Virus record (IMG/VR): IMGVR_UViG_3300010340_001609
Coordinates: 28,325-92,324 of that record
Direction: 5' to 3' (one strand)
Source of the DNA: a virus
Lineage: Duplodnaviria; Caudoviricetes
Length of the DNA: 64,000 nucleotides
The notes beneath the pieces are model-generated. The model was not told the DNA's origin, searched no databases, and saw only the letters and a list, made by a program, of their open reading frames with translations. How positions within the stretch are numbered: the stretch's first letter is position 1; each line of letters begins with the position of its first letter. The position numbers and the translations under genes are program-made. This document shows positions 1 through 64,000 of the stretch, piece after piece.

Positions 1-799
1 ATTTTTTATTTTTAATACTGATTTTATTTTCAAAATTAAAATATAAATCTTCATTATTTTGAAAATAACTGTCATCTAATAAACAAATAACTTTTGGCTG
101 TAATGTCTCTTTGTTTATGTGACGAGAACCAAATCTTTTAACAAAAAACGTGTTTGTTGAATCTTCTATTGAAGAAGTAAGAGATAATCTAAAGCCATTG
201 TTTTCAACAACTCCTGCTAAAACAGCAGAAACGAAAGGTGTTATATCAGCAACAAGGTCTTCGGTCCCAACTGTAAAATCAACATCTTGCTGGAAATTCG
301 AATAAAAATCAACGTTAGGAGTACCTATCGAACCAGAAGAATTAGCTCCAGAAACTGTCCATAAAATCGGAGTCCCATTATCAATGCTTGAAGTTTGCCA
401 ATTACAAGCATCAATATCTCTGTATTCTATTACATCAAAACCAATACCCTCATTGAAAGATTTTGCAAGTGGATTAACAGAAATCGAAAAATTTGTTGGA
501 GTTGTATTTCCACCATAAATGTTTTTTAACACTAGTTTTGCTTTAAAGCTGGGATCTGTATATGGAAACAATGATGAAGAAAGTTCAGAGAAATCAAAAT
601 AAATTAAACCCCTAGACATTTCTTTAAGGCTTTGAGAGAATGCGCTTCCTGTTAATGTTGAAGAAATACTCGCCTCATTATAAAGATAATAAAGATCAAT
701 GCTAGATGCTAAACCAACATTTGAGGTTTCTTGCCTTTCGTTATTGATCCATTTATTTTGTATATATGTATCTTTTGTTGCTTTTATAATTTTATACAT
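1..799 (-). CDS. Virion structural protein, baseplate-associated (partial; runs off the window start)
   Basis: Not in the ORF track. Manual translation from ATG at 799 gives MYKIIKATKDTYIQNKWINNE...FFVKRFGSRH..., still in frame and open at position 1. It follows the baseplate wedge gene, with TATTTA at 810-815 upstream. Confidence 0.6.
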   Translation of the reverse strand, partial: MYKIIKATKDTYIQNKWINNERQETSNVGLASSIDLYYLYNEASISSTLTGSAFSQSLKEMSRGLIYFDFSELSSSLFPYTDPSFKAKLVLKNIYGGNTTPTNFSISVNPLAKSFNEGIGFDVIEYRDIDACNWQTSSIDNGTPILWTVSGANSSGSIGTPNVDFYSNFQQDVDFTVGTEDLVADITPFVSAVLAGVVENNGFRLSLTSSIEDSTNTFFVKRFGSRHINKETLQPKVICLLDDSYFQNNEDLYFNFENKISIKNKK

Positions 800-808
800 T
801 GTCAATTA

Positions 809-2683
809 TTAAATAACAGACCCAAGTATATTCTCAGATGGGTATTTTAATTCAAATATACCACCATTAGGCGCGATTACTATATTTTTTCTTGTGTTGG
901 CAGCAAAATCATAAGAATTTGAACTATAAGTTTTCCCATTTATCGTACCAGCAACATTCGTCAATCGAACGAACTCTACAGATAACACCCCAGGATTATT
1001 GAAAATAATATTGTTTATTTCAGATAAATTTAACGATTGTTCTATTTGAAAATTATTGATTGAAAAATATTTTTCTAATTTTTTGTTAATATTTTGTATT
1101 ACAATTTGTTTGTTTTGATTTTTCGTTAATGAGATTTGATATTCAATTTTAAAATTAACAATTTGTCCATCTAATATATCAAATGAGTCTGGTATTACCC
1201 TGAAGGTATTTAAATATTTTACTAAATTTTCTTTTAGTGTATCGTTTGAAATTGTTAAATTTCCATCAATTCCTTTTGAAAGTAGATATATAATTGACGA
1301 ATTGTTATTCCATGGATTTGGCTTTAACGCTGCTCTAAAAACTCTTCCAAATGTTGATGGCATTGTATATATTCTTGCTAAAACATCTCTGGTTTCAACA
1401 ACTCTTGATTGTGCTGCTGCAAAAGAAGGAATTAAATTTTTAAGTTCATCAATTGAAAGTGCATCTAAACCACCAGCTGCATCAAATTCATTTTTGACTT
1501 TTATTGAATTTTTTACATAGTTTGCAATATCAACAGATGTTGAAAATGGAAATCTAAAATATAAAACATTAATATTGTTTGTAATTGATTCTGCAGGAAC
1601 GTTGTGTCTTAATCCACCACCGTAACGATATGTTATTGTAACAGTGCTATTCGGTACAATAGTACCTAATGTGCTTGTTCCAAGTAAGTTATTTGGATTA
1701 ATCGTAATTCTGTTTATTGCTGTTTTTCCATACAATGGTAATGCAAATTTTGAGGGATCTGGAATCAAATCATCATCTGTTGATTCAGCATTTCCACCGC
1801 CAAAGCGTAACACAGTCAACCCAGAAGAATTACTTTGTTTTTTTACATATCTATATGGCGCAGATTTTAAAAACATTACACTTTCAGTTTCTAAAGAATC
1901 CGAATTTACATTTTCTTGTTTTAAATAAACAACATCATTTGCTAATGTTTCTAGTTCATAATATACGTTTCCATAGTTGTCAATAACACTTATTATATCT
2001 GTAACATTTTCAAAGCTTAATACAAATTCTTTAAATGGTTCAAATCCATTAAAAGTGAAACTATCAGTCGCTAATTGTCCAGAAATACAAACACCTTTTA
2101 ATTTCATTGTAAAATATGTAGGATTATTACTTGCATCTCTTTTTGAAATTTCTATTGTTGCAATATATTGATTATTTTTATCTTTTTTAGAAAAATCTAA
2201 TGTTTCAGTTAAATTGAATAAAATACCTTGTTTAGAATTCAAAACAGTTCCTTCTTCTATTATTGGAAGTGCAGTAGGATCAACAGCAAATCCCGTTGCT
2301 GTCATAACTGAAGGAACTTCTATTTCGAAAGTAACTAAAACAACCGCTGGTGTAGCCCCAATCATTGGAACTCTATTGTCTCTTAAATGTCTTTCAATAT
2401 TTCTTGGTTCAACAGCAGTTTCTGGGGAAAGTTCGTGAAATTGATGATCTAAATAAAAAGACTGAGAATCTCCAATCATTGAAACGGTATCAAGAAACAT
2501 TCCCATAAAGCTACCAATTGAGACATCTTTTATTTTATCTCCATAATAACTCCTTAAATGTTTTTCCATTTCATTTCTAAAAGATTGAAAATCTTTATTA
2601 AGATATGATCTTGTTAAAACTTGTTTTAAGACTTCTTTTTTAGATAAATCATTTGACATGGTTGTTATTTCTAAATATCTCAT
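809..2683 (-). CDS. Baseplate wedge protein (gp6/baseplate-J-like)
   Basis: Motifs YLNKDFQSFR, LRFGGG, TITYRYGGG...NV, AAGGLD..SIDELK and RVVETRD..AR; sits next to a gp25-like gene. Likely start is Met9 at 2659. Confidence 0.8.
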   Translation of the reverse strand: MRYLEITTMSNDLSKKEVLKQVLTRSYLNKDFQSFRNEMEKHLRSYYGDKIKDVSIGSFMGMFLDTVSMIGDSQSFYLDHQFHELSPETAVEPRNIERHLRDNRVPMIGATPAVVLVTFEIEVPSVMTATGFAVDPTALPIIEEGTVLNSKQGILFNLTETLDFSKKDKNNQYIATIEISKRDASNNPTYFTMKLKGVCISGQLATDSFTFNGFEPFKEFVLSFENVTDIISVIDNYGNVYYELETLANDVVYLKQENVNSDSLETESVMFLKSAPYRYVKKQSNSSGLTVLRFGGGNAESTDDDLIPDPSKFALPLYGKTAINRITINPNNLLGTSTLGTIVPNSTVTITYRYGGGLRHNVPAESITNNINVLYFRFPFSTSVDIANYVKNSIKVKNEFDAAGGLDALSIDELKNLIPSFAAAQSRVVETRDVLARIYTMPSTFGRVFRAALKPNPWNNNSSIIYLLSKGIDGNLTISNDTLKENLVKYLNTFRVIPDSFDILDGQIVNFKIEYQISLTKNQNKQIVIQNINKKLEKYFSINNFQIEQSLNLSEINNIIFNNPGVLSVEFVRLTNVAGTINGKTYSSNSYDFAANTRKNIVIAPNGGIFELKYPSENILGSVI

Positions 2684-2685
2684 TT

Positions 2686-3153
2686 TTAAGATACAAAAAT
2701 TGATAACTTAATATAAGCTTCTGATATGTTTAACTTTGGAACATTAAAACCTATCAATATATCAATTCTACTTATAGAATTTTGAATATCTCTGAAAGGT
2801 TTATGTTTAAACTCCCTTAAATTAACATAAGGCATATAATCTCTTACAGCAGTGTTAATTCTTACCATAGCTTCTGCCTCAAAATTATCATCACTTGAAT
2901 ATTCAATTGAAAGTGGTTTTAAATTGGCCCCAAAAAAATATCTTCCTAATCTTTCGCCATGATTTGTCATTATTAGGTTTTTTAAATTATCTTTTAAAAC
3001 TTCAGTAACATCACTTGATGTGTTAAAAAAATATTCATTTTCCTCACTAATAGTCAGAGGAGTTAATATTCCGACAGGAGTCTCTGAAACTACAGGATTT
3101 AGTAATTTACGAGTTTCATATATTTTAAAACCAACGTTTTCAAAACTTGTCAT
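2686..3153 (-). CDS. Baseplate wedge subunit, gp25/GPW-like
   Basis: DNLKNLIMTNHGER...FFGANL...YMPYV signature. Confidence 0.85.
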   Translation of the reverse strand: MTSFENVGFKIYETRKLLNPVVSETPVGILTPLTISEENEYFFNTSSDVTEVLKDNLKNLIMTNHGERLGRYFFGANLKPLSIEYSSDDNFEAEAMVRINTAVRDYMPYVNLREFKHKPFRDIQNSISRIDILIGFNVPKLNISEAYIKLSIFVS

Positions 3154-3161
3154 AAAGATAA

Positions 3162-3461
3162 CTATTTTTTTCTAACAAAATCATTAAATTTTATTGCCCT
3201 AACTGGCATTCCGTCTGGGCCTGGACATTGAATTGCTTCTAGAATTAATTCTAACCTTTGTCCAACTTGATCTTGTATGTAAGAATCTATTAAATTTGAT
3301 AAATCCTCCGACATTTTGTCTTTTAATTCTTCTGCTGTTTGCGGGTTATTTGTAGTTTCAATTGAAAAAATTTTTTTTATGTTTTCTTTTAGATCATTTT
3401 TTGTCATTTTATTCACCGTATATTTTTTCTGATTTCGCTTCAGCCGTATTGATATTATCAA
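3162..3461 (-). CDS. Hypothetical protein in the baseplate cluster
   Basis: Likely start is ATG at 3407 (MTKNDL), just after the stop of the upstream gene. Confidence 0.5.
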   Translation of the reverse strand: MIISIRLKRNQKKYTVNKMTKNDLKENIKKIFSIETTNNPQTAEELKDKMSEDLSNLIDSYIQDQVGQRLELILEAIQCPGPDGMPVRAIKFNDFVRKK

Positions 3462-4992
3462 GTGATGTTTTTATTGTTGACACTTTAGCTGTAGTCGATA
3501 TTCCACTTGCTTGACTTGCTTGAATCGCAACAAGAGAAGATATTGGAGAAAATGGAATTGCTATACTTGTTTTGAACGCAGTATCGTATGCTACCGCCAT
3601 TGTCTGTAACTGTTCAGCTAGATTTTTTATTTGATTTTTTAATTCTGTTATATGCCTGTCATATACAGACCATTTTATATAAGGTTCAGCTTCTTGTGTC
3701 GCCTGGCCAAAATATATTTTTTTACCTTCCAATTGAATTTTTCCTTCATTGTTCAGATATAAAAAAGAAAGATCTTCATTTGATTGACCTTCCTTTATCA
3801 ATAAAATTGTTCCATTTATATTTTGGTTTTCAGATTTTCTGGCAATTAATCTTAGATGATCTGCTTTTGTTAAAAAATAACTGTTTCCATACAGTTGATT
3901 TTCTAAATTTGGCTGTGTAACTGAAAGTGTATTGTCTGGATATCTAATTCCTCCATCAACAGATGAATCTAATTTAAAATTCAAATCTACCCTAGAATTC
4001 ATTGTAAGATAAATTCTTGCTGCATCTGAGACATAATTTAAATTACCTTCTGATTTGTTGGATTCTTTGTTTCTTTGGAATGTAGTTTTATCGGTTTCTA
4101 AATCATTAAATTTATTTCTGACTAAAAATGGAGACGTTTTAGTCTCATCTGTTGTTTGAGTTGCTTCGACCTCTAATGGAATACGACCGCGACCAGCAAC
4201 AATATCAATTGTGCCAGAATTTAAAACAGGATCTTCTTCTAATTCTGATACTCTATCATTCCCTAACACTATTAATGTATTGTTTGATCCTTGTAAAACA
4301 AAATCTTTTGGTCTTTTTTTGAATCTAGGAACTGGTTCAAATTTTTGTGTCTTAGCTGATTTTGAATTATCTCTTATTGTTTTAAATGGGTTTTCGTTTG
4401 GTGAATTTGGTTGAATTGTATATCGATTAACAACATCAGCACCATTTGGAAATCCTGGGGTAAGATCTATTTGTGTTTGTGAATTTTGTCGATTAGATCT
4501 TACCTGTTCTAATCCCTCTTGAGTGTTTTTAATATCGAATGATCTGTCCGAATGAGTAAAATTTGCGTCTTCTACTGCATAATTTTCATGAGGGCGAGTT
4601 AACCAGCGACCCAGAGAACTTCCAAGATATTTGTAGTCTTCGTATAAAACAAATACAATTTCCCCTGCCTGTACGGGAAGAGAAAAGTGGCTTGAAAAAA
4701 ATGGATATACAATAGAAGGTGTTGAGTCTATTAAATCTTGTCCATTATTTGAAATTCTAGCCAACAAGGACATTGGGGGCATCAAATCAACTACTTCAGG
4801 ATTTGTTACCGCCGATTTTATTCTATCTTTTTCACTAGAAGTTAATATTTCTGGGTCGAAAAAAATCTCTTCCACAACTGCCCTGAAAAATGTCGGGGAA
4901 CCTCCATTTTGTTTTAAGGAAGATAATAATCCCCTACCAGATTCACCGACTCCACCAACTAACAATCTTGAAACATTAATATTTTCAGTCAT
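3409..4992 (-). CDS. Baseplate hub/central spike protein (gp5/VgrG-like OB fold)
   Basis: YPFFSSHFSLPVQAGEIVFV OB-fold-type motif, LQGSNNTLIVLG and IDIVAGRG beta segments; located upstream of the gp25-like gene. Confidence 0.65.
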   Translation of the reverse strand: MTENINVSRLLVGGVGESGRGLLSSLKQNGGSPTFFRAVVEEIFFDPEILTSSEKDRIKSAVTNPEVVDLMPPMSLLARISNNGQDLIDSTPSIVYPFFSSHFSLPVQAGEIVFVLYEDYKYLGSSLGRWLTRPHENYAVEDANFTHSDRSFDIKNTQEGLEQVRSNRQNSQTQIDLTPGFPNGADVVNRYTIQPNSPNENPFKTIRDNSKSAKTQKFEPVPRFKKRPKDFVLQGSNNTLIVLGNDRVSELEEDPVLNSGTIDIVAGRGRIPLEVEATQTTDETKTSPFLVRNKFNDLETDKTTFQRNKESNKSEGNLNYVSDAARIYLTMNSRVDLNFKLDSSVDGGIRYPDNTLSVTQPNLENQLYGNSYFLTKADHLRLIARKSENQNINGTILLIKEGQSNEDLSFLYLNNEGKIQLEGKKIYFGQATQEAEPYIKWSVYDRHITELKNQIKNLAEQLQTMAVAYDTAFKTSIAIPFSPISSLVAIQASQASGISTTAKVSTIKTSLDNINTAEAKSEKIYGE

Positions 4993-5486
4993 TTTTTCTT
5001 AATTGGTTTGCTTTCATCATTTTTTTTAAAAAAATGATTAATCATAGATTGATTTTCTTCTTTTTCTTTTTCTTCTTTGGCTTTATCTACTAACTCTGCT
5101 AATTTAAGCAATTGTTGGTTTGATTTATTCATAATATCCATATAACGATGAAGTGTTTGTCCATTTTGAAAATGTTTATCTTCATTATCATAAGTTTTCA
5201 CATATAGATCTAACCATAAAGCTAATGCATGTTTTCTATCTGTCATAGCATTTGAATAAATTAGTTTCCATAAGCTTGCCAATTTTGGATCTAACTTTAA
5301 ATCTGTTAACAATGACGTAAAATCTTGCAGCCCATTTTTCACTTGTACAGCAACATCTTCAGAAAGTTCATCTTCAATATTAGAAAGAAAGTTTTTTGCC
5401 TTTTCTGCTTTTTCTAAAGGTGTGTCTATTCTTTCTTCGGTAATTTCTTCGGAAAGGTCTGTTATTATAACATCTGTTTCTTTCAT
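4989..5486 (-). CDS. Hypothetical alpha-helical protein
   Basis: 165-aa ORF overlapping both neighbours by 4 nt. Confidence 0.5.
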   Translation of the reverse strand: MKETDVIITDLSEEITEERIDTPLEKAEKAKNFLSNIEDELSEDVAVQVKNGLQDFTSLLTDLKLDPKLASLWKLIYSNAMTDRKHALALWLDLYVKTYDNEDKHFQNGQTLHRYMDIMNKSNQQLLKLAELVDKAKEEKEKEENQSMINHFFKKNDESKPIKKK

Positions 5487-6214
5487 AGATCCTCAACTTC
5501 TTTTTTTGTGGTTTTATATACTTTTTTAAGAGAAGATAATGTCGTTGAAAGTTGTTTGTTATTCATAAATGTAACTTCTCTTAAAAGAGAAAGAGCAGTT
5601 TTTTTAGTGAGTTCATCATAATGATCAATATTATTGATAATATTTTCAATATTCGCTAAAACGAGTTTTTCGTTTTCTGTTGTAACTTTTTTCTTCATTT
5701 CTGAAATAATCTCTTTTATTTCTCCATGTTTCTCATTTGAAATCATCGTATCTTCAGATGAGGGATCAATTTTAAAATTTTCAATTAATTCTAATTCATG
5801 ATTTGTGAATGCTTCTTTTTCTTCCATAGAAATAACTGAATGAACATGTTTTGTTGATGCTTTTGCTTCAACAATCAAAAAATTTTTTGCTACAACGTTA
5901 TAATAAGAAAAAGCTTTGGAACCTTTTGTTTCATCAAATTTTGAAATTATTTGAAATAATTGCGCGACCGCTCTATCTCTTAATTCTTCTTTAGATTCAA
6001 ACGCTGTTTTATAATTGTATACGTTTATTAAATTTTCAACTAATTTTTTAAATGGATCATAAATTTTTTCAACAAATATTTCATGTTTTTTTTCAATATT
6101 TTCTTCGTATTTATACGCTATCGCGGCGAGTTCTGTTTCTTTTGTGAAATAATTTGCACTTGGACCAGATCCTGGCTTTCTTTTGATTATCTTCTTACCA
6201 CGTTTATTAAACAT
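5483..6214 (-). CDS. Phage sigma factor (T4 gp55-like late sigma, region 2)
   Basis: NYFT...LVENLIN.YNY...EELRDRAV..LF..ISKFDETKGSKAFSYYNVVAKN resembles the sigma region 2 pattern KFDxxKxxxxFxY. Confidence 0.65.
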   Translation of the reverse strand: MFNKRGKKIIKRKPGSGPSANYFTKETELAAIAYKYEENIEKKHEIFVEKIYDPFKKLVENLINVYNYKTAFESKEELRDRAVAQLFQIISKFDETKGSKAFSYYNVVAKNFLIVEAKASTKHVHSVISMEEKEAFTNHELELIENFKIDPSSEDTMISNEKHGEIKEIISEMKKKVTTENEKLVLANIENIINNIDHYDELTKKTALSLLREVTFMNNKQLSTTLSSLKKVYKTTKKEVEDL

Positions 6215-6569
6215 TTTGATTTCCTTTTGATAAAGACTTACTATTTCTATTATTCATTTTTGTTTTTACGTTTTTATCAATTTCTTCTAAAAGTTGTATT
6301 ATTTGTACAGTTGCATTTTTTGATCTGATACTTGTATCAATCATTGTTTTAAATTTTTGTCCTACTTCTGGCGAAGTCATAAAATATTCATTTTCGAGTA
6401 CTAAAGTTGCTGCTTTTAAACTTTCCGAGTGCGCTAACATTAATTCTGGAAATGAATCTTCAAATAAAAAGATTATTTCGGCCATATAAGAAACATTTTT
6501 AAACAAAAAATAACAACCAAAACCTAACACAACATTTAGCAATAAACTAATCAAAAGCAGAAAAACCAT
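6207..6569 (-). CDS. Hypothetical membrane-anchored protein
   Basis: N-terminal hydrophobic helix MVFLLLISLLLNVVLGFGCYFLF. Confidence 0.5.
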   Translation of the reverse strand: MVFLLLISLLLNVVLGFGCYFLFKNVSYMAEIIFLFEDSFPELMLAHSESLKAATLVLENEYFMTSPEVGQKFKTMIDTSIRSKNATVQIIQLLEEIDKNVKTKMNNRNSKSLSKGNQNV

Positions 6570-6574
6570 AATGA

Positions 6575-7765
6575 TTAAAATGATAAAAATAATTTATCAT
6601 AATGTTTTTTGACAGAATCGATTGAAAATTTTTCTTTTATTTTAACTTTAAGTTCATTAGCCCATTCTGTAGGAATTTTCGAATCATTATAAAATTTTTT
6701 CAATTTATACTTAACGTCAGCTTCTTTAGGTTCTGCCCATTTTGCATTTTTCATAAAAATATTTTTATCAACTCTTGATTCATGAATTTCTTTCAACTCA
6801 TAATCAAATTTTATCCATTTTCCTAAATTAAGATATTCTGTATGCGCCGACCAATTTGTTGCTAAAACTGGCAATCCAAAAGATGCTGCATTTATAGCTG
6901 GGATGTTCCATCCTTCGCCCCTTGTTGGTGCATACAATGCTTTGATTGTTGGGTTTCCATATAAACCAACAATTTCACTAGGTGATAAGTTACCATGGAC
7001 TATTGAAATTCTCGGATCTTTTTCAGAGTCGTACCCGATTTCAATTAAGAGTTGTTGAAAAGTCGCAGCAATATTCCTTCGATCCATATGTTGAGCTCTT
7101 GCGGTAGATGTTTTGATTACAAGTCCAACATCAGGGTTTCCTTTAAATTCTTCAACAAACCATTTAATAGCAAAAGGAATGTTTTTTCGATCATTAAATG
7201 GAGAATTTCCAGTTAATTGTCCGAACAAAAGAAAGTTAAATTTAGAATCAATTCCAATTTCTAAAGGTTTATATTCAGAATCAAATGCTTCATCATAGGC
7301 TTCTGGAACTACTACTATTTTAGTTGAAATCTGTTTGCCTTGTTCCTTAGATGTTGTTTCAAATGTACTTTGGACAAATTCAGATGGAACAACAACCAAA
7401 GACATGGAATTAATAGAATCGATCCAATCTGGATTTGCCACTGTTGCTTCAACTCCAGCAGTTACTCCAATATTTATTTTTGCAATATTTGGATTCCATT
7501 CATTTGGAAGTTGAACTTGAACAGAAAGATCGAAGGCGTTAAATTTTACGTATTGTTCATCAACCATTGATTGATAAATCCAACCGATTAAACCTGAATC
7601 ATATTCGGTATCAACAATAGAATAACAATCTCCCCATGGAGTCAATTCAAATTTTATTTCAAATTTATCTTGATTATCATAAAACCATTTTGCTATTTGT
7701 CTAGCATGTACACCATAACCAGAAGAAATTGTAAATGGACCTCTAAGAAGAACTTTTTTTTTCAT
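6575..7765 (-). CDS. Glycosyltransferase, GT-B/GT4-like
   Basis: SGYGVHAR, RKNI, PTRGEGWNIPAINAASFGLPVLATNWSAHTEY. Confidence 0.85.
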   Translation of the reverse strand: MKKKVLLRGPFTISSGYGVHARQIAKWFYDNQDKFEIKFELTPWGDCYSIVDTEYDSGLIGWIYQSMVDEQYVKFNAFDLSVQVQLPNEWNPNIAKINIGVTAGVEATVANPDWIDSINSMSLVVVPSEFVQSTFETTSKEQGKQISTKIVVVPEAYDEAFDSEYKPLEIGIDSKFNFLLFGQLTGNSPFNDRKNIPFAIKWFVEEFKGNPDVGLVIKTSTARAQHMDRRNIAATFQQLLIEIGYDSEKDPRISIVHGNLSPSEIVGLYGNPTIKALYAPTRGEGWNIPAINAASFGLPVLATNWSAHTEYLNLGKWIKFDYELKEIHESRVDKNIFMKNAKWAEPKEADVKYKLKKFYNDSKIPTEWANELKVKIKEKFSIDSVKKHYDKLFLSF

Positions 7766-9066
7766 TTTTTCACCTTCGGAGTTCTAATTTTTATTTCTGA
7801 AACAATATTTTGTCTAGGAGAGTTAAAATGAATCATTCCCCATGTTTTTTCTTTTTTGCCGTTTTTCCATTCTAAAATTAAATTTTCCAATGAAAGTTCC
7901 CATTCTGACATTACTTTTTCATGATTAAAATTTTCATCATTGTATTTTAATGCCTTGATTTTAATATCTTCCTTTTCTTCTGGGGTTAATGAATAAATTT
8001 TCATTAATCCATTTGCAAATTCTTGTTTTGAAAAGTGATCGTCATAAATATATGGCGTTGCTTGTGACCCAACTAAATAACGTTCAACTGGATTAAGTGC
8101 AACCCCTAATTCATTACCATCCGAATCAATAACTTGTTCGGTCATTCCGCCTGTTTTAAGGGCTATTACAGGCTTCCCTAAAGTTAATGCGGTTCTTATA
8201 GATAAACCGAATCCTTCCGCTCTAGAAACGTTTATAACCGTATCTGCAATATTATATATTTTATTTAATTCAGGAATGTCAATATGTTGAGTTGAATACA
8301 TGACTCTATCATGTATTTTTAACATTTCTGCAACGGCCTCTAAATCTGGACCTTCTGGATCTTTGGGATTTGTATGCATTATTAACAATGCATTTCTGTG
8401 TCCTTTGGTTTTCTCCAAATTATCTAAAAATAGTTTAAAACCTTCCATAACATCTGAAGGCATTTTTCTATGAGCATTTCTATTAACCCACAGTGCTATA
8501 AACCACTCTTTTCGTTCTCCTAGCGTGAGTTCTTTGAGTTTTTTTATTTCTGCATCTGGAAGTTCATAATACCATGATTTTGGTAAAACATGTGGCAAAT
8601 ATTTTACTTTTGTTGGATATCTGTCTTTGAGAAGATTATAGGTTTTTTTTGAAATACAATTAATGACATTTGTGCTTTCATAAAAAATTGTATTATATTC
8701 TGGAAACGGATCATTGTCCCAAACATGCCAATAAACAATTGGACAAATTTGTTTTATCTCGTCTTCCATTTGCCAAACCCAAACAAATTGTCTTGGATCA
8801 GTAAAAAGCATTAATGCATCTGGCTTTTCCGTTATTAACAATTGTCTTAACAATCCTGGTGTTCCAAATCCATCCACAGGTTTTACAACTATATCTGGAT
8901 GCAACATTTGCACATCGTAATTTGGATGTTTAATCGCTCCACCTAATTGTCTAAAAGTAAATTTACCTGTAGAAACCAAATGCTCAACTAACATTCTTGA
9001 CTGTCCACCAACGCCAGACACACATCTTAAATCATCAGATAAAAGTAAAATTTTAAATTTTTTCAT
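7762..9066 (-). CDS. Glycosyltransferase, GT-B/GT4-like
   Basis: SGVGGQ, NRNAHRK, SRAEGFGLS...GKPVIALKTGGMTEQ. Confidence 0.85.
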   Translation of the reverse strand: MKKFKILLLSDDLRCVSGVGGQSRMLVEHLVSTGKFTFRQLGGAIKHPNYDVQMLHPDIVVKPVDGFGTPGLLRQLLITEKPDALMLFTDPRQFVWVWQMEDEIKQICPIVYWHVWDNDPFPEYNTIFYESTNVINCISKKTYNLLKDRYPTKVKYLPHVLPKSWYYELPDAEIKKLKELTLGERKEWFIALWVNRNAHRKMPSDVMEGFKLFLDNLEKTKGHRNALLIMHTNPKDPEGPDLEAVAEMLKIHDRVMYSTQHIDIPELNKIYNIADTVINVSRAEGFGLSIRTALTLGKPVIALKTGGMTEQVIDSDGNELGVALNPVERYLVGSQATPYIYDDHFSKQEFANGLMKIYSLTPEEKEDIKIKALKYNDENFNHEKVMSEWELSLENLILEWKNGKKEKTWGMIHFNSPRQNIVSEIKIRTPKVKK

Positions 9067-9107
9067 TTTATATTAGTTTGAAGTTTAATTAAAAAAAAAT
9101 AAATTGT

Positions 9108-12100
9108 TTAAGTATGTCTTATTCTAGTGTCTGGTCTTTCAATTAATATTTTTTCTACTTCTTTAACACCCATATGTACAGATAAATTCACTTCGACTTT
9201 AAAATTTTCATTTTTAATTGTGTATGATGAATTTGATCCCAAGCCTAAATTTGAAGCTAATCTTTGTAAATTTGTTTGAATATTAATTGGAGATAATTTT
9301 GCAAGTGTTTTAGAAGTTTGATTAATAGTGTCCACCATATCTTTTATGGTATCGGAGGTGTTTTTTATACCATTTATTCTGGCTACATTTTCTGCACTTG
9401 ACAATTGACCTTCTAGTCGTTTTAAAAGCGGAGAATTTGTAAATTCAGTTAATGCAGCTAAACTATTTGTTAGTGGCATTAAATTAGAAACGGTTATTGC
9501 ATCGGAATTTTTTATTGCAAAACGTTTTATTGAGGATACAGATTGAAAGATTTCTTTAATTGAACCAATTTTACTAGACATACCTTCAATATCAATTCCT
9601 GCAAGAGCTTGGTTAACTTGTATTTCAGAAGTCCTAAGAGTTGGTCCAAGTGTTTCTACAAATGTTGTTAATCTATTAAAAGCTTGGCGTGCTTTATTTT
9701 GATCAATATTTCCAATTTCTGTTGCAGAATTAATGGATTCTCTTATGGAAGTTACTCTTTCAGAAATGCTATTATCAGCAATAGTTCCACTTGCAGATGC
9801 TTGGGATGAAATATTTGGATTTACAGATTCGACTAAGTTTCTTTGAATCACAGGACTGCTCGCCGCGGATTGATTTTCAATTTGTTTAATCATTTGAACC
9901 CCAGGATTTTTAGACGGCGGAGGCACTGGTATTTCCATTGGTTGAATCCCAAAGAATTGTCTTATTCTTGCTGGAATTGCATTTATTAATGTGTTTAAAG
10001 ATCTTCTAAAATCTCCACTAAGTTCAGTAATCAATCTCACAAATCTTTCTTTCAAAGATTTTAATGCTTTTGTTGGTCCATCAATTAAATCATTAAAAAA
10101 TGTTCCAATCGTTAAAAATGTTCTTGAAATTGTTTTAAACCCAATTGCAAATATGTTTACTATAAATGCGAAGGCAGACGTTAGAATTCTTGCCGCTTTA
10201 CCAATTAATCCACCTCCTAGTTTTTGTTCTATCCAAACACCAAAGCGATTCAAACCAGTTCCCAACGAAGTAAATAAAGATTCAAAAAGCCCCGAAACAG
10301 CCCCCGCAATCCACGTTGGGATAGTTCCAATTGCCGTTATAATTGGCCTTACTGCATTTCCAATAACCATTTTTACTGTTGTTTCAGACATTACAGCACT
10401 TAGCAATGCTGTTTTAAGACCAGAAATTAAAATTCTTCCGAGGGACTCCGCAATTTTAATCATATGGGGTTGCGCCTTCTCAAAAGATTTTGCCAACCCA
10501 TCCACAAACTTGTCCGCTGGCCTTGCATTTGATGCGGAATCAGCACCAGCAGATAAAGCTGTAGCGATCGTTTCAAAAATTGCTGGCATTTTTGCTGCAA
10601 ATTTTCCGATGAAGAATTTTGCGCCCTCCCAAATCGCATCCCCAAATTTAGAAAGACTATCATATATTTTTCTTCTTGTTGGAGATCCTTCTGTTCCAAA
10701 TACCTCAGTAAACATTTTGGAAATTGTTGATCCTAAAGTATCTGCAGAATTACTTAATTGATCACCAGCTTTATTTAATGTGTCATTTGAAAAAATGGAT
10801 GAAATTAATGGAGCAACAACTTTTCCTAATCCCAAAAGTGCTTCTTTTATTCCGCTTAGAAAAATATAACCAACAGCTTTAAGAAAAGATTTAATTCCTG
10901 AAAAAACCTTAGACGCCCCAGGGCCAGCAGCGTTAAATCTATCTGTAAACGCAGCTTGAAGTTTTTCAAGAAGTTTTGGTAGAGCTGTCGTAGGATCTGT
11001 TGTCATTTGTTTGAAAAAATCTTTAAAAGCAGAAACAGCTTTATTCAAAAATGATTTCATCACACGAGGATTAAACATGTCTCTCAGACCACCAAAAAAT
11101 TGCTTAACTCCTGGGAATAGCTGTTCAAACATTAACCCGACTTGCCGACCAGCGTAAAATGTCATCGTTAATGATCTTGCAAGGTTTCGCATTAATTCTC
11201 TAAATTCTTTTGACATTTTAATCCCAGAGACAAAACCTTGAAGGAATCTGTCGAAAAATCCACCCTGCATTGCAGAACCAGATTTAACCAGTCTTTCAAT
11301 TGCCCCAGCGAGTTTATTTAAAACTTGTTCTTGTGTAAGTTGAGATTTTTTTGCCGCATCTCCTTTTTTTCTAATATCATCATATGACAATGCCCTGTTT
11401 TTTTGAGCAAATGCAAGAGCAATCTCAGAATCTCCAAGACCAGTTTGTTGAGCTAACAATCTTCTTTCTTGAATCGTCATATTTTCAACAGTTCTCCCTG
11501 TAGCAAAAAATGCTTTTCTTAACATTTCAAGTTTTTTAGCTGGATCTTGTTCCTGCATCATTTTAAAAGCATCAATATTTAATCCAAATGCTTGAGAAAG
11601 TTGAGCCGCACTATTTGCAGCATCTTCAAAATTCATATATTTATCAATTAATTTTCCAAGCGCCTTAACATCGATCCCTAATCTTCTTGCATAAACTGAT
11701 GCTTGGGTAAGTTCCTTGACTGCAAGGTGTCCAAAGTGTTCAAAATCTGCCATCATGTTTCCAACGTCTCTTGAGACAAGTTTCATTGAAACACCAAAGG
11801 CTTTGCTTAGTTGAATGGAAAAATTTCCAACTTGTCTGTTAATTTCATTAAGACTTTCACCAGTTGCTAAAGATCTTTGGGCCACTGCTTTTAACCCTTC
11901 ATCTGTAAATCCCAAGCCTTTATTAAATGCTCCAAGCGCTTCAGCTTCAGTCACAGACAAGTTTCTAAAGACTGCATCAATTGTTTCTCCAAGTTTTTGA
12001 GCGTATTCTCTGAAATACCTTAATCTTTCGACAAGGTTTCCAAACGTTCTCCAAACTGATAATCCTGTGTTGGCCAATTGGCCTTTCATGTTTTTTGCAA

Positions 12101-12704
12101 GGTCAATTATTGTAACTCCTGCAGTTTTGTTCAAATAACCAAATTGTTTTCTTATTTCCTCAAGTTCTTGTGCAAGTTCATTACTCCCACCAGTACTTGA
12201 CATTGAAATTAAACCTTCAAGAATTTTAAATGGAAATGCAAGCACAGATTTTCCAATTTCGAAAATACCACCACCGATCCCAGAAATCATTTGTAGAGCT
12301 GCCTGACCAGTTTGTAAAACAAATGATAATGCTTTCCCAATACCTCCAATCACGGCAATCCCAGCACTCATCTTAGTTAATTCTTTTGAGGTATCACCAA
12401 AACTACCAGCCAAACCTTTACTTGAAGTCGTTGATTCATTTATTTTGGCAGTTGCTTTTTCCATTGAAGACTGAACTGTATCGCCAACTTCAGAAGCTTT
12501 TGTTTTTGCCTCGTCAAAAGAATCAGCAAGTTTACCACCAGCTGAAGTTTTGTTAAGCATTTCATTCATTCTTTTAATGGCAGCAGTCATGGCATCCAAT
12601 ATTTTTGTTTGTTTTCCATATTGGCTATTCATATTTTCAATTTTTTCAGAAGCTTCGTCTAAAAGCTTATTTAATTGAATTTGAATTTCTAAAGTACTTG
12701 CCAT
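9108..12704 (-). CDS. Tail tape measure protein
   Basis: 1198 aa, helical, Ala/Gly/Leu/Ser-rich with hydrophobic segments; FEDAANSAAQLSQAFG; downstream of the tail chaperone gene; AGGAG RBS. Confidence 0.8.
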   Translation of the reverse strand: MASTLEIQIQLNKLLDEASEKIENMNSQYGKQTKILDAMTAAIKRMNEMLNKTSAGGKLADSFDEAKTKASEVGDTVQSSMEKATAKINESTTSSKGLAGSFGDTSKELTKMSAGIAVIGGIGKALSFVLQTGQAALQMISGIGGGIFEIGKSVLAFPFKILEGLISMSSTGGSNELAQELEEIRKQFGYLNKTAGVTIIDLAKNMKGQLANTGLSVWRTFGNLVERLRYFREYAQKLGETIDAVFRNLSVTEAEALGAFNKGLGFTDEGLKAVAQRSLATGESLNEINRQVGNFSIQLSKAFGVSMKLVSRDVGNMMADFEHFGHLAVKELTQASVYARRLGIDVKALGKLIDKYMNFEDAANSAAQLSQAFGLNIDAFKMMQEQDPAKKLEMLRKAFFATGRTVENMTIQERRLLAQQTGLGDSEIALAFAQKNRALSYDDIRKKGDAAKKSQLTQEQVLNKLAGAIERLVKSGSAMQGGFFDRFLQGFVSGIKMSKEFRELMRNLARSLTMTFYAGRQVGLMFEQLFPGVKQFFGGLRDMFNPRVMKSFLNKAVSAFKDFFKQMTTDPTTALPKLLEKLQAAFTDRFNAAGPGASKVFSGIKSFLKAVGYIFLSGIKEALLGLGKVVAPLISSIFSNDTLNKAGDQLSNSADTLGSTISKMFTEVFGTEGSPTRRKIYDSLSKFGDAIWEGAKFFIGKFAAKMPAIFETIATALSAGADSASNARPADKFVDGLAKSFEKAQPHMIKIAESLGRILISGLKTALLSAVMSETTVKMVIGNAVRPIITAIGTIPTWIAGAVSGLFESLFTSLGTGLNRFGVWIEQKLGGGLIGKAARILTSAFAFIVNIFAIGFKTISRTFLTIGTFFNDLIDGPTKALKSLKERFVRLITELSGDFRRSLNTLINAIPARIRQFFGIQPMEIPVPPPSKNPGVQMIKQIENQSAASSPVIQRNLVESVNPNISSQASASGTIADNSISERVTSIRESINSATEIGNIDQNKARQAFNRLTTFVETLGPTLRTSEIQVNQALAGIDIEGMSSKIGSIKEIFQSVSSIKRFAIKNSDAITVSNLMPLTNSLAALTEFTNSPLLKRLEGQLSSAENVARINGIKNTSDTIKDMVDTINQTSKTLAKLSPINIQTNLQRLASNLGLGSNSSYTIKNENFKVEVNLSVHMGVKEVEKILIERPDTRIRHT

Positions 12705-12720
12705 TTAAATTTCTCCTTGA

Positions 12721-12726
12721 TAATTA
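12721..12726. promoter_or_regulatory. Palindromic TAATTA candidate late promoter between divergent genes
   Basis: 16 nt before the minus-strand ATG at 12704 and 9 nt before the plus-strand ATG at 12736; member of a recurring TANTTA motif family. Confidence 0.5.
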
Positions 12727-12735
12727 ATCAATATT

Positions 12736-13008
12736 ATGGAATCAGAACAAATAACCCCAATTGGAAAATTATTTTTTTCCTCGCTTCTATCATCAATCGT
12801 AAACGGGTCCGCGTTTAACTGGAAATTACAAGGCACTCCAGAACAAACCACTGATTTTATGAAAGTTGTCACTGCTGCAAAAGAAGCATATGATGAAACA
12901 AAAAAAGGTGAACAAACAACAGTTCAAAACCTTATTACAAAAATGAATGCAAAACAAGAAGCTTTGGCTGAATTTGAAAAGAAATACGGTATTAGATTAC
13001 CTATTTAA
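12736..13008 (+). CDS. Hypothetical protein
   Basis: 90-aa ORF divergent from the tape measure gene. Confidence 0.55.
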   Translation: MESEQITPIGKLFFSSLLSSIVNGSAFNWKLQGTPEQTTDFMKVVTAAKEAYDETKKGEQTTVQNLITKMNAKQEALAEFEKKYGIRLPI

Positions 13009-13016
13009 AAATCATT

Positions 13017-13274
13017 ATGATGAAAACTAAACTTACAAAACTTGGATTAGATTCTAAATCGGCTGCTGGGGAAGTTGCTAGTTTGGAAATCGAAGCTGAC
13101 AAACTATCCGTTGCTGGCGTTGATATTGTTCTTGAACTAGAAAAACTAAAATCCAAAGTAAAAGAACAAGATGAAACAATTTCTCTTTTATCTAAAGAAG
13201 TAGATAAACTAGAAAAAGATTTAGAAAAGTCTTCTAAAAAACAACCCAAAGAAAAAGAAGCTTCAAAAGAATAA
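13017..13274 (+). CDS. Hypothetical coiled-coil protein
   Basis: Heptad-like K/E/L pattern; TATTTA at 13002-13007. Confidence 0.5.
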   Translation: MMKTKLTKLGLDSKSAAGEVASLEIEADKLSVAGVDIVLELEKLKSKVKEQDETISLLSKEVDKLEKDLEKSSKKQPKEKEASKE

Positions 13275-13275
13275 T

Positions 13276-13530
13276 TTATAATTCTTTTAATAGTTCTTTT
13301 ATTTCATCTTTTGTCCATTCAAAAGAAATCGTTGAAAATACCTCTCCGTTGTTATAATAATAATCTATAACAACGGATTTTTCTTTTGTGGAATCGTCTT
13401 CTAGCCAACGGATTGAAACCGTTGGAATTTCTCCATCTAATATATTTTTTTGTTTGATTATTTTCTTCTCGTTCATTTTATAATTTCCAACAATTAAAAC
13501 ATCTAGATTCATAGATATCTTCCCCACCAA
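13276..13530 (-). CDS. Hypothetical protein
   Basis: Likely start at 13476 (MNEKK), just after the tdk stop. Confidence 0.45.
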   Translation of the reverse strand: MVGKISMNLDVLIVGNYKMNEKKIIKQKNILDGEIPTVSIRWLEDDSTKEKSVVIDYYYNNGEVFSTISFEWTKDEIKELLKEL

Positions 13531-14059
13531 TTAATATTTGCGAATCATTTTTTATTTCATTTTTTCTAAAAGTTCTTGAAGCCTTTTGACAACCACATTT
13601 TTTACATGTGCCTTCTATTTTTTGTACACTTGTCGCCAATGATAGAATGGAAGGCATTTGACCGAATGGATTCCCTTTAGAGTCTAAGTCTAATCCAGCG
13701 ACATGAATTGTTTTACCAGTGTTTAAAAGTCTTTTAATAAGATCAATAATTTCAATATTAAAAAATTGTATTTCGTCAATTAAAAATATTTCTGCACCAA
13801 AATTAATATTTTTCCACTCTTCTTTTGGAAGGTCCAACGATAAACATGCAACATATTCTTTATCTATTTCTTTTTTAGAGTGTGTTATTATTGAATCACT
13901 AGAATATCTATTATCTATAATAGGTTTTATAACTTGGATAGTTTTTTTGGCTACTTTATTATAATTCCAAACATTATACAACGCCGTGCTTTTTCCACTA
14001 TACATTGGTCCGCAATAAACTATTAATTGTGGTAATTCTGTTTCGTTTGTTCCTGTCAT
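13478..14059 (-). CDS. tdk: Thymidine kinase
   Basis: GPMYSGKST P-loop, IDEIQFF, AGLDLDSKGNPF, CxxC...CxxC zinc site, IGGEDIYESRC. Confidence 0.95.
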   Translation of the reverse strand: MTGTNETELPQLIVYCGPMYSGKSTALYNVWNYNKVAKKTIQVIKPIIDNRYSSDSIITHSKKEIDKEYVACLSLDLPKEEWKNINFGAEIFLIDEIQFFNIEIIDLIKRLLNTGKTIHVAGLDLDSKGNPFGQMPSILSLATSVQKIEGTCKKCGCQKASRTFRKNEIKNDSQILIGGEDIYESRCFNCWKL

Positions 14060-14105
14060 GATTTACCTTAAATAACCACCGTATTTTTTTCATGCAACAT
14101 CAATA

Positions 14106-14372
14106 TTATATTCTGTTTCGTCTAGAGGTTGTATGCGGACGAGCAGAAGGATCAGGGATTAAAGATTGCACCATTGGATCATTTGCGGATAAAACATCTT
14201 TTCCGTTCGGGGTATTTGATTTATTTCGTTCGGAAATTCTTTCTTGAAGCATTTTTAAATGATATTCGATTTCTTTTCTTGTATAAGAAAAAAAATCTTT
14301 TTTAGTAACTCCAAGATAATACAAGAACAATTCCATTGGTTTTAAAATTCGCTCTTGTTTTAGAGCTTCCAA
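14106..14372 (-). CDS. Tail assembly chaperone C-terminal (GT-like) extension, probably reached by frameshift
   Basis: Frame is open from just upstream of the T9 run at the end of the upstream gene; only weak or late starts available. Confidence 0.55.
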   Translation of the reverse strand: MEALKQERILKPMELFLYYLGVTKKDFFSYTRKEIEYHLKMLQERISERNKSNTPNGKDVLSANDPMVQSLIPDPSARPHTTSRRNRI

Positions 14373-14415
14373 ATATCCGTAAAACTCTACTAGTTTTTCA
14401 GTGCTTTCGAAATCA

Positions 14416-15288
14416 TTATTTGAGCAGTGGAAAAAAAAATGAAGCGTCTAGTTTCATATCTGATTTTTCTTTATGCTTGCAATCTCGCTGACTACACTCA
14501 AAATCAAAACTAGTGTCTAGTCCTGGTTCAGTATTCATAATATGTTTTCTCAATGCAGCGCTATCTCTCGTAGAGATGTTTGTCATTACTTCTAAAATTT
14601 TTGCTCTATCTGTAATTCCATTGATAGAAATAATAACAGACGCTAGATCATGAACCAAATCCATTCTCGGATCAATTCCTGCTTTTTGTCTATCCTTTTT
14701 CTCTTTCGATACACGTTTTGCGTCTCCAACAGTCAAATATTTGTATATCACTTCAAATTGAGACTTTGGAAAAGTAAATTTAAATAAATTTGAATTTGGT
14801 TTCAGCTGAACAACTGAGTTTAAATCTATTGCTTTAAAATTTAATTTTTCCAAAATATTAAATGATATTTCTTGGACAGTTTCACATTTTGGACACTCCA
14901 TATCAAATTTATAAATTTCGTCGAAGCAAACACCTCTTAAAATAGAGAAAATACCGTCTCTATCTCCTGATAAAAGAGTGTTTACATTTAACATTTTATT
15001 TTGTAATGAAACTTGAACAATATCATCAATGACTGTTCCATTTCTAATTCTTGTTTTATCATAAAGAATAGATTCTTCTAATGGAGTCAATTCAACAAAC
15101 GTAACAATTTCTTGTTGAAACAATGGATGCCCTGGTTCATATACAGAATATCTCGCAGAAGATAATGGCACATCAACTGTATCTCTTGTTATTTCAAGTT
15201 CAGGATAATCTGATTTTACTGGCTCTGCAACATTTGAATCATTAAAAAGAGAATTATTTTTTTCAGACATAATATTATATATTAACAA
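14416..15288 (-). CDS. Tail/baseplate assembly chaperone (T4 gp26-like)
   Basis: ELTPLEESIL, LLSGDRDGIF..LR, CPKC, RDSAALRKHI...EPGLD..F.FEC...C, ending FFFP. Likely start at 15270. Confidence 0.7.
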   Translation of the reverse strand: MLIYNIMSEKNNSLFNDSNVAEPVKSDYPELEITRDTVDVPLSSARYSVYEPGHPLFQQEIVTFVELTPLEESILYDKTRIRNGTVIDDIVQVSLQNKMLNVNTLLSGDRDGIFSILRGVCFDEIYKFDMECPKCETVQEISFNILEKLNFKAIDLNSVVQLKPNSNLFKFTFPKSQFEVIYKYLTVGDAKRVSKEKKDRQKAGIDPRMDLVHDLASVIISINGITDRAKILEVMTNISTRDSAALRKHIMNTEPGLDTSFDFECSQRDCKHKEKSDMKLDASFFFPLLK

Positions 15289-15312
15289 TATTATTTTACA
15301 AATATCAATTTG

Positions 15313-16110
15313 TTATTTAACGGTTGCTTTAACTGTTTTTTCTTCCTGGGAAGTTGCTTGTGGCCTTTTAATGTTTTTTGTGGCGTCATTCATGGACGAA
15401 TTATTACTTGGGTAATTTGTCGCATTTGAATTTTGCAATGCTTTTATTTTTTCTTTTTGGGCTCCAATAATTTGACTTTTATTCTCAGTTGTTAAGCCCG
15501 TATCCAACATTACAGGTCTTCCATTTGGATCTAATCCCCAGTTATGCGGATTTGCCATATCACTTATTGCATATCCACAATCTTTCATTACTGTAACTGC
15601 AATTAAAAAATCTCTATGAGCTTTAACTTCTGCGATGTCTTCTTTTGACGCAGCTTTTGCATTATTTGAAACTATTTGTAATGCATTTTCAAATTTTTCG
15701 AACGACTCAAATTTAAAATAAGAAGAAATTTTTTCTTTAGAGCCATCATCGAGATTTTCAACTTTTTCTGCTATAACAAAAAGAAAATCATCTCCGACTT
15801 CGTAAATTTCTGGGATCAGTTGTGCTTTCTGCGCAATTTTACAGACCTTGCTTTCCGCTTTCGTTTGAGAAATAGAGCTTGCAATGTCGTATGTAGCTGA
15901 TTCTGAAAAGGAAATTTTAATTATTTTTCCATCTCCAATATCAAATGCTGTTCTATTGGAACCCATACCTATAAAAGTTAGATTTTCTTTTGCAATTTTA
16001 AAAATTATTTTTGCTCTTTCTTCTAAAGAAAAATTTTTAAATTCAGAAACTCTTTTTATTTTTGTTAACGAATCTACAGATTCAAAAATGAAAACTTTGA
16101 GTGATTTCAT
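15313..16110 (-). CDS. Protein-kinase-like fold protein (paralog 1)
   Basis: IGMGSNRTAF Gly-loop, IIKI lysine, KAE, IPEIY, ISDMANPHNWG catalytic loop, MLDTG. Confidence 0.7.
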   Translation of the reverse strand: MKSLKVFIFESVDSLTKIKRVSEFKNFSLEERAKIIFKIAKENLTFIGMGSNRTAFDIGDGKIIKISFSESATYDIASSISQTKAESKVCKIAQKAQLIPEIYEVGDDFLFVIAEKVENLDDGSKEKISSYFKFESFEKFENALQIVSNNAKAASKEDIAEVKAHRDFLIAVTVMKDCGYAISDMANPHNWGLDPNGRPVMLDTGLTTENKSQIIGAQKEKIKALQNSNATNYPSNNSSMNDATKNIKRPQATSQEEKTVKATVK

Positions 16111-16538
16111 TATTCTTCTTCTCTTGGGAAAGATTTTAATCTACCAATCGCATCCTGAACCGCAGCTTGTACTTTTGCACTCATTTCATCCATTATTTCT
16201 GCATAAGATTCTTGGAGGTCATCTTGAAGGCTATCTACAGACTGAAGATTTAAAACTTCAACTATTGTTTGTTCGAAATCTAATGATGCTTCTTGGGCTT
16301 TAACTCGCAATCTGCGTTCCGCGTTAATATCACGCCCAGAATTTGTTGCATTAACTGTAGATGTATTTAAATTTTCCGAAGAAGCGGAAGTGGTTTCTAC
16401 TTCTTCATTATCACCAGTTGATTCTGTTGGCAATAATGTTTTTTCAGCAAATGAAACAACATGTTCCTCTTTTAATCTTTTCTTTAATAAGGCTCTAATA
16501 GCAAGTCTTAATTCTTTTTCTTCAAAAATATATGCCAT
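16110..16538 (-). CDS. Hypothetical acidic protein, putative virion/head protein
   Basis: TAATTA at 16553-16558; basic leader ending LKEE. Confidence 0.5.
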   Translation of the reverse strand: MAYIFEEKELRLAIRALLKKRLKEEHVVSFAEKTLLPTESTGDNEEVETTSASSENLNTSTVNATNSGRDINAERRLRVKAQEASLDFEQTIVEVLNLQSVDSLQDDLQESYAEIMDEMSAKVQAAVQDAIGRLKSFPREEE

Positions 16539-16555
16539 TTTTTCTCTTTCTATAA

Positions 16556-17143
16556 TTAAGACGCAAAAAATATTTTCAATTTTATTAATGCATCTTTCAC
16601 CTGTTGTTTATCTCTTAATTCTTTATTTTTAATTAATTTTGATAAAAATTTATTAAATTCTTCAGGTTCAAGTTCATTAAATTTTGATTTAAAAAATTTC
16701 AACAAATCATAACTATCCTCTGTTTGTTCGACTAATTTTTCAAATTCTTCTAATGTTGAATCAGATGGAGATTTTTTTTCTTCCTCTTTTGGTTGATCTT
16801 CATTAGATTTTGAATCATCCTCTGTTTCTTGAACATCATCTCCATTATTATCTGTTTCATCTTTTGTATTTGAATTTTCACCCGAATCTACATTAATATC
16901 GTCTGGAGCTGCTCCTCCAAAACCTCCATCGGTACTATTTTCAATATTATCATCTGATGATGCATCATTTACTTTTGCACTTTGTTCCGCGTCAAAACCA
17001 TTTGTTGTTGGTTCTGCGGGTAGATTGTCTTCTTTTTCAGTAATATTTTTTTCCGCGCTCTCATTTACTATTGATTTTCTTAACATTTTAAAAACAAATG
17101 GTTTATGATTCATATTAATAATTAATAACATGAATAATGACAA
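16556..17143 (-). CDS. Hypothetical low-complexity acidic protein, putative virion/head protein
   Basis: Likely start at 17113 (MNHKPF) after TAATTA at 17119-17124; D/E/N-rich linker. Confidence 0.5.
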   Translation of the reverse strand: MSLFMLLIINMNHKPFVFKMLRKSIVNESAEKNITEKEDNLPAEPTTNGFDAEQSAKVNDASSDDNIENSTDGGFGGAAPDDINVDSGENSNTKDETDNNGDDVQETEDDSKSNEDQPKEEEKKSPSDSTLEEFEKLVEQTEDSYDLLKFFKSKFNELEPEEFNKFLSKLIKNKELRDKQQVKDALIKLKIFFAS

Positions 17144-17279
17144 AGAACAAAAAATTCTTCTTCTTATTGAAGAATTAGAAGACCGAATTGAAAAACTTGA
17201 ATCTGAACTTAAAAAAATAAAAAATCTTCAAGAAAACTCATTGGAAAAACAGCCAAAAAAAGTATTACTTAAAGATTAA
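17130..17279 (+). CDS. Small coiled-coil protein (49 aa, not in ORF track)
   Basis: MNNDKEQKILLLIEELEDRIEKLESELKKIKNLQENSLEKQPKKVLLKD; ATG is 5 nt after the palindromic TAATTA. Confidence 0.55.
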   Translation: MNNDKEQKILLLIEELEDRIEKLESELKKIKNLQENSLEKQPKKVLLKD

Positions 17280-17964
17280 TAAAATCTTCATTAAAGAATT
17301 TTTTTATTTCTTCTTTTATTTCAATTTGATTTATATAATTCTCGAATTTTTCATCTGTATAAAATTTTTCAATTGGCATGGTAAAATAATAACTTGAAGT
17401 TGAAAGTTGACCCTTTATCCAATTTTTTAGTTGTGAAAGATACCAATCTTCAAGACCAAGCATTTCCGCGATAAACAGGCTAGAACTATAAGCACGCATT
17501 TCCCAGTGATATCTTCCGTATTTAGGAATCGGAGAAATACAAATCAAGGCAAAGAAAAGAAAAACAGATCCTAGAATTAATAATTTAAATATGAAAAAAA
17601 ATATTGAAAGTATCAATAATGGTAAGCCAAAAAAAAGCTCTGGTAAATACGTTGGCTTGTAAACTATTTTATTATTTTGTTCATCTATAGCATGAATAGA
17701 TTCATGTATTATGGTTTCCATAAATCTTTTAGGATTTATCGAAGCAATTAATTCTTTGGGAAAATAAATTGTATTGTTAATTGTTGTAATATATGAAGAC
17801 ATAAAACGAGTGTTTATTTTAAAAAAAGAAAGAAAAAAACCAATAAAAGCCATCAGTTTGCTACTTTCTTTTTCAATTATTTTTATTGGTTTTTTTAATT
17901 TTTTATTTAAATGATTTTGAAAAAAATTATTTGCATTTAATAAATTTACTTCTTTGTAACTCAT
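17269..17964 (-). CDS. Membrane-associated HExxH zinc-peptidase-like protein
   Basis: TIIHESIHAIDE, two transmembrane helices, distal WEMRAY glutamate. Confidence 0.6.
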   Translation of the reverse strand: MSYKEVNLLNANNFFQNHLNKKLKKPIKIIEKESSKLMAFIGFFLSFFKINTRFMSSYITTINNTIYFPKELIASINPKRFMETIIHESIHAIDEQNNKIVYKPTYLPELFFGLPLLILSIFFFIFKLLILGSVFLFFALICISPIPKYGRYHWEMRAYSSSLFIAEMLGLEDWYLSQLKNWIKGQLSTSSYYFTMPIEKFYTDEKFENYINQIEIKEEIKKFFNEDFINL

Positions 17965-18031
17965 GTGCTTTCCTTTTACCCTGTCATAAATAATTTATTA
18001 TATACAAATTAAAATATTTATAACAATTATA

Positions 18032-18484
18032 TTGTTTATGACATTTTTTTTAACATCCTCCACAGCAAATTATGATCTGTTAGCGTCTGCAACAGATTAT
18101 AGTATGTTAACAACTAATACTTCAGACAATATAACAATTTACGATTTTACGTGTGATAACATATCCAACACTTCACGTTCTTTTATGTTTTATAATGATA
18201 TGAATAATACAATAAAAAAATTTAACAAGACTAAAACTGGTGATTATGAATTCAATTTCAATTTCTCTTCAAAACCATCTGTAACCTTAGAAGCTTTTAA
18301 TAAATGGATCATTGTTGCTCAAAATTCATTAACTTTTAAAATTGAAATACCTTCTGATATGGATTTAACGACAATTAATTTTCGATTAATTGAAATTAGT
18401 GATATAGATTATAAATTGACAATAGAAGGAAAAAAATACAATTCAGAAGATTTGCAAAAATTTAAATCAATTAAAATCTTTTAA
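18032..18484 (+). CDS. Hypothetical protein
   Basis: 150-aa ORF filling the gap between neighbours. Confidence 0.5.
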   Translation: MFMTFFLTSSTANYDLLASATDYSMLTTNTSDNITIYDFTCDNISNTSRSFMFYNDMNNTIKKFNKTKTGDYEFNFNFSSKPSVTLEAFNKWIIVAQNSLTFKIEIPSDMDLTTINFRLIEISDIDYKLTIEGKKYNSEDLQKFKSIKIF

Positions 18485-18959
18485 GTATATCTCTTTTTTG
18501 TTGACGATTTAATAAAGTTAAATCAAACAAAGTTTTACCTTCTAAGTGAGACAGTTCATGTTGAACTATAATAGAAAAATCTTCTGTTAAATTTTCTTCG
18601 TTTTCCTTGTTTCCATCAAACCATTTTATTGTTATAAACTTATGTCTTTTAATGGGTAAAAATATTTTTGGAATAGACAAACATCCTTCAGTCGTAACAA
18701 CAGTCTCTTCTGATGCCTCTATTATTTTTGTATTGAAAAACAGTTCATATTCTTTGCTATTTTCACGTTTTGCAATGAAAAAATGTTCGGTTAATCCTAC
18801 CTGGACAGAGGCCAAACCTATTCCTTTTGAGTCATCGCAGATTTTTTTCATTAATTCAATTTTTGTCTTGTAATTTTCGAAATCAAAATTTGCGATATCA
18901 ATTTCAATTCCTTTTTTCCCTTGTATTTTATTAAATAATAAAGGTTTATTATTCATCAT
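18471..18959 (-). CDS. def: Peptide deformylase
   Basis: GIGLASVQVG, EGCLSIP, QHELSHLEG. Confidence 0.95.
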   Translation of the reverse strand: MMNNKPLLFNKIQGKKGIEIDIANFDFENYKTKIELMKKICDDSKGIGLASVQVGLTEHFFIAKRENSKEYELFFNTKIIEASEETVVTTEGCLSIPKIFLPIKRHKFITIKWFDGNKENEENLTEDFSIIVQHELSHLEGKTLFDLTLLNRQQKRDILKRF

Positions 18960-21054
18960 TTTCTCCTAATATTTCTTTTAGTTCAGAAGCTTTCAACAAT
19001 GTTTGTTCATTTGATCTATCAATGTTTAATGCAAGTTTTCTAATTTCTCTTTTTTGCATTATTTTTGATTGCATTCTGTTTTCAACACCAGAGCTTGCAA
19101 CAATGTAATAACACTTAACGGGTTTTGTTTGTAATGTTCTGTGGATTCTAGCATTTCTTTGATCTATTTTGGCTGGGTTCCATGGTATTTCTGTATGTAC
19201 GATTACATTGCTGACCGTCTGCAAGCCATCTAAACCAGTTCCGCCAGCATCAGAAGAAAGAAATATCATTGTTGATGAATCTGTTTTAAACTGTTCTACA
19301 AGTTTTGGCCGTTGTTTTGTAGGAACATCTCCAGAATATATAACATATTTTATGTTTGGAAATTCTTTTTTAATCATTCTTTCAATAATGGCGAGCATTT
19401 CTGTCCATTCAGAAAATAATACAAGTTTTTCATTTTGATTAATACAATGATCCATTATCATATTTTTGACTAAATCTATTTTTGGTTCATAGTAATCTTT
19501 ACTAGTTTTGGTTAATAGTTCAGAAGCTGTACATGCTTGTCTTGCCTTTAACAAATAGGCATTAAGCATAATTTGTTCGTGTGCGCGCAAAGGTTTTTCC
19601 ATCCCTTTTTTTAAAAGCGTATCTGCCATTATTCTATAAGTTTCTTCTACTTTTTTCTGCTCTTCTGATAAATCAATGTATTTCGTTTCTTCTGTTAATG
19701 GAGGAAGTTTTTTTCTTAGTTCTTCTTCAGAAATTGAAAACACACAATGTTGTATTTTTTTGTGTAAAAGATCTATATTTTTAATACCATTATAAACAAT
19801 TTTATATTTTGATGCAGCAATTACATTTTGAAAATTTCTATCAAATTTCCATTTTGGACCCAAGGCCGAATCATCAACAATTTGCATTGTGTTATATAAA
19901 TCATCTAATTTGTTTTCAATAATAGTTCCTGATAAACCAAAAAAATATTCCGATTTAAGTTTTCTTATAGCTTTCCAAGTTTTTGTTTCACTATTTTTAA
20001 CCGTTTGCAATTCATCAACTATTAACATATCTGCAATATATCTTGTTTTTTTTCCTTCTCCAACTAAATCATCAATATATCTTGTCATCATATGGTAGTT
20101 TATAATTCCAATACCTTTTCCTTCCCATTCTTTTATTTCTTTTTGAGAGGACAGTATTACAGAATCCAAACCCGTGAAACGCTTAATTTCTTTTACCCAT
20201 TGCTGTTTAAGAGTATTTGGAACTATAACAAATAATGTGAAATTTTCATTTTCATCATGAAATTTCTTGAATAAAGAAATAGAAGTAAGTGTTTTTCCTC
20301 CTCCTGGTGGAAGTGCAACCACAGACCGTTTAGCTGCCAAACAATCTATAAAAATATCCTTTTGATAATCAAATAAACTGATACCAGGAACAATTGTTTC
20401 TAATTCCTTTTTAATTGATGTCTCTAGTATTTTTTCTTTATTAAAAAGAAATTTATTTACCTTACTAAGTTTATCTATTTTAATTTCTGATTCTATTTTT
20501 ATTCTGGCAGACCCTGAAATAAAAACTTCTAACTCTTCTGAATGTTCTAAAAGAAGTTCTTTGTGTTCTTTATTGAAATCCTTAAATAAAAGAAGCACTT
20601 CTTCTCTATGATTTGAACCAGTAACCGTGTACTGCTCTTTTGAAAAATTATATTGTATGAATGTTTTATATTTTAATTTTTGTTTTATTTTGCTTGATAC
20701 GTTATGAATGATTTTAAAAATTTCTTCTTTTTTATGATATTTAACTAATCTATGAAGCACAGCAATATGTTCACAAAAATTAAGTTCCTGTTCTTTAAAT
20801 TCCGAACAGGAACAAAAATGATTTGAACTGTCATTTTTTTCGACACCAACAAATTCAATATAATCCTTGTTTATTTTAAGTTTTAATGGCAATTTTTCTT
20901 GATTTTCATCAAAACTAATTTTATACTTTTTCCCTGTGGAATATTGAAATATCTTTTTTCTTTCCAAATCATCTGCCGCAGCGGAATCTTCGAAATTTGA
21001 ATATTCTTTTTCGTTTTTTTCTTTATCCAAAGATAAAAGTTCATGTTCAATCAT
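18949..21054 (-). CDS. SWIM zinc finger plus SNF2-family helicase/ATPase
   Basis: CSC...CEH SWIM; PPGGGKT, IVDELQ, LSGTIIEN, LVLFSEW, DAGGTGLD, PWNPAKIDQRNARIHR. Confidence 0.9.
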   Translation of the reverse strand: MIEHELLSLDKEKNEKEYSNFEDSAAADDLERKKIFQYSTGKKYKISFDENQEKLPLKLKINKDYIEFVGVEKNDSSNHFCSCSEFKEQELNFCEHIAVLHRLVKYHKKEEIFKIIHNVSSKIKQKLKYKTFIQYNFSKEQYTVTGSNHREEVLLLFKDFNKEHKELLLEHSEELEVFISGSARIKIESEIKIDKLSKVNKFLFNKEKILETSIKKELETIVPGISLFDYQKDIFIDCLAAKRSVVALPPGGGKTLTSISLFKKFHDENENFTLFVIVPNTLKQQWVKEIKRFTGLDSVILSSQKEIKEWEGKGIGIINYHMMTRYIDDLVGEGKKTRYIADMLIVDELQTVKNSETKTWKAIRKLKSEYFFGLSGTIIENKLDDLYNTMQIVDDSALGPKWKFDRNFQNVIAASKYKIVYNGIKNIDLLHKKIQHCVFSISEEELRKKLPPLTEETKYIDLSEEQKKVEETYRIMADTLLKKGMEKPLRAHEQIMLNAYLLKARQACTASELLTKTSKDYYEPKIDLVKNMIMDHCINQNEKLVLFSEWTEMLAIIERMIKKEFPNIKYVIYSGDVPTKQRPKLVEQFKTDSSTMIFLSSDAGGTGLDGLQTVSNVIVHTEIPWNPAKIDQRNARIHRTLQTKPVKCYYIVASSGVENRMQSKIMQKREIRKLALNIDRSNEQTLLKASELKEILGENDE

Positions 21055-21124
21055 TGATTTTAGCCTTATAATTTAACCTAACAGTTTGACTTGTCAAGTA
21101 AAATCATAATTAGATTAAAATCTA

Positions 21125-21619
21125 ATGCTGTTTGAAGTAGCTCCCCCTGGCAAAAAATACGAAAAATTAGTCTTGAAATTGAAAAAGAAATACGGCGAAA
21201 ACAGTGAGAAACCGTTTGCGCTGGCTTGGGCAATTTACAATAAAAGGAACAAACCCAGGCACGCCGACGAATCTGTCGGTGACAAGTATGGTATAACTGG
21301 AATGCAAGATCAACTGTTAGCAGAAAAAAAGAATTCAAAACAAAATGAATTTAAACTAAAAGAATTATTGTTCGAGTCTAGTTCAGATATTGAAGAAAAA
21401 GAAGATCAAATAGAAGAAGGAAATTCTTTTCAAGATATTGTAGAATCAATGTCATTGAAAGAAATATTCCAATACGCTTCTGCTAATTTTAAAAAATTAG
21501 GAGAAGGAGAAGGAAGAGCTGTTTTTGATATTGGAAATAATAAAGTTGTTAAAATTGCAAAAGATAAAAGTGGTATAGCTCAAAATAAAAATGAATCTCT
21601 TACGTATGATGTTTTGTGA
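21125..21619 (+). CDS. Protein-kinase-like protein (paralog 2), N-lobe part
   Basis: LGEGEGRAVFDIGNNKVVKIAK...QNKNE, then a stop; matches the N-lobe of paralogs 1 and 3. Confidence 0.65.
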   Translation: MLFEVAPPGKKYEKLVLKLKKKYGENSEKPFALAWAIYNKRNKPRHADESVGDKYGITGMQDQLLAEKKNSKQNEFKLKELLFESSSDIEEKEDQIEEGNSFQDIVESMSLKEIFQYASANFKKLGEGEGRAVFDIGNNKVVKIAKDKSGIAQNKNESLTYDVL

Positions 21620-22104
21620 GCAATAATGAAGAAGAAATTTTACCAGAAATATTCTGGTCAGACCATAAATACAGATTTTTAGTCGTTGAAATGGTAAATC
21701 CAATCACAGAGTCCCAGTTTGAATCTAAAACTGGGATTCCCTGGGATCAGTACGAATATGAATTAGAGGGACTCTATCGGGCATACAAAGCTAATATATT
21801 TGATCCAAATGAAGATGATACGGTCAACATGACTGATTTAGAATCAGGTCATAATTTTTCTTCTCGATATCAATATGAGGAATGGAGAACAGATGAAGAT
21901 GGATCACTTATAACAGATGAAGAAGATGATATCAGAACTGTTACTCAGTTTGAAAAAAAGATAATAAACCTTATTTCTCAAGGTGATCTTTTATTAGGTG
22001 ATTTGTTATATCTACATCATTACGGTTTAACAAATGATGGAAGAATTGTTCTTATCGATTCAGGGTTCACATTTCAAACAAAACTTGCCAATTATTATAA
22101 TTGA
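21616..22104 (+). CDS. Protein-kinase-like protein (paralog 2), C-lobe part in the -1 frame
   Basis: LPEIF...FLVVEMV...LGDLLYLHHYG...IVLIDSGF continues the kinase alignment; GTGA overlap with the upstream ORF. Confidence 0.65.
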   Translation: MSNNEEEILPEIFWSDHKYRFLVVEMVNPITESQFESKTGIPWDQYEYELEGLYRAYKANIFDPNEDDTVNMTDLESGHNFSSRYQYEEWRTDEDGSLITDEEDDIRTVTQFEKKIINLISQGDLLLGDLLYLHHYGLTNDGRIVLIDSGFTFQTKLANYYN

Positions 22105-23153
22105 TATACTAATCCTTCAGATGAACCTGATTCACTTATTTTTTCAAATCCTAATTTAATAAGAAGGTTTTCCATTAAAGGATTGATCACTTGGGCCTGT
22201 ATTTTCGTTCCGTGTTTTTTATAACGACTTATAATATTAGTTATTAATTTTGTCGCAATTCCGAGATTTCTATGAGAGTCGTCAACAGCAATACTAAATC
22301 TAACAATAGATTGAATACCAGAATCGTAATCATCTTCATTGGGCATTTCTTTAGAAATTACTGAACCACCTATCACTTTTCCATCTTCTGTAATTGCAGC
22401 TTCAAATGGGTGTTCTATAGACATTATTCGAACCTCTGCATTTGCAAAAATTTGACTTAAATCATAAAATAAATCGCTCGCTTCAATAGTTTGACCATTC
22501 TGAAGATTTATTTCGTAATCTTCTTCATCTGAATCAGATATATCAATTATATTATAATTCGTTTTTGCTTCAAAAAGAAATTCATCCTTTTCTTTTAATG
22601 ACATATCAATAATATCAATAATTTTTTGATATAATTCCTCTTCCGAATCCAAAGAATCAAGTTTTATTATTTCAAGACTTGGTTTTACCCATACTCTAAC
22701 AACTTCTCTTTTAAAAACTATTTCAACTTTTATATCTTTGTATGTAAATGATAAAATATCATTTTTAAAAAGTGCATCTGGGAACTTAATTTTAAAATAA
22801 TTTACAATGCTTTTGCTTGTTGGTTTATTACCAAGTTTTTTTAAAAAACGATGTATTTCTTTTGTTAAAGAAAGAATACCCTGTGCTTGGATACTTTCAG
22901 CTCCTACGAATTTTATTGTTTTTTCAAACTTATATAAATTATATATAATTTTTACAGTAAGAAGTTTTTTTTCATTTGAATAAAATAATTCACCGTTAAA
23001 TTTGTTGTTAACAATAAATGTTAACATAGCATGTTCTATAAAATTTGATGAATGCGTTACTTTAAATTCAAAATCTGTAATTTCAGACTGAAAAAAATCA
23101 ACTATATCTTTAAGTGTTTCTGTAAAATCATAGAAAAATGGTTTTAATTGCAT
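22095..23153 (-). CDS. Protein with C-terminal GNAT acetyltransferase domain
   Basis: FSIAVDDSHRNLGIATKLI acetyl-CoA motif A; LIKLGFE. Confidence 0.7.
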   Translation of the reverse strand: MQLKPFFYDFTETLKDIVDFFQSEITDFEFKVTHSSNFIEHAMLTFIVNNKFNGELFYSNEKKLLTVKIIYNLYKFEKTIKFVGAESIQAQGILSLTKEIHRFLKKLGNKPTSKSIVNYFKIKFPDALFKNDILSFTYKDIKVEIVFKREVVRVWVKPSLEIIKLDSLDSEEELYQKIIDIIDMSLKEKDEFLFEAKTNYNIIDISDSDEEDYEINLQNGQTIEASDLFYDLSQIFANAEVRIMSIEHPFEAAITEDGKVIGGSVISKEMPNEDDYDSGIQSIVRFSIAVDDSHRNLGIATKLITNIISRYKKHGTKIQAQVINPLMENLLIKLGFEKISESGSSEGLVYQL

Positions 23154-23980
23154 TATACTTTACTATAAGTAAAATGATAGAAATTAAATCAACAGAGCAA
23201 ATAAAATTAATGAAAGATTCTGGTAAACTTGCCGCGGATACACTTTTAGCAGTCGGAGAATTAATCAAACCAGGAATAACAGGAAAAGACATTGATTTAT
23301 TTGTTAAATTCTTCACAGAAAAACATGGCGGCAAATGCGCTCCTTTTGGATATAGAAATAAAATTAATGAGAATTATCCATTCCCAGCGTATAGTTGTAT
23401 ATCTCCTAACAATGTAATTTGTCATGGAATTCCGACTTCAGAACCTTTAGACAATCAAATTTTTAATGTTGATATTACAACTATTTTAAATGGGGCTCAC
23501 GGCGATACAAGTGCAATGTTTTATTTAGGAAACATTTCAGAACAACAAATTAAAATAATGAAAGTCGCTAAAGAATGTCTTGATCTTGGAATTTCCAAAC
23601 TAAAAGAAAATATTAGAATTGGGGAATTAGCTTCTACAATAGAAAAACACGCGATAGAAAATAATTTCAGTATTGTAAAAGAATTTTGTGGGCATGGCAT
23701 AGGAATTGGAGAAAATGGATTTCACATGGTTCCAAATATTTTACATTTCGATAATAAAGAAAGAGGAATAAGACTTCCTAAAAATTTGACACATACAGTT
23801 GAGCCTATTTTAATAGAAAAAGAAAATTATGAATTAATTTTAGATTCAAATGATTATTGGACTTTTTATTCTAATTTTATTTCTGCACAATGGGAACACA
23901 CTGTTTTAATCACCGAACAAGGATGTGAAATTTTAACCCAAAGAAATGATATACTTAAAAATAGTATTGAAACTTTTTAA
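23138..23980 (+). CDS. map: Methionine aminopeptidase type I
   Basis: CISPNNVICHGIP, DIT...HGDTS, GHGIG...FH, VEP, AQWEHTV; likely start at 23174. Confidence 0.95.
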   Translation: MVLIALYFTISKMIEIKSTEQIKLMKDSGKLAADTLLAVGELIKPGITGKDIDLFVKFFTEKHGGKCAPFGYRNKINENYPFPAYSCISPNNVICHGIPTSEPLDNQIFNVDITTILNGAHGDTSAMFYLGNISEQQIKIMKVAKECLDLGISKLKENIRIGELASTIEKHAIENNFSIVKEFCGHGIGIGENGFHMVPNILHFDNKERGIRLPKNLTHTVEPILIEKENYELILDSNDYWTFYSNFISAQWEHTVLITEQGCEILTQRNDILKNSIETF

Positions 23981-24948
23981 AATTCTTGTATTAAAGTTTG
24001 AATTTCTTTAATAACGTTTTCATACGTATTTTTAAAATTAGAAGCACAAGATATCTTTTCTTCTAATGTTCTTTTTTTAATTTGATTTAAACTCTGCAAA
24101 AATTGATTTGCAGAATGAAACTTAATCATTTCAGGTATTTTTTCTGTTTTAAGGATTTTTTCATACAAGGGCAGTGTTTCAATTAATATAATTTTACAAC
24201 CAGAAGCACTTGCCTCACCAACTCTAACTGGATATTCTAATATTACTGGGTTTGTTTGTTCGTGCAATACATAATCCGTTTCTTTATACATTTTAATACA
24301 TTCCATTGGATCAATCGGACCACCTTGCTCAACAAAATGAAAATTAACTTGCCCAGGAAGATTTTTAACAATCTCTAAAATATTTGGTCTGTTAGACCCT
24401 GTTCCAAAATATGAAAATTTATATTTAGATTCTTTAATTTCTGACAATTGAACACTCTCAGATAAAGAACAGGGAATGTATGTTAGAATTAAATTATCTA
24501 ATATTTTAACTGATGTTTGATTTAGCTTTTTTTTAGAATTAAAAATTTCTAAAATATTATCTATATTTTGCCCTTCAAATCCAATTGTTTGATACATAGC
24601 AGTTCCATAAGATTCTGAATATCTTTCATTTACTTCTTGGTCTATCATAAATGACTTTGGAGCTAATATAATATTCATTTCTTTGTTTTTTAACGCATAT
24701 TCTATTATTTTATTTACATCATAATTTGACCATAAAATTAAAGTTTTTATACGTTTTGTATGTTCAGGTAAATTTCCATCTTCAGAAAATAAGATTTCGA
24801 TTTCTCCTAATTTTGCAATTTGTGCTTCATCTATAAATCTTAAATGAGATACTTGATATTCAAGTTTTGAAAATCCATTAATAAAGCCTTCAATTTTTTT
24901 ATAATTGTAATTTTCTTTACCTATTCCTACGACTACTACATTTTTCAT
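23977..24948 (-). CDS. Putative glycosyltransferase-like protein
   Basis: YKFSYFGT..NRP...RVGEASASGC resembles a GT-B C-terminal lobe; next to the FkbM gene. Confidence 0.5.
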   Translation of the reverse strand: MKNVVVVGIGKENYNYKKIEGFINGFSKLEYQVSHLRFIDEAQIAKLGEIEILFSEDGNLPEHTKRIKTLILWSNYDVNKIIEYALKNKEMNIILAPKSFMIDQEVNERYSESYGTAMYQTIGFEGQNIDNILEIFNSKKKLNQTSVKILDNLILTYIPCSLSESVQLSEIKESKYKFSYFGTGSNRPNILEIVKNLPGQVNFHFVEQGGPIDPMECIKMYKETDYVLHEQTNPVILEYPVRVGEASASGCKIILIETLPLYEKILKTEKIPEMIKFHSANQFLQSLNQIKKRTLEEKISCASNFKNTYENVIKEIQTLIQEF

Positions 24949-24960
24949 ATTTTTACCTTT

Positions 24961-25617
24961 TTATTTTTTTCGTAAAAATAAAGCATCTCCCCATTGTTGG
25001 GGCACAGTTTCAAGCAATACCATTTCAAATCCATAATTTTCCAAAAATTTCTTTAATTCCTCAAGTTTAGGAGCACCTATATAAAGTTCTTCAAGATTTA
25101 TTTCTGTGTAAATTGCCTTAATGTTAGAATTATTTAATATATCACCAAATCCTTTTAAAACTTCTAATTCTGCGCCCTGGACATCTAAATTGATAAAATC
25201 ATATAAATTCATGTCTATATTTTCATTTTTAACAATTGTATCAAATCTTTTTGATTTAAGTTCGACAGTTTCTACAATTGTTATGTGTGGATAATAATCC
25301 TTATGTGTTCCTAACTCTAAAATTGAACTTGATTGATTGTTATTTGTAATATTAAATTTAATAGTCTCATTATCTTTTGACGTAAGAACTTCATTAAAAA
25401 ATATTTGATTCATTACATTGTCTTCTGGTGGAACCAGAAGCTCAGTAAGTTCTTTAAGAGAGTCCATTAACTTATGGTTTGCTTCGACCCAAATTACATT
25501 TTTAATTTCATTATTTCTGTATGATTCACACTCTTCACCTAAATGTGCTCCAATGTGAATAACGCCCTTAAATTTTGCGCCATTTGTTTTAACGCATTTT
25601 TCCATTGATATTAACAT
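24961..25617 (-). CDS. FkbM-family SAM methyltransferase
   Basis: VIHIGAHLGEE, VEAN, SSSILE, DFINLDVQGAELEVLKG, WGDALF. Confidence 0.9.
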   Translation of the reverse strand: MLISMEKCVKTNGAKFKGVIHIGAHLGEECESYRNNEIKNVIWVEANHKLMDSLKELTELLVPPEDNVMNQIFFNEVLTSKDNETIKFNITNNNQSSSILELGTHKDYYPHITIVETVELKSKRFDTIVKNENIDMNLYDFINLDVQGAELEVLKGFGDILNNSNIKAIYTEINLEELYIGAPKLEELKKFLENYGFEMVLLETVPQQWGDALFLRKK

Positions 25618-25709
25618 TAATTTTATATTGATGTTAATTTCATCTAAATGTTTTAGTTTTGTTTATATAAAACTTACTTTTCATATTACTAAAACTTATA
25701 ATACTAAGA

Positions 25710-26129
25710 ATGGATTCTAAACTTTATAAAGAGCTTTATGCAAGAAAATTTGATCCTAATCTAATAAAACTCTTATATTTGAAACTAGAAAAAGAAATTA
25801 GTAATTTATCAAAATCATCAATTATTCTTGATTCCATTGAAGTTGAAATTCTATCTTATTATATAGAATTTAAAATAAATTTTATTTCTAAAAATAAAAT
25901 TGATACAAAAAAATTTATTTTTAATTTTATTGATTCATATGAATCTTTTAAAGAAAATTATTTTAATGATAAAAAAAATTCGATTTTATCATTTTTTATT
26001 ACAGTTAAATATATTCCTTTACAAATTACAAATATAAATATAGATATAGATATAGATTTTTCATCTTTAAGCAAGGAAGAATTAACAATTTCAGAATTGT
26101 TTGGAATATTAAAACTTTTTACAAGTTGA
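25710..26129 (+). CDS. Hypothetical protein
   Basis: 139-aa ORF with TATAAT shortly upstream. Confidence 0.45.
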   Translation: MDSKLYKELYARKFDPNLIKLLYLKLEKEISNLSKSSIILDSIEVEILSYYIEFKINFISKNKIDTKKFIFNFIDSYESFKENYFNDKKNSILSFFITVKYIPLQITNINIDIDIDFSSLSKEELTISELFGILKLFTS

Positions 26130-26540
26130 AAATTACTTTAGGAGGTTCATTAACCCGTATTTGACAAGTTTTATAAAGTTTTTCAAAATCTTTTTGACAT
26201 AAAACAAAAAACTCATATTCATTTTTTATTTTAAAATCTTTTTTATTTTTAATAGAATGTGGATATTTTTTACTATAAAATTGAAAAATGACCAATGATT
26301 TTTTTGAGTTTATTCCAAAAAAAGATTTGAGTTTTCTTGTCGAGAAAACACCGACTAAATCTATTTCAAGACTATCATCAACAACAACTGTTCCAGGAAT
26401 TATTTTTATTGAAGATTTGAAAAAGAAATAATGTATAGATACATAATATCCTTTTGATTTTTTTTATTTATTGTAAATTTTACGTCTTTTGAAATCAGAT
26501 CAAAATTATTTCTATTGTTATTATTTTTTATTTTTTTCAT
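26119..26540 (-). pseudogene. Frameshifted hypothetical gene (about 140 aa if one A is restored in the A8 run)
   Basis: ATG at 26540 overlaps the gmd stop; this frame closes early, while the -1 frame from the A8 run (26458-26465) stays open to TAA at 26119. Confidence 0.45.
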
Positions 26541-27517
26541 GATTTACTATTCAATTTCAAATCTGCATCATACATTATTTTTGCCAATTCTTTAAACCTA
26601 ATTTTAGGTTCCCAACCAAGTTTTGCTTTTGCTTTCGAATAATCGCCACACAGAAAAGGAACTTCATGCACTCTAAAAAGTCTTGGATTGATTACTAAAT
26701 ATTTGTTTAAATCTAGTTCTGCGTACTCAAAAACAGTCTTAGCGAATTCTTCAACCGAATGAGATTCCCCAGTTGCAATGACGTAATCTTCTGGGTTTTC
26801 CTGTTGAAGCATTTTATGCATTGCCACGACGTATTCCTTTGCATATCCCCAGTCTCTTTTTGCGTATAAATTTCCTAATTCAAGTTTTTCTTGTAGCCCA
26901 AGTTTAATCCTTGCAGCAGCCATAGTAATTTTTCTAGTAACAAACGTTTCTCCCCTTCTTGGACTTTCGTGATTTTCTAAGATCCCACAAGAAATATGCA
27001 TTCCATAACCAGTTCTATAATTGTTAGCTAAATTATGTGCAAATACTTTTGCACAAGCATATGGAGATGCTGGCATAAATTTTGTATTTTCATTTTGTGG
27101 ACATTCAGTATTATCTCCAAACATTTCGCTTGAAGATGCTTGATATATTCTAGCCTTTGGGACAATTTCTTTCGCTGCGTTTAATAATTTTAAAAAACCC
27201 ATTCCAACAACATCTAATGTTTCTTCAGAAACTTCAAAAGATGCTTTAACATGAGATTGTGCCGCCAGGTTATATATTTCGTCTGGCTTGTGTTTATTTA
27301 ATAGATTCCATAGCGAACTACTATCAGACATATTACCATATTCAAGAATAAAATTTGGATTAGAATAAATTTCATCAATTCTACTTGTTGAAATAATACT
27401 TGTCCTACGTTTCATTCCAACTACTTTATATCCAAGCTCAAGTAAATATTCAGCTAAATAACTTCCATCTTGACCTGTAACACCAGTTATAAATGCAACT
27501 TTCTGTTGGATTTTCAT
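26537..27517 (-). CDS. gmd: GDP-mannose 4,6-dehydratase
   Basis: ITGVTGQDGSYLAE, YNLAAQSHV, YQASSSEMFG, SPYACAK, NHESPRRGETFVTRKIT, RDWGYA. Confidence 0.95.
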   Translation of the reverse strand: MKIQQKVAFITGVTGQDGSYLAEYLLELGYKVVGMKRRTSIISTSRIDEIYSNPNFILEYGNMSDSSSLWNLLNKHKPDEIYNLAAQSHVKASFEVSEETLDVVGMGFLKLLNAAKEIVPKARIYQASSSEMFGDNTECPQNENTKFMPASPYACAKVFAHNLANNYRTGYGMHISCGILENHESPRRGETFVTRKITMAAARIKLGLQEKLELGNLYAKRDWGYAKEYVVAMHKMLQQENPEDYVIATGESHSVEEFAKTVFEYAELDLNKYLVINPRLFRVHEVPFLCGDYSKAKAKLGWEPKIRFKELAKIMYDADLKLNSKS

Positions 27518-27552
27518 TTTATGAATTATGAAACAAGTTTAGTTAAATTGTT

Positions 27553-28371
27553 TTATTTTACTTTTAACTCTAATTCAACATGAACCGTATTGAAGCTTTT
27601 TCCTAAATAAAAATCTAAATCAAGAATTTTATCTTCTAAATACAATTGATTTAATTCTGATGCAGATCGTATATTTCCATGTTTATTTTTATAAACATTC
27701 TGGACAATGTTTGCTGGGATGTTGATTAGCTTTGGCGCCTCTAAAAAACAAGACGCATATTTTATTGATCGATCTACAGTTTCAGCCAACGCTGATTCAA
27801 ATTGATTTGGGTATTTAAAATTTATTAATGCTGTTTTCCCTTTTATGAAAGAAGTTAAAAACACATTTCCATCACAAGACATTGGATACCCCCAATCACC
27901 AGAAGCTAATTCCCAATTCCAACAAAATTCGTTTAAAAATTTTGGCTGTGGGCTGTTAGTATTTGTTGCATAACAAAAATCAATCCCACTCCATAATCTT
28001 AATGAAGTCGTCATGACATTCTTATCTGTTTTTAATATTTGAATTTCTTTGTCTTTTAAAGACCAATTATTTACGAAAATAATATCATCACATAAGAACA
28101 TAGTAAATTCTTTTGTTTCATCCATTAACCTCAACAATGTTTCTTTAAATGTTCCAAATTCGTTATCAGTAAAAAAATTAATATTTGTAGGACATTTCTC
28201 TTTTAATTTTTCATAAGCGTCAAAATATTCTATTGAAGTAAAGTCATAGACAACATTTATTTGAGTTTGATTAAATTCTTTAAATGTTTTTTCTAAACTT
28301 CTTAAATGTAAGTCAAGTTGCATTGCTCTGTCACGACTAAAAACAATTATATTTATTTTATCTTCACACAT
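27553..28371 (-). CDS. Glycosyltransferase-like protein (GT-A fold)
   Basis: IIVFSRDRAMQL, MFLCDDIIF, WGYPMSCDGNVF. Confidence 0.6.
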   Translation of the reverse strand: MCEDKINIIVFSRDRAMQLDLHLRSLEKTFKEFNQTQINVVYDFTSIEYFDAYEKLKEKCPTNINFFTDNEFGTFKETLLRLMDETKEFTMFLCDDIIFVNNWSLKDKEIQILKTDKNVMTTSLRLWSGIDFCYATNTNSPQPKFLNEFCWNWELASGDWGYPMSCDGNVFLTSFIKGKTALINFKYPNQFESALAETVDRSIKYASCFLEAPKLINIPANIVQNVYKNKHGNIRSASELNQLYLEDKILDLDFYLGKSFNTVHVELELKVK

Positions 28372-28411
28372 ATCTGAAGATTATAAATCTTGTGATTATT
28401 ATTTGTTTTTA

Positions 28412-28852
28412 TCAATTATATAGATTAGTATCAATTTCTTCGTTAATTTCTGCTTCGATAATTCTGAAAGTGTTTTCATTAGAAAATTTATCAATAAAAA
28501 GAAAATCAAATCTATAATAGAAAACACTTTCATCTTTTTTTGGATATACCAAAGAAGTAAGAGATAAATTTATATTTCTTTTGATTTTATCTATTACAAA
28601 TGGGATATCTTTTATTGATCCAATATTGTTAAATTCATTTAGCAAAACTTTTTGATCATTAAGAATTTTTTCTTTTTCTTTTGTTGATTCAAACTTAACA
28701 GCTTGTTTAAATTCTTCAAAAGAATTATTTTGAAATTCGTATAATTTTTTTATATGAGAAACAATTCTATCAAGAGCAAATAGTTCTGATGAAAATGATC
28801 CCCAAAAATCTAAACTATAATCTGAGTAATGAAAAAGATTGTATACTTTCAC
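28412..28852 (-). CDS. Hypothetical protein
   Basis: 146-aa ORF in a co-directional run. Confidence 0.45.
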   Translation of the reverse strand: MKVYNLFHYSDYSLDFWGSFSSELFALDRIVSHIKKLYEFQNNSFEEFKQAVKFESTKEKEKILNDQKVLLNEFNNIGSIKDIPFVIDKIKRNINLSLTSLVYPKKDESVFYYRFDFLFIDKFSNENTFRIIEAEINEEIDTNLYN

Positions 28853-28865
28853 TGTTTGTAACTTT

Positions 28866-29306
28866 CTATTTTTTTAGTTTTTTTTCATCTTTATCAAAAA
28901 CATGTAATTCAAGTTTTCTATTAAAAACAATAACAAGTATACTATATTGTTTTTTAGAATGATTAATACCTAAACGTCTTATTTTATTTTTTTCAAATAC
29001 TTTAGAAAATATATCAAATAAATGTTCATAAAAATATGAACAATCTCGATAAGATTGAAGATTTATTCGTTCTTTTAAAAGAACTGATATTAAATCATCA
29101 TCAGAATTAATGAGTTTTTTGGTTAAATCTGTATGAAAAATTAAACTTTTTCTGTAAGATGGATAGGCATATTTATACCTTATTATTTGATAATCTAAAT
29201 CAGGATCATTTTCAAAATTTGTTTTAATGCTACATAAAAGATATTCTACTGCCAAGTTTGCAACATCTTTTTCAAAGACATTTTCTGTGACTTTATCAAC
29301 TATCAT
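28866..29306 (-). CDS. Hypothetical protein
   Basis: 146-aa ORF in a co-directional run. Confidence 0.45.
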   Translation of the reverse strand: MIVDKVTENVFEKDVANLAVEYLLCSIKTNFENDPDLDYQIIRYKYAYPSYRKSLIFHTDLTKKLINSDDDLISVLLKERINLQSYRDCSYFYEHLFDIFSKVFEKNKIRRLGINHSKKQYSILVIVFNRKLELHVFDKDEKKLKK

Positions 29307-29342
29307 ATTATCTATAATAGTTTTTTCGCTGAAAAAAGTAAA

Positions 29343-29975
29343 TTAAAATCTTAAATTGTTCCAAACTCTTTTAAATTCATTAACTTCTCTATGCGTGACT
29401 TCTATTGATGGAATTGATGAAATTCTATTAATTTCATTAAATACAGACTGGGATTCAAACGCATCAGTATAATCTAGCCCTGGGTTCATAAACGAGATTC
29501 CATAAGTTGATTGTGCGCAATCGTTAACTTCTGCTTGTTTTCGACAAATATGCCCAATTCCCAGTGCATGACCGACTTCATGCATAAATGTTGATTTTAA
29601 TTCAATCGAAGAACGAATACATCCTGGGTGAATTATAATAACCCGCTGAGAAGCGATATACTCGCCAGCATAGCAGTTTCTTGTATATTGTTGATTGGTG
29701 TCTATCAATACGGAAATATCTTCTCCTGAGTCAACTAGACGTACTGTTGGGCCAATTCTATTTAATTCTTGCAATGTTTCAACTATATAATTTTTTCTAT
29801 TAAATCTATTCCATTCTTCGCCAACTAAACGTAAATCTAATGATCCATATTTTTGTTCATTATGATTGTTTATTTTGACTTTATTATATATAACAAAAGA
29901 CAAGAAAAATATTGCTGCAACCACAAGCAATGAAATTCCAAAATATAAAAAACCTTTTTTTGTTTGTTCAGTCAT
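29343..29975 (-). CDS. Membrane-anchored metzincin (matrixin-like) metalloprotease
   Basis: N-terminal TM helix; HEVGHALGIGH (HExxHxxGxxH); Met-turn SFMNP. Confidence 0.8.
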   Translation of the reverse strand: MTEQTKKGFLYFGISLLVVAAIFFLSFVIYNKVKINNHNEQKYGSLDLRLVGEEWNRFNRKNYIVETLQELNRIGPTVRLVDSGEDISVLIDTNQQYTRNCYAGEYIASQRVIIIHPGCIRSSIELKSTFMHEVGHALGIGHICRKQAEVNDCAQSTYGISFMNPGLDYTDAFESQSVFNEINRISSIPSIEVTHREVNEFKRVWNNLRF

Positions 29976-29983
29976 ATTAATAA

Positions 29984-30514
29984 TTAAATTATTATTTTTC
30001 TTTTGATAAAGAATTCTTTATCTGCGTTGTAATCACAATACTCTCCAAAGTACAAATTTTCAAGAAAATTATTTCTTTTATCTGTATATTCAATATAATA
30101 GTTTTTATTATTAAAATCTAATAAGTAATAGGTACTATAAAATGACATTAATTGTTCAAACCATTTAAATGTTTTGTGATTTCCATGACTATTAAATAAT
30201 TCGTGAAATAACTGATCAAAATCGTCTGAAAAATTCTTTTTATATGGAAGATTCGTATAGTTTTGCCATCCTTCAATTTTAAACTGAGTTTCAAAAGACT
30301 TTTTAAATTTTGAGTTTATTACTTGTTCAAATTCTACACGATCATCTTCATTTATTTTTCTATATGAAAAAACAAGATCAGTATAAGGAGCTGGAATACC
30401 CAATAAAACTAAATTAGTATTATCCTCGATGTAGTCGGGCGATAAATCGTAAATATTTTTGATTATAAAATTCCTATACAATCTAACTGAATCTTCTATT
30501 ATTTTTTCTTGCAT
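29984..30514 (-). CDS. Hypothetical protein
   Basis: 176-aa ORF. Confidence 0.45.
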   Translation of the reverse strand: MQEKIIEDSVRLYRNFIIKNIYDLSPDYIEDNTNLVLLGIPAPYTDLVFSYRKINEDDRVEFEQVINSKFKKSFETQFKIEGWQNYTNLPYKKNFSDDFDQLFHELFNSHGNHKTFKWFEQLMSFYSTYYLLDFNNKNYYIEYTDKRNNFLENLYFGEYCDYNADKEFFIKRKIII

Positions 30515-30552
30515 TGCTTTATTTTTTTCTATTTATTTAGAGCTGAATTGTA

Positions 30553-31095
30553 ATGAAAAAGAAAAAAATTTTAATATCTGAATCAAATTTTAAAAAATTT
30601 ATTAATAAGCTTCTTTTGGAAGTTATGATTGATATGAATGAAATCAATCAATTAATGAGATTAAAGCCAATTTTAATTGCATTTTATAATATAGAAAATG
30701 ACTTGGAAGAATTATTAAGGAATAATTTTCAAAATTATTCTAATTTAGTAGAATATGCAAATCGATTAGATCAAATTGGAAATAATATTCCAAAATATAT
30801 AGATAAAATTGAAGAATTAAGTTCTAAAGAAGCAGATCAATATTCTGAATTTAAAAAATTTTCACAAGCTGTATTGTCTAGAATAATTTTAGAAGATGAA
30901 AAATTATCTAATGTAGAAAAAATTCTTGGATCTCTTGGCCCACAACAAATTGAATTTGGTAAAGAAGGAATTTCTTTAATAAGAAAATTGAAATATCAAA
31001 TCTCAAGATTAAAAGAAGTCCAGTCAAAACTTAATACACAACAATCTTCACAGCAAAACACAACTCAAGTTAACCAACAAGTTCAACAGTCTTAA
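30553..31095 (+). CDS. Hypothetical helical protein, putative internal head protein
   Basis: Basic leader with ISE/LLE motifs; TATTTA at 30534-30539. Confidence 0.5.
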   Translation: MKKKKILISESNFKKFINKLLLEVMIDMNEINQLMRLKPILIAFYNIENDLEELLRNNFQNYSNLVEYANRLDQIGNNIPKYIDKIEELSSKEADQYSEFKKFSQAVLSRIILEDEKLSNVEKILGSLGPQQIEFGKEGISLIRKLKYQISRLKEVQSKLNTQQSSQQNTTQVNQQVQQS

Positions 31096-31408
31096 TGTCT
31101 GAATTTAAAATATCTTCATAATGAAGATATGGTTTTCCTGTATCTGTGTCAAACCCTTTTCTTAAAAAGGTTAATACTGTTATTGTTTTTTTATCAAAAT
31201 TTCTTTTATTGATTCCCACCAATTCAGCGTTGAAAAATTCAATTGTCCTGTCAATTTCATTCGCATAATGTAGATAATTTTTCGTTAAGAATACCCTATA
31301 TGTTTTATTTAATTCATAAGATATTTTTTTAGTTTCAGGAATAATCTCTTTATTTTCAATAAATTTTAATATTAAATCTAAAAAACGCAAAATTGCAAGA
31401 TATAACAT
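31070..31408 (-). CDS. Hypothetical protein
   Basis: 112-aa ORF. Confidence 0.4.
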   Translation of the reverse strand: MLYLAILRFLDLILKFIENKEIIPETKKISYELNKTYRVFLTKNYLHYANEIDRTIEFFNAELVGINKRNFDKKTITVLTFLRKGFDTDTGKPYLHYEDILNSDIKTVELVG

Positions 31409-31423
31409 GCTTTAATTTTAATG

Positions 31424-31933
31424 TTAAGGTTTATAATATGTTCCAAAAATATAATCAAATAGTGGGTAAACAACATTAAAAGAATGTTCCTGATTTCCTT
31501 TTTGATGATGTTCAACATGCCAAGGAATCCAATTTTCAGCCCATGTTTGATCTAAATGAGATAACATATGAACAATATAATATAAAAATCCATATGATAT
31601 TATGCCAGCTGCAACAAATGGAGAAATTGGAACTAATGATTTGTATATGACAAGCATTGCGAATGTTAATGCTATAAATTCTGGAGTTTGAAACAAAAAT
31701 TTTATTCCCATTTTATAATCTGGGTCTGTCATTTGTTTGCGACATTGTTTATGATGTTTGTACCAATGAAAGTTCCAAATTGAATTTTTCTTTTTACCTA
31801 AACCATGTAATACATGTTTATGAAACAACCATTCTGTTAGATTTCCAATGGTTAGCCCAATCATTGTTTTACCTATATTTTTCACCAAGACATTTAGCAT
31901 ATCTTTATAACTCCACTTGTTATTAAGTAACAA
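31424..31933 (-). CDS. Fatty acid hydroxylase/sterol desaturase superfamily membrane protein
   Basis: His boxes EWLFHKHVLH, HWYKHH, YYIVHMLSH, WHVEHH; NVVYPLFDYIFGT. Confidence 0.8.
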   Translation of the reverse strand: MLLNNKWSYKDMLNVLVKNIGKTMIGLTIGNLTEWLFHKHVLHGLGKKKNSIWNFHWYKHHKQCRKQMTDPDYKMGIKFLFQTPEFIALTFAMLVIYKSLVPISPFVAAGIISYGFLYYIVHMLSHLDQTWAENWIPWHVEHHQKGNQEHSFNVVYPLFDYIFGTYYKP

Positions 31934-31943
31934 AACAAATAAA

Positions 31944-32270
31944 TTATTTTTTATATTTTAGAATGACTTCATCGCTTATTTTAAATGCGAGTATTGCTTC
32001 TTGGTCATAATATTTTATTGTATGATCTATAATTTTTTCAATTTGAGTTCTTGTCGCTAAGATTCTAACAGGAATCATTCGTTCGATAAACAATTTACCA
32101 GAGGGAGAAACCCAATTTCCTTTTGTTACAGGGCAAATTGTTAATCCACCAGAGATTTCTCTAATTTTTTTATCCCAAACTTGATGATATCTTTTTCTAA
32201 AAGGTTTGCCGTTATTTCTAATTGTTGGTACTAAAATTTCCCACATACATATCATTTCTTGTGTTTCCAT
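31944..32270 (-). CDS. Hypothetical protein
   Basis: 108-aa ORF with its own sigma70-type promoter. Confidence 0.55.
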   Translation of the reverse strand: METQEMICMWEILVPTIRNNGKPFRKRYHQVWDKKIREISGGLTICPVTKGNWVSPSGKLFIERMIPVRILATRTQIEKIIDHTIKYYDQEAILAFKISDEVILKYKK

Positions 32271-32300
32271 ATTATTTCACACCCTTGTCGCGAATAGGGT

Positions 32301-32329
32301 ATTTTAGGGACTCAAGAGAGATTTGTCAA
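32301..32329 (-). promoter_or_regulatory. Sigma70-type promoter
   Basis: TTGACA-N17-TAAAAT on the minus strand, followed by an ACCCT...AGGGT leader hairpin (32281-32300). Confidence 0.7.
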
Positions 32330-32724
32330 TCGGCTGCGTTCAAACCAAACAGTTGAGATAAATGACGACTTTGTTCTTCAGGATTATTTTGATATTGCTC
32401 TATTAATTTTTTAAGCTCTTCTTTTTTTGCAGCATCAATAGATTCAATTTCTATCTTATGTTTTTCCTTTAATTCTTGTAAAGTTGCTTGAAATTTTTCA
32501 TCTATCTCTTTTTGTTTTTTAGCCTGAGCTTCTTCCAAAATTTTTAATTCTTGCAACTCTTTTTCTCTAGCTTTTAATCGATCTTGAAGAATCGAAATAA
32601 ACTCAAATGCCTTTTGTTGTTTGTAGAACAAAAAACATATTAATGCCGTAGCAGCCAATCCAATTATTATCGCATATGTTTTAAACGATGAGAAAAAAGA
32701 TATAAGTTTTTCTTTAAAAGTCAT
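32326..32724 (-). CDS. Membrane-anchored coiled-coil protein (i-spanin-like architecture)
   Basis: N-terminal TM helix followed by a long K/E/Q coiled coil; TATTTA upstream. Confidence 0.4.
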   Translation of the reverse strand: MTFKEKLISFFSSFKTYAIIIGLAATALICFLFYKQQKAFEFISILQDRLKAREKELQELKILEEAQAKKQKEIDEKFQATLQELKEKHKIEIESIDAAKKEELKKLIEQYQNNPEEQSRHLSQLFGLNAAD

Positions 32725-32745
32725 AATATTATTAAATATTGACTT

Positions 32746-33126
32746 TTAGTTTTTCATTCCACCAGTACCACCAGAAGAAGACTTGTTGTCAGAAAATGCC
32801 AATAAAATTTCAGAATTTTTATTCTGCTCTTCAACTTCCTTGATAACTTCCCCAGTCAACATACTTAATGAATTATTTAATTCATCAATGATACTAAGAT
32901 AACTTAAATTAATTTCTTCAAGTTCAATAACTCTTTTATCTAATTTAATCATTAATTTAATTAAATTATCTAATTTATCAAGAACCATTTGATTTTCAAA
33001 TTTATCAAGCGTCTTCCTCAGTTGTTTTGAACTTCCCGATGATGTTAAGATATTTTTCGTATTCTTCTGAGTTGTTTTCTTTTTCGAGACTGTTGGTGTT
33101 GTTTTTTTGGTTTTTGAATTCTTCAT
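32746..33126 (-). CDS. Hypothetical protein
   Basis: Lys/Thr-rich N-terminus plus coiled coil. Confidence 0.45.
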   Translation of the reverse strand: MKNSKTKKTTPTVSKKKTTQKNTKNILTSSGSSKQLRKTLDKFENQMVLDKLDNLIKLMIKLDKRVIELEEINLSYLSIIDELNNSLSMLTGEVIKEVEEQNKNSEILLAFSDNKSSSGGTGGMKN

Positions 33127-33481
33127 TTTCTTCTTTAATAATATTATTACTTTTTTTTCTATTTTTAAATGAATTATTACTTTCTAATATAGAATATATA
33201 TTTTTTTTATCTTTTGTTAAAGATTTTATTAAGACAAGTTCATCACTTTCTTTTAAGTTAATAATTTCATTTATTAAAAGTTCAAATATCTCTTTATAAG
33301 ATTCATTTTGTTCTATTATATGAAATACGAAACTTATGAATTCTTTTAATGATATATTTTTATTATGTAAAATTCTTTTAACTTGAATTAAGCTTTCAAT
33401 TGAAAAATCTAACTTAACCGTATATTTGTCTGATTTATTTATTAACTTATCACTTGTTAAAAGTAATTTTTCTTTATTCAT
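33005..33481 (-). CDS. Hypothetical protein
   Basis: 158-aa ORF overlapping the next gene by about 120 nt. Confidence 0.4.
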   Translation of the reverse strand: MNKEKLLLTSDKLINKSDKYTVKLDFSIESLIQVKRILHNKNISLKEFISFVFHIIEQNESYKEIFELLINEIINLKESDELVLIKSLTKDKKNIYSILESNNSFKNRKKSNNIIKEENEEFKNQKNNTNSLEKENNSEEYEKYLNIIGKFKTTEEDA

Positions 33482-33495
33482 ATTAACCTAAAAAA

Positions 33496-34179
33496 TTAAA
33501 CAGCACCACCACCAGTGATATCTCCACCGCTAGGTAAAGAACCACTGCCATCGGCAACGTTACCATTTCCTGAAAAATATGCGGACCCACCCTGTAAAGA
33601 TGTTGAAGTTTTTGAATTTGGAGAAAGCTGATAATATTTTTTCAAAACAATCATGCATTCTTTTGCAGTTTGTTCATTGTAATTTTTTAGAAGATACACA
33701 TAAACACGATTTAAAATCACCGTTTTTGGATCCAACATTACATCGTAATTGCCAACAAGTCTTGCTATGTTTGAAGCAAATTTTTGAATATTCAGCATTG
33801 TTTCTGGAACTTCTGGTTCCGTAGGAGCAGTTTCTTCAGCTCCTTTATTTGAATCATCTCCTCCCAAATCCAACCCGCCAGCATCATCTGGCGATCCTAA
33901 TTCTAAATCTGGATCGTCCGCCTCGAAAAGTATATTTGAGATACTAATTTTTTCTGTTAAGTTTGCTAATGCGGAAGGTATGGTTTTAGGAGCTTCTCCA
34001 ACGCCAGAAAACATTTGTGATGCAGGAATAGATTCTCTTTCATATTGAATTAGATATCTATCTACTTTTTGGTCTAAAGACATGTCTTGTGGAAGAGTAG
34101 TTGCTTTGGTAGAAACCACTGGAATAGTTTGAACGTCTTTTTTCTTCTCTTCTTTAAGAATTAATTTCTTAAGTTTCAT
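33496..34179 (-). CDS. Putative virion/head protein
   Basis: MKLKKLILKEE leader, SLDQKVDRYL, NILFEADD acidic linker. Confidence 0.5.
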   Translation of the reverse strand: MKLKKLILKEEKKKDVQTIPVVSTKATTLPQDMSLDQKVDRYLIQYERESIPASQMFSGVGEAPKTIPSALANLTEKISISNILFEADDPDLELGSPDDAGGLDLGGDDSNKGAEETAPTEPEVPETMLNIQKFASNIARLVGNYDVMLDPKTVILNRVYVYLLKNYNEQTAKECMIVLKKYYQLSPNSKTSTSLQGGSAYFSGNGNVADGSGSLPSGGDITGGGAV

Positions 34180-35072
34180 TTTGATTTTTTACTTTCTTGC
34201 ATTGTGGTTAATGGAGGTAATGAAATTTTTTCCGCATTTGTTACTGGGTTAATTGGCATTTTATTAATTGGGTCTGCTAGAACGACTGATGATTCTAGTC
34301 CTGAAGTATACATTGGTTGAACCGCATAAATTTGATCCAAATTGGCTCTTTCTGCAATCATCATTCTTTGTTCAATCACTGACCAATTTAATTCTTGAAG
34401 CATTCCATTTAAATATCCCTTTTTATCAGCATTATAATCTTTAAACCAAGCATGATGCCAAGTATCAATAACAATCACGGGAATTCCTAATAGTGGAACA
34501 TTTTCCGTGTGTTTTTCGACAACACAATTCATATATTTTTTTGTGTAAGGATCATAATAACAAACTACCCATCCTTCTGTGGCAACCATACCACATGAAC
34601 GAAAATCAAGTTGCCACTGTTCAAATGTCCCAAAATCTTTGGATAATCTAATAAATGGAATACTATCTGCTCTGATTTGAGAATTTAAATCTGAAATATT
34701 TGAAAAATATAATTCATGAAATTTAATTCCGTTAAAATTATGTTGTTCATCAAGTTTTAATCGTCTAAATTCAGAATCATTTGGATTCATGGAATCCATG
34801 ACTTTATTGATAGTATCAATCTTAGGACTAATGTGATTTAAACTTTCTATATAACTTCTATATAAATTAAAATGATTATCCTTTGTAAAGGTACCAAGTT
34901 TTTCAGTTTTTAATATAAAAGGCTTGGCAATTAAATAAACAGCTTCCGAAATAAAAGTTTTTGTTTCAATAATTTTTTGGGTTATTTCATTTACTTTTTT
35001 TGGGAATTGTTTATTTAATTTTTCTCTTATAACTGAATTGATATTCAAATCTTTTGGTTTACTGTCACTCAT
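34176..35072 (-). CDS. Fe/Mn superoxide dismutase-like protein with N-terminal extension
   Basis: HFNLY, NGIKFHELYF, DFGTFEQWQLDF, GWV, VIDTWHHAWFKDY (variant of DxWEHAY), LNW..IEQR. Confidence 0.75.
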   Translation of the reverse strand: MSDSKPKDLNINSVIREKLNKQFPKKVNEITQKIIETKTFISEAVYLIAKPFILKTEKLGTFTKDNHFNLYRSYIESLNHISPKIDTINKVMDSMNPNDSEFRRLKLDEQHNFNGIKFHELYFSNISDLNSQIRADSIPFIRLSKDFGTFEQWQLDFRSCGMVATEGWVVCYYDPYTKKYMNCVVEKHTENVPLLGIPVIVIDTWHHAWFKDYNADKKGYLNGMLQELNWSVIEQRMMIAERANLDQIYAVQPMYTSGLESSVVLADPINKMPINPVTNAEKISLPPLTTMQESKKSK

Positions 35073-35119
35073 TGCAAAAATAATTATGCAATTATAAAAG
35101 AAACCTATTATAAGAAATG

Positions 35120-37753
35120 TTATCTACCAGATATATTTGCAACAAGCTCCATGTAGTCAATATTTAAACGACTTGGAGCTGTTCCCACAGATTTTACAAT
35201 AATAGCTCCAGGACCAACTACTCGACCAGCACCAACTGGTAAAGTTGTTGAAATTGTTGCAACAAGAACATCATCAATATAATAACTTGCTTGACTTAAA
35301 GCGTTGTTTGTTTCAATTCTAAGCTTGACAAAATTTGTTGTCCCAACTGCTACGCCCGTATCAACTGTTGTGCTTGTTGTTGCGGTTGAAACTGCTTGCC
35401 AATTATTTCCATTTACAAGTCTATTATAAGTAAAATAAAGACCAGCAGTTTGTGCAAGGGCAGACGCAGTATTTAGCCAACCAATTGATAACGCATATTC
35501 TTGTGTCGCTGTTGAAAGCGCTGGGATGTAAACTCTCCACTCTTGAATAGAGTTTTCAAGATTATCTAGCCTCCAGCCAATTAAACTTTGCGCAAGACAT
35601 ATACGTCCAACAGCAGTAGTTCCAGTTGTTAACTGAACTTCGCCAATTGCCTTTCGTTTAACGTCAGTTAAAATAACTGTAGTATTCGTACCAGCTCCAC
35701 TTAATGTTTGAGCCCAAAAATAGTTTCCCTGATAAGTATTTGCAATCCAATCTTCAGAAATATGAATTGTTCTGGAGGTTGGGTTTCTTGAAATGCTGAT
35801 TTCTGTTGCGCTTGCAGAGACAGAAAGAACATTTCCGACTGATGATGATGGGGCAATTAAAGATTTGAATTGAAGCGAACCTAAAAGTTTAGAGTCATAA
35901 ATACCCTCACCAGTTCCAAGGTTTGTTCCAGATGTAACATCACCACCAGAACCAGTTGTCGTAATTGTTATTCCTGTTGAACTTGAAGTTAATTGTATTC
36001 CAGAACCTGCAACAAGATTTTTAAATTGAAGATCGACACCAACCTTTTGAGCAAATAAACCAAATCCTGTTCCAAGATTGCTTGCAGTATTTGCCTCACC
36101 AGTAGATGAAATCGACATTGTAATAGCTTGAGAGTTAGATGTAAAGGATACACCCGCGCCTGCAACTAAAGATTTAAATTGAAGATCAGATCCAACTTTT
36201 TGAGTAAATAAACCAAATCCTGTTCCAAGATTTGATACAGTGTTAACTTCTCCACCAATACCAGAAGCCCAAGTTAAATTACCAGAAACATCTGTTTGCA
36301 AATAAGAAGAAGTTAAAGGAATTGTTGATGGAAGAGTATATGTTAAAGATGAGTTAAACGCTACAGGAGCTTTTATTCCAAAATAATTTGCGGAAGAATT
36401 TCCTGATTGTAAAAATCTTGCCTCGGAACCATTTAAAAGAATCAGATTTCCAGATAAAGAGGCAGCAATTGAACCAATATAAGGTCTAAGATTTAAACTC
36501 CCAGAGTTATTAATATAAAACGGCCTTTCATAAGATAAAAATTGACCAGTTGGATCAGTATTGTTGTCAATTGAAAAAAGTCCAGGAGACTCAACTCTAA
36601 CTCGCCACTGTGCGCCATTTGCAATTGTCGAAGCAATTGTTCTATACCACGTTTCAGGATGTTCCCCTACATATCTAACAGAATCTCCATCAGTTAAACT
36701 ATAATTGACTGCCCTAATATTAGCAGCACCAGCGGGTTGAAATGAAATTTTACTTAAATCAACAGTGTTTGAAAGCGCTAAAGTTTTAGCGCTTTCAAAC
36801 CCTTGATATAGTTCATAGATAGAAGTATTGTATGATCTATTATTATTAAAGTATGCTAAACTTCCATCGTTTAAATCCAAGACTACAGCACAAGAAATAA
36901 AAATATTATATGCAGCAGCAATTGGTATGCCTTTAGTTTGGTCGGTGGATGTTGAGCGAATACCTGATTGACAAAATCTAAAAACAGTATTTCTAACAAA
37001 AACATCTGGCGCTTCTCCAAAATAGGTATCATGGTTTCCTTCTTTAAGAAGGATTGCAGAACCTGTAATTGCAAAAAAATCAAAGTTACAACCGTTTATT
37101 TCTGAATAAGCTGATTCATTAACGAATGTAACGCCTTCCCGACAATCATTAAACCCAGTATTCCTAATCACAGCTCCACCAGAAACACCAGTTATGGTAG
37201 CTCCTTGATTAAATCCATTGAAACTGCAGTCTAAAATTCTAGGTACAACAAAATTGATATTTACAGATGCTGTTGTAGCGTTATAAATATCGATCTCAAT
37301 ACCTTTATTATTAAATCCTCCACCTCCATTTAAGGTTAAATCAGTTAAAAATGTTCTGTAATCCATTTGGAAAAATGTCAAATTACTACCAGTTGTAGTA
37401 ACACGAGTCATATTTCCTCCCTGACCTTTTATCATAATCGATTGTGATAAAAGGAGGGAGGAAATATGACCCGTAAATGTCCCTGCTCCTATCTCAATAA
37501 CATATGGTGACGTTAGACTTCGATCACTCGCAGCATTGGCAACAGAAACTCCTTTGGAAATTGTTCGATATGGATTCATATATGATCCATCTCCATTTGA
37601 ATCACTGCCACTCAATGATATATAAATTTTTTTCGGATCAAAATTATCCGAAGTTGTAAAACCGCCAGAAAAATGCATGCGTTGATTTAAATATAATTTT
37701 TGATCGGCAGAATTAACTGACCAAAAGCCTTTTTCGTCAATGTAATTTTTCAT
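35120..37753 (-). CDS. Tail fibre/spike protein with pectate-lyase-like beta-helix and tandem repeats
   Basis: GSDSNGDGS..NPYRTISKG beta-helix start; Gly/Ser/Thr-rich; three SNLGTG.G...K.G..LQFK.L.A repeats; beta-rich C-terminus. Confidence 0.75.
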   Translation of the reverse strand: MKNYIDEKGFWSVNSADQKLYLNQRMHFSGGFTTSDNFDPKKIYISLSGSDSNGDGSYMNPYRTISKGVSVANAASDRSLTSPYVIEIGAGTFTGHISSLLLSQSIMIKGQGGNMTRVTTTGSNLTFFQMDYRTFLTDLTLNGGGGFNNKGIEIDIYNATTASVNINFVVPRILDCSFNGFNQGATITGVSGGAVIRNTGFNDCREGVTFVNESAYSEINGCNFDFFAITGSAILLKEGNHDTYFGEAPDVFVRNTVFRFCQSGIRSTSTDQTKGIPIAAAYNIFISCAVVLDLNDGSLAYFNNNRSYNTSIYELYQGFESAKTLALSNTVDLSKISFQPAGAANIRAVNYSLTDGDSVRYVGEHPETWYRTIASTIANGAQWRVRVESPGLFSIDNNTDPTGQFLSYERPFYINNSGSLNLRPYIGSIAASLSGNLILLNGSEARFLQSGNSSANYFGIKAPVAFNSSLTYTLPSTIPLTSSYLQTDVSGNLTWASGIGGEVNTVSNLGTGFGLFTQKVGSDLQFKSLVAGAGVSFTSNSQAITMSISSTGEANTASNLGTGFGLFAQKVGVDLQFKNLVAGSGIQLTSSSTGITITTTGSGGDVTSGTNLGTGEGIYDSKLLGSLQFKSLIAPSSSVGNVLSVSASATEISISRNPTSRTIHISEDWIANTYQGNYFWAQTLSGAGTNTTVILTDVKRKAIGEVQLTTGTTAVGRICLAQSLIGWRLDNLENSIQEWRVYIPALSTATQEYALSIGWLNTASALAQTAGLYFTYNRLVNGNNWQAVSTATTSTTVDTGVAVGTTNFVKLRIETNNALSQASYYIDDVLVATISTTLPVGAGRVVGPGAIIVKSVGTAPSRLNIDYMELVANISGR
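35855..36253 (-). repeat. Three approximately 50-codon repeats inside the tail fibre gene
   Basis: GEVNTVSNLGTGFGLFTQKVGSDLQFKSLVAG / GEANTASNLGTGFGLFAQKVGVDLQFKNLVAG / GDVTSGTNLGTGEGIYDSKLLGSLQFKSLIAP; the first two share AATAAACCAAATCCTGTTCCAAGATT on the plus strand. Confidence 0.8.
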
Positions 37754-37824
37754 CGTAACGATAAATAGATTTTTTTATTGCAATATGAAAATCTATTATT
37801 TAGAATAAATTCTTAATTAAGATA

Positions 37825-38451
37825 ATGAAATTGAAAAAAATAATATTTGAAACAAGCGAATATAATATTTCAGATAAAATTTTAGCAAATATATTAAATG
37901 AAAAAGATCCAAACAAGCAATTAATTATGGCAAAATTAAATTTAAGGCAGCTGGGTTCTGGTGCGGGCCGTTCTGTTTTTGATTTAGGAAATCAAAAAGT
38001 ATTAAAACTTAGATCTAATAGCATTTTTTCAAGTTCACAAAATAAAACAGAATATAAAAATTGGCAATGTGTTCAACACACAAAAATGAAAGATTTTTTT
38101 GTCAAGGTTTTTGAAGCCGCTCCAAATTATAGTTGGCTTATATCAGAAAAAGTAATTCCATTAAATAAAAAAGATAAAGTGTTTATTTATCAAACTTTAA
38201 TAAAGTTAATCACAGATTCAACAAATCCTCAACTCGAGGATTTGGAAATAGGCGAATATTTTTTTACAATTTATGATATTTTTCAAGCAGCAAAAGAAAA
38301 AAAGTGGCCTATAAAAAACACTGTGTCAGAGTGGTTTGAAGCATTAGGAGACGCATTAAACACATGCGATATTTCTTATTCAGATTTTTCACCAGAAAAT
38401 TTTGGGTTAAATTCTGAAAACAATTTAGTTATCTTGGATTATGGTATTTAA
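37825..38451 (+). CDS. Protein-kinase-like fold protein (paralog 3)
   Basis: LGSGAGRSVFDLGNQKVLKL, QNKTE, WLISEKV, SDFSPENFG, ILDYG. Confidence 0.75.
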   Translation: MKLKKIIFETSEYNISDKILANILNEKDPNKQLIMAKLNLRQLGSGAGRSVFDLGNQKVLKLRSNSIFSSSQNKTEYKNWQCVQHTKMKDFFVKVFEAAPNYSWLISEKVIPLNKKDKVFIYQTLIKLITDSTNPQLEDLEIGEYFFTIYDIFQAAKEKKWPIKNTVSEWFEALGDALNTCDISYSDFSPENFGLNSENNLVILDYGI

Positions 38452-39733
38452 GTAAAAATCCACCATGACCTGTTGATAAAACATTGCTAAAATAGCTTTT
38501 ACGTCCACTAATTTCAACAAAAGTATTAGCATTATTTAATTGAATAATTTCAACGCCATTAACCTGTAAAGTTTCATGTTGGTCATCATATTCAATAATG
38601 AGTTTACATTGAATAAAATTCATTATTTTTAGTATTTCACTTATTATTTCAATAAACCATTTTTGACCATTAAGATAGTCATATATTTTTATTGCAAATT
38701 GATTTAAAATTTTGATTTCATCATCAGAGTTTACAAGTCGAATCGCAAATTCAGACAATGTTTCAGGAGATAAACCGATATTTTCGGCCACTGAAAATAA
38801 ATTTTTATATGTTTTTCTGTTTGAGACATTCTTGATTAAAGAATCAAATGAATTCTTTTCTATATTACTGTTTCCTAAAATAAGATCAATTAATTCTTCA
38901 AATTTTTCTATATTATTAATATGTTTATTTAACTTTTCACGATTTTCTACAATTAAAAATTTAATAAATCTTATCGAGCTATAGGCTCCAATTTTGTTTC
39001 CACTTTGTTTTATTGACAATAAATAAATTTTATCCTTATCGATAATTTTAGCGTCATAACCAATATGATTGGATTTTTTATTTAAAATTATCTGTGGACT
39101 TGAAAATTTCAAATCTGTTTTATTTAGTGCAATTATCAATGGAATTAAAATTTCCGAAAAATATATTCCTATTTCTTTGTTATATTTTTTATAATTTGAG
39201 ACTTTTACTACTTCACTAGTTTTTAGCGAATATAAAATATTTTGAATTATTTTTCCTAATTGTGTTTGATCTTTTTTTGCCGAAGAATATAATTCTTCAA
39301 AAAAATCATTTGGATTTAAATTTGTGAAATTTAATTTGGATACGGAATATTGCGTCTGAGAAGCTAACGAAGTTTTTAAACGTGGTTTAATTTGAAATGC
39401 AAAATCAAAGTCATTTTTCAATTGACTACCTCCCCAATGTGGAGTTTCATGAATTGATTTAAATTCTTTTTCATATAGCCTGATAAGTGGAAACTGTTTA
39501 TTTTTTCTTTTTCGACTCAAAGTAACGAGAATGCCAGTTTTATATTTTTCAATATAACCTAAATTTTTATTTGCAATTTTAATTTCAGGATTTGACTGTA
39601 TAAAATCTGAAACGTCTGTAATAATTTTTAATTCTGAAATCAAATAAACAATTTGCTTGTTAGATTCGTCATAAAAAATATCTCCAATATTCCGATTTCT
39701 AATTCCTTGAGCCATATGGCTCAAGCTAATCAC
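38429..39733 (-). CDS. Hypothetical protein, possible PD-(D/E)XK nuclease
   Basis: FSEIL...GYDAKI...LLSIKQ resembles an E..D..(S)xK restriction-endonuclease-like core; likely start is ATG at 39715. Confidence 0.35.
   Translation of the reverse strand: MISLSHMAQGIRNRNIGDIFYDESNKQIVYLISELKIITDVSDFIQSNPEIKIANKNLGYIEKYKTGILVTLSRKRKNKQFPLIRLYEKEFKSIHETPHWGGSQLKNDFDFAFQIKPRLKTSLASQTQYSVSKLNFTNLNPNDFFEELYSSAKKDQTQLGKIIQNILYSLKTSEVVKVSNYKKYNKEIGIYFSEILIPLIIALNKTDLKFSSPQIILNKKSNHIGYDAKIIDKDKIYLLSIKQSGNKIGAYSSIRFIKFLIVENREKLNKHINNIEKFEELIDLILGNSNIEKNSFDSLIKNVSNRKTYKNLFSVAENIGLSPETLSEFAIRLVNSDDEIKILNQFAIKIYDYLNGQKWFIEIISEILKIMNFIQCKLIIEYDDQHETLQVNGVEIIQLNNANTFVEISGRKSYFSNVLSTGHGGFLLKYHNPR
39706..39725. 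promoter_or_regulatory. Perfect 20-bp palindrome covering the likely start codon
   Basis: CTTGAGCCATATGGCTCAAG contains the minus-strand ATG at 39715. Confidence 0.55.
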
Positions 39734-39754
39734 TCATTACTCTGTTGGCAACAC

Positions 39755-40927
39755 TTAACCTATTTCCAGTTCAGTTTCGTCGTGATTTTTCCTCATATAA
39801 TCATAAGCATCTGAAAGTGATCCTAGATTTTTATAAAATGCTGAAAGACCATATTTGTTCAAAGAAACTTCTCCACACATGATCATATCTTTGTCAATTT
39901 GTTTTGTACTTAAAACAGTTTTTATTTGTGGAACACTCCATATTTTTAAATTTTTATCACTGAAGTTTTCTCCGTTTACTACCAATTCCAAATATGGCTT
40001 ATTTGCTTTTGAAACTTTTTCAGTTATTTTTCTAACAATAAACCAAACAGCAGCTTTGACCTCCGCTTCTGGATTTTCCAGAAAATCTGGTGTTTCAATT
40101 TTGTCAATTGAAATTAGATCCATTTCTTTTATCACTTGTGAATACTCCTCATCTAAAATTAGACTAATGTCCACGCTTCCAGCCAATTCCATCCAAAAAC
40201 TTATTTTTTGAGCTTTAGTCCAATCTGGTGAATTTATAATTTCTTGTTCTTTGGTAAGCGCCTCTATTAATGGTTTGATTTCATTATTTTTCTTTCTGTT
40301 CATCGTTTTTTTAATTTCATCAAATGGTTCAATAATAACATTATAAAGTTGTTTATAGTTTTTATATTTCTTGTTTTGTCCAACGATGTGCAAACTGTCT
40401 AACGCTTCTAGGCAAACTAAGTTTGTTAAACTTTTTTTATTAAATTTAGAGTGTCTTTTTGTCCCATCTGGATTGACGAATAAGTCTTCAATTGAAGAAT
40501 AAGGTTTATATTGTTGAATTTCTTCAAGTGCAGCATTTCCAATTCCAGAAATTGTGGTCAACCCTGGAACTATAGTTTTTTCTTCTTTAGGGTGCATTTC
40601 ATAACCTGCCCCAGAAAAATTAATATCTGGTTTTGAAAACTTATAACCTAATTTTTGAGCCTCTCTCATTGCCACTGTTTTTGGATCTTCTTGTCCTACA
40701 ACTTTCCCTTTTTCTAAGGCGGCATAATCTAAAGCAGAAGTTATCCATTCATCTGGGTAATATTTTAGCAAATAAGCGCATTGATATGTTGCTATCGAAT
40801 ATGAAATCGCGTGAGAATTTGAAGTTAATAATCCATTTTCAAGATAAAATTGATGATCTTCATGTTCCACTTCTAAATCGTATGTTTGTTCTTCTCCTAG
40901 ATATTCAAATGACACTACTTTTGGCAT
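39755..40927 (-). CDS. dnaE: DnaE fragment 5 of 5: IntC4 (37 aa) plus C-terminal extein (353 aa; fingers end, HhH, OB)
   Basis: TYDLEV...HQFYLENGLLTSN|SHAISYS..YQCAYLLKYYP, PDINFS, GLTTISGIG HhH motif. Confidence 0.92.
   Translation of the reverse strand: MPKVVSFEYLGEEQTYDLEVEHEDHQFYLENGLLTSNSHAISYSIATYQCAYLLKYYPDEWITSALDYAALEKGKVVGQEDPKTVAMREAQKLGYKFSKPDINFSGAGYEMHPKEEKTIVPGLTTISGIGNAALEEIQQYKPYSSIEDLFVNPDGTKRHSKFNKKSLTNLVCLEALDSLHIVGQNKKYKNYKQLYNVIIEPFDEIKKTMNRKKNNEIKPLIEALTKEQEIINSPDWTKAQKISFWMELAGSVDISLILDEEYSQVIKEMDLISIDKIETPDFLENPEAEVKAAVWFIVRKITEKVSKANKPYLELVVNGENFSDKNLKIWSVPQIKTVLSTKQIDKDMIMCGEVSLNKYGLSAFYKNLGSLSDAYDYMRKNHDETELEIG
40817..40927 (-). mobile_element. Split intein 4, C-half
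   Basis: Blocks F/G: YDLEV...HQFYLENGLLTSN; +1 residue is Ser. Confidence 0.9.
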
Positions 40928-41897
40928 ATTTTTCTCCTATGAATATTAAACCTGTCTTTATTTCATTTATTTGAGCATTAATATGCTGCTCTAATTCATC
41001 CATATATTTCTTTTTAAGTTTTGTTTTTTTATAATTTAATACATCATATGAAAGTCTTATTATTAAGAATTTTTCCTTTAAATAAGAATTAAATTCCTTA
41101 TCTTTATTTTGAATTTTTTCTAATATTTCTTTATTAAAGAATCTAAAATGTAAGATTCCGTCATATTCAATTATTAATTTTAAATCATTACATTTAATGT
41201 CTATTTGTCTCCATTTTGTTTTAGTAGTAAAATTTATATTATGTTCAAACTGATTTCTTTTAAATTTTAGTTTAGAATATTTGTTCTTAAGATGATTAAA
41301 AAGGATTTCTTCTCCTTTACTTTTAAAGGAAACATTTTTACAAAGTTTAATAATACATTTTTTAAAAAAAAGATTTGGGTTTTCTTTTCTCCATTTTTCA
41401 AGTCGTTTGCTTCTTTGTATTAAAATTTCAGGTCTACTTGATGTTTTTATCGCAGTTTTAGACGATAATTCTACATTGTTTTCTCTAAATTTTGGATCTT
41501 TCCAAAGATTTGACAATAATATTGACCTTCTTTTTCTTTCATTTTGATTATTTAATATATTTTTGGAAACGTTAAATTTCATTTTAGAAATTTTTTCTTC
41601 ATATAAAGAAGGATTTTCTCTTTTATATTTTGTAACCCAATTTTCTCTTCCTTTTTGAGCAGCAGATCTTTTTTCAAAAGAATTTGAAGTTTTTTGTATT
41701 AAAAATTTTTCATTTGGATGATTTGAATTATAATGATTTTTTAATTCTCTAAAATTAAGTTTACATATATCACATTTTAGATAATCTTTACCTTCAATTC
41801 CTATAAGGATAATACAATCTTTTCTATGCTTAACTTTTTTACAAAAAGTACATCGAGGTGTACGTTTTTGAGCTTTTTTTATTATTTTATTAGTCAT
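40905..41897 (-). CDS. Free-standing endonuclease (Vsr/DUF559-like PD-(D/E)XK with Zn fingers) between IntN4 and IntC4; putative homing endonuclease
   Basis: CxxC..H..C and CxxC...H...H at the N-terminus; SKGEE.LF...QF...IDI...LIIEYDG.LH...KD. Confidence 0.75.
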   Translation of the reverse strand: MTNKIIKKAQKRTPRCTFCKKVKHRKDCIILIGIEGKDYLKCDICKLNFRELKNHYNSNHPNEKFLIQKTSNSFEKRSAAQKGRENWVTKYKRENPSLYEEKISKMKFNVSKNILNNQNERKRRSILLSNLWKDPKFRENNVELSSKTAIKTSSRPEILIQRSKRLEKWRKENPNLFFKKCIIKLCKNVSFKSKGEEILFNHLKNKYSKLKFKRNQFEHNINFTTKTKWRQIDIKCNDLKLIIEYDGILHFRFFNKEILEKIQNKDKEFNSYLKEKFLIIRLSYDVLNYKKTKLKKKYMDELEQHINAQINEIKTGLIFIGEKYAKSSVI

Positions 41898-42192
41898 TAA
41901 CTATTTCCAGATTTTCTTTTATTATTTGTTTTATAGGTAACATTCGTCCATCTTTCACTCTAAATTTATGGTCCATAGAACATATTACTTCAACTCCATT
42001 ATCTAGTAAAAATTTAAAAACAGGTATTTTTCCGTGATTATGAAGTTTTTTTACTTTTACAAAAATAGTTTGTTTTGTTTTTTCATCTCTTGATTTAACA
42101 AATTCATTTGACTGAATCTTTTCAATCGTTTTAGTTGTTTTATATATTCCGTTTTTATTATAAATTGGAATTTTAGTGTCTGATTTCAAACT
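41890..42192 (-). mobile_element. Split intein 4, N-half
   Basis: Block A SLKSDTKI (Ser nucleophile); block B ICSMDHKF. Confidence 0.85.
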
Positions 42193-43149
42193 TGCATTGA
42201 ACGAGTATGCGACCAAAGCCTCCATTTTATCAAAAAATGCGGCAGATTTTGCACTGTCAATATTTGCGAATTTTTTTGTTTTATCCACAAACTCTTGTTT
42301 GAGTTTTTCCCTTTCTTTTGCAGCTTTCTCTTTATTACTTGTTTCCTTTTTCGTGAAGGCTTTTCGAACGGAGTCTGTCTCATCCAGCGGCATTCCACAA
42401 AGTTTTGCATAGATCAACTGTAATTGTTCCTGAAATATTAAAAGACCACTTGTGGGTTTCAAGACATCTTCAAGTAATGGATGTTCATACTGGATTTTAT
42501 CTGGGTTCGCTCTGTTATTTAAGAATAACTTATCCACTTTTAATCCCAGCGGTCCTGGGCGGTGTATTGAGGTCGCTATTGCAATATCTCTAATTGAGAC
42601 TGGTTTCATTTTTCTCATAAACTCTTGAGTATTTGGTTTTACAAATTGAAATATTGAAAAGAAATTTCCATTCCAAAAAACATGTTTATAGACTTCTATG
42701 TCGTCAAAATTGTTATTATCTGGTGATAGATGTTTTTGAAACCACTCATTAATTTGTTCAAAACTCGGCTCTTTTATTCCGTGATATTTAATCAGAATTT
42801 TTCTAACTGTGTTTTCAAACATTCTAAGAGTTCCGAGTGCCAAAAAGTCAAATTTTAAAAACCCAAAGTGTTCTAACATTCTGAAGTTAACTCCTTCCGT
42901 CCAAGGAGTTTGAAGACTTCTTTTTTCATTCTTGCCGCCTATTATCAGTGGCATATTCTCTTTTTCCAAGGGCGAGTCCGTCAACACCACGCCGCCCGCG
43001 TGCCGCCCGCAATTTGAAATTAATCCAGCTTCCGTTAAAAGGTTCGGTTGATTGTCGATAAACACACTCGGAGAGACGTTGTGATGAAGGTCATAGACTT
43101 TGTGTTTTCCGTCGAGTTTTTTTATTGATATGATTTTTCGGTTATTCAT
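41890..43149 (-). CDS. dnaE: DnaE fragment 4 of 5: IntC3 (46 aa) plus extein (273 aa) plus IntN4 (100 aa)
   Basis: GLISN|CGRHAGGVV, FLKFDFLALGTL (third catalytic Asp), IFQF, HRPGP, IFQEQL, YSFNA|SLKSDTKI...CSMDHKF. Confidence 0.93.
   Translation of the reverse strand: MNNRKIISIKKLDGKHKVYDLHHNVSPSVFIDNQPNLLTEAGLISNCGRHAGGVVLTDSPLEKENMPLIIGGKNEKRSLQTPWTEGVNFRMLEHFGFLKFDFLALGTLRMFENTVRKILIKYHGIKEPSFEQINEWFQKHLSPDNNNFDDIEVYKHVFWNGNFFSIFQFVKPNTQEFMRKMKPVSIRDIAIATSIHRPGPLGLKVDKLFLNNRANPDKIQYEHPLLEDVLKPTSGLLIFQEQLQLIYAKLCGMPLDETDSVRKAFTKKETSNKEKAAKEREKLKQEFVDKTKKFANIDSAKSAAFFDKMEALVAYSFNASLKSDTKIPIYNKNGIYKTTKTIEKIQSNEFVKSRDEKTKQTIFVKVKKLHNHGKIPVFKFLLDNGVEVICSMDHKFRVKDGRMLPIKQIIKENLEIVND
43012..43149 (-). 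mobile_element. Split intein 3, C-half
   Basis: KIISIKK...KVYDL...AGLISN; +1 residue is Cys. Confidence 0.85.
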
Positions 43150-43600
43150 ATTTTCTTTTTATTTTTCTTTCTAAGAAGTTTATATCAAACGTTTGCGTAT
43201 TATTTTTTCTTAAAAAAATACTTATTTCCTGTTCATTCACAAATTTTTTAAGCTCAACATCATAAAGCAAATTTGATATTATACAGATGTTTGAATTTAA
43301 CAATAATGTTTTTTCATCTTCATATTTTTTTATTTTAAATAAAAAAGTACTTCTTTCTTTTAAAGAAGAAGAGCATAACCATAACATGGTTTTCAAAAAA
43401 TTGTATTCAAAACCTGAATTGTAAATTGAAAGATTTATAACTGGGTATTTGTCTGCAAATTCATTTAAAAGAATTTCATTGGAACAAGAAAAATTAGAGT
43501 TATCTACGACTGAGGAATAATTCAAATTAATCAAATTTTCAAAAAAGAGTAAACGTTCAAATATATGAGTTGAGTAGTTTTCTAACTTCATCACATCCAT
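43142..43600 (-). CDS. Hypothetical protein inserted between IntN3 and IntC3
   Basis: 152 aa; overlaps both flanking dnaE fragments; no motif recognised. Confidence 0.5.
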   Translation of the reverse strand: MDVMKLENYSTHIFERLLFFENLINLNYSSVVDNSNFSCSNEILLNEFADKYPVINLSIYNSGFEYNFLKTMLWLCSSSLKERSTFLFKIKKYEDEKTLLLNSNICIISNLLYDVELKKFVNEQEISIFLRKNNTQTFDINFLERKIKRKYE

Positions 43601-43872
43601 CCAATCAAACTATCATCTGATGACAAATCAATTACTTTTTTCCATCCTTTATCTGTTTGCACTAAATGGTCTTCTGTTAATTTAATAGTCTTACCATCAC
43701 TCATAGTAATCTCATATAGTTCTTTTTCACCATTTTCTATTTTAAAATAATCTGAATTAAACTGCAATTCACCAGTAGTATCAACAAACGCAATTTTATC
43801 AACATCTTCTTTTATGTTTTTAAATGCTTTCCAACCATTGTTTGTCATAATAATGGTATCCTCCGTAAAACA
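43591..43872 (-). mobile_element. Split intein 3, N-half
   Basis: Block A CFTEDTIIMTNNGWK; block B IKLTEDHLV..DKGWK. Confidence 0.9.
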
Positions 43873-44268
43873 AGACTTAATTTGTTTAAATAAGATTTTT
43901 AGGCTTGATTCAAGTTGTGGATATTCTTCTAATAATTCATTAAACGTCGGAGAATTTTTCTCCGCACTTTCATATGAAAGAAACCAGACGCCTCTATCGA
44001 AACCATCTTGTTGCTTGTCTGCTGCCAATGTTTCCTTTTCTATCTGTTGGGTTACAGGATTTATAAGTTCAAATGGTATTTGATAGAGTCTTGCCAAATC
44101 TTTAATTAAAGATTTTAGCTGTAACTGGTTATAGTTTGAAACTGGCAAAACTGATTCTTCGCCAAAATGCTCAGTCAATATCTTAATGGCTTCTTCCCGA
44201 TCAGCACAATCGCTATTGTGACTAACAATCGAAAATCCACTTTCATAGAATGAATGTAGTTTTTTCAT
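43591..44268 (-). CDS. dnaE: DnaE fragment 3 of 5: IntC2 (18 aa) plus extein (114 aa) plus IntN3 (93 aa)
   Basis: SIVSHN|SDCADREEAI...FG..SV..VSNY...KSLIKDLAR...QIKS|CFTEDTII...LTEDHL. Confidence 0.92.
   Translation of the reverse strand: MKKLHSFYESGFSIVSHNSDCADREEAIKILTEHFGEESVLPVSNYNQLQLKSLIKDLARLYQIPFELINPVTQQIEKETLAADKQQDGFDRGVWFLSYESAEKNSPTFNELLEEYPQLESSLKILFKQIKSCFTEDTIIMTNNGWKAFKNIKEDVDKIAFVDTTGELQFNSDYFKIENGEKELYEITMSDGKTIKLTEDHLVQTDKGWKKVIDLSSDDSLIGWM
44215..44268 (-). mobile_element. Split intein 2, atypically short C-half
   Basis: MKKLHSFYESGFSIVSHN; +1 residue is Ser. Confidence 0.8.
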
Positions 44269-44295
44269 TTAGTATTTTCCTCATTTCCTTTTGCT

Positions 44296-44754
44296 TCATT
44301 CCAGGCAATCTTGCTGTAATCCATAATTTTTTTCTACTTTCAAAATTCCATTTTCTTCCAAAACATTAAATGGTATAATATTAAAACTTTTTGTTGATTC
44401 TATACTAATATCAACCAGTTCAACTTTTTGATTGTTTAATTTTCTTTTTTCTACTATCGAACAATTTATATGATTTGATTTAATCAAATCACCAACATTT
44501 AACGAATAAACATTTTTAATTGAAGAATTTTCAGTGAAAAATCTATGCTTACCAGTTGCAATTATACAACCATAACAATCATTGATTTTTACGAAAATTT
44601 CAAATAAATCATCAGTTTCACACGAAACTCTTTGCGAAGTAAATAAAACTCTTTCTTTTTCGTTAAAAATATTGATGATAAAATCACCTTGTTTAATGTT
44701 TTTGATTTTCTTATACCCAGTCGTTGTTGGGACTAATGTATTTGCTTCTAAACA
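44296..44754 (-). mobile_element. Split intein 2, long N-half
   Basis: Block [11 protein letters not shown]; block B IATGKHRF; also contains block-F-like [14 protein letters not shown]. Confidence 0.85.
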
Positions 44755-44979
44755 ATCAATATCTGGAAGTCCTGCCTTTTTCTTACTAAGAAATCTTTCA
44801 AATAACAATCCATGTTTTACAGGATCTACTTGAGTTATCCCAGTTGCATAACAAACCAAAGATCCTGCACCAGAATTATGTACTGGTATACCCTCTACAT
44901 TATAAGAATTCTTATTCTCAACAGAGAGATCATATACTTTTCCTTTATATTTTGAGTATGATTTATTCTTCAGTTTCAT
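44296..44979 (-). CDS. dnaE: DnaE fragment 2 of 5: IntC1 (35 aa) plus extein (40 aa) plus IntN2 (152 aa)
   Basis: VYDLSV...IPVHN|[40 protein letters not shown]|CLEANTLV...ATGKHRF. Confidence 0.93.
44875..44979 (-). mobile_element. Split intein 1, C-half
   Basis: [22 protein letters not shown]; +1 residue is Ser. Confidence 0.92.
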
Positions 44980-45271
44980 TTATTATTATTCCTAGCTTTT
45001 TTTGATTCAGCAATATTTGTCCCAAAAAAACAACTTTCCTGTCAATTCCAACAGATGCTACTATATTCATTTGTCCATAAAAAATAACATATATTATGTT
45101 ATAATATCCATCTAACAAATATTCTGTTAGTATTTCTGATGATAATACTATGTTGTCATTAATATCTGATTCATATTTTACTTTTTTCTCTAATCTTTTC
45201 TGAAAGAAGGCAAAGTCAATATGAAAATTTATTTTTTCTTTATCTTTTTCATTTTTTATTGATACAATCAT
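44963..45271 (-). CDS. Hypothetical protein
   Basis: 102-aa ORF overlapping pth2 and dnaE fragment 2. Confidence 0.45.
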
Positions 45272-45675
45272 AATAATTTTAATTCTCTTGTGAGTTCATC
45301 TATTCTAGATGCCTCATGCGGGCCTATCGCCATGCAGGTTCTAGTAGACACTCCATTAAATTCAGTCAAGCCTGAATCTGTTATTAAATGAGTGACTAAT
45401 CCTTTAGATTTGGCATTTTCAAAAAGTAAAAGAAGTTCATCTTCTGAATTTACATAAACACAAATTTTGCGTTGACCTGTATTAATCCAATTTAATTCCT
45501 CTTCTGAATATTCAAAATTTTTTGTTTTTATTTTTTCAAGTAAAAAAGCAATACTTGCGTGCGCAATTTGAGCTGCTATTTTACCCTTTCTTACATTTAA
45601 ATCTTTACGCCAAATTAGCACTTGTTTTACGTTTATATCATTCATGATTTCATAATTAAAATTATGAATATACAC
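45268..45675 (-). CDS. pth2: Peptidyl-tRNA hydrolase, Pth2 type
   Basis: KQVLIWRKDL..RKGKIAAQIAHAS, DSGLTEF, TCMAIGP, IDELT..LKLL; likely start at 45645. Confidence 0.92.
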   Translation of the reverse strand: MYIHNFNYEIMNDINVKQVLIWRKDLNVRKGKIAAQIAHASIAFLLEKIKTKNFEYSEEELNWINTGQRKICVYVNSEDELLLLFENAKSKGLVTHLITDSGLTEFNGVSTRTCMAIGPHEASRIDELTRELKLL

Positions 45676-46989
45676 TTTGAAATATATTTTGAAAATTTAA
45701 AAATTAAATTGAAAAAAGAATTTGATTCCGAATCAATAAAACTGTTCGAAGAAGCCGTTTCTATTTGTAGAATTAAATTAAAAAAACACGGACTATATGA
45801 AACTTGGAAGCCGTATGAATATGTTTCAATTTCAAAAAATCAATCATTTTTATTTGAAGAAATTAGCAGTGAAATTCCTGCCGATGTAAATGCTGCAATG
45901 AGTTCACAAATAGCTGCCATTAAAAATTTAAGAAAATGGTTTATGTCTTTACCCGAAAAAAAGCAAACAATAATAAATTCAAAGTCTGTTGATCTTCTTA
46001 AATCAAGAAAAAATTTTTTTGCCGAACTAGAAGATTTGGAAGATGAAATTAATGGAATATATGGAAAATTACAAAAAGGTGGTTTTTTTAGTAAGTTAGC
46101 AAAAAAAGGGTTTGGTTTTTTTCAACGTGGAATGAGTAGTCTTGGAGCTGGTGAAGTTACAAATACTAATATAGATGAAAAACTTTCTGGTGCATTGTTA
46201 TCAACAAACAGCGAACTGTTTAGTCAAGTACGTGATGCAATTTCAAATATTGTAGCAGATGAAAAAAGAAACTTGATTGGAAGGGAAATGGTAAATCAAC
46301 TTTCAAGAAGATTTAATGTCAATCCACATGATATTGCAAATGCAGCTCACTCAATTGGAGTGAATGTTCAAGGTACATTAGGAACAGTTTCTTCTCCTCA
46401 AAATGTTGCTGCTGCGGCAACTGTTGCTAATCAACCAACCACCGCAGCAACCGCGGTTGGATCTAAATTAGGAATGCCATTAATGGCAAAAATGGGAATC
46501 GGTGCGGGTGTTTTTGCTTTGGTTGCCGCAGGCGCCGCTGGTATGAAAATGAGAAGTAGAAGAAAACGCATAGAAAATTTGCAAAAAGTCGCAAAATTAT
46601 TCGGAGCTAAAAATGACATTATCACAAATGTTGTGGTTGACAATAATATTGAAAATTTAAAAAATCAAAATCAATTAGGTTCTGGAGTTATTTCATCTAA
46701 AGAATTGCCGTCGGGAGAAACACCTAAACAGTTAATGCCAGGGGATGATTATTTAAATTCAAAAACGAATACCAACCTTCTAAATCCACCACCATCAAAC
46801 AAAGAAGAAGCTAAAAAATTTCTTCAATTGGATCCAACAACAGAAGATCACTTAGCAATAAAAAAAGCTGAAGATACAATACAAAAAATAAGAGACAACC
46901 AAGTTAAACTTCATAAACTTGAAACTAATGTAATACTTGCCAGAAAACATTTAATCAATGAAATTAAATTAAAGAAAATTATATTTTAA
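45622..46989 (+). CDS. Putative internal virion protein with a hydrophobic Ala/Gly segment
   Basis: Likely start at 45664 after TAATTA; LFEE motifs; MGIGAGVFALVAAGAAG followed by a basic cluster. Confidence 0.5.
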   Translation: MFYVYIIHDFIIKIMNIHFEIYFENLKIKLKKEFDSESIKLFEEAVSICRIKLKKHGLYETWKPYEYVSISKNQSFLFEEISSEIPADVNAAMSSQIAAIKNLRKWFMSLPEKKQTIINSKSVDLLKSRKNFFAELEDLEDEINGIYGKLQKGGFFSKLAKKGFGFFQRGMSSLGAGEVTNTNIDEKLSGALLSTNSELFSQVRDAISNIVADEKRNLIGREMVNQLSRRFNVNPHDIANAAHSIGVNVQGTLGTVSSPQNVAAAATVANQPTTAATAVGSKLGMPLMAKMGIGAGVFALVAAGAAGMKMRSRRKRIENLQKVAKLFGAKNDIITNVVVDNNIENLKNQNQLGSGVISSKELPSGETPKQLMPGDDYLNSKTNTNLLNPPPSNKEEAKKFLQLDPTTEDHLAIKKAEDTIQKIRDNQVKLHKLETNVILARKHLINEIKLKKIIF

Positions 46990-46992
46990 TAA

Positions 46993-47415
46993 TCACATAA
47001 AGATACCAGTTATTTTTTTATAATCTATTTCAACATTAGTAAATCCTTTATCGAAAACAATTGATACTTCAAAAAGTGATTTGTTTTTAATAAATTCTAA
47101 TTGATAAAATTCTTCGCAAGGAAAAATTTCATATAAAGATTTATAAAAAGAATATCTCCGATAAATTTCTTTTTCGTTTAAAACTTGATAACAATGATTT
47201 ATGGAAAAAAGTGCTTGTTCATATTGGTCAATTTCAATTCGTATTGAATATTTTATATCGGATAACAAAATAAAATTTTGTTTTTTAATAAAAGCAATGT
47301 TTTTTTCAGATTCATAATCTTGAAAGAAAGAAAAATTTTTTTTATACATATTATCCACAAGTGATAATACTTTTTTTAAAAATTCTTCTTCTTCGAAGCT
47401 TTTAATGCTATTCAT
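46993..47415 (-). CDS. Hypothetical protein
   Basis: 140-aa ORF overlapping the thyA stop. Confidence 0.45.
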   Translation of the reverse strand: MNSIKSFEEEEFLKKVLSLVDNMYKKNFSFFQDYESEKNIAFIKKQNFILLSDIKYSIRIEIDQYEQALFSINHCYQVLNEKEIYRRYSFYKSLYEIFPCEEFYQLEFIKNKSLFEVSIVFDKGFTNVEIDYKKITGIFM

Positions 47416-48281
47416 ACAGCTATTTCCAATTCTGATTTTATTTTTTTAGGAGAATTAAAACCTTTAATAAGAAAATCTTCTAATTTTATCGAATAGAAAC
47501 CTTTGTTTATATTCAATTCTAAAACTGGGTTTTCCTCTAGAGGTTCTCTCAACATTAGTTCATTTGCCGCATTTAAATGCCTATCATAAATGTGTAAATT
47601 GTGTACATAATGACAAAATTTTCCAGGTTTATAATTCAAATCTGAGCAAACCATTAAAAGCAAAGCATAATATTGCGCTTTATTAATCCAGTTTGCCATT
47701 ATATAATCTGAACTTCTTTGAACTAACGTCATGTCAAGAATCATTTCCTTTTCTTGCTTCCTAACAGACCATATAGTTTCATATGCACATGGATGTAAAC
47801 CTTTAGATTCTAAAAGATCAGATTCTTGATAAAGATTCATTATATGTCTTCTGCTAAATGGTTCTTGTTTTAAACTATGTAAAAGTTTATTCATTAAATC
47901 CCATTTTTTTACTGTTTCTCCATAGCGAATGCCAATGGTCCCATTACCAATATCCCAATTGTCCCACCAGTCAATTCCACTTTGCCGCGCCGTTTGAAGC
48001 GAGGAATCCTGGCTCTGGTAAATCCACATTACTTCTTTAATTCCAGTTTTGACGGCTGTGTTCCTAAGCGTTGTAAATGGAAATTCTCCATTATAAACAT
48101 CATATTCTTCAAAAACTTGAGTCAAATATATACTTTTTGCTGGTGTTCCATCTTTATATTTTGGTCTTGGATTTTCGTCTTTATAACCTTTGGTTATAAG
48201 TTTGTATAGATTTTGTTTATAGTATTGATCAGCTTTATTCATTTTATTATTTATCTTTTTGTTCCTCAAAATAAAACCCAT
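47412..48281 (-). CDS. thyA: Thymidylate synthase (ThyA)
   Basis: FPFTTLR, SRRHI, LHPCAY catalytic Cys, QRSSD...N, HNLHIYDRH; likely start at MNKADQYY. Confidence 0.92.
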   Translation of the reverse strand: MGFILRNKKINNKMNKADQYYKQNLYKLITKGYKDENPRPKYKDGTPAKSIYLTQVFEEYDVYNGEFPFTTLRNTAVKTGIKEVMWIYQSQDSSLQTARQSGIDWWDNWDIGNGTIGIRYGETVKKWDLMNKLLHSLKQEPFSRRHIMNLYQESDLLESKGLHPCAYETIWSVRKQEKEMILDMTLVQRSSDYIMANWINKAQYYALLLMVCSDLNYKPGKFCHYVHNLHIYDRHLNAANELMLREPLEENPVLELNINKGFYSIKLEDFLIKGFNSPKKIKSELEIAV

Positions 48282-48900
48282 AAAGATTTTTTAATTCTAG
48301 ATTATTTTTAGATTTTAATAATCCATAAGATAATAATCTGTGAGTTCCATCTATTATTTTATATGTTCCAGTTGAAGTTTTACAAACAACTAATCTATTT
48401 GTTGCTACCCAAATATTTTTAGAATTTAAAATTTTTTGCGATGTAATTTCTTTTGTTTTTGGTAATTTTACTTCATTTATTTCAAACCAAGATTCAAGAG
48501 ATTTCATTCTCTTTCTTATATCTTCTATTGCATCAATAGATTTTTCAATGTCTTCTTTATTTTTTCTTATGATTTTAAACCCTTTATTTTTCGATATGGA
48601 CAATTTATAATTGTCCAAAAATGTCTCAAACGAGATATTCGAAAAACAGGATTCAAAACTCATTAATTCTTCAAACGAAAATTTTGCAAATGTAATAGAT
48701 GAATTTTTCATAAATTCTGATATATATTTTCTTTTTGAATCAAAAACTGTTTCTCTTAGTTTGTTTTGAATTTGACAAGAGAAATTAGGATCTTCAATTA
48801 ATGAAGAATTTAATAGTTTAATATTGTCTATTAATGCGTGATCGCCATTCAACATGGACCATATTAAAAATTCTTTATTTGTTGTTTGTATTATTTTCAT
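48247..48900 (-). CDS. Hypothetical protein with ParB/Srx-like motif
   Basis: LVVCK...YKIIDGTHRL. Confidence 0.5.
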   Translation of the reverse strand: MKIIQTTNKEFLIWSMLNGDHALIDNIKLLNSSLIEDPNFSCQIQNKLRETVFDSKRKYISEFMKNSSITFAKFSFEELMSFESCFSNISFETFLDNYKLSISKNKGFKIIRKNKEDIEKSIDAIEDIRKRMKSLESWFEINEVKLPKTKEITSQKILNSKNIWVATNRLVVCKTSTGTYKIIDGTHRLLSYGLLKSKNNLELKNLYGFYFEEQKDK

Positions 48901-49235
48901 TCGATTATATATTTTTCCATTCCAGGAATTATTATTTTTTCTTGAATCCCATCCTTGTCAATATATTTCCAAATTTGAACAATTGGATACTCAGGATGAA
49001 CTTCTTTTGAGAGAATTATAAATTTACTTAAATCAAGTTTATTGCGATGAAAATACCAAATACGGTGTCCATTTAACCACCAGGATTTTTTACCATTTTC
49101 CCAAATAACCGCTGGCCCATCTTCTCTATGGTTGCTGCCGTTTTTATACCACCAATTATCTCCATTGCTCCATTCAATGATTCCCGTATAATCATCTGGG
49201 ATTTCACTCCAATGTTTTATTTTTATGGTTTTCAT
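48897..49235 (-). CDS. HREDGP-motif protein, tandem copy A
   Basis: YTGIIEW..G..WWYKNG..HREDGPA. Confidence 0.75.
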   Translation of the reverse strand: MKTIKIKHWSEIPDDYTGIIEWSNGDNWWYKNGSNHREDGPAVIWENGKKSWWLNGHRIWYFHRNKLDLSKFIILSKEVHPEYPIVQIWKYIDKDGIQEKIIIPGMEKYIIE

Positions 49236-49582
49236 TCAGTTATATATTCTTTCATCCCAGGGTTTATCACTTGTTCTTGAATTCCATTCTGATCAATATA
49301 TTTCCAAATCTGAACTGTTGGGTATTCAGGATGAATCCCTTTTGAGAGAATGATTTTGTTTTTTAAATTAAGTTTATTCCAACGGGAACTCCAAATCATT
49401 TTATTATCCAAATACCAGGCTTTGTCATCATTTTCCCAAATAATCGCTGGGCCATCTTCTCGATGCCATTTTTCATTTTTATACCACCATTTATCTCCAT
49501 TTTCCCATTCAATAATTCCCGTATAGTTATCTGGAACTTCGGTCCAATGTTTTGCTTTTATTGTTATCATTCTATAATCCAC
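49232..49582 (-). CDS. HREDGP-motif protein, tandem copy B
   Basis: Paralog of copy A. Confidence 0.75.
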   Translation of the reverse strand: MDYRMITIKAKHWTEVPDNYTGIIEWENGDKWWYKNEKWHREDGPAIIWENDDKAWYLDNKMIWSSRWNKLNLKNKIILSKGIHPEYPTVQIWKYIDQNGIQEQVINPGMKEYITE

Positions 49583-49917
49583 TCTTCCATTCCAGGAATT
49601 ATAATTTGTTCCTGAATTCCATTCTGATCAATATATTTCAAAACTTGGCAAGTTGAATATCCTAGATGCGGCTCTTTCAAAAGAACTATATATTCATTTA
49701 AATCAAGTTTATTTTGATTAGAATACCAAATACGGTATCCATTTAACCACCAGGATTTTTTGCCATTTTTCCAAATAACCGCTGGTCCATCTTCTCGATG
49801 CCACTTTCCGTTTTTAAGCCACAATTCATCCCCATTCTCCCATTCAATAATTCCTGTATAGTGTTTTGGAACATCCTCCCAATGTTTCACTTTTATCGTT
49901 TTCATTCTATAAACCAC
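49567..49917 (-). CDS. HREDGP-motif protein, tandem copy C
   Basis: Paralog of copy A. Confidence 0.75.
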   Translation of the reverse strand: MVYRMKTIKVKHWEDVPKHYTGIIEWENGDELWLKNGKWHREDGPAVIWKNGKKSWWLNGYRIWYSNQNKLDLNEYIVLLKEPHLGYSTCQVLKYIDQNGIQEQIIIPGMEEWIIE

Positions 49918-50240
49918 TCTTCCATCCCAGGAATCACAATTTGTTCTTGAATTCCATATTCATCAATATATTTGAATAGTTGACAAGCTACATACAATGG
50001 ATGTGGTTCTTTCGAAAGAATTATTCTATTTCTTAAATCTAATTTATCCCAACTAGAATTCCAAATATATTTTCCATCTAACCACCATTCTTTCTCTCCG
50101 TTATAATAAATAAATGATGGTCCATCTTCTCGATGCCGTTTTCCATTTTTATACCACCATTTTGAACCACTTAAGAATTCAACAATTCCTGTATAATTGC
50201 TTGGAATTTCATAACCCGTGTTTGCTTTTATTGTATTCAT
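49902..50240 (-). CDS. HREDGP-motif protein, tandem copy D
   Basis: Paralog of copy A. Confidence 0.75.
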   Translation of the reverse strand: MNTIKANTGYEIPSNYTGIVEFLSGSKWWYKNGKRHREDGPSFIYYNGEKEWWLDGKYIWNSSWDKLDLRNRIILSKEPHPLYVACQLFKYIDEYGIQEQIVIPGMEEWFIE

Positions 50241-50816
50241 TTACACAATTTCTTTTTTTATATTATATTTTTTCAGCACATATCTTTCATAAAAGATATT
50301 TTCTTTGCTGTTATCATTTTTAAAATATGATTTTTCATCTAATAAAGAAACTTTTTCCTCTTGAAACCATTGATTTGAGTCAATTAAAGATTTGGGTGAA
50401 AAATCTATTTTTTTATCAAAAACATTGACTTTTTTCTGGTTGATTGTTTCAGATAATTCTGAAAAATAAATCTCATCAACCAATGAAAATAGCTGTCTAT
50501 AAATTTCTGATCCACCTATAATAAAAATTTTATTATTAACTGAATAAATGATTTCTTTGTTTTGCTCTTTCCATTCATCAACTGATGAAAATATTTTGAT
50601 TCCTTCTTTTTGAGCTAAAGTTTTTGAAATAACATGATTGATTCTATTAGGAAGAGGTTTTCCAATTGATTCGAAAGTTTTTCTTCCCATTACAATCATG
50701 TTATTACTCGTCAAAGTTTTGAACCACTTTAGATCAGAAGGAAGAAACCAAGAAAGGGCATTATCGTTTCCGATATGCCCTTCTTTAGTTGCTGCGACAA
50801 TTAACGCTACCGTCAT
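50241..50816 (-). CDS. folA: Dihydrofolate reductase
   Basis: LIVAA....IG.DNAL.W.LPSDLKWFK..T, VMGRKTFESIGKPLPNRINHVIS, FIIGGSEIY. Confidence 0.95.
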   Translation of the reverse strand: MTVALIVAATKEGHIGNDNALSWFLPSDLKWFKTLTSNNMIVMGRKTFESIGKPLPNRINHVISKTLAQKEGIKIFSSVDEWKEQNKEIIYSVNNKIFIIGGSEIYRQLFSLVDEIYFSELSETINQKKVNVFDKKIDFSPKSLIDSNQWFQEEKVSLLDEKSYFKNDNSKENIFYERYVLKKYNIKKEIV

Positions 50817-50827
50817 AGTAGCATATG

Positions 50828-52540
50828 TTACTTCTGATTTTTCGTGCTGTCAAGTGTCAAGCGAGCGATTACAGACATTACAAACACGTTGCCCAAGGTC
50901 CAAACTAGCATAGGAAACCAGCCGAAAGGAAAGGCGTGCAAACCACTCAAGAAAGTGCCTAGCAGAAATGCTGAAGTTCCGAGTGTAAAGCCGCCAATGG
51001 GTGCTCTTAGAGCTTTATTGGAATAGAATGTTCCAATCAAGACAAGAGGCAGAAAAGCGCTTCCAAGTGGAAGAAACTGATGAATGAATGTATTTGTAAA
51101 GAATGTCAATTCTCCTGGCGGGACAGTTAGAATTTTAGGCAACGAGAATGGCAGCCACATTGTTAGAATACTAAGACCAAAAGTCGCATACATTGCTGGG
51201 AATAGCCAGCGTTTTTGATCTTCTACTTTGCCGCCTTTTTTGGCAATGGCGGCCATTATAAGTGCTGTCATTAACATAAATGAAAACCCTCTCCAAAGGG
51301 ATTTTTTCATCTCAATTTTTGAAACAGCATTTTTTGCTGAAACAACTCCAGCACCATAAAGTTCTGGACTTCTGTCTCTATGTTCTGGCACTTCCGCAGA
51401 TGATCTTAAAATAGATTCAACTGCGGAAGGATCTGTCACTCCCATAGAAACAATCAACGCAGCAACTCCTGCAACGTGTGGCGCAGCCATTGAAGTTCCG
51501 CTCCACGCAACAAATTGTTCACAGCCATTTCTGCCTCTGTCACAAATAGTTTGTTGAGGAATATTGACACCAGGGGCCGCAATTGCAATTTCAGTTCCTC
51601 TAGAGCTAAATTCTGCAATTACATCCCCTGGTCCAATTGCACTAACTGCAAAAGATCCAGGTTCATTTGCAGGCGATTCTACTCTGTGTCCATTGTTTCC
51701 CGCAGCGCAGATAACAACAGAACCTCTCGCCCTCGCATAAGCTACAGCTTCCGCCATAATTGGGTTTCTAGGCCCTCCACCAAGAGAAAGGTTAATTACA
51801 TTTGCACCGTTATCGGCAGCAAACCTAATTCCTTCCGCAACATCGGCCAAAGTACCAGAACCTCTGGAATCCAGCACTTTAACAGGAATAATTGTAGAAC
51901 AATGTGCAATCCCCGCAAACCCAACGCCGTTATTTGTTGCTTGCGCAATTGTTCCAGCAACATGACTTCCATGACCTTGATCGTCGGATGCTCTATTCGT
52001 ATCATTAACAAAGTTCCATCCTTCGACACAATTTGTCGTGTTAAGATCGGAAAGTCTTTGGAAGTTTCCGTGTGTCTCGCACGCAACACCAGTATCAACC
52101 ACAGCTACTCTAACATTTCTTCCGCAAGTTTGGTTCCATGCTTGTTCTACGCCAATTCGACGTAGGCCCCATTGTTCTGAAAATCTAGGATCATTTGGAG
52201 TCCAAAACATTCTCATAACATGATTTTGTTCCGCCCCCTGTACGTTTGATTCGTTGCGAATACGCGAAATAATGCTGTTTCCAGCATTTGCTTCCGCTCT
52301 AAATAAATAAATTCTATCTGAATTTACCATTTGTGGGCTATTTGCCTGTAGATTGATTCCATAGCGCTGAGAAACTTCCCTGATTGAAGTTTCTGATGCC
52401 GAATCCTGAAAATCGACAACAAATTCCTGTTCAGAACTTGATTGTCCAGATTCATCATTAAATGTTGCGTGTTGCGCAGCCGCGGCACTCGGAAACAACG
52501 CAGAAACGAGAAGTACAGAGAGACTAGTTAGCTTTTTCAT
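50828..52540 (-). CDS. Subtilisin-like S8 serine protease with signal peptide, prodomain and C-terminal membrane domain
   Basis: VAVVDTG (Asp), GHGSHVAGTI (His), SGTSMAAPHVAG (Ser); several C-terminal TM helices; visibly higher GC than flanks. Confidence 0.93.
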   Translation of the reverse strand: MKKLTSLSVLLVSALFPSAAAAQHATFNDESGQSSSEQEFVVDFQDSASETSIREVSQRYGINLQANSPQMVNSDRIYLFRAEANAGNSIISRIRNESNVQGAEQNHVMRMFWTPNDPRFSEQWGLRRIGVEQAWNQTCGRNVRVAVVDTGVACETHGNFQRLSDLNTTNCVEGWNFVNDTNRASDDQGHGSHVAGTIAQATNNGVGFAGIAHCSTIIPVKVLDSRGSGTLADVAEGIRFAADNGANVINLSLGGGPRNPIMAEAVAYARARGSVVICAAGNNGHRVESPANEPGSFAVSAIGPGDVIAEFSSRGTEIAIAAPGVNIPQQTICDRGRNGCEQFVAWSGTSMAAPHVAGVAALIVSMGVTDPSAVESILRSSAEVPEHRDRSPELYGAGVVSAKNAVSKIEMKKSLWRGFSFMLMTALIMAAIAKKGGKVEDQKRWLFPAMYATFGLSILTMWLPFSLPKILTVPPGELTFFTNTFIHQFLPLGSAFLPLVLIGTFYSNKALRAPIGGFTLGTSAFLLGTFLSGLHAFPFGWFPMLVWTLGNVFVMSVIARLTLDSTKNQK

Positions 52541-52585
52541 TTTTCTTCTTTCGTTGTGGTTTATTGCAGTCGTTCAGTCCACCCC

Positions 52586-52613
52586 ATGATAAGCACCGCG
52601 AGCGCGGCGTCAA
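52586..52613 (-). promoter_or_regulatory. Sigma70-type promoter with GC-rich spacer, upstream of the S8 protease
   Basis: TTGACG-ccgcgctcgcggtgct-TATCAT. Confidence 0.65.
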
Positions 52614-52659
52614 CCGCAAATTCTTAAATCTCATCACACATTGTTAATGTGCGCAGGTC

Positions 52660-52896
52660 TTATACATGTTTTTCATATTGAAAAACATTTTTTATAAATG
52701 CATGGAAGTATTTTCCCTTGGATTCTGAATTTTTAAATTCAAACCAAGTTTCTTCTGATACTCCTTTATATTCATAAACCGAACCATTTGTTTTAAATTG
52801 TAACTTTAATCTATGGTACAAAGGGTTATATTCAGCTTTTAAAAGTAACTTACTACTTTCAGTATCGAATTGTTCTGTTGTTAGTGTATCTATCAT
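52660..52896 (-). CDS. KTSC-domain protein
   Basis: SS.L....YNP....L.LQFK.NGSVYEY.GV....W..F..SESKGKYF...IK. Confidence 0.85.
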   Translation of the reverse strand: MIDTLTTEQFDTESSKLLLKAEYNPLYHRLKLQFKTNGSVYEYKGVSEETWFEFKNSESKGKYFHAFIKNVFQYEKHV

Positions 52897-52929
52897 TTTT
52901 TATTAATCTCTTTTAACTATTTTTTTCTC

Positions 52930-53361
52930 TTAGATTTTGTTTATTACAACTTTAGACATTGGAAGATATCTTCCAGAAAAAACTCTTTTTACATGCTTTA
53001 TTTGTTTACTATCAACAAAATAAAAATTAAAATTTTGATGTTTTAGTGAATCTGCTAAAACTTTCTCCTTTTTATACAAATTTTTTTCTTCAAGAACAAG
53101 AAGAAGAGTTAAATCACTCTGTTTGGTATTTTTTGAAAAAAAATTTTTATTCGACGGAAGAGGAATTAAATTTTTATATTTTTGTCCAAATTTCTTAATA
53201 GAATTTTTTATTTTTCTATTCATTTTTGCTACTTCAACAAAGTACAATCCTTGTTTATAAAATGTGTTTATATTAACTTTAATTGATGTTTTTTCAAAAA
53301 TAAGAGAATTATAATTGATTAATAAATGATAATAAAAAGTAACTAAATCTGATTTATTCAT
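52930..53361 (-). CDS. Hypothetical basic protein
   Basis: 143-aa ORF. Confidence 0.45.
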   Translation of the reverse strand: MNKSDLVTFYYHLLINYNSLIFEKTSIKVNINTFYKQGLYFVEVAKMNRKIKNSIKKFGQKYKNLIPLPSNKNFFSKNTKQSDLTLLLVLEEKNLYKKEKVLADSLKHQNFNFYFVDSKQIKHVKRVFSGRYLPMSKVVINKI

Positions 53362-53386
53362 TTTAAACCACTTGTTTCAAATGCAC

Positions 53387-53416
53387 AAAAACCCATAAAG
53401 AATATCTTTATGGGTT
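53387..53416 (-). terminator. Intrinsic-terminator-like hairpin
   Basis: AACCCATAAAGA-ATA-TCTTTATGGGTT 12-bp stem with a short T tract on the minus strand; second hairpin TATTGTCT-AATA-AGACAATA at 53422-53441. Confidence 0.6.
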
Positions 53417-53451
53417 CGATTTATTGTCTAATAAGACAATAGACTATTGTG

Positions 53452-53880
53452 TCAAACTCTTTTTGAGTTCATTGCTTTTACATAAGTTGTAAAAAATGAA
53501 CCCGCCGATTTACGGCGACGCCATGACATAGCCATTTCTTTAGTGAAGCCTTCGTAGAGATATCTATCACCGTTTTTGAAAACTACGGTCATATTACCCA
53601 TGACAGGATTGCTTTTATTTGTGGCTACCCAACGGAAACTTTTAATAAAAGTGCTTTCTTCAAATTTGTGTTCAATTGTAAACAATGCGTTGTGCGCAAC
53701 TTTTGTAGTTGTATTTTTTGTTGAAGGTGTTGTTCTCTTTAACTTTGGATGAATTTTTGATCCAATTGTTTTATTAGTAGTAGTTGTTGATGATGATTTT
53801 GACATTTTTCTTGTTGATGATTTTTTCGTAGTCATTTTTCTTGTGTTTGTGTTTGTTTTTGTCTTTGTCATGGCACACAT
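53452..53880 (-). CDS. KTSC-like domain protein with Lys/Thr-rich N-terminal tail
   Basis: ESTFI.....MTVVFKNGDRYLYEG......W....SAGSFFTTYVK; likely leaderless start at 53871. Confidence 0.65.
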   Translation of the reverse strand: MCAMTKTKTNTNTRKMTTKKSSTRKMSKSSSTTTTNKTIGSKIHPKLKRTTPSTKNTTTKVAHNALFTIEHKFEESTFIKSFRWVATNKSNPVMGNMTVVFKNGDRYLYEGFTKEMAMSWRRRKSAGSFFTTYVKAMNSKRV

Positions 53881-53906
53881 TATAAGGCGCCGTGAGCGGC
53901 CGTCAA
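53879..53906 (-). promoter_or_regulatory. Sigma70-type promoter with GC-rich spacer
   Basis: TTGACG-gccgctcacggcgcct-TATAAT, with ATG 7 nt downstream. Confidence 0.7.
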
Positions 53907-53923
53907 CCCCTCGCGACTAATTT

Positions 53924-54157
53924 TCAATCCTCGTTGTGTTTGACTTTATATTGAATAAAGTGTTGTTGTACAACTTTTAATTCATCAAAAGTTAATCCAA
54001 TAGAATCTTGTTGACCACTAACATTTATAAAAAAAACTTCAGAATATCTTTGCCTGTCGTATCCATGATCGTCAAACAAAACAACGGTTCTTGCTCTTAT
54101 GACAAGATCTTTTTTTTCTCCTAAAGTTTCTTCACGAATTATCTTCTGCTTTAACAT
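53924..54157 (-). CDS. Hypothetical protein
   Basis: 77-aa ORF. Confidence 0.45.
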   Translation of the reverse strand: MLKQKIIREETLGEKKDLVIRARTVVLFDDHGYDRQRYSEVFFINVSGQQDSIGLTFDELKVVQQHFIQYKVKHNED

Positions 54158-54497
54158 TAATTTGTTCCTCTTGTTTTTTTTCTTCTAATTCATCTAGAAT
54201 AGCTTTAATTCCTAAAAATGTATATCCATTACAATCAAGATATGCATCTAATCTACCTTCTTCTGGTGGCAATAAACTACTATTTGCTATTCTACTTAGT
54301 TTATCTAAAACTCTAACAATAAACATTAAATCTGAATATTGTTCTGGAACAACGCCATCTGGAAAAAGAAGTTTAAGATGTTCTGATGTTTTATTGAAAG
54401 AATTTCCATATGCTTTATTTTTCTTTTCTAGTAATTCAGCCTGTGTCGTTGCAATTTCTAAAAATGTTTTACCCATAAACAAATGATAAACACACAT
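54132..54497 (-). CDS. DUF1599-like / nucleotide-modification-associated all-alpha protein
   Basis: LLEKKNKAYGNSF...RVLDKLSRIAN...DAYLDCNGY. Confidence 0.6.
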   Translation of the reverse strand: MCVYHLFMGKTFLEIATTQAELLEKKNKAYGNSFNKTSEHLKLLFPDGVVPEQYSDLMFIVRVLDKLSRIANSSLLPPEEGRLDAYLDCNGYTFLGIKAILDELEEKKQEEQINVKAEDNS

Positions 54498-54518
54498 AAT
54501 ACATTGCGCAATAGAAAA

Positions 54519-54785
54519 CTATTCTTTTTCTACTGGGAGATTTATATATACAACAACGATCGTATATTTGCCACGCATTGATTGCGAAGATTTCAAGTAA
54601 TTCATCACTGAAATTTCAGCCGCCTCCCAAGAATCAAATAATGGATCTGTTTTTCCATCTATTGTTACAGATTCAAAAAATTCATTTACAATCCGAAATT
54701 TTTTATGGGGCACGAGTTTAAAATCATGAGAACTAATTTTTCTTGGGGATAAATCATTTCTCTGCCCCGTTTTTTTATTTTTCAT
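54519..54785 (-). CDS. Hypothetical protein
   Basis: 88-aa ORF. Confidence 0.4.
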   Translation of the reverse strand: MKNKKTGQRNDLSPRKISSHDFKLVPHKKFRIVNEFFESVTIDGKTDPLFDSWEAAEISVMNYLKSSQSMRGKYTIVVVYINLPVEKE

Positions 54786-55179
54786 TAAATTCCTTTAAGT
54801 TTATTTTAATAGAAGGAATTCCTTTTAAAAATTTTTTATTTTCCAAATATTCTTGAAACCCAGAAAAAACATAAAAAATTTCCTTGGTAACTTTGTTTTG
54901 ATACATTATTGTTGGAAAATAAAAATTGATTATATCTTTTTCATCTTTATATTTTCCCATATCAACAATCTTATATTGAGTTTTGAAAAATTTCCTTACA
55001 GTTCTCCTTGTAATGATTTTAACAGGCTCTAATTCTTTTATTTCATTTTCTGTAAGTGAAACGGCATTAAAATAACATCGTTCATCATATTCATCTTGAA
55101 TTATTTCAAAAAACATGAAATACGTTGTTGTTTTGCCCACTTTTGTTATACAATTCTTTAAAAGTTTTCTTGTGAGCAT
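54775..55179 (-). CDS. Hypothetical protein
   Basis: 134-aa ORF with AAGGTG RBS-like site. Confidence 0.45.
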   Translation of the reverse strand: MLTRKLLKNCITKVGKTTTYFMFFEIIQDEYDERCYFNAVSLTENEIKELEPVKIITRRTVRKFFKTQYKIVDMGKYKDEKDIINFYFPTIMYQNKVTKEIFYVFSGFQEYLENKKFLKGIPSIKINLKEFNEK

Positions 55180-55205
55180 TGTCCACCTTATTAATAAGTA
55201 TATGA

Positions 55206-55520
55206 TTATTCTTTTGAGTCAGTTTGCATTATAGCAATAATATGCTTTATTAACTTTTGTGGATCTGTTATTAACTCTTTATTTGTTTCTATTGAAACAG
55301 AAATCAAACTTGTTAAGGCTTCAATTTCAAAATAAATATTTTTAAATGATAAAGTTGTCATTATTACCACAAATATATTTTCTAACACATCATCAGATTT
55401 AGAATTTTCGATCGAGGAAAATTGATTTAATTCATCAATTTTTGAATTTAAAAATTCAATTTGTAATTCAGTAAGATCATCATAAATACCTTCGTTTTCT
55501 AGTGCGATTTTATTTATCAT
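55206..55520 (-). CDS. Hypothetical acidic protein
   Basis: 104-aa ORF with AAGG upstream. Confidence 0.45.
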   Translation of the reverse strand: MINKIALENEGIYDDLTELQIEFLNSKIDELNQFSSIENSKSDDVLENIFVVIMTTLSFKNIYFEIEALTSLISVSIETNKELITDPQKLIKHIIAIMQTDSKE

Positions 55521-55530
55521 TTTTACCTTT

Positions 55531-55878
55531 TCATATTGGGATTACATTTGCTTTTACTAAGGAAATTATTTCTCTTAAAATTTCTGTATTTGTGTATTTT
55601 CTATCTGTTATAGATTCAACGAGTTTTAATATTTCATTAATGTCAGGTATATTTCCAATAATTTTAATAGTCATGATTATAGCGTTTTCCAAAGATGACC
55701 ATTCAATTTTCTTTTTGGATACCCAGGCACTATATTTAAAATTATGGATTTTTAAACAGTTTTTACTACAACAGGAAACATTTGCAGATCTATCAAGAAA
55801 TTTTTGTTCATCTGAAGGTATAAAAAGATACCCGCAATTAGCACAAAAAATTTGATAAAAAATCATTATGGTACCCAA
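55531..55878 (-). CDS. Small zinc-finger protein
   Basis: CANCG...CCSKNC. Confidence 0.5.
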   Translation of the reverse strand: MGTIMIFYQIFCANCGYLFIPSDEQKFLDRSANVSCCSKNCLKIHNFKYSAWVSKKKIEWSSLENAIIMTIKIIGNIPDINEILKLVESITDRKYTNTEILREIISLVKANVIPI

Positions 55879-55896
55879 TATTAGATATGTTGTAAG

Positions 55897-56178
55897 TCAA
55901 TTACTTACTTTTTCAAAATCATCAAATTCTGATAATTCTTCTGCGGCAACCCAACCCCTATTTTTTGTTAAGAATTTATGATCTTTTGTACAAGAAATTT
56001 TCGTACCGTCTTCAAATTCAAGATTAATAATTTCTTCATCTACTTCATAATCCCATAATTCAAGAACTTGCTGAATACTTCCATCATGAGTATAAACATA
56101 ATCTTCTGTTTTTATATCTTTAATTGCTACATATCGATTTTTTTCTGGTCTATGAATTTTTGTCTCTGGCAGAAAACA
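55897..56178 (-). mobile_element. Split intein 1, N-half
   Basis: Block A CFLPETKI; block B ISCTKDHKFL; ends at a stop with no block F/G. Confidence 0.92.
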
Positions 56179-57741
56179 GCCGCGGCCTGCACCAAGTAAC
56201 ATTTTTTTTCCAATTAATGCTAGACTTTGAGAACATGTCAAAAAATATCTTGATAATTTTAAGTGTCTAATAACATCCAATTCTTCCATTGCTCTGTCAA
56301 CATAGACTGAATCATTCAATTTTCCTTTAGATTCTAAACCTTTTATGGTTAAATCTACAAGTTCATTAAAACTTATCTCTTCTTCAGATAAGCCAGTGTT
56401 TTTTAATTCTTCTAATTTGTTTTTGTCTAAGAGTTTAGCTAAACTAGGAAGTTTTGGAGATTTATCAAATGTTATTTTTTCATTTATACTACTATGGGCA
56501 ATATCATGTGTTCTTTCAATCGCGTCGCAAACAAGATCATGATATTCTTCATTATAAATTAATGGATATTCTTTAATACAATAATTTTCATATGCAGACC
56601 ACATTTGGTCTGCATTTTTTGGATATAATTCACAGTCTAATTCGGAAATTTTTTGGGGAATAATAGAAGGGTCAATTTCCTTAATTTTTTCTGATGTCAT
56701 TTTAGACATTATTTTATAAATTATTCTTTCCTTCCAGTGATCAGGATTTGGATAGTGACAATCCGCAGAAGCAATTAATTTTACACCAGTTTTTTTAGAT
56801 AACTCAATTAAATGATAATTTAAAATATGCTGATATGGGAGTTTGTTAAACTGCAATTCTAAAAAGAAATTGTCTTTACCATGTAAAGCATCCACAAACT
56901 TATCAGTTAAATTTTTCAATTCTTCTTGAATTATATCGAATTTATAATTTTTTAATATTTGAATTGAATCTGAATAGTCTGAACTGTCAATTTGTAATTC
57001 ACTATAATGTTTAATAAGAATTTTATTGTGCAAATTTCCTAAACAAGCGCTACTCCCTATAATATTTCCATTAGAATTTGCTTTTAGCATATCAAAATCA
57101 ATTCTTGGAAAATAATAAAAGCCATCTTTATAAGAAAGAGATGTAAGTTTAAATAAACTTTGAAGCCCCTTCGTATTTTTAGCAAGTAAAACAAGATGAC
57201 TTCTTGATCTTAATGGATCTTGCTGTTTATAAGATTTCGTCTCTTCTTCATTTTCAACAACAGTGGTTTCTTCATTTCCCTCTTTTGAGGGATCTAAAAT
57301 TAGGACAGTGTTGTCAATATGTTCTTGTATTTCATTTAATCGAGATTCTTCTATAGGATCTTGAATAAGAAGAATATTTTTATCAGTTTTATCAACTTTA
57401 GTTTTTGCCGCTTTTTTTAACTTTTTCTTTTCTTCTTTTTCTAATTCTTTTGCTTGTTTTAACTGTTCCCACTCTTTTAAACTGGGGACAAAATAGGATT
57501 CAATTCCATAGATGGGTTTGAATTTATTCCCGCTCTTTTCTAATGCCTCTGCATACTTGTATGCGTGTGAAAACGTATTCATGTTTCCATGATCTGTGAT
57601 TGCGTGAGCATCTAGACCATTTTCTTCCGCAAACTTAAAATGGTCTGGCGGAAGCCCAATTGCATCTCCTATACTACCATTAGAGTGCGCATGAAGATTT
57701 ACATATTTCTTAGGTTTTTTCATTTTATTTTTAATCCACAA
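55897..57741 (-). CDS. dnaE: DnaE fragment 1 of 5: PHP domain and palm start (about 515-521 aa) plus IntN1 (93 aa)
   Basis: NLHAHS, AITDHGNM, GIESY, HLVLLAKN..G, GFYYFPRID, SACLG, ADCHY, LGAGRG|CFLPETKI...CTKDHKFLT.NRGW. Confidence 0.94.
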   Translation of the reverse strand: MWIKNKMKKPKKYVNLHAHSNGSIGDAIGLPPDHFKFAEENGLDAHAITDHGNMNTFSHAYKYAEALEKSGNKFKPIYGIESYFVPSLKEWEQLKQAKELEKEEKKKLKKAAKTKVDKTDKNILLIQDPIEESRLNEIQEHIDNTVLILDPSKEGNEETTVVENEEETKSYKQQDPLRSRSHLVLLAKNTKGLQSLFKLTSLSYKDGFYYFPRIDFDMLKANSNGNIIGSSACLGNLHNKILIKHYSELQIDSSDYSDSIQILKNYKFDIIQEELKNLTDKFVDALHGKDNFFLELQFNKLPYQHILNYHLIELSKKTGVKLIASADCHYPNPDHWKERIIYKIMSKMTSEKIKEIDPSIIPQKISELDCELYPKNADQMWSAYENYCIKEYPLIYNEEYHDLVCDAIERTHDIAHSSINEKITFDKSPKLPSLAKLLDKNKLEELKNTGLSEEEISFNELVDLTIKGLESKGKLNDSVYVDRAMEELDVIRHLKLSRYFLTCSQSLALIGKKMLLGAGRGCFLPETKIHRPEKNRYVAIKDIKTEDYVYTHDGSIQQVLELWDYEVDEEIINLEFEDGTKISCTKDHKFLTKNRGWVAAEELSEFDDFEKVSN

Positions 57742-58000
57742 ACTCCAGTTGTTCAGGTGTTACTAACTCAATATCAAGTTGATTTCTTTCTATATCATAA
57801 ACTAACCTTACATCAATAAACCAATAATCATTTAACGGCTCAATGGAGCGATGATAAGAAACTATATTGTCTAATTTTTGATTCATTAACTGTATTAATG
57901 AAGTAGTTACCATACTACCAGCAAATTCCTTATGAATTTCTGTACTATAAAAAGTTAATAGTTTCATAAGAAACATTCTATTTATTTTTATTTTTTTCAT
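57731..58000 (-). CDS. Hypothetical protein
   Basis: 89-aa ORF. Confidence 0.45.
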   Translation of the reverse strand: MKKIKINRMFLMKLLTFYSTEIHKEFAGSMVTTSLIQLMNQKLDNIVSYHRSIEPLNDYWFIDVRLVYDIERNQLDIELVTPEQLEFVD

Positions 58001-58015
58001 TGGTTGTCTTTTATA

Positions 58016-58756
58016 TTATTTACCGTAATGTAGAAACTTGAGCTTTTCATCATGAACTAAATTACAATATTTTTCATCATTGAATATTGTAGTCAACAAA
58101 TTTTCTTTTCCGTTGAGAATACATTTGTTTTTGATCATTCTTAATCCATGAGAATAATCGACATAAGATACAATATGGTCAATAGCGTTTAAATTTTGAA
58201 TTATTGTTCCATCAGCATTAAACCAGCCAAATATTGCAACATTATTCGCGTATTTTTTATTTGTTAAAATGTTTGTCAAAACAACATCTTTTTTATGTCC
58301 AGCAACCAGATCACCTTGATTGTAACTTAAATTACTAAGTTGTTCCTGAATTTTGTTTGAGTGATCTAAAAAACATTTAGTAGAATCTCTATTATATTTT
58401 TTTTCTTGATTTTTATAAAGCTCTCCCCAAGATATTGCTCGGGGTTTTATTTTAGATGCAAAATAAATTTGTCTGACCATTTTTGGAGTTGGCAACAGAT
58501 AGTCATTCATAACCATATATTCGCGCGCTGTCAATGGAGACATTGGACAATGCATCCACTCATTTGAATCCGCAAGTGAAAGATAATCATTTGAAACAAA
58601 GTATTCCAAGGTATTACTTTCATCTCTTGTTTCGATTTTGGTAAACCCAAAATCTAAATCTTTTTTAGATAAAAGAAAAGACCTTATCTGTTCTTCTCTT
58701 TTATTTTGAGTTGGAGAATTAGATAAGGTCTGAAAAATTTTATTTGTTATTTCCAT
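58016..58756 (-). CDS. Hypothetical enzyme-like protein
   Basis: Motif-like blocks DYLSL, LPTPKMV, LVAGHKKDVV, VAIFGW, H..SYVDYSHGLRMI; TATTTA upstream. Confidence 0.55.
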   Translation of the reverse strand: MEITNKIFQTLSNSPTQNKREEQIRSFLLSKKDLDFGFTKIETRDESNTLEYFVSNDYLSLADSNEWMHCPMSPLTAREYMVMNDYLLPTPKMVRQIYFASKIKPRAISWGELYKNQEKKYNRDSTKCFLDHSNKIQEQLSNLSYNQGDLVAGHKKDVVLTNILTNKKYANNVAIFGWFNADGTIIQNLNAIDHIVSYVDYSHGLRMIKNKCILNGKENLLTTIFNDEKYCNLVHDEKLKFLHYGK

Positions 58757-58780
58757 TAACTTAAATATTAAGTTAAATAA

Positions 58781-60556
58781 TCAACCTTCACAAGCTTTGC
58801 ATTCATCAATACTTCTAAAATATGGTTTTTCAGCAGAAGAAGATTCTTGCTGGTCAACAGTTTTTCTTTCGTACTCTCTGGAGCCCGAATCACCTTTAAG
58901 TGGCGATGATGTTCTACAATAATATAATGTATTCAAACCTTCTTTCCAGGCTTGAACATGTACTTCATGAAAATATTTTGGATCAACATTTGAAGGGAAG
59001 AAAAGGTTAATAGATTGACCCTGATCGATCCAACGCTGGCGTTGTCCTGCTAATTTAATAATTGTAAATTGATTTATTTCTCTTGCTGTTGCAAATACTT
59101 CTTTTTCCTCGTCAGTTAAAAATGAAAGATGTTGAACACTGCCTTGATTTGAAGTAATGGAATTCCACACATCATCAGTATTTTTTCCCTTTTCTTCAAG
59201 TAAGATTTTTAATTCTTCATTCTTAGTAATGAAAGTGCCTTTTGCAGATTTTTTTGCAAAAACATTCGCTGTCCATGGCTCAATGGAAGGTGAAACATTG
59301 CCTGAAATTGTACTATTGGATACAGTTGGCGCTAATGCTATTCTATGGGTATTTCTCACTCCATAACCTTTACACCATTCTGGTTCACCATATTCTTTTG
59401 CCAAATCTTGAGAAGCTCTTAAAGACTCTTTATCCATGTTTCTGAATATTTCAGCATTTAACATAAATGTATCAATGTGGTCAAATGGAATTCTTCTTTT
59501 TTGTAATAAAGTGTGGAATCCTAACAATCCAAGACCAAGCGCTCTAGATTTTTCGGCAAACCTAACAGATCGTTCGAACCCAGGTTTACCCTTAGCCTTA
59601 TCAATAAATTCTTGCATAATTCCATCTAGAAACCAAATGGAAGTATAAACAAGATCGGTGTCTTTCCATTCATCATATTTTGCAGCGTTTAATGATGATA
59701 AACAACATACAAATGAATGGTCTGCATCAGTATGCAATAAAATCTCGCAGCAAATATTTGAACCTTTAACATCTAAATTAAGATCTTTGTAAATTTTTGG
59801 ACGATTTTTTGCAACATTATCAGAAAAAAACATATAAGGCTCACCAGTTTCATGTCTGGTTTTAAGTGTTTCAACCCACAACTTTCTAGCTTTTTCATCT
59901 TTTTTATTTAGGACTCTATCCATGAAATCATCTGAAATAGAAAATCCATGATGAGTATTCAAAGATTGTCTGTTGACATCTCCTTGAGGTTTACGAATAT
60001 TAATAAATTCTTCCGCATCACCATGATCTATTGAAAGATAAGACGCTGAAGCTCCTCTTCGAACTCCTCCCTGAGAAACCCCAACTGTTGTAGAATCTTG
60101 TATTTTTAAAAATGGAACGACCCCATCTGATTTTCCATTTCCATTTGAAATTTTACTTCCTCTAGAGCGAACATCATTCCAATGCATCCCAACACCACCA
60201 CCATGCTTGCTAAGCAGAGCTAATTCAGTTATTGAATCCATGATTTCTTTAATAGAATCTCCAACATAAACAGAAAAGCAACTTATTGGCAGTCCTCTTT
60301 CTGTACCTATATTTGAACACACAGGAGATGCTGGGCATAGCCAACCATTCCACATATAATCAAAAAATTTTGATTCAAGTTCTGGTTTTTTTAGCTTTTC
60401 TGCGACAGTTTTAGCAATACGTCTATACATATCTTTTGGCTCTTCGCCATTAAGAAGATATCCACCTTTTAAAGTTGAATAACCTTCGCTGGTTTGCCAC
60501 TCAGGCACAAGTCCTTCGTTTTTTAAGTCTTCTAATGATTTCTTTTTTTTATCCAT
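58781..60556 (-). CDS. nrdA: Class I ribonucleotide reductase alpha subunit (no ATP cone)
   Basis: PASPV, LPISCF, GGGVG, RRGA, GEPY, GSNICCEI, APTVSNS, IDQGQSINL, LYYCR, C-terminal CKACEG. Confidence 0.95.
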   Translation of the reverse strand: MDKKKKSLEDLKNEGLVPEWQTSEGYSTLKGGYLLNGEEPKDMYRRIAKTVAEKLKKPELESKFFDYMWNGWLCPASPVCSNIGTERGLPISCFSVYVGDSIKEIMDSITELALLSKHGGGVGMHWNDVRSRGSKISNGNGKSDGVVPFLKIQDSTTVGVSQGGVRRGASASYLSIDHGDAEEFINIRKPQGDVNRQSLNTHHGFSISDDFMDRVLNKKDEKARKLWVETLKTRHETGEPYMFFSDNVAKNRPKIYKDLNLDVKGSNICCEILLHTDADHSFVCCLSSLNAAKYDEWKDTDLVYTSIWFLDGIMQEFIDKAKGKPGFERSVRFAEKSRALGLGLLGFHTLLQKRRIPFDHIDTFMLNAEIFRNMDKESLRASQDLAKEYGEPEWCKGYGVRNTHRIALAPTVSNSTISGNVSPSIEPWTANVFAKKSAKGTFITKNEELKILLEEKGKNTDDVWNSITSNQGSVQHLSFLTDEEKEVFATAREINQFTIIKLAGQRQRWIDQGQSINLFFPSNVDPKYFHEVHVQAWKEGLNTLYYCRTSSPLKGDSGSREYERKTVDQQESSSAEKPYFRSIDECKACEG

Positions 60557-60575
60557 ATTTCTTTACTTCTTTGCT

Positions 60576-62504
60576 TTATTCTTCGAAGATTTTACTAAAA
60601 TCTACAACACCTTTTCCATAAGCAGTTTCTCTGTTTTGGAAAAAATCAGTTTGAGAAACTCCTTGTGAGAGTGCATCAAACCAAGCCATTCTTTTTAAAG
60701 AATCTTGATCAATATTTTTCCAATTTGTTTTGCATAAAACTTCTCCAAGTTTTACATTTGCTCTGTGTCGAATAAACTGTTTGATATCATGAATAGAAAT
60801 ACCTTCTATTTCTCCATGCTCAAAAACTTTATCAATAAATGCATCTTCTAATTTTATCGTTTCTCTTGCCGCCTCATAAATTTTTTCTTTAACATCATCA
60901 GTCCAAATTTCTGGATTTTCTTTTATTAAAGTTCTAAATAACCAAGTTCCAGCTTGAGAATGTAGTGACTCATCTAATATAGACCAATTGATAATTTGTG
61001 ACAATCCTTTTAGTTTATTAAATCTAGAAAAATTAAAAAGGATTGCGAAACTTGAAAACAGTGAGACTCCTTCTGTAAAAGCAGAAAAAATAGCTAACGA
61101 TGTTGCAATTTCTTTCAGGTCTTTTGTATTTGTATCAATATCAACAAGTCTGTCTATTTTAGATTTTGCAGTTGGTTCTTGTAAAAATGCATCATAATCT
61201 TTCAAATCTAAACTATCATTTAAATAAGCATATGCAACTGTATGAATAGTATTTCCAGTAAATGCTACTTTTTTATTTCTTCTTGAAATAATATTTTGAG
61301 TTGGAACAGAGACACAATAAACTTTATCATTATAAAACACTTCTTTTTTATTTGGATAAGTTTTTTCAGTTTGATTTGAAAATGATACGCAATAATAATC
61401 TTTTGCAGTTTTTGGGTTTTTTCCGTTAGGCAATAGACATTCTAAAGCTTGTTCTTTCGTTCTATTTATAGAAATATTAGCTGAAATGTTTCCTAAAACT
61501 GAAACAGCCTGAACAAAATTAACAGCTTTTATGTTTGTATTATACCAATTTTTGCCAGATCCATCCCAAAAAATTAATTCTTCAATAAAAGCTTTAGCTT
61601 TTGTTGTTGAAAATTCTTTCAAATCAAATAATTCAAATGTTTTGACTTTTTCTATATCAATATTATCATTCAACGTAAATGTGAAATTAACAAAATCATT
61701 TTCAGTTTTTCGTTTTGAATATGAAATATTTAAATCGTTTAAAATATTTTCTAATCTTTTTATTTTTCTTTCTTTTTTTAAAGAAAAATCACAAGTTTTC
61801 CAACTTAATTTACTTTTTGGACATAAACCACGAAGCGTAGCATCTGCTTGTATTGCAATTAAAAGTCTTTCTAACGAAGACAGAGATGAACTTTCACCTG
61901 ATGAAAAACCTGCATTAGGATAAAGAAAATTTCTTCCCCATTTTCCTTCCATTGATTTTTTCTTTTTAGCTTTCCGAGTAGAAGGATTAATTAAAATTAA
62001 GTCGTGATTTGGAGTCACACAAATATCAGTTGTTTTTGATTTATAATAATGTAATTTACCATTGTAATCATAATTTACAACTTTTAAAGGATGTACAAAA
62101 GTTATGTTTTTTGTATTAATATCATACTGTGCAATTAAGTCTTTAATAGATAATTCTGAAACATTTTTCCATCCAGTTGATGTTAACAACTCAGTTTCTT
62201 TGTCAAAACATTCAAAAGACCCAAACGTTGCAGCCATCATTTGAATTTCTGGATGAGGGAACCATTTTGAAACCTTGGAGGCCCAGTAATCTTCAACAAT
62301 TAATTCTGTTTGAATAAATCCCTTCAAAACACCTGCAATTACAGATTTTTCCGATGCTGTTAAATTTAATTTCCAATCTTGAATATCGCTAGACATAACA
62401 ACTTCAAAAGGAAGCCAGTGGCTTTGTTGTTGTTTAAGCCAAAACTCATAAGCTTTTTCATAGTGAAAGGGTTTGTATGTAATTCGTTTTTCTGTGATTG
62501 ACAT
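60576..62504 (-). CDS. nrdB: Ribonucleotide reductase beta subunit interrupted by a cis intein
   Basis: WLPFEV..SSD..DW, FE|intein|TIH..AY, EGVSLFSSF, DESLH, DFFQNR. Confidence 0.93.
   Translation of the reverse strand: MSITEKRITYKPFHYEKAYEFWLKQQQSHWLPFEVVMSSDIQDWKLNLTASEKSVIAGVLKGFIQTELIVEDYWASKVSKWFPHPEIQMMAATFGSFECFDKETELLTSTGWKNVSELSIKDLIAQYDINTKNITFVHPLKVVNYDYNGKLHYYKSKTTDICVTPNHDLILINPSTRKAKKKKSMEGKWGRNFLYPNAGFSSGESSSLSSLERLLIAIQADATLRGLCPKSKLSWKTCDFSLKKERKIKRLENILNDLNISYSKRKTENDFVNFTFTLNDNIDIEKVKTFELFDLKEFSTTKAKAFIEELIFWDGSGKNWYNTNIKAVNFVQAVSVLGNISANISINRTKEQALECLLPNGKNPKTAKDYYCVSFSNQTEKTYPNKKEVFYNDKVYCVSVPTQNIISRRNKKVAFTGNTIHTVAYAYLNDSLDLKDYDAFLQEPTAKSKIDRLVDIDTNTKDLKEIATSLAIFSAFTEGVSLFSSFAILFNFSRFNKLKGLSQIINWSILDESLHSQAGTWLFRTLIKENPEIWTDDVKEKIYEAARETIKLEDAFIDKVFEHGEIEGISIHDIKQFIRHRANVKLGEVLCKTNWKNIDQDSLKRMAWFDALSQGVSQTDFFQNRETAYGKGVVDFSKIFEE
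61251..62210 (-). mobile_element. Contiguous intein (320 aa) with LAGLIDADG-like endonuclease region in nrdB
   Basis: CFDKETELL, VTPNHDL, AIQADA and ELIFWDGS LAGLIDADG-like helices, VYCVSV...FTGN|T. Confidence 0.9.
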
Positions 62505-62521
62505 ATTATTTATCTCTTTTT

Positions 62522-63961
62522 TTATTCGTTAAAAACATCTTTAACATCGCTATTCATTTCTTTAATTTGTTTTTGTTTATCTTTTAAGAAATTTTTCAGT
62601 TCAGATTTTTTATTGCCTGAACTCACAGCTTGTTTTGTGATTAAATCTTTCGATGTGTTTTCCACACCATCTGATTCATCTATTACCGTAACAGTTGATT
62701 TTGCAGTGTCCAACATGATGTTGAAGGTTCTATCTTTAACACCCATTCTGTTTTTTGCAACATGCAAAGTGCCATATCCACCTTTTTGAAAAAGACCTAG
62801 AATAAAATCCGCTTCGGCTGCTTGAGCATATGATTCTGCAAGGTTAGTTTCGTCTACAACACCAGTTTTTGTACCATCTTTGTTTGATTGCAACGCTGTC
62901 CAAATTGGACAACCCATTTCTTTTGCTAAGGCTCTAAGCTCTCTAATGATTAATTGAAGTTCAATTCTTGTGTGTTCATGTTTTTCAGTACTTCGAACAA
63001 GTGCGGCATAATCAACAATAATCACATCTGGTTTTAAGTTTTTATAAGCCATTTTTTCTATAAATGATCTTAATGTTCCAACAGTAGGAACGCCAGATGG
63101 ATATTCTTTTATAATCAATTTTCCAAGAACGCCATTCGCTTTCAATTCTTCTATTTCACCTCTAACAATATCTTTATTTTCTTCCAAATCAGAACAGTTT
63201 ATCTTTGTTATATAACTGTCATATCTTAAAGCAACATATTCTTCTGGCATTTCCATAGTGAAATGAAAAACTGTCTTTTCTCTTAAAAGAGCTTCGGCAC
63301 CAAACTGAATAAGTAAGTGAGATTTACCATGATTCGTGGGAGCTACAACAATGCCAATTTCTTTGGCAGCCAAACCACCATTTAATATGGTTTTTTGATC
63401 TATTTCAGCAATGCCTGTGGAAATAGGAACTCTTGCTTCTTTCGAATATCTTCTATCAAATTCTTCCGTATAGTCCAGACCTTGACTTTGTGTAATTCCA
63501 AAACTTGATACTTCTTTTATTTTTTGAACTACTAAATCATAATTTCCTTGATCAACATAAGAAGTTGCTTCAAGTACAGTCTGATATGTTTTTTGTTTTT
63601 TACACCAATCCAAAGCTTTTTCTTTGGCATATTTTAGATCACTTAGATGCTTGTTTGCTTTAACATCATTTAAAAACATTTCAACTCTAGATTTAATTGA
63701 AATATCATCATTAAATGATTCATTTACCATTGAGGCTAATAAATCAACGGATGGAAATTCTTTATATTTTTGGTGATGCTTCACATATAGTTTCGATAAT
63801 GCTTGCAAGTGCATTGAGTCTTCGTCAAAAAAATCTGGGGAAAATACTTCTAAGAACCCTCCCGCCCAATCTTTATCCACAATCATGGCTTGCATGATTC
63901 TTTCTTGCATTGCTTGGTTCCAGTTATTATTCGAAAAAGAGGCTTGTGTTATTTCAGTCAT
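62522..63961 (-). CDS. dnaB: Replicative helicase (DnaB/gp41-like SF4)
   Basis: ISTGIAEID...GG, APTNHGKS Walker A, FTMEM, IKEYP, IIVDY, WTALQSN, AES, KNR. Confidence 0.88.
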   Translation of the reverse strand: MTEITQASFSNNNWNQAMQERIMQAMIVDKDWAGGFLEVFSPDFFDEDSMHLQALSKLYVKHHQKYKEFPSVDLLASMVNESFNDDISIKSRVEMFLNDVKANKHLSDLKYAKEKALDWCKKQKTYQTVLEATSYVDQGNYDLVVQKIKEVSSFGITQSQGLDYTEEFDRRYSKEARVPISTGIAEIDQKTILNGGLAAKEIGIVVAPTNHGKSHLLIQFGAEALLREKTVFHFTMEMPEEYVALRYDSYITKINCSDLEENKDIVRGEIEELKANGVLGKLIIKEYPSGVPTVGTLRSFIEKMAYKNLKPDVIIVDYAALVRSTEKHEHTRIELQLIIRELRALAKEMGCPIWTALQSNKDGTKTGVVDETNLAESYAQAAEADFILGLFQKGGYGTLHVAKNRMGVKDRTFNIMLDTAKSTVTVIDESDGVENTSKDLITKQAVSSGNKKSELKNFLKDKQKQIKEMNSDVKDVFNE

Positions 63962-64000
63962 GTTTTACTTTCTAGTTTTTTTTTTGATTTCCATTTAAAC

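Follow-up and report, generated by a model that had tools for sequence, protein, structure and literature searches.

Fractured genes of environmental phages, three GOS DnaE loci among them, were described by Dassa, London, Stoddard, Schueler-Furman and Pietrokovski in 2009 (PMC2677866): a conserved enzyme gene is interrupted where a split intein sits, and a free-standing homing endonuclease gene lies between the halves. The GOS DnaE-1 locus already had part of a second intein, and Aeh1 NrdA is cited in the same work as a split phage enzyme that is functional without splicing. Several inteins in one gene are on record for Trichodesmium erythraeum, with a multi-intein dnaE (Liu & Yang 2003) and an RNR with four inteins (Liu et al. 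2003), both as cited in PMC2874743, and atypically split inteins include the natural AceL-TerL and GOS-TerL as well as engineered S11 split sites (PMC11766414; PMC3620165). In the literature searched, natural proteins carry one split intein, and one GOS DnaE fragment has halves of two.

The locus considered here lies in a window of 64,000 nucleotides, the whole stretch of DNA that was analysed, from a 92-kb virus record that is only 25% complete. The DnaE-type polymerase of this large environmental bacteriophage is encoded by five separate ORFs (p1 to p5), all on the minus strand and all present as a first-pass annotation had called them, with four different split inteins between them. Among the natural examples found, none takes the fractured-gene layout further; the locus is an extreme variant of the genes of Dassa et al. 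and introduces no new principle.

Piece p1 (55897-57741) consists of a 521-aa extein (56179-57741), the DnaE N-terminus with the PHP domain and the start of the palm, followed by the 93-aa IntN1 (55900-56178), which opens with Cys1 (CFLPETKI). The halves of intein 1 are separated by an 11-kb block (44980-55896) of about 20 unrelated genes, including those for PTH2, thymidylate synthase, DHFR and an S8 subtilase; four tandem paralogues of 112-116 aa also lie inside this block. Sites 2, 3 and 4 are found within 5.2 kb of the minus strand, and only site 1 is uncoupled. In p2 (44296-44979), the 35-aa IntC1 (44875-44979) is followed by an extein of 40 aa (44755-44874; SGAGSLV...LPDID) and by the 152-aa IntN2 (44299-44754), which contains Cys1, a block-F-like strand and a tail. 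Piece p3 (43591-44268) comprises an IntC2 of only 18 aa (44215-44268), an extein of 114 aa (43873-44214; SDCAD...KQIKS) and the 93-aa IntN3 (43594-43872) with Cys1. Between the halves of intein 3 lies a 152-aa ORF (ORF152, 43142-43600, minus strand) that overlaps its neighbours by 10 and 8 nt. Piece p4 (41890-43149) carries the 46-aa IntC3 (43012-43149), an extein of 273 aa (42193-43011; CGRHAGG...YSFNA) with the fingers, and the 100-aa IntN4 (41893-42192), which begins with Ser1 (SLKSDTKI). The halves of intein 4 flank ORF330 (40905-41897, minus strand), which at its start overlaps the end of p4 and shares its final 23 nt with the beginning of p5. Finally, p5 (39755-40927) has the 37-aa IntC4 (40817-40927) and the C-terminal extein of 353 aa with HhH (39758-40816; SHAISY...). 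The extein lengths given at first pass, with a sum of about 1,300 aa, were thus confirmed: these consecutive DnaE segments add up to 1,301 aa and 149 kDa. Neighbouring genes belong to replication and nucleotide metabolism (DnaB, RNR, TS, DHFR).

Assembly or sequencing errors, stop readthrough in a different genetic code, or RNA-level joining might be invoked to explain the breaks, since p2 and p3, separated by a gap of 27 nt, share one reading frame, as do p3 and p4. The gap, however, holds three different in-frame stops (TGA, TGA, TAA) and a GAGGA ribosome-binding site, all other junctions between pieces contain whole genes in other frames, and the long ORFs are clean under table 11. Identical breaks are found in independent metagenome assemblies (L005, L006, L092, P0002, P0003 and P0106-P0111), the last six of which also have the p2 architecture. 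RNA-level joining, which the annotation itself had raised as an argument against its reading, was addressed by an Rfam search of 39000-58500, in which neither a group I or II intron nor any other Rfam family was matched. An origin of the breaks in such artefacts is therefore exceedingly improbable.

The five pieces together display the domain order of DnaE, the alpha subunit of DNA polymerase III, namely PHP (on p1, E 3.9e-25), DNA_pol3_alpha, DNA_pol3_finger (on p4) and HHH_6 (on p5). On the Pfam DNA_pol3_alpha profile, pieces match successively at 3-65, 56-105, 111-170 and 205-260, and chains of Pol III alpha and of the Ssp DnaE intein both appear among the PDB matches of p1. Once the exteins had been concatenated, as had been proposed at first pass, they proved collinear from end to end with uninterrupted phage DnaE ORFs of 1,214-1,257 aa (aligned over q5-1283, 44-48% identity), and all four junction motifs are read straight across in natural homologues without interruptions. 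The 40-aa extein of p2 aligns with residues 364-403 of E. coli alpha and 426-465 of the Taq enzyme, so that both PDID aspartates reside on p2, the counterparts of the motif being residues 400-403 in E. coli and 462-465 in Taq; in E. coli numbering the aspartates are D401 and D403. Junction 2 had been placed between the two catalytic aspartates of the PDxDxD motif, which is slightly wrong, as it directly follows the second. The third catalytic aspartate (KFD), which is invariant (D55), is provided by p4, so that, as before, the full triad is found on none of the pieces alone.

The junction sequences GAGRG/SGAGSLV, LPDID/SDCAD, QIKS/CGRHAGG and YSFNA/SHAISY reported earlier match exactly, and at each of the four an N-intein with the catalytic residues of blocks A and B faces a C-intein ending in HN or SN. 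Residue 1 of inteins 1 to 4 is Cys, Cys, Cys and Ser, block B reads TKDH, TGKH, TEDH and SMDH (with Ser for Thr in intein 4), and the C-terminal junctions are VHN/S, SHN/S, ISN/C and TSN/S, that is, a terminal Asn in all four and Ser, Ser, Cys and Ser at position +1. Judged from these motifs, all four would classify as class 1 (split) inteins, with nucleophile 1 and block B, Asn followed by Ser or Cys, and overall intein likeness. PF14890 matches at all four sites in the genome scan, Pfam Intein_splicing, Hint and PT-HINT match p1 to p3 (Intein_splicing on p1 with E 5.8e-8), and PDB matches to the Ssp and Npu DnaE inteins cover IntN1, IntN4 and IntC4. Inteins 3 and 4 have no penultimate His; the active Npu DnaE intein likewise does without this residue. 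Pairwise identity among the four N-halves does not exceed 34% over partial alignments. The net charges of N- and C-halves are -10 and +4 for intein 1, -1 and +1 for intein 2, and -8 and +2 for intein 3, with the polarity inverted in intein 4 (+9 and -8).

Intein 4 is similar in sequence to the Npu DnaE intein in both halves (N-half E 4.7e-8, C-half E 3.6e-5). The cyanobacterial site is Y/CFNKSH (native exteins AEY/CFN, Cys1/Cys+1). Intein 4 is inserted four residues further downstream, at YSFNA/SH, with Ser1/Ser+1, and hence is not the cyanobacterial allele at insertion point a. Intein 2 is broken near its C-terminus, and IntN2 features a conserved extra strand (…KSFNIIPF…). In alignments of relatives, C76 and H145 of IntN2 and S16, H17 and N18 of IntC2 are invariant, and short C-halves homologous to IntC2 are present in P0024, P0026, P0040, P0046 and P0055. 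In the modelled complex, IntC2 is predicted to dock on IntN2 with an ipSAE of 0.81 (best control 0.01), a level attained in 58 of 80 solved complexes and in 2 of 110 mismatched pairs; at least 71% of the contacts agree between runs, and the partner pLDDT is at least 58. As solved split-intein complexes exist, this score may reflect likeness to these. A point against assembly by trans-splicing is that, if pairs cross-react, a 40-aa extein with an intein half on either side might tend to undergo side reactions, cyclisation for example.

Because the five products carry four apparently intact split inteins, the 149-kDa enzyme is most likely assembled post-translationally. It is highly probable that the gene is broken at four intein sites and that five precursors are joined by trans-splicing into one polymerase; this five-chain reading of the first-pass annotation gains support from catalytic residues, selection, shared breaks, collinearity and the intermediates seen in relatives, all of them computational. 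In the proposed sequence of events, the five precursor proteins would be translated separately, p2 to p5 from one tightly packed and probably co-transcribed row of genes and p1 from its position 11 kb upstream. Each IntN half would pair with its own IntC half, and four class 1 protein trans-splicing reactions would ligate the exteins into the complete polymerase; since the four inteins have diverged from each other, splicing might proceed in any order without cross-reaction. We infer that splicing takes place, that the pairs are orthogonal and that the enzyme is the phage replicase. Efficient splicing by all four pairs together with mutual orthogonality in vivo, which would amount to a natural one-pot, five-fragment protein ligation system, is an even call.

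In this context one should recall that split phage enzymes such as the Aeh1 NrdA cited by Dassa et al. are active without splicing, and that the literature searched offers no natural, experimentally characterised counterpart of the split site of intein 2, with its 18-aa C-half. Both would suit a non-covalent complex of five proteins, in which the intein halves serve as docking clasps and all or some junctions stay unspliced. A mere clasp, however, needs no Cys1 or Ser1, TxxH, terminal Asn or +1 nucleophile, while every catalytic residue is kept in the four inteins and is invariant across relatives at 40-67% identity. Moreover, an appendage of 170 residues right after the catalytic aspartate at junction 2 would be hard to tolerate in an active site. 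Such a complex is thus considered unlikely, and covalent assembly by trans-splicing is preferred.

Purifying selection acts on the exteins as well as on the intein halves. In comparisons with the relatives G001 and G002, which cover the exteins and IntN1, IntN3, IntN4, IntC1 and IntC3, dN amounts to 0.04-0.32, and dS ranges from 0.34 to more than 2.7 or is saturated. These data bear on the proposal that the fragments are a decaying, non-functional gene and that another polymerase replicates the phage. An intact second polymerase had been named at first pass as an argument against the assembly; the 92-kb record contains no PolA or PolB match, which agrees with assembly, but the incomplete genome leaves this argument partial, and G001 and G002 have a small PolA-like ORF about 12 kb upstream of p1, at a position that would fall past the end of the present contig, so that DnaE may not be the only polymerase. 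This ORF, on the other hand, is only 343 aa long, misses the Pfam cut-off and lacks an exonuclease domain. Against decay stand the dN values, which for each extein and for the intein halves lie far under those of dS, the five pieces themselves, which are free of frameshifts and internal stops, and the multi-piece layout, which is maintained among relatives of 68-93% extein identity. A decaying gene is accordingly very unlikely, and with breaks common to independent assemblies and dN far below dS, artefact or decay can be regarded as ruled out in favour of a real and maintained layout.

The ORFs between the intein halves differ in character. ORF330 is a candidate for a free-standing homing endonuclease of the Vsr-like (DUF559-type) kind and has a Ros/MucR-type zinc finger at its N-terminus. 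Its family comprises 174 clusters; ROS_MUCR matches 24 and DUF559 14 of the 53 aligned members, and D233, E244, D246, G247, H250, D266 and R281 are invariant. The best PDB fold for its AF2 model (pLDDT 91.5) is E. coli Vsr (1vsr; prob 0.99, TM 0.56), with I-Bth0305I (3r3p) also listed. ORF152 matches no Pfam or PHROG family, has no nuclease signature and is fast-evolving, as judged from its sequence, with only 17-23% identity to the ORFs at the same position in L005 and L092.

The search for intermediates with one, two or three splits suggested at first pass was successful, with relatives ranging from intact to two-, four- and five-piece forms. One close relative has neither intein 4 nor its nuclease gene, and another combines a contiguous intein at site 2 with an extra split intein. 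Altogether, at least eight insertion sites occur among relatives, contiguous, split and absent states are found at the same site, and endonuclease genes are present, degraded or lost. G001 (11.6 kb) and G002 (about 15.8 kb) likewise have intein 1 uncoupled. In the present gene, the four sites appear to have reached different points on a single pathway by which a homing element decays: the candidate homing endonuclease gene is retained at site 4, an unrecognisable ORF lies at site 3, site 2 has only the 27-nt spacer, and the halves at site 1 have been pulled 11 kb apart.

Four trans-splicing reactions among five chains would set a new upper limit for split inteins in one protein, with one piece supplying just 40 residues, two catalytic aspartates included, and split-intein birth and decay become readable from comparisons within one gene family. 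The homology of intein 4, four residues away from the cyanobacterial site, ties the most familiar split intein to a reservoir in phages. Protein engineering could draw on the four co-evolved, presumably orthogonal pairs of the locus, including a short-IntC pair and a Ser/Ser-nucleophile pair. If all four do splice efficiently and orthogonally, intein 2 would be a natural intein broken near its C-terminal end whose 18-aa C-half might serve as a synthetic peptide tag, and intein 4 would add a Ser1/Ser+1 relative of the ultrafast Npu DnaE intein whose charge polarity is reversed. The position of p1 in a separate transcription unit might, moreover, allow the phage to time when active polymerase appears.

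With the fractured genes of Dassa et al. the locus shares an enzyme gene split at an intein with adjacent halves on one strand (sites 2, 3 and 4) and, at site 4 but unlike sites 2 and 3, a candidate endonuclease gene between the halves; site 2 matches their gp41-7 variant without endonuclease. The RNA hairpin they describe upstream of the endonuclease start was not found at ORF330, where the 91 nt around the start fold at -3.6 kcal/mol (z-score +1.14 versus shuffles). In terms of their gene-breaking model, all stages occur here side by side, one pair being uncoupled by 11 kb. Intein 2, like the engineered S11 sites, is broken near its C-terminal end into one near-complete and one very short half, whereas the natural AceL-TerL and GOS-TerL inteins have a short N-half (25-37 aa); its own form with an extra N-half strand and an 18-aa C-half is conserved in several lineages. 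The genes of T. erythraeum likewise accommodate several inteins, up to four, in one replication-related gene, but those are contiguous, with at most one split per gene, whereas here all four are split, leaving five polypeptides to be joined. The split DnaE intein of cyanobacteria (Ssp/Npu DnaE; Wu et al. 1998) resides in the same host protein, with intein 4 as its sequence homologue and the halves of intein 1 similarly far apart; cyanobacterial DnaE, however, has one split only, and the present gene, beyond the fractured genes too, has four split inteins and five pieces, the complete set on one contig.

The dnaE gene of this phage is carried on five separate minus-strand ORFs, a division made in the first-pass annotation and borne out by ORF listing and translation: p1 (55897-57741) encodes an extein of 521 aa followed by the N-half of split intein 1 (IntN1, 93 aa), p2 (44296-44979) the corresponding C-half (IntC1, 35 aa), an extein of 40 aa and IntN2 (152 aa), p3 (43591-44268) IntC2 (18 aa), an extein of 114 aa and IntN3 (93 aa), p4 (41890-43149) IntC3 (46 aa), an extein of 273 aa and IntN4 (100 aa), and p5 (39755-40927) IntC4 (37 aa) and an extein of 353 aa. 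Piece by piece and in order, they cover the Pfam profile DNA_pol3_alpha (positions 3-65, 56-105, 111-170 and 205-260), p1 bearing PHP, p4 the finger domain and p5 HHH_6, with intein/Hint matches at the flanks. The summed exteins amount to 1,301 aa (149.2 kDa). Joined by script and compared with every ORF of 80 related IMG/VR loci, they proved collinear from residue ~5 to residue ~1283 with single uninterrupted DnaE ORFs of 1,214-1,257 aa (44-48% identity; loci L008, L009, L010, L012, L013 and L017), no residues being missing or surplus. The four junction strings, once recomputed, were identical to those first quoted, and every junction motif occurs uninterrupted in some natural homologue, namely as GAGRGSGAGSLV (junction 1, protein cluster P0112), PDIDSDF (junction 2, P0027), KQIKSTGKHAGG (junction 3, P0055) and YSFNASHAFSY (junction 4, P0008).

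The 40-aa extein of p2 aligns with residues 364-403 of the E. coli alpha subunit and 426-465 of Taq alpha. Two of the catalytic aspartates, E. coli D401/D403 (Taq D463/D465), thus both fall in the PDID motif on p2. Junction 2 had been placed between these two residues; by alignment it lies directly after the second. The accompanying claim that no piece holds the full catalytic triad stands, since the third aspartate (KFD), invariant in the alignment of relatives, resides on p4.

The breaks in dnaE are real. Pieces p2 and p3 share one frame, parted by TGA, TGA and TAA, with GAGGA nine bases upstream of the new ATG; these three stops of two kinds rule out an alternative genetic code or readthrough, and elsewhere the pieces are separated by whole genes in different frames. 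RNA introns are likewise ruled out, as no Rfam family was found within 39000-58500 and hence no group I or II intron. Independent assemblies show matching breaks, including locus L005 from a different metagenome (p4 extein 93% identical), L006 on a 172-kb record, the Logan contig L092 (121,694 bp), and several protein clusters that have the architecture of p4 (P0002, P0003, P0022, P0043) or p2 (P0106-P0111) in common. In comparisons of the window with two relatives (G001 and G002), dN was 0.04-0.26 for exteins and 0.07-0.32 for intein halves, at dS values between 0.34 and more than 2.7, or at saturation. There is no decay in the polymerase segments or in the inteins, and selection maintains the pieces.

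Judged by their motifs, the four split inteins look splicing-competent: intein 1 has Cys1, block B TKDH, a C-terminal VHN and a +1 Ser; intein 2 has Cys1, TGKH, SHN and Ser; intein 3 has Cys1, TEDH, ISN and Cys; and intein 4 has Ser1, SMDH, TSN and Ser. Among aligned relatives these positions do not vary. Orthogonality is needed, because p2 to p4 have the layout IntC-extein-IntN and would cyclise upon cross-reaction. The four N-halves show pairwise identities of at most 34% over partial alignments, and their charges differ, being acidic-N/basic-C in inteins 1 and 3, near neutral in intein 2, and inverted in intein 4 (N4 +9, C4 -8), a combination that would fit the expectation for mutually orthogonal pairs.

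Intein 2 is split near its C-terminal end. IntN2 covers positions 1-133 of the 137 of the Pfam PT-HINT profile and contains a block-F-like strand, after which comes the conserved tail …KSFNIIPF… (F199 and P203 invariant among aligned relatives). The same short C-half as the 18-aa IntC2, with the pattern M…LHS…SHN before S/C-D, starts the downstream piece in clusters P0024, P0026, P0040, P0046 and P0055; their exteins are only 55-61% identical to those of the window, so that the short C-half belongs to an established lineage and did not arise by some recent accident. Elsewhere site 2 holds a contiguous intein of 140 aa (L005) or none (L006). Complex prediction for IntN2 and IntC2 gave an ipSAE of 0.81 versus 0.01 for the best control, on a benchmark whose mark was met by 58 of 80 solved complexes and 2 of 110 mismatched pairs, a pass that may partly reflect likeness to solved split-intein complexes. 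With at least 71% contact agreement between runs and a partner pLDDT of at least 58, the model supports docking of the two halves, the predicted contacts connecting p2 residues 197-209 with p3 residues 4-8 and 13-16. In the automatic alignment of the contiguous L005 intein with IntN2 plus IntC2 the C-terminal third is ambiguous, so that motif reading and the complex model are the basis for placing the break exactly in the structure. The natural atypical split inteins named in the available text of two reviews are of the short-N type only, AceL-TerL and GOS-TerL, C-proximal 'S11' splits being handled there as engineered (PMC11766414; PMC3620165); in contrast to those two, intein 2 has a short C-half.

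By sequence similarity, intein 4 is related to the cyanobacterial DnaE split intein (IntN4 versus the Npu DnaE N-half, E 4.7e-8; IntC4 versus the C-half, E 3.6e-5). It sits at YSFNA/SH (slashes mark splice junctions), four residues downstream of the cyanobacterial site (Y/CFNKSH in the native exteins), and both of its nucleophile positions are Ser.

Between the halves of intein 4 lies ORF330 (40905-41897, minus strand), a candidate Vsr-like homing endonuclease that overlaps both neighbouring pieces. Direct sequence searches of Pfam, PHROG and PDB returned nothing significant (DUF559 only at E 0.054). The family comprises 174 clusters at 50% identity; 24 of 53 aligned members match ROS_MUCR and 14 match DUF559, and the invariant residues D233, E244, D246, G247, H250, D266 and R281 are consistent with a Vsr-type site. 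Structure prediction reached a pLDDT of 38 without an alignment and, by AF2, of 91.5 with the 53 homologues; the top PDB match was E. coli Vsr (1vsr; probability 0.99, TM 0.56; for the full-length model E only 0.016), and the homing endonuclease I-Bth0305I was also among the fold matches. ORF330 would belong to the Vsr-like class that fractured genes carry according to the available text of Dassa et al. 2009 (PMC2677866); the upstream RNA hairpin reported in the same text is absent at site 4, no such hairpin being present upstream of the ORF330 start. The spacer between the halves of intein 3 is occupied by ORF152 (43142-43600, minus strand), whose position is kept in L005 and L092. Its identity to these positional counterparts is 17-23%, against 85-93% for the flanking exteins, which points to very fast evolution. 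No family matched ORF152 (Pfam, PHROG), and the protein atlas gave nothing usable; a degraded endonuclease was considered and found no support.

At site 2 the halves are separated by a spacer of 27 nt, and at site 1 by 11 kb with ~20 genes. Site 1 is also uncoupled in G001 (11.6 kb) and G002 (about 15.8 kb); in the more distant L014 it is compact, the halves enclosing a 318-aa ORF that runs into the downstream piece. All stages of the gene-breaking model, as set out in the available text of Dassa et al. 2009 (PMC2677866), can thus be seen within one gene. The 11-kb block also contains an S8 subtilase of 570 aa (50828-52540, minus strand) with a signal-like N-terminal segment and a hydrophobic C-terminal third; its raised local G+C (0.377 versus about 0.29) suggests that it may be a recent acquisition. 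At 48897-50240 (minus strand) four paralogous ORFs of 112-116 aa stand in tandem with the common repeat …IEW.NGDKWWYKNGK.HREDGPA…, the one searched matching no Pfam family at E <= 0.001. Directly upstream of p2, and syntenic in L092, is a PTH2-type peptidyl-tRNA hydrolase (45268-45675, minus strand; E 7.6e-33).

The split intermediates expected among relatives were found, with layouts from intact to five-piece. A single ORF encodes DnaE in L008-L010, L012, L013 and L017. Two pieces occur in L014 and L015 (split at site 1), in L016 (split at a further site 1.5, KKK/C … THN/S-LPDID) and in L007 (PHP/palm-region split, together with a large PHP intein that is contiguous); L011 shows a site-1.5 C-half, its contig starting just upstream of the ORF so that the upstream part is off the contig. 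Four pieces are present in L092 (85-87% identity to the window; split at sites 2, 3 and possibly 1, p4 and p5 fused, without intein 4 and ORF330) and in L006 (sites 1 and 3 split, 1.5 contiguous, 4 split by a Cys1 intein). L005 has five pieces and five inteins (site 2 contiguous; split at sites 1, 1.5, 3 and 4), two of the inteins being set apart by only six extein residues (SLPDID). Within 6829-9365 (plus strand) of L005, the halves of the extra split intein (KKKM/C … THN/S) flank an HNH-like ORF (7274-8209), and the 140-aa site-2 intein follows SLPDID at 8322-8741. Within 5624-7675 (plus strand) of the more distant L007, the PHP intein (…FKAIPG/CLLKG … FVLHN/CEAYF…) has LAGLIDADG-like motifs, and the N-half of its split intein near …SSACVSG begins with neither Cys nor Ser. 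With a contiguous mini-intein at site 4 in P0068 and an intein inserted elsewhere in P0083, behind EAG of the FQEQ region, the states across relatives imply at least eight insertion sites in this DnaE family, and the four-split state of the window represents one extreme of a continuum.

The record (92,324 bp, of which the window is the final 64 kb) is 25% complete by CheckV, so that the whole phage genome probably spans several hundred kb. G+C is ~29%, and the dnaE region, almost wholly minus-strand coding, belongs to a module for replication and nucleotide metabolism that also encodes a DnaB-like helicase, the two RNR subunits, thymidylate synthase and DHFR. Megablast of the 18-kb region against the INPHARED phage collection gave no match. 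A scan for promoters and terminators gave about as many promoter-like sites as expected by chance (98 versus 96) and no minus-strand terminator-like site inside 39755-44979, the latter a weakly informative result. The RNR small-subunit gene (60576-62504, minus strand; 642 aa) contains a large contiguous intein of ~320 aa (…GSFE/CFDKETEL … VAFTGN/TIHTVAY; PF14890 match at 61626-62132), the Ribonuc_red_sm match falling in two separate stretches; the genome is hence intein-rich beyond dnaE.

No PolB or PolA match was found in this 25% complete 92-kb record. G001 and G002 encode, ~12 kb upstream of p1, a 343-aa ORF that has the PolA-like motifs A, B and C and scores 24.8 bits, under the Pfam cut-off of 34.3 bits. 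In the window phage its position falls past the end of the contig; the ORF is too small for a full replicase. This ORF (L090 1417-2448, minus strand, in G001; also L091 in G002), with the motifs …IIDFRALEPS…, …KLSVLKILYG… and …VIHDALVF…, adjoins gp32-like and RecA-like genes. We infer that phage replication may depend on the spliced DnaE.

In this context one should recall the three GOS DnaE loci which, in the available text of Dassa et al. 2009 (PMC2677866), each comprise one split intein and an endonuclease, one of them having in addition the C-part of a further intein. Searches of the open-access literature turned up no description of three or four split inteins in one natural protein. The dnaE and RNR genes of Trichodesmium are multi-intein genes with at most one split each, as far as the available text of PMC2874743 goes, whereas the window dnaE has four split inteins; it is a multiply fractured gene, a variant within the known fractured genes.

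Follow-up and report, generated by a model that had tools for sequence, protein, structure and literature searches.

In Npu DnaE and gp41-1, the halves of the split intein associate electrostatically. Environmental phage-like replication genes, DnaE among them, have been described as fractured genes (Dassa, London, Stoddard, Schueler-Furman and Pietrokovski 2009, PMC2677866), which are broken at intein sites, with the canonical split, which separates motif N4 from motif C2, and a free-standing ORF between the halves; one DnaE locus there already had part of a second intein, and natural split inteins show both charge polarities (PMC2677866). Fifteen of 16 split inteins showed negligible cross-interaction with the others, and overlapping fragments of one intein still spliced (PMC7090010). 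Regarding charge, an Npu IntN with a charge-swapped strand still spliced with wild-type IntC, NpuDnaB was made orthogonal by charge engineering, and a whole-fragment Npu charge swap suppressed cross-reactivity according to an earlier report as cited there (10.1101/546465). From the NpuDnaB engineering and, as far as that citation conveys it, the whole-fragment swap, charge is able to make a pair orthogonal.

The DnaE DNA polymerase gene of a large uncultured phage, found in the window (the whole stretch of 64,000 nucleotides that was analysed), is likewise broken at intein sites, with canonical splits and free-standing ORFs between halves. It differs from the fractured genes in having four different split inteins between five pieces of one gene; in that the halves of one pair (intein 1) lie about 11 kb apart and those of another (intein 2) only 27 nt apart, without an intervening gene and split 18 aa from the C-terminus; and in that the ORFs between the halves of inteins 3 and 4 have no endonuclease match. 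The literature searched, itself incomplete, describes no natural gene that combines three or more split inteins, and the GenBank phage collection has no close relative of the phage, every match there being below 32% identity. The phage genome is recorded only in part (estimated completeness 25%). This phage and its relatives carry inteins at seven DnaE sites altogether, some known both split and contiguous; two of them, sites X and 2, are 6 residues apart and their junction assignments were curated by hand.

In a profile search, the five ORFs, all on the minus strand like every feature below, were collinear on the single DnaE profile phrog_405 (positions 36-406, 407-446, 452-541, 545-794 and 793-1027 for pieces 1 to 5), and the Pfam domains PHP, DNA_pol3_alpha, DNA_pol3_finger and HHH_6 followed in that order across the pieces, besides Hint/intein matches. 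The junctions, set by the intein-free DnaE of relative L002 (1211 aa, about 58% extein identity), are GRG/S, PDID/SD, KS/CG and FNA/SH (slashes mark the insertion points), and removal of the intein halves exactly restores the conserved DnaE motifs at all of them. Inteins 1 to 4 have C, C, C and S at position 1, TKDH, TGKH, TEDH and SMDH as block B, and HN/S, HN/S, SN/C and SN/S as C-terminus and +1 residue. In sequence and in the placement of their halves on separate ORFs, all four are naturally split inteins of the HINT superfamily. As originally predicted, pieces 2, 3 and 4 have an IntC-extein-IntN layout, and all eight halves lie where they had been placed.

Piece 1 (614 aa, 55897..57741) consists of the N-extein (PHP and palm start, 56179-57741) followed by IntN1 (93 aa, 55900..56178), which has a cis-splicing homologue in L036. 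Piece 2 (227 aa, 44296..44979) comprises IntC1 (35 aa, 44875..44979), a 40-aa extein ending with the catalytic PDID (44755-44874) and IntN2 (152 aa, 44299..44754). IntN2 matches Pfam PT-HINT at positions 1-133 of 137; it extends through the first block-F strand and then has a 32-aa tail common to L029. Its partner IntC2 (18 aa, 44215..44268) holds the second block-F strand and block G, an atypical split (152 + 18 aa) that is a natural short-IntC counterpart of the C-terminal Npu split sites (PMC2664965). Two distant relatives, L029 and P0002, keep it, with 18-20 aa, HN and a +1 nucleophile; L001 and L005 have the intein in contiguous form. The gap between pieces 2 and 3 contains in-frame stops TGA, TGA and TAA, then GAGGA and ATG, which ruled out read-through and an alternative genetic code there. 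Piece 3 (225 aa, 43591..44268) continues with a 114-aa extein (43873-44214) and IntN3 (93 aa, 43594..43872); piece 4 (419 aa, 41890..43149) comprises IntC3 (46 aa, 43012..43149), a 273-aa extein with the finger domain (42193-43011) and IntN4 (100 aa, 41893..42192); and piece 5 (390 aa, 39755..40927) has IntC4 (37 aa, 40817..40927) before the C-extein (HHH_6, 39758-40816).

The original prediction had also proposed that cognate halves are charge-complementary and that intein 4 is reversed, and our recount bore this out, every hand-counted charge being exact. IntN1 has 22 D/E and 12 K/R (net -10, of which -9 in the 22-aa strand before block B), and IntC1 has 7 K and 3 D/E (net +4, head +6). IntN2 is near-neutral. 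IntN3 has 19 D/E and 11 K/R (net -8, strand -4), and IntC3 has a head of +5 and a remainder of -3. The acidic/basic polarity of inteins 1 and 3 becomes basic/acidic in intein 4, where IntN4 has 21 K/R and 12 D/E (net +9, strand +4) and IntC4 has 9 D/E and 1 K (net -8). At site 1, all five relatives with both halves recovered are N-/C+, and further loci with one half agree; IntN3 is acidic in 5/5 relatives. Compared with sliding windows over the other proteins of the same phage, IntN1 and IntN3 fall at the 2.6th and 5.3rd percentiles, IntN4 and IntC1 in the top 3.9% and 9%, respectively, and IntC4 in the bottom 1%, so that the skews are modest singly and jointly improbable for inteins 1 and 4. 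Net charge is a coarse descriptor.

Among solved structures, both halves of intein 4 are closest to the Npu/Ssp DnaE intein (2KEQ, 4LX3, 1ZD7), known for its 'capture and collapse' association. IntN4 aligns to Npu DnaE IntN over 53 residues (E 5e-8) with E/D-to-K swaps and, by hand count from this alignment, a charge shift of +13; IntC4 aligns to Npu IntC at E 2e-5, K being replaced by E at aligned positions (RKYLGKQ becoming FEYLGEE). Both inteins reside in DnaE, with the canonical split and a penultimate Ser-Asn. They differ in that intein 4 is inserted 4 residues downstream (FNK/SH versus AEY/CFNK), has Ser at positions 1 and +1 (Npu has Cys at both) and reverses the acidic-IntN/basic-IntC polarity at aligned positions. 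A search with intein 4 at a cutoff of E<=1e-3 gathered 211 representative proteins; position 1 is S, C or T, and proteins with the cyanobacterial AEY/C junction are among them. Judged by these similarities, intein 4 is a member of a large GYGFNK/SH-site family that includes the cyanobacterial Npu/Ssp DnaE inteins; what appears new here is an intein of the Npu DnaE family with its interface charges swapped at aligned positions, a natural counterpart of the engineered CS-NpuDnaE (10.1101/546465). The gp41-1 intein (6QAZ; Beyer et al., 10.1101/546465), which is used as an orthogonal partner of DnaE-type inteins, likewise pairs a basic IntN strand with an acidic IntC. Membership of intein 4 in the gp41-1 family was rejected, because the similarity of IntN4 to 6QAZ is marginal (E 0.059) and IntC4 has no gp41-1 match; intein 4 reached this polarity within the Npu-like family.

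The reversal belongs to a wider pattern. Among 34 non-redundant cognate pairs of the intein 4 family, the net charges of IntN and IntC are anti-correlated (rho -0.77, p 1e-7), and the IntN strand even more so with IntC (rho -0.93, p 8e-16); the contigs of the strongly basic IntN4 alleles P0085 and P0071 end before the partner gene, and IMG/VR loci were used in their stead. In nearest-neighbour comparisons, the two halves had shifted in opposite directions in 13/15 informative pairs (p 0.004). From this anti-correlation and these opposite shifts, we conclude that charge co-evolves within the pair. The anti-correlation is comparative evidence for selection on electrostatic matching of cognate halves.

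The charge patterns are thus real, and we regard it as probable that they reflect matched attraction within pairs and not a code against mis-joining. We propose that four unrelated-looking split inteins (22-38% pairwise identity), at four separate DnaE insertion sites, would join the five pieces, each translated separately, as a single Pol III alpha about 1300 residues long. In the canonical pairs, the charged IntN strand, opposite in charge to IntC, would attract its cognate half electrostatically, as in the association step of Npu DnaE and gp41-1. In intein 4, compensatory E-to-K substitutions in IntN and K-to-E substitutions in IntC would have reversed the interface, charge state in this family being apparently labile and co-evolving within pairs. 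Correct pairing would come most likely mainly from the divergence of the four inteins (IntN identity 22-35%; IntC 25-38%, apart from the 18-aa IntC2), which coexist in relatives too; we infer both splicing and the orthogonality of the pairs. Like charge would disfavour four of the 12 non-cognate pairs (N4-C3, N4-C1, N1-C4 and N3-C4), and the 18-aa IntC2 is predicted to disable three more, so that charge and split site cover 7/12, probably as useful by-products and not as a selected code.

It is unlikely that selection instead shaped the combination of polarities and split positions as an orthogonality code against same-chain cyclisation and wrong-chain extein skipping, with intein 4 reversed or recruited for that purpose. 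On paper, all three same-chain pairs are incompatible, as had been predicted. Like charge would disfavour IntC3/IntN4, and any canonical IntN combined with the 18-aa IntC2 is left with a gap. These two points stood, as did the existence of a loop insertion in IntC3 (predicted as roughly 10 aa, found as about 8-11 aa between blocks F and G, and conserved). Charge engineering can also create orthogonality (10.1101/546465). However, the following lines of evidence argue against the code. First, same-chain charges show no trend across 37 natural IntC-extein-IntN chains (rho +0.07; 15 like, 16 complementary), these being metagenomic contigs of assumed viability that are not phylogenetically independent. 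Second, a need for incompatibility is not supported, as canonical complementary halves share one chain in the near relatives L001 and L005 (IntC1 +4 with IntNX -4 and -1), L006 (IntC1 +3 with IntN3 -10), L028 (IntC1 +3 with IntN4 -9) and L058 (IntCA -7 with IntNX +4). Third, basic IntN4 alleles also occur on the DnaE N-pieces P0006, P0035, P0056, P0085 and P0106, which start at the PHP N-terminus with N-exteins of 798-887 aa and therefore hold no IntC and no other intein; by hand tally, basic alleles are about equally frequent on N-pieces without IntC (roughly 27%) and on IntC-carrying chains (30%). Fourth, five non-cognate pairs are left uncovered. N1-C3, predicted as the sole remaining risk, would indeed skip the catalytic exteins, its product lacking the PDID catalytic aspartates, but N3-C1, N2-C1, N2-C3 and N2-C4 are equally unexcluded; fragment overlap alone is no obstacle, as splicing persists between overlapping fragments of the same intein (PMC7090010). 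With no same-chain rule to be seen, something other than gross charge would be what prevents cyclisation in natural multi-intein proteins.

The observation most favourable to selection between neighbours is that IntN4 is basic in every chain recovered with an IntC3-type head, in two or three allele lineages, including a replaced allele in L006/P0157 that is only 27% identical and still basic. Selection specific to this context may therefore have acted against the pairing of IntC3 with IntN4. The whole IntC3-extein-IntN4 piece is, however, common by descent to P0068 and the window, leaving at most two independent events, and a further search for such chains gave four clusters only, too small a number for a test of neighbour effects. 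Since all IntN4 lineages behind IntC3-type heads are basic, one can speculate, with considerable doubt, that interface charge evolves fast and co-varies within pairs over a continuum, here from N-11/C+2 to N+11/C-8, from which multi-split phages may retain or recruit opposite-end alleles beside particular neighbours. If so, charge swaps between homologous inteins would be a natural means of tuning orthogonality, much as Npu was engineered.

We consider it quite improbable that part of the locus is not a working split-intein set, some half having decayed (most plausibly in intein 2), with polymerase assembly non-covalent or some mis-splicing tolerated and the charges without a role in specificity. 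The IntN2 tail does partly duplicate the strand supplied by IntC2, and the fragmentary record leaves room for a second polymerase. Against decay, none of the four inteins has lost a catalytic residue, IntC2 is preceded by a ribosome-binding site of its own (GAGGA), its unusual split is retained in L029 and P0002, and the junctions exactly restore the DnaE motifs. That the skews are compositional noise of a lysine-rich, AT-rich proteome is hardly credible: single z-scores are just 1.5-2.6 and the whole IntC3 is unremarkable among the phage protein windows, but the proteome net charge is near zero, the joint tail probability of the intein 4 pair is about 4e-4, and the polarities of sites 1 and 3 are conserved, alongside the strong family-wide covariation.

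There is demand for split inteins that function in parallel, as tools for one-reaction ligation of several protein fragments. A natural panel of inteins, presumably functioning together, is available from the phage and its relatives, and it includes an 18-aa IntC, a Ser1/Ser+1 intein without need of a catalytic cysteine, and charge-swapped alleles of an Npu-like intein. The window contains a natural counterpart of multi-fragment assembly from IntC-cargo-IntN blocks, as engineered in PMC7090010, which gives a set of 15 inteins that are mutually orthogonal and a one-pot assembly with five inteins; unlike the engineered systems (10.1101/546465, PMC7090010, PMC2664965), its features are natural and known from sequence alone.

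Two ORFs lie between intein halves, and neither has a match in Pfam, PHROGs or PDB sequences: one of 152 aa between the halves of intein 3 (43142..43600) and one of 330 aa between those of intein 4 (40905..41897). The latter has no similarity to the L001 ORF between the intein X halves, and for want of matches we do not call it an endonuclease; it is conserved in L001 and occupies the place expected of a free-standing homing endonuclease.

A single Pol III alpha of the DnaE type is encoded in five successive pieces by minus-strand ORFs, which map along phrog_405: piece 1 (window 55897-57741; phrog_405 positions 36-406), piece 2 (44296-44979; 407-446), piece 3 (43591-44268; 452-541), piece 4 (41890-43149; 545-794) and piece 5 (39755-40927; 793-1027). 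The 64-kb window that contains them forms the end of an IMG/VR virus record of 92.3 kb (GC ~29%; CheckV completeness 25%). Their domains follow the order PHP, DNA_pol3_alpha, finger and HHH_6, with Hint/intein matches besides. The relative L002 encodes a contiguous 1211-aa DnaE without inteins, which fixes the insertion points of inteins 1-4 at GRG|S, PDID|SD, KS|CG and FNA|SH. The sequences of all four inteins retain the catalytic residues, namely Cys, Cys, Cys and Ser at position 1; TKDH, TGKH, TEDH and SMDH in block B; and HN|S, HN|S, SN|C and SN|S at the C-terminus with position +1. Although pieces 2 and 3 are in the same frame, the stops TGA, TGA and TAA intervene, and GAGGA and an ATG come next; their separation is a true split. 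The IntC-extein-IntN topology claimed for pieces 2-4 was indeed seen, the exteins being 40, 114 and 273 aa long.

The charge counts of the original prediction proved exact on recount: 22 D/E versus 12 K/R in IntN1, 3 D/E versus 7 K in IntC1, 19 D/E versus 11 K/R in IntN3, 12 D/E versus 21 K/R in IntN4, and 9 D/E versus 1 K in IntC4, while IntC3 is net +2 overall with a basic start (head) of +5. Compared with equal-length sliding windows over the other proteins of the phage (net charge near zero), IntN1 (2.6th percentile), IntN3 (5.3rd) and IntC4 (bottom 1%) lie on the acidic side, IntN4 (top 3.9%) and IntC1 (top 9%) on the basic side, and the charge of the whole IntC3 is unremarkable. Published structures place the interface in the 22 IntN residues before block B (the strand) and in the head or the whole of IntC (PMC2677866; Beyer et al., 10.1101/546465). 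The charge is concentrated in these regions, with strand values of -9 (N1), -4 (N3) and +4 (N4), and IntC values, for head or whole IntC, of +6 (C1), +5 (C3) and -8 (C4).

The closest solved relative of both halves of intein 4 is the Npu DnaE intein (E 5e-8 for IntN and 2e-5 for IntC), the gp41-1 match being marginal (E 0.059). Within the 53 IntN residues that align, Npu carries -8 and IntN4 +5, with four direct D/E-to-K swaps (hand count from the alignment); in IntC, RKYLGKQ and ALKNG of Npu correspond to FEYLGEE and LENG. Intein 4 thus reads as a charge-swapped Npu-type intein. Its GYGFNK|SH family is very large: at E<=1e-3 there are 211 representative proteins, in which the intein starts with Ser, Cys or Thr. 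The matches include proteins whose junction is the cyanobacterial AEY|C, where the insertion lies four residues upstream of GYGFNK|SH. Most members have an E-x-E-x-E strand (HDHGVLELFEF...), whereas the window has HNHGKIPVFKF. Position 1 is apparently Thr, which is probably unusual, in the family members L045 (8210-11089), P0027, P0034 and P0039.

Across 34 non-redundant split pairs of the intein-4 family, both halves being taken from the same locus, the net charges of IntN and IntC are anti-correlated (Spearman -0.77, p 1e-7), even more tightly so when the IntN strand is set against the whole IntC (-0.93, p 8e-16). Charge grades continuously among these pairs, from N-11/C+2 to N+11/C-8, with the window near the basic-IntN end. 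When nearest neighbours were matched on uncharged positions only, to lessen the effect of relatedness, both halves had changed in opposite directions in 13 of the 15 informative pairs (p 0.004). Together, the anti-correlation and these opposite changes support the view that selection keeps cognate halves electrostatically matched, with repeated compensatory change.

The original prediction had read the charges and split positions as an orthogonality code that keeps the halves on one chain incompatible. As a general rule, such a code is contradicted by three lines of evidence. First, there is no tendency to like charge between IntC and IntN among 37 same-chain pairs (rho +0.07, p 0.67; four of the charges were tallied by hand): 15 are like, 16 complementary, and 6 have one neutral half. 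The complementary pairs include close relatives of this phage in which both halves are canonically split, namely IntC1(+4)/IntNX(-4, -1) in L001 and L005, IntC1(+3)/IntN3(-10) in L006, IntC1(+3)/IntN4(-9) in L028 and IntCA(-7)/IntNX(+4) in L058 (X and A being further sites in relatives); the L006 chain is the mirror image, on one polypeptide, of the N1-C3 pair that the prediction feared. Second, basic IntN4 alleles are about equally frequent (roughly 27% and 30% on a hand tally) in DnaE N-pieces that begin at the PHP N-terminus and lack an IntC or any other intein (for example P0006, P0035, P0056, P0085 and P0106; N-exteins of 798-887 aa) and in chains headed by an IntC. Third, the four inteins, the 18-aa IntC2 apart, are only 22-38% identical to one another. 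In a published 24x24 test, 15 of 16 split inteins showed negligible cross-interaction with the others, and cross-reaction was seen mainly where fragments of one intein overlapped or where very short fragments were used (PMC7090010). As to charge itself, a strand-swapped Npu DnaE IntN still splices with wild-type IntC, charge engineering sufficed for NpuDnaB (10.1101/546465), and whole-fragment charge swaps suppressed Npu cross-reactivity in an earlier report cited there.

One residual signal is the association of IntC3-type heads with basic IntN4; that phages favour alleles of a given charge next to particular neighbours is an improbable reading of it. Such a head is followed by a basic IntN4 in every chain found: the Ser1 allele (+7 to +10) in the window, L001, P0153 and P0001; a Cys1 allele (+7 to +9) with just 27% identity in L006 and P0157; and P0068 (+5). 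The whole P0068 piece is related by descent to that of the window (39% identity throughout), leaving at most two independent events, and a 5.8-billion-protein collection holds only four protein clusters with this combination.

Among the 12 non-cognate combinations of the four inteins, like charge would disfavour N1-C4, N3-C4, N4-C1 and N4-C3, and the 18-aa IntC2 would leave N1-C2, N3-C2 and N4-C2 with a missing strand. On piece 2, IntC1 and IntN2 overlap with no gap. Since fragment overlap by itself is no bar to splicing in the published matrix (PMC7090010), IntC1 and IntN2 must be kept apart by sequence divergence. N1-C3 is not the sole remaining risk, as charge and split site leave five pairs untouched (N1-C3, N3-C1, N2-C1, N2-C3 and N2-C4). 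An N1-C3 product would, as predicted, be without the catalytic PDID extein, and the insertion noted in IntC3 is real and conserved.

Intein 2 is split atypically: IntN2 (152 aa) extends through the first block-F strand, and IntC2 (18 aa) consists of the second block-F strand and block G. IntN2 ends in a 32-aa tail (window 44299-44394, minus strand) that partly repeats the strand supplied by IntC2 and is conserved in L029 (SFQILPFNVM...; 7098-8747); it may be a remnant from when the intein was split, or else a placeholder for IntC2 built into IntN2. L001 and L005 carry intein 2 in contiguous form. The distant relative L029 and protein P0002 share the atypical split, their IntC being 20 aa long, so this arrangement is old, has been conserved and is no local accident.

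Two IMG/VR scans yielded 160 related loci. This DnaE lineage is a hot spot for inteins, which occupy at least seven sites (L002 numbering: A 194|195, B 257|258, 1 473|474, X 508|509, 2 514|515, 3 628|629 and 4 894|895). Depending on the phage, several of these inteins occur either split or contiguous; intein X, for example, is contiguous in L006. In L036 (7571-11764) the IntN1/IntC1 pair is found naturally fused, as a contiguous mini-intein of 130 aa that likewise sits at GRG|S. The nearest relative, L001 (IMGVR_UViG_3300043411_002890), whose piece 4 is 89% identical, is arranged differently: IntC1-extein-IntNX, an ORF, IntCX-SLPDID-[contiguous intein 2]-extein-IntN3, another ORF, then IntC3-extein-IntN4. 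Its extra split intein X (6967-9503) follows FLSKKK; its two halves flank a Cys-rich ORF of 311 aa, and it is separated from the contiguous intein 2 only by the 6-aa extein SLPDID. Intein X of L058 (4860-11767), at N+4/C-12, reverses the polarity of all other intein X alleles (N-1 to -10 with C about 0), which makes it the second lineage in which charge has flipped.

The layout of this DnaE gene is that of the fractured genes described in 2009 by Dassa et al. (PMC2677866), who already noted that natural split inteins come in either polarity and that one DnaE locus contained a portion of a second intein; gp41-1 too has the reversed polarity (10.1101/546465). In the literature searched, we found no description of a five-piece gene with four split inteins, of a natural 18-aa IntC, or of within-family covariation placing a charge-swapped Npu-type intein in nature. 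What the present analysis adds is the covariation test of cognate pairs and the same-chain test.

The ~11 kb between IntN1 and IntC1 (window 44980-55896) encode a PTH2 peptidyl-tRNA hydrolase, thymidylate synthase-like and DHFR-like ORFs (judged from translations only), four tandem paralogues of 112-116 aa (48897-50240) and a 570-aa Peptidase_S8 subtilase (50828-52540, minus strand). The subtilase has an apparent signal-like N-terminus and a hydrophobic C-terminal third, and its gene lies in the GC-richest stretch of the window (~38% versus ~29%), which suggests a recent acquisition. Elsewhere, a ribonucleotide reductase small subunit (60576-62504, minus strand) matches Ribonuc_red_sm (Pfam) in two stretches split by an in-frame insert of ~320 aa, which starts with Cys after GSFE, ends in ...TGN|T and gives a weak Intein_splicing match; it resembles a fifth intein, this one contiguous and long enough to accommodate an endonuclease domain.

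Follow-up and report, generated by a model that had tools for sequence, protein, structure and literature searches.

A candidate natural split intein family with its break between blocks F and G in a phage DnaE polymerase gene

Introduction

In the 64,000-nucleotide stretch of viral DNA analysed here (the window), the gene for DnaE, the alpha subunit of DNA polymerase III, is split over five ORFs on the minus strand, and the second of its inteins falls directly after the palm motif PDID, which we take to hold the two catalytic Asp residues of the polymerase (D401/D403 in E. coli). The N-half of this intein (IntN2) ends one ORF, and a C-half of just 18 residues (IntC2) opens the next. Can so short a C-half belong to a working split intein, where in the intein fold does the break lie, and is the break natural? 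A preliminary description made from the letters alone had read the locus as a natural C-proximal split, useful for ligating synthetic peptides, with the caveat that two compensating homopolymer errors would restore a contiguous (cis) intein. The window comes from a 92-kb IMG/VR viral contig with an estimated completeness of 25%.

Layout of the fractured gene

The five ORFs and the parts of the second intein are listed in Table 1. Pfam DNA_pol3_alpha (PF07733) was matched on the exteins on both sides of this intein, the match on the 40-aa extein having an E-value of 1.8e-16 and spanning residues 29-75. The ORF carrying IntN2 opens with IntC1, which belongs to the split intein before this one; its C-terminal His-Asn precedes a Ser. 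The ATG of IntC2 is at 44266-44268, and after IntC2 come Ser-Asp-Cys and the next DnaE extein. Both splice junctions are fixed exactly by intein-free alleles (P0010 and P0014), in which PDID runs directly into S/N-D-C-A-D-R.

Table 1. Coordinates of the DnaE ORFs and of the parts of the second intein in the window
Feature	Position	Strand	Basis or remark
PHP domain + IntN1 ORF	55897-57741	minus	first of five DnaE (Pol III alpha) ORFs
IntC1 + 40-aa extein + IntN2 ORF, 227 aa	44296-44979	minus	second DnaE ORF
IntC1, 35 aa, C-half of preceding split intein	44875-44979	minus	Intein_splicing 123-155 on residues 3-35
DnaE extein piece 2, 40 aa, C-terminal palm motif PDID	44755-44874	minus	PF07733
IntN2, 152 aa, Cys1 at 44752-44754 right after PDID	44299-44754	minus	ORFs, Pfam, alignment of seven loci
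IntN2 block B His	44545-44547	minus	H70, invariant in seven loci
IntN2, both block F strands	44368-44424	minus	gp41-1 profile alignment; AF2 strands
IntN2 tail, 23 aa past block F Pro-Phe, predicted beta-hairpin	44299-44367	minus	AF2; alignments of relatives
Spacer between IntN2 and IntC2	44269-44298	minus	TGA, 4 codons, TGA, 3 codons, TAA; all in the frame of both halves
Remnant ORF, 19 codons, other frame	44265-44324	minus	about 10 first codons + 3' end of a deleted, putatively Vsr-like homing endonuclease gene
IntC2, 18 aa, C-terminal His-Asn	44215-44268	minus	ORF start, alignment of seven loci, AF2
IntC2 + 114-aa extein + IntN3 ORF	43591-44268	minus	third DnaE ORF
DnaE extein piece 3, 114 aa, first residue +1 Ser	43873-44214	minus	PF07733 residues 22-81
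IntN3, directly after extein piece 3	43594-43872	minus	Hint/Intein_splicing on residues 129-222 of ORF 43591-44268
IntC3 + extein + IntN4 ORF	41890-43149	minus	fourth DnaE ORF
IntC4 + last extein ORF	39755-40927	minus	fifth DnaE ORF

Position of the break in the predicted fold

Positions 1-133 of the 137 in the Pfam PT-HINT profile align to residues 82-213 of the ORF at 44296-44979, so that IntN2 holds almost all of the HINT domain, including block F. When PDB sequences were searched with a profile, the gp41-1 intein came out on top (E 1.7e-10), and the Ssp and Npu DnaE inteins were weak matches (E 0.15-0.4). The IntN can be aligned with gp41-1 up to residue ~116 of 125; the aligned part includes the block F 'NHLF' strand, which gp41-1 has in its IntC. 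ORF coordinates, PT-HINT match and gp41-1 alignment thus agree with the preliminary description of IntN2 as a 152-aa half that already contains a block-F-like strand. Its account of IntC2 as essentially block G holds for the final ~8-9 residues, which align with the canonical last strand of gp41-1, and fails for the first ~10, which are family-specific. As judged from alignments and models, these N-terminal residues of IntC2, together with the final ~23 of IntN2, make up an insertion between blocks F and G that is particular to the family.

We generated AlphaFold2 (AF2) models of IntN2 alone and of a read-through form, P0125, which corresponds to window positions 44149-44784 on the minus strand with Gly substituted at the three stops and was folded with a shallow alignment (A6, 17 rows) made up of cis forms together with IntN and IntC sequences. 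The read-through model reached a mean pLDDT of 84.1 and a pTM of 0.79. It contains the block F strands at 122-128 and 133-137, an extra hairpin formed by the IntN tail at 139-144 and 147-151 (block pLDDT ~90), a linker predicted as disordered where the stops lie (156-169), and, contributed by IntC2, a last strand at 186-189 (pLDDT ~87). Its superposition on gp41-1 (PDB entry 6QAZ) has a Z-score of 17.4 and an rmsd of 1.7 Å, with 126 of 128 residues aligned over the model range 8-190; it spans Cys1 to the terminal Asn, and Asn190 of the model coincides with the terminal Asn of gp41-1. A total of 85 chains matched at Z>=8, and among the matches listed almost all were inteins, alongside a small number of HINT domains of the BIL and hedgehog types.

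The model of IntN2 alone has a pLDDT of 74.8, falling to ~50 in the second block F strand, and it matches inteins with Z-scores of 10-11 over ranges that stop short of the last strand, ending at residue 140-141, which corresponds to gp41-1 residue ~120. Confidence is higher for the read-through model than for IntN2 alone, a difference that is suggestive, confounded as it is by the different alignments behind the two. Profile search and AF2 agree in assigning to IntN2 every strand of the predicted HINT fold but the last, which would come from IntC2. Taken together, the profile alignment and the predicted strands place the break in the loop preceding the last strand, between blocks F and G, probably much as in the engineered S11 split.

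Diverged relatives with the same break

Relatives of the IntC1-extein-IntN2 ORF were retrieved by a word-index protein search (P0002-P0008), and their contigs were inspected at the junctions. The retrieved proteins have the same length and layout as the window ORF at 40-67% identity, and their long IntN is closed by stop codons. The window and six diverged metagenomic loci share a long IntN and an IntC of 18-21 aa at the junction of PDID with Ser or Cys (Table 2), in independent samples and from different assemblers (Logan, ENA, JGI). In all seven an in-frame stop stands 0-9 codons before the ATG of the IntC, and a purine-rich stretch also comes before that ATG. The natural C-proximal split proposed for the window is thereby supported, as stop-bounded halves of 145-182 and 18-21 aa recur across the seven loci.

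Table 2. Intein halves and intervening sequence at the seven loci
Locus	IntN (aa)	IntC (aa)	Between the halves
Window	152	18	27-nt spacer
L004	145	18	35 nt, frames of the halves differ
L006	162	21	340 nt with C-terminal remnant of the endonuclease gene
L007	150	18	intact 353-aa ORF
L009	182	21	intact 351-aa ORF
L010	146	18	intact 330-aa ORF
L011	163	20	intact 339-aa ORF

The intact endonuclease ORFs of L007, L009, L010 and L011 overlap both intein halves and are 33-56% identical to one another. They gave weak matches to Vsr, DUF559, MTES_1575 and DUF7487, those to the first three having E-values of 0.0001-0.2, short of the cut-off.

To see how far the family extends, the seven IntN sequences were made into a profile (A4). 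Among 1.84 billion cluster representatives at 50% identity, this profile returned 1701 matches at E<=1e-3, 99 of them at E<=1e-10. Among the best 150 of the 1701, 46 are split-type IntN beginning with Cys directly after D-x-D; the distance from Cys1 to the end of the ORF is 130-193 aa in these (median 162), and the block F motif is present in every one. On these sequences the C-proximal split is a widespread family, beyond a singleton. The same 150 matches include five contiguous inteins at the identical site (P0127, P0158, P0168, P0190 and P0211), and the cis state was verified for four of the five on contigs L012-L015. P0168, like two further cis forms from IMG/VR (L020 and L021), has essentially no insertion between blocks F and G; the other cis forms carry 12-25 additional residues there. 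A maximum-likelihood tree built on the IntN core has the cis forms dispersed among the split ones: P0127 lies inside the well-supported clade of the window (supports 97/88 and 98/95), and P0158 lies inside a different split clade (95/84).

Intein-free alleles also occur in IMG/VR, where a scan with the C-extein alignment identified 24 loci, 20 of which are empty sites; the remaining ones comprise two with cis mini-inteins and others whose inteins sit at neighbouring sites, and no further split example at the PDID site was present among the 24. Searching deposited phage genomes with the whole fractured dnaE region by blastn gave zero matches, and tblastn with IntN2 gave just weak partial matches to other inteins (at most 63% coverage, ~30% identity). 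A full-length relative is absent from the deposited phage genomes searched.

Conservation, proposed mechanism and the prospect of a relic

Across the seven loci, the invariant residues of the IntN are C1, H70, L113, D115, F124, P128 and Y144, and those of the IntC are M1, S6, H17 and N18. Cys1, the first-residue nucleophile of class-1 inteins, is also present in all 46 split-type representatives, which were recognised by the regular expression D-x-D-C. Block B reads T-G-K-H in the window, with the His invariant and the Thr replaced by Ser or Asn in some relatives. The block F residues L113, D115 and F124 align with block F of gp41-1. In block G, H17 and N18 are followed by a +1 residue that is Ser or Cys at all seven loci, and the same holds for the five cis relatives.

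On the strength of this conservation and of the predicted fold, we consider it probable that the locus holds a functional natural split class-1 intein after the PDID of a phage DnaE, broken between blocks F and G. IntN2 would fold alone into almost the entire HINT domain, and IntC2 would dock as the last beta-strand, bringing the penultimate His and the terminal Asn next to the +1 Ser. Association of the halves would probably be aided by the tail hairpin of IntN2 and by the ~10 residues at the start of IntC2. Cys1 would then undergo an N-S shift to form a thioester, the +1 Ser would attack it and take over the N-extein, and cyclisation of the Asn would free the intein, leaving PDID joined to the SD of the next extein and the active-site motif restored.

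The halves could instead be non-splicing relics; the polymerase would then work as a non-covalent assembly of its pieces, or the gene would be dead. A relic would accord with the absence of the block F His, common in many inteins and replaced by Lys in the window, with an IntC so short that it might bind poorly, and with the loss of the endonuclease gene from the window, which could be taken as ongoing decay of the element; it is hard to reconcile with catalytic residues that are all invariant over seven loci otherwise diverging by up to 70%, and with an arrangement that has persisted in no fewer than 46 clusters at 50% identity. The exteins are likewise under strong constraint (dN 0.02-0.1), and an unspliced product would carry 152 and 18 extra residues inside the polymerase active site. 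A relic is therefore improbable in our estimation.

The IntN tail and the extra residues of the IntC

The residues flanking the break also appear to be under constraint. For the two closest pairs, rough dN/dS estimates are ~0.10-0.16 for the IntN tail and 0.09-0.14 for the IntC, and the IntN core gave 0.27 in the single close pair that allowed an estimate of dS, all of these values being subject to dS near saturation, to segments of 17-18 codons and to partial overlap with the endonuclease ORF in L007 and L010. A Tyr in the tail is conserved in most of the 46 cluster representatives. It is tempting to see in the tail hairpin and the extra IntC residues a built-in clamp that would, family-wide, give a C-half of 18-21 residues the affinity needed for efficient trans-splicing; we put this forward tentatively, leaning slightly against it.

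A different role for the tail would be that of a cap: a degenerate block G plus extein start at the end of the IntN would fill the slot of the last strand until IntC2 displaced it by strand exchange. In two MAFFT alignments the tails of the IntN were placed over block G and the start of the extein, the PT-HINT match to IntN2 extends up to profile position 133 of 137, and the tail, besides its conserved Tyr, often has an x-I-D-x-D motif resembling the HN-xD of the C-terminal splice junction. When the profile of the tail was compared by hhalign with that of block G plus extein, however, the probability was 0.1 and the E-value 0.53, and in the IntN-alone model the tail lies outside the last-strand slot; on these two results we rejected the tail as a decayed duplicate of block G and extein. 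Moreover, the cis relatives have a tail-like segment in addition to a true block G. A self-capping tail thus seems to us quite improbable, somewhat more so than a relic.

The spacer of the window as a deletion scar

We return to the probable split intein of the window and to the short sequence between its halves. As the preliminary description had stated, the halves are in one frame, separated by TGA, TGA and TAA, with GAGGA upstream of the new ATG. The in-frame stops lie at 44296-44298 (TGA), 44281-44283 (TGA) and 44269-44271 (TAA, adjoining the ATG of IntC2), and the ribosome-binding-like GAGGA lies at 44278-44282, 9 nt 5' of that ATG. The homopolymers it had noted near 44330 and 44263 are an A7 run at 44327-44333 and an A6 run at 44260-44265. 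An alternative genetic code was considered and rejected: with TGA as a sense codon IntN2 gains just 8 residues, and the TAA still separates the halves.

The closest relative of the window is L010. Window positions 44400-44294 are colinear with L010 positions 684-790 (85 of 107 identical), and positions 44293-44190 are colinear with 1696-1799 (77 of 104 identical), so that the window is without 905 bp present in L010, namely the interior of the 330-aa endonuclease gene. This colinearity identifies the 27-nt spacer as the scar of an endonuclease-gene deletion. The common frame of the halves in the window and the three stops between them are, on this sequence comparison, incidental features of the scar.

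These observations bear on whether the intein of the window is really contiguous, that is, whether two compensating homopolymer errors, stop read-through or paired frameshifts yield a single cis-splicing polypeptide. The halves do share a frame and are merely 27 nt apart, adding one A to the A7 run and removing one from the A6 run does open the frame, and cis forms that appear to be re-fused do occur among the relatives (P0127, P0158, P0190). Contiguity would nevertheless require two independent errors, or reading through three stops including a TAA, in a spacer that the comparison with L010 accounts for base by base and that has GAGGA 9 nt before the ATG. Additionally, the protein of the IntC1-extein-IntN2 ORF is recorded identically on four contigs, and L004, which has lost the endonuclease gene independently, still has its halves in different frames. 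With the split conserved in diverged relatives, four of which have a whole gene between the halves, homopolymer errors are needless and unable to explain the family, and the caveat of the preliminary description can be set aside; we regard a contiguous intein in the window as very improbable. An artefact of assembly or gene calling might be suspected, the source being a metagenome-derived viral contig of an estimated 25% completeness; its probability is negligible, since 46 cluster representatives and contigs from independent samples and assemblers (Logan, ENA, JGI) have the same architecture.

For the origin of the split, we propose that a free-standing Vsr-like homing endonuclease gene entered a contiguous intein between blocks F and G and thereby divided it. 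The gene would since have stayed intact in four of the relatives, decayed in L006, and been lost by deletion from the window and L004. Most simply, the cis forms scattered among the split ones would mean that some lineages re-fused after losing the endonuclease. The relatives would then display the whole cycle of endonuclease invasion, decay, deletion and apparent re-fusion.

Comparison with known systems

What appears to be new here is a natural split intein family with its break between blocks F and G and with splicing predicted from sequences and models. The literature searched, which covered few subscription journals, yielded no description of a short C-half in a natural split intein. If the extra residues do act as a clamp, the family would provide the first natural C-proximal (S11-like) split intein and a ready scaffold for adding synthetic peptides to protein C-termini, and it would mean that homing endonuclease genes can colonise a second position in inteins. 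For nested endonuclease domains a single conserved position has been reported (PMC6801210), and the canonical natural split sites match that position (PMC13014065); in the relatives of the window the free-standing endonuclease gene instead separates block F from block G.

The closest solved structure is that of gp41-1 (6QAZ), itself a fractured-gene split intein, which is the best match of the window intein in both sequence and structure. The fractured genes reported by Dassa et al. 2009 (PMC2677866), among them three DnaE loci, resemble the present locus in that a phage or metagenomic replication gene has the intein halves on adjacent ORFs, with class-1 catalytic residues and an endonuclease gene between the halves, Vsr-like there and tentatively so in the relatives here, that overlaps both ORFs and is later lost. 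By the part lengths given in that report, N-parts are 88-105 aa and C-parts 33-54 aa, with the break before block F, whereas here it lies after block F, with an IntN of 130-193 aa and an IntC of 18-21 aa, and an extra hairpin is inserted. The one unusual case that the report presents, Terminase, has a long C-part, an asymmetry opposite to ours.

The cyanobacterial Ssp and Npu DnaE inteins are likewise split inteins of the Pol III catalytic subunit; they differ from that of the window in having another insertion site, a canonical split of 102-123 and 36 aa, halves at distant loci and a bacterial host. The natural atypical splits that papers dated 2023 to March 2026 (PMC10189870, PMC13014065) and a 2025 review (PMC11766414) describe are at the S1 and S2 sites alone, with an IntN of 15-37 aa: 25 aa in AceL-TerL, 37 in GOS-TerL, 16 in VidaL and 15 in PolB16 OarG. 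The expectation of the preliminary description that known atypical splits mostly have short N-halves accords with these reports. The window intein shares with this group a natural non-canonical split, one fragment of a size suited to peptide synthesis, and an origin in phages or metagenomes, but the short fragment is the N-half there and the C-half here.

The engineered C-proximal splits, which the window intein appears to resemble in the position of its break, bear on its possible use. Split inteins are standard tools of protein ligation, in which a fragment within the range of solid-phase synthesis allows probes and modifications to be introduced. Natural short-fragment inteins usually perform better than artificially cut ones, and labelling on the C-side depends on the S11 and C15 designs (PMC11766414, PMC2664965, PMC13014065). 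A natural 18-aa C-half would fill this gap, with dozens of diverged and possibly orthogonal variants at hand, and the family may thus prove useful for ligating synthetic peptides and labelling proteins, as the preliminary description had suggested.

The S11 site, with an IntC of 6 aa, has been engineered in Ssp DnaB, GyrB and DnaX and in Ter DnaE-3 (PMC3620165, PMC11766414), and Npu DnaE has been given a 15-residue IntC (PMC2664965), in either case so that a synthetic peptide can be joined to the C-terminal end of a protein by trans-splicing. Such splits are mostly slow or of low affinity, with rates of ~1e-4 to 1e-5 per s (PMC11766414), and by analogy the splicing efficiency of the window intein cannot be assumed. 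In the engineered case, and by prediction in the natural one, the break comes just before the last beta-strand or strands, the large IntN holding block F and the small IntC block G. The engineered splits are artificial, and an S11-type IntC is block G alone; the split of the window is natural and conserved, and each half has additional residues next to the break, ~10 of them non-canonical residues of IntC2 that stand besides the final strand. These IntC residues and the predicted hairpin of the IntN tail may have evolved to hold the two halves together.

A second intein site beside PDID and other features around the split DnaE gene

In alignment A1, an additional intein insertion site lies just 6 residues upstream of the PDID site of DnaE, before G-L-P-D-I-D. 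Among related DnaE/intein proteins, a split IntN of canonical length (~90 aa) occupies this site in P0009, P0011-P0013, P0015, and P0016, and a cis intein does so in P0005 and P0127. In the latter two, the site after PDID is occupied by an intein as well.

Further features of the window

Feature	Position	Strand	Remark
Fourth intein (IntN4 + IntC4) ORFs	41890-43149 and 39755-40927	-	Apparent Ser rather than Cys at intein start
330-aa ORF	40905-41897	-	Between IntN4 and IntC4; weak DUF559 match
152-aa ORF	43142-43600	-	Between IntN3 and IntC3, overlaps both
DnaE piece 1, PHP domain	55897-57741	-	Pfam match residues 16-297 vs 164-position profile
Ribonucleotide reductase small-subunit ORF, 642 aa	60576-62504	-	Pfam match in two stretches

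The extent of the PHP match relative to its profile implies a putative insertion of ~120 aa within the PHP domain of DnaE piece 1. The ~11 kb gap between IntN1 and IntC1 (44980-55896) holds many genes, including those for a PTH2 peptidyl-tRNA hydrolase, a thymidylate synthase, and an S8 subtilase. In the related contigs L006 and L009 the pieces matching the two sides are adjacent or unsplit. The best Pfam stretch of the ribonucleotide reductase small subunit covers residues 419-591 only, and this ORF probably contains some large insertion or fusion, such as an intein.

The 152-aa ORF has no Pfam match; ORFs of 160 aa (L004, 4103-4585) and 139 aa (L010, 2386-2805) occupy the equivalent position in relatives. 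The 152-aa ORF is possibly a mobile-element gene that is small or has degenerated. The sole domain match of the 330-aa ORF is to DUF559 (E 0.054). Because BLASTP finds no similarity at E<=0.01 to the endonuclease genes that relatives carry between IntN2/IntC2-type halves, it probably represents a different endonuclease lineage.

The fourth intein, which flanks this ORF, appears to begin with Ser, not Cys: the extein FNA is followed by Ser at the N junction, and the C-extein restarts with SHA. It is a candidate oxyester-type split intein, and inteins of this type are sought for splicing that does not depend on cysteine.
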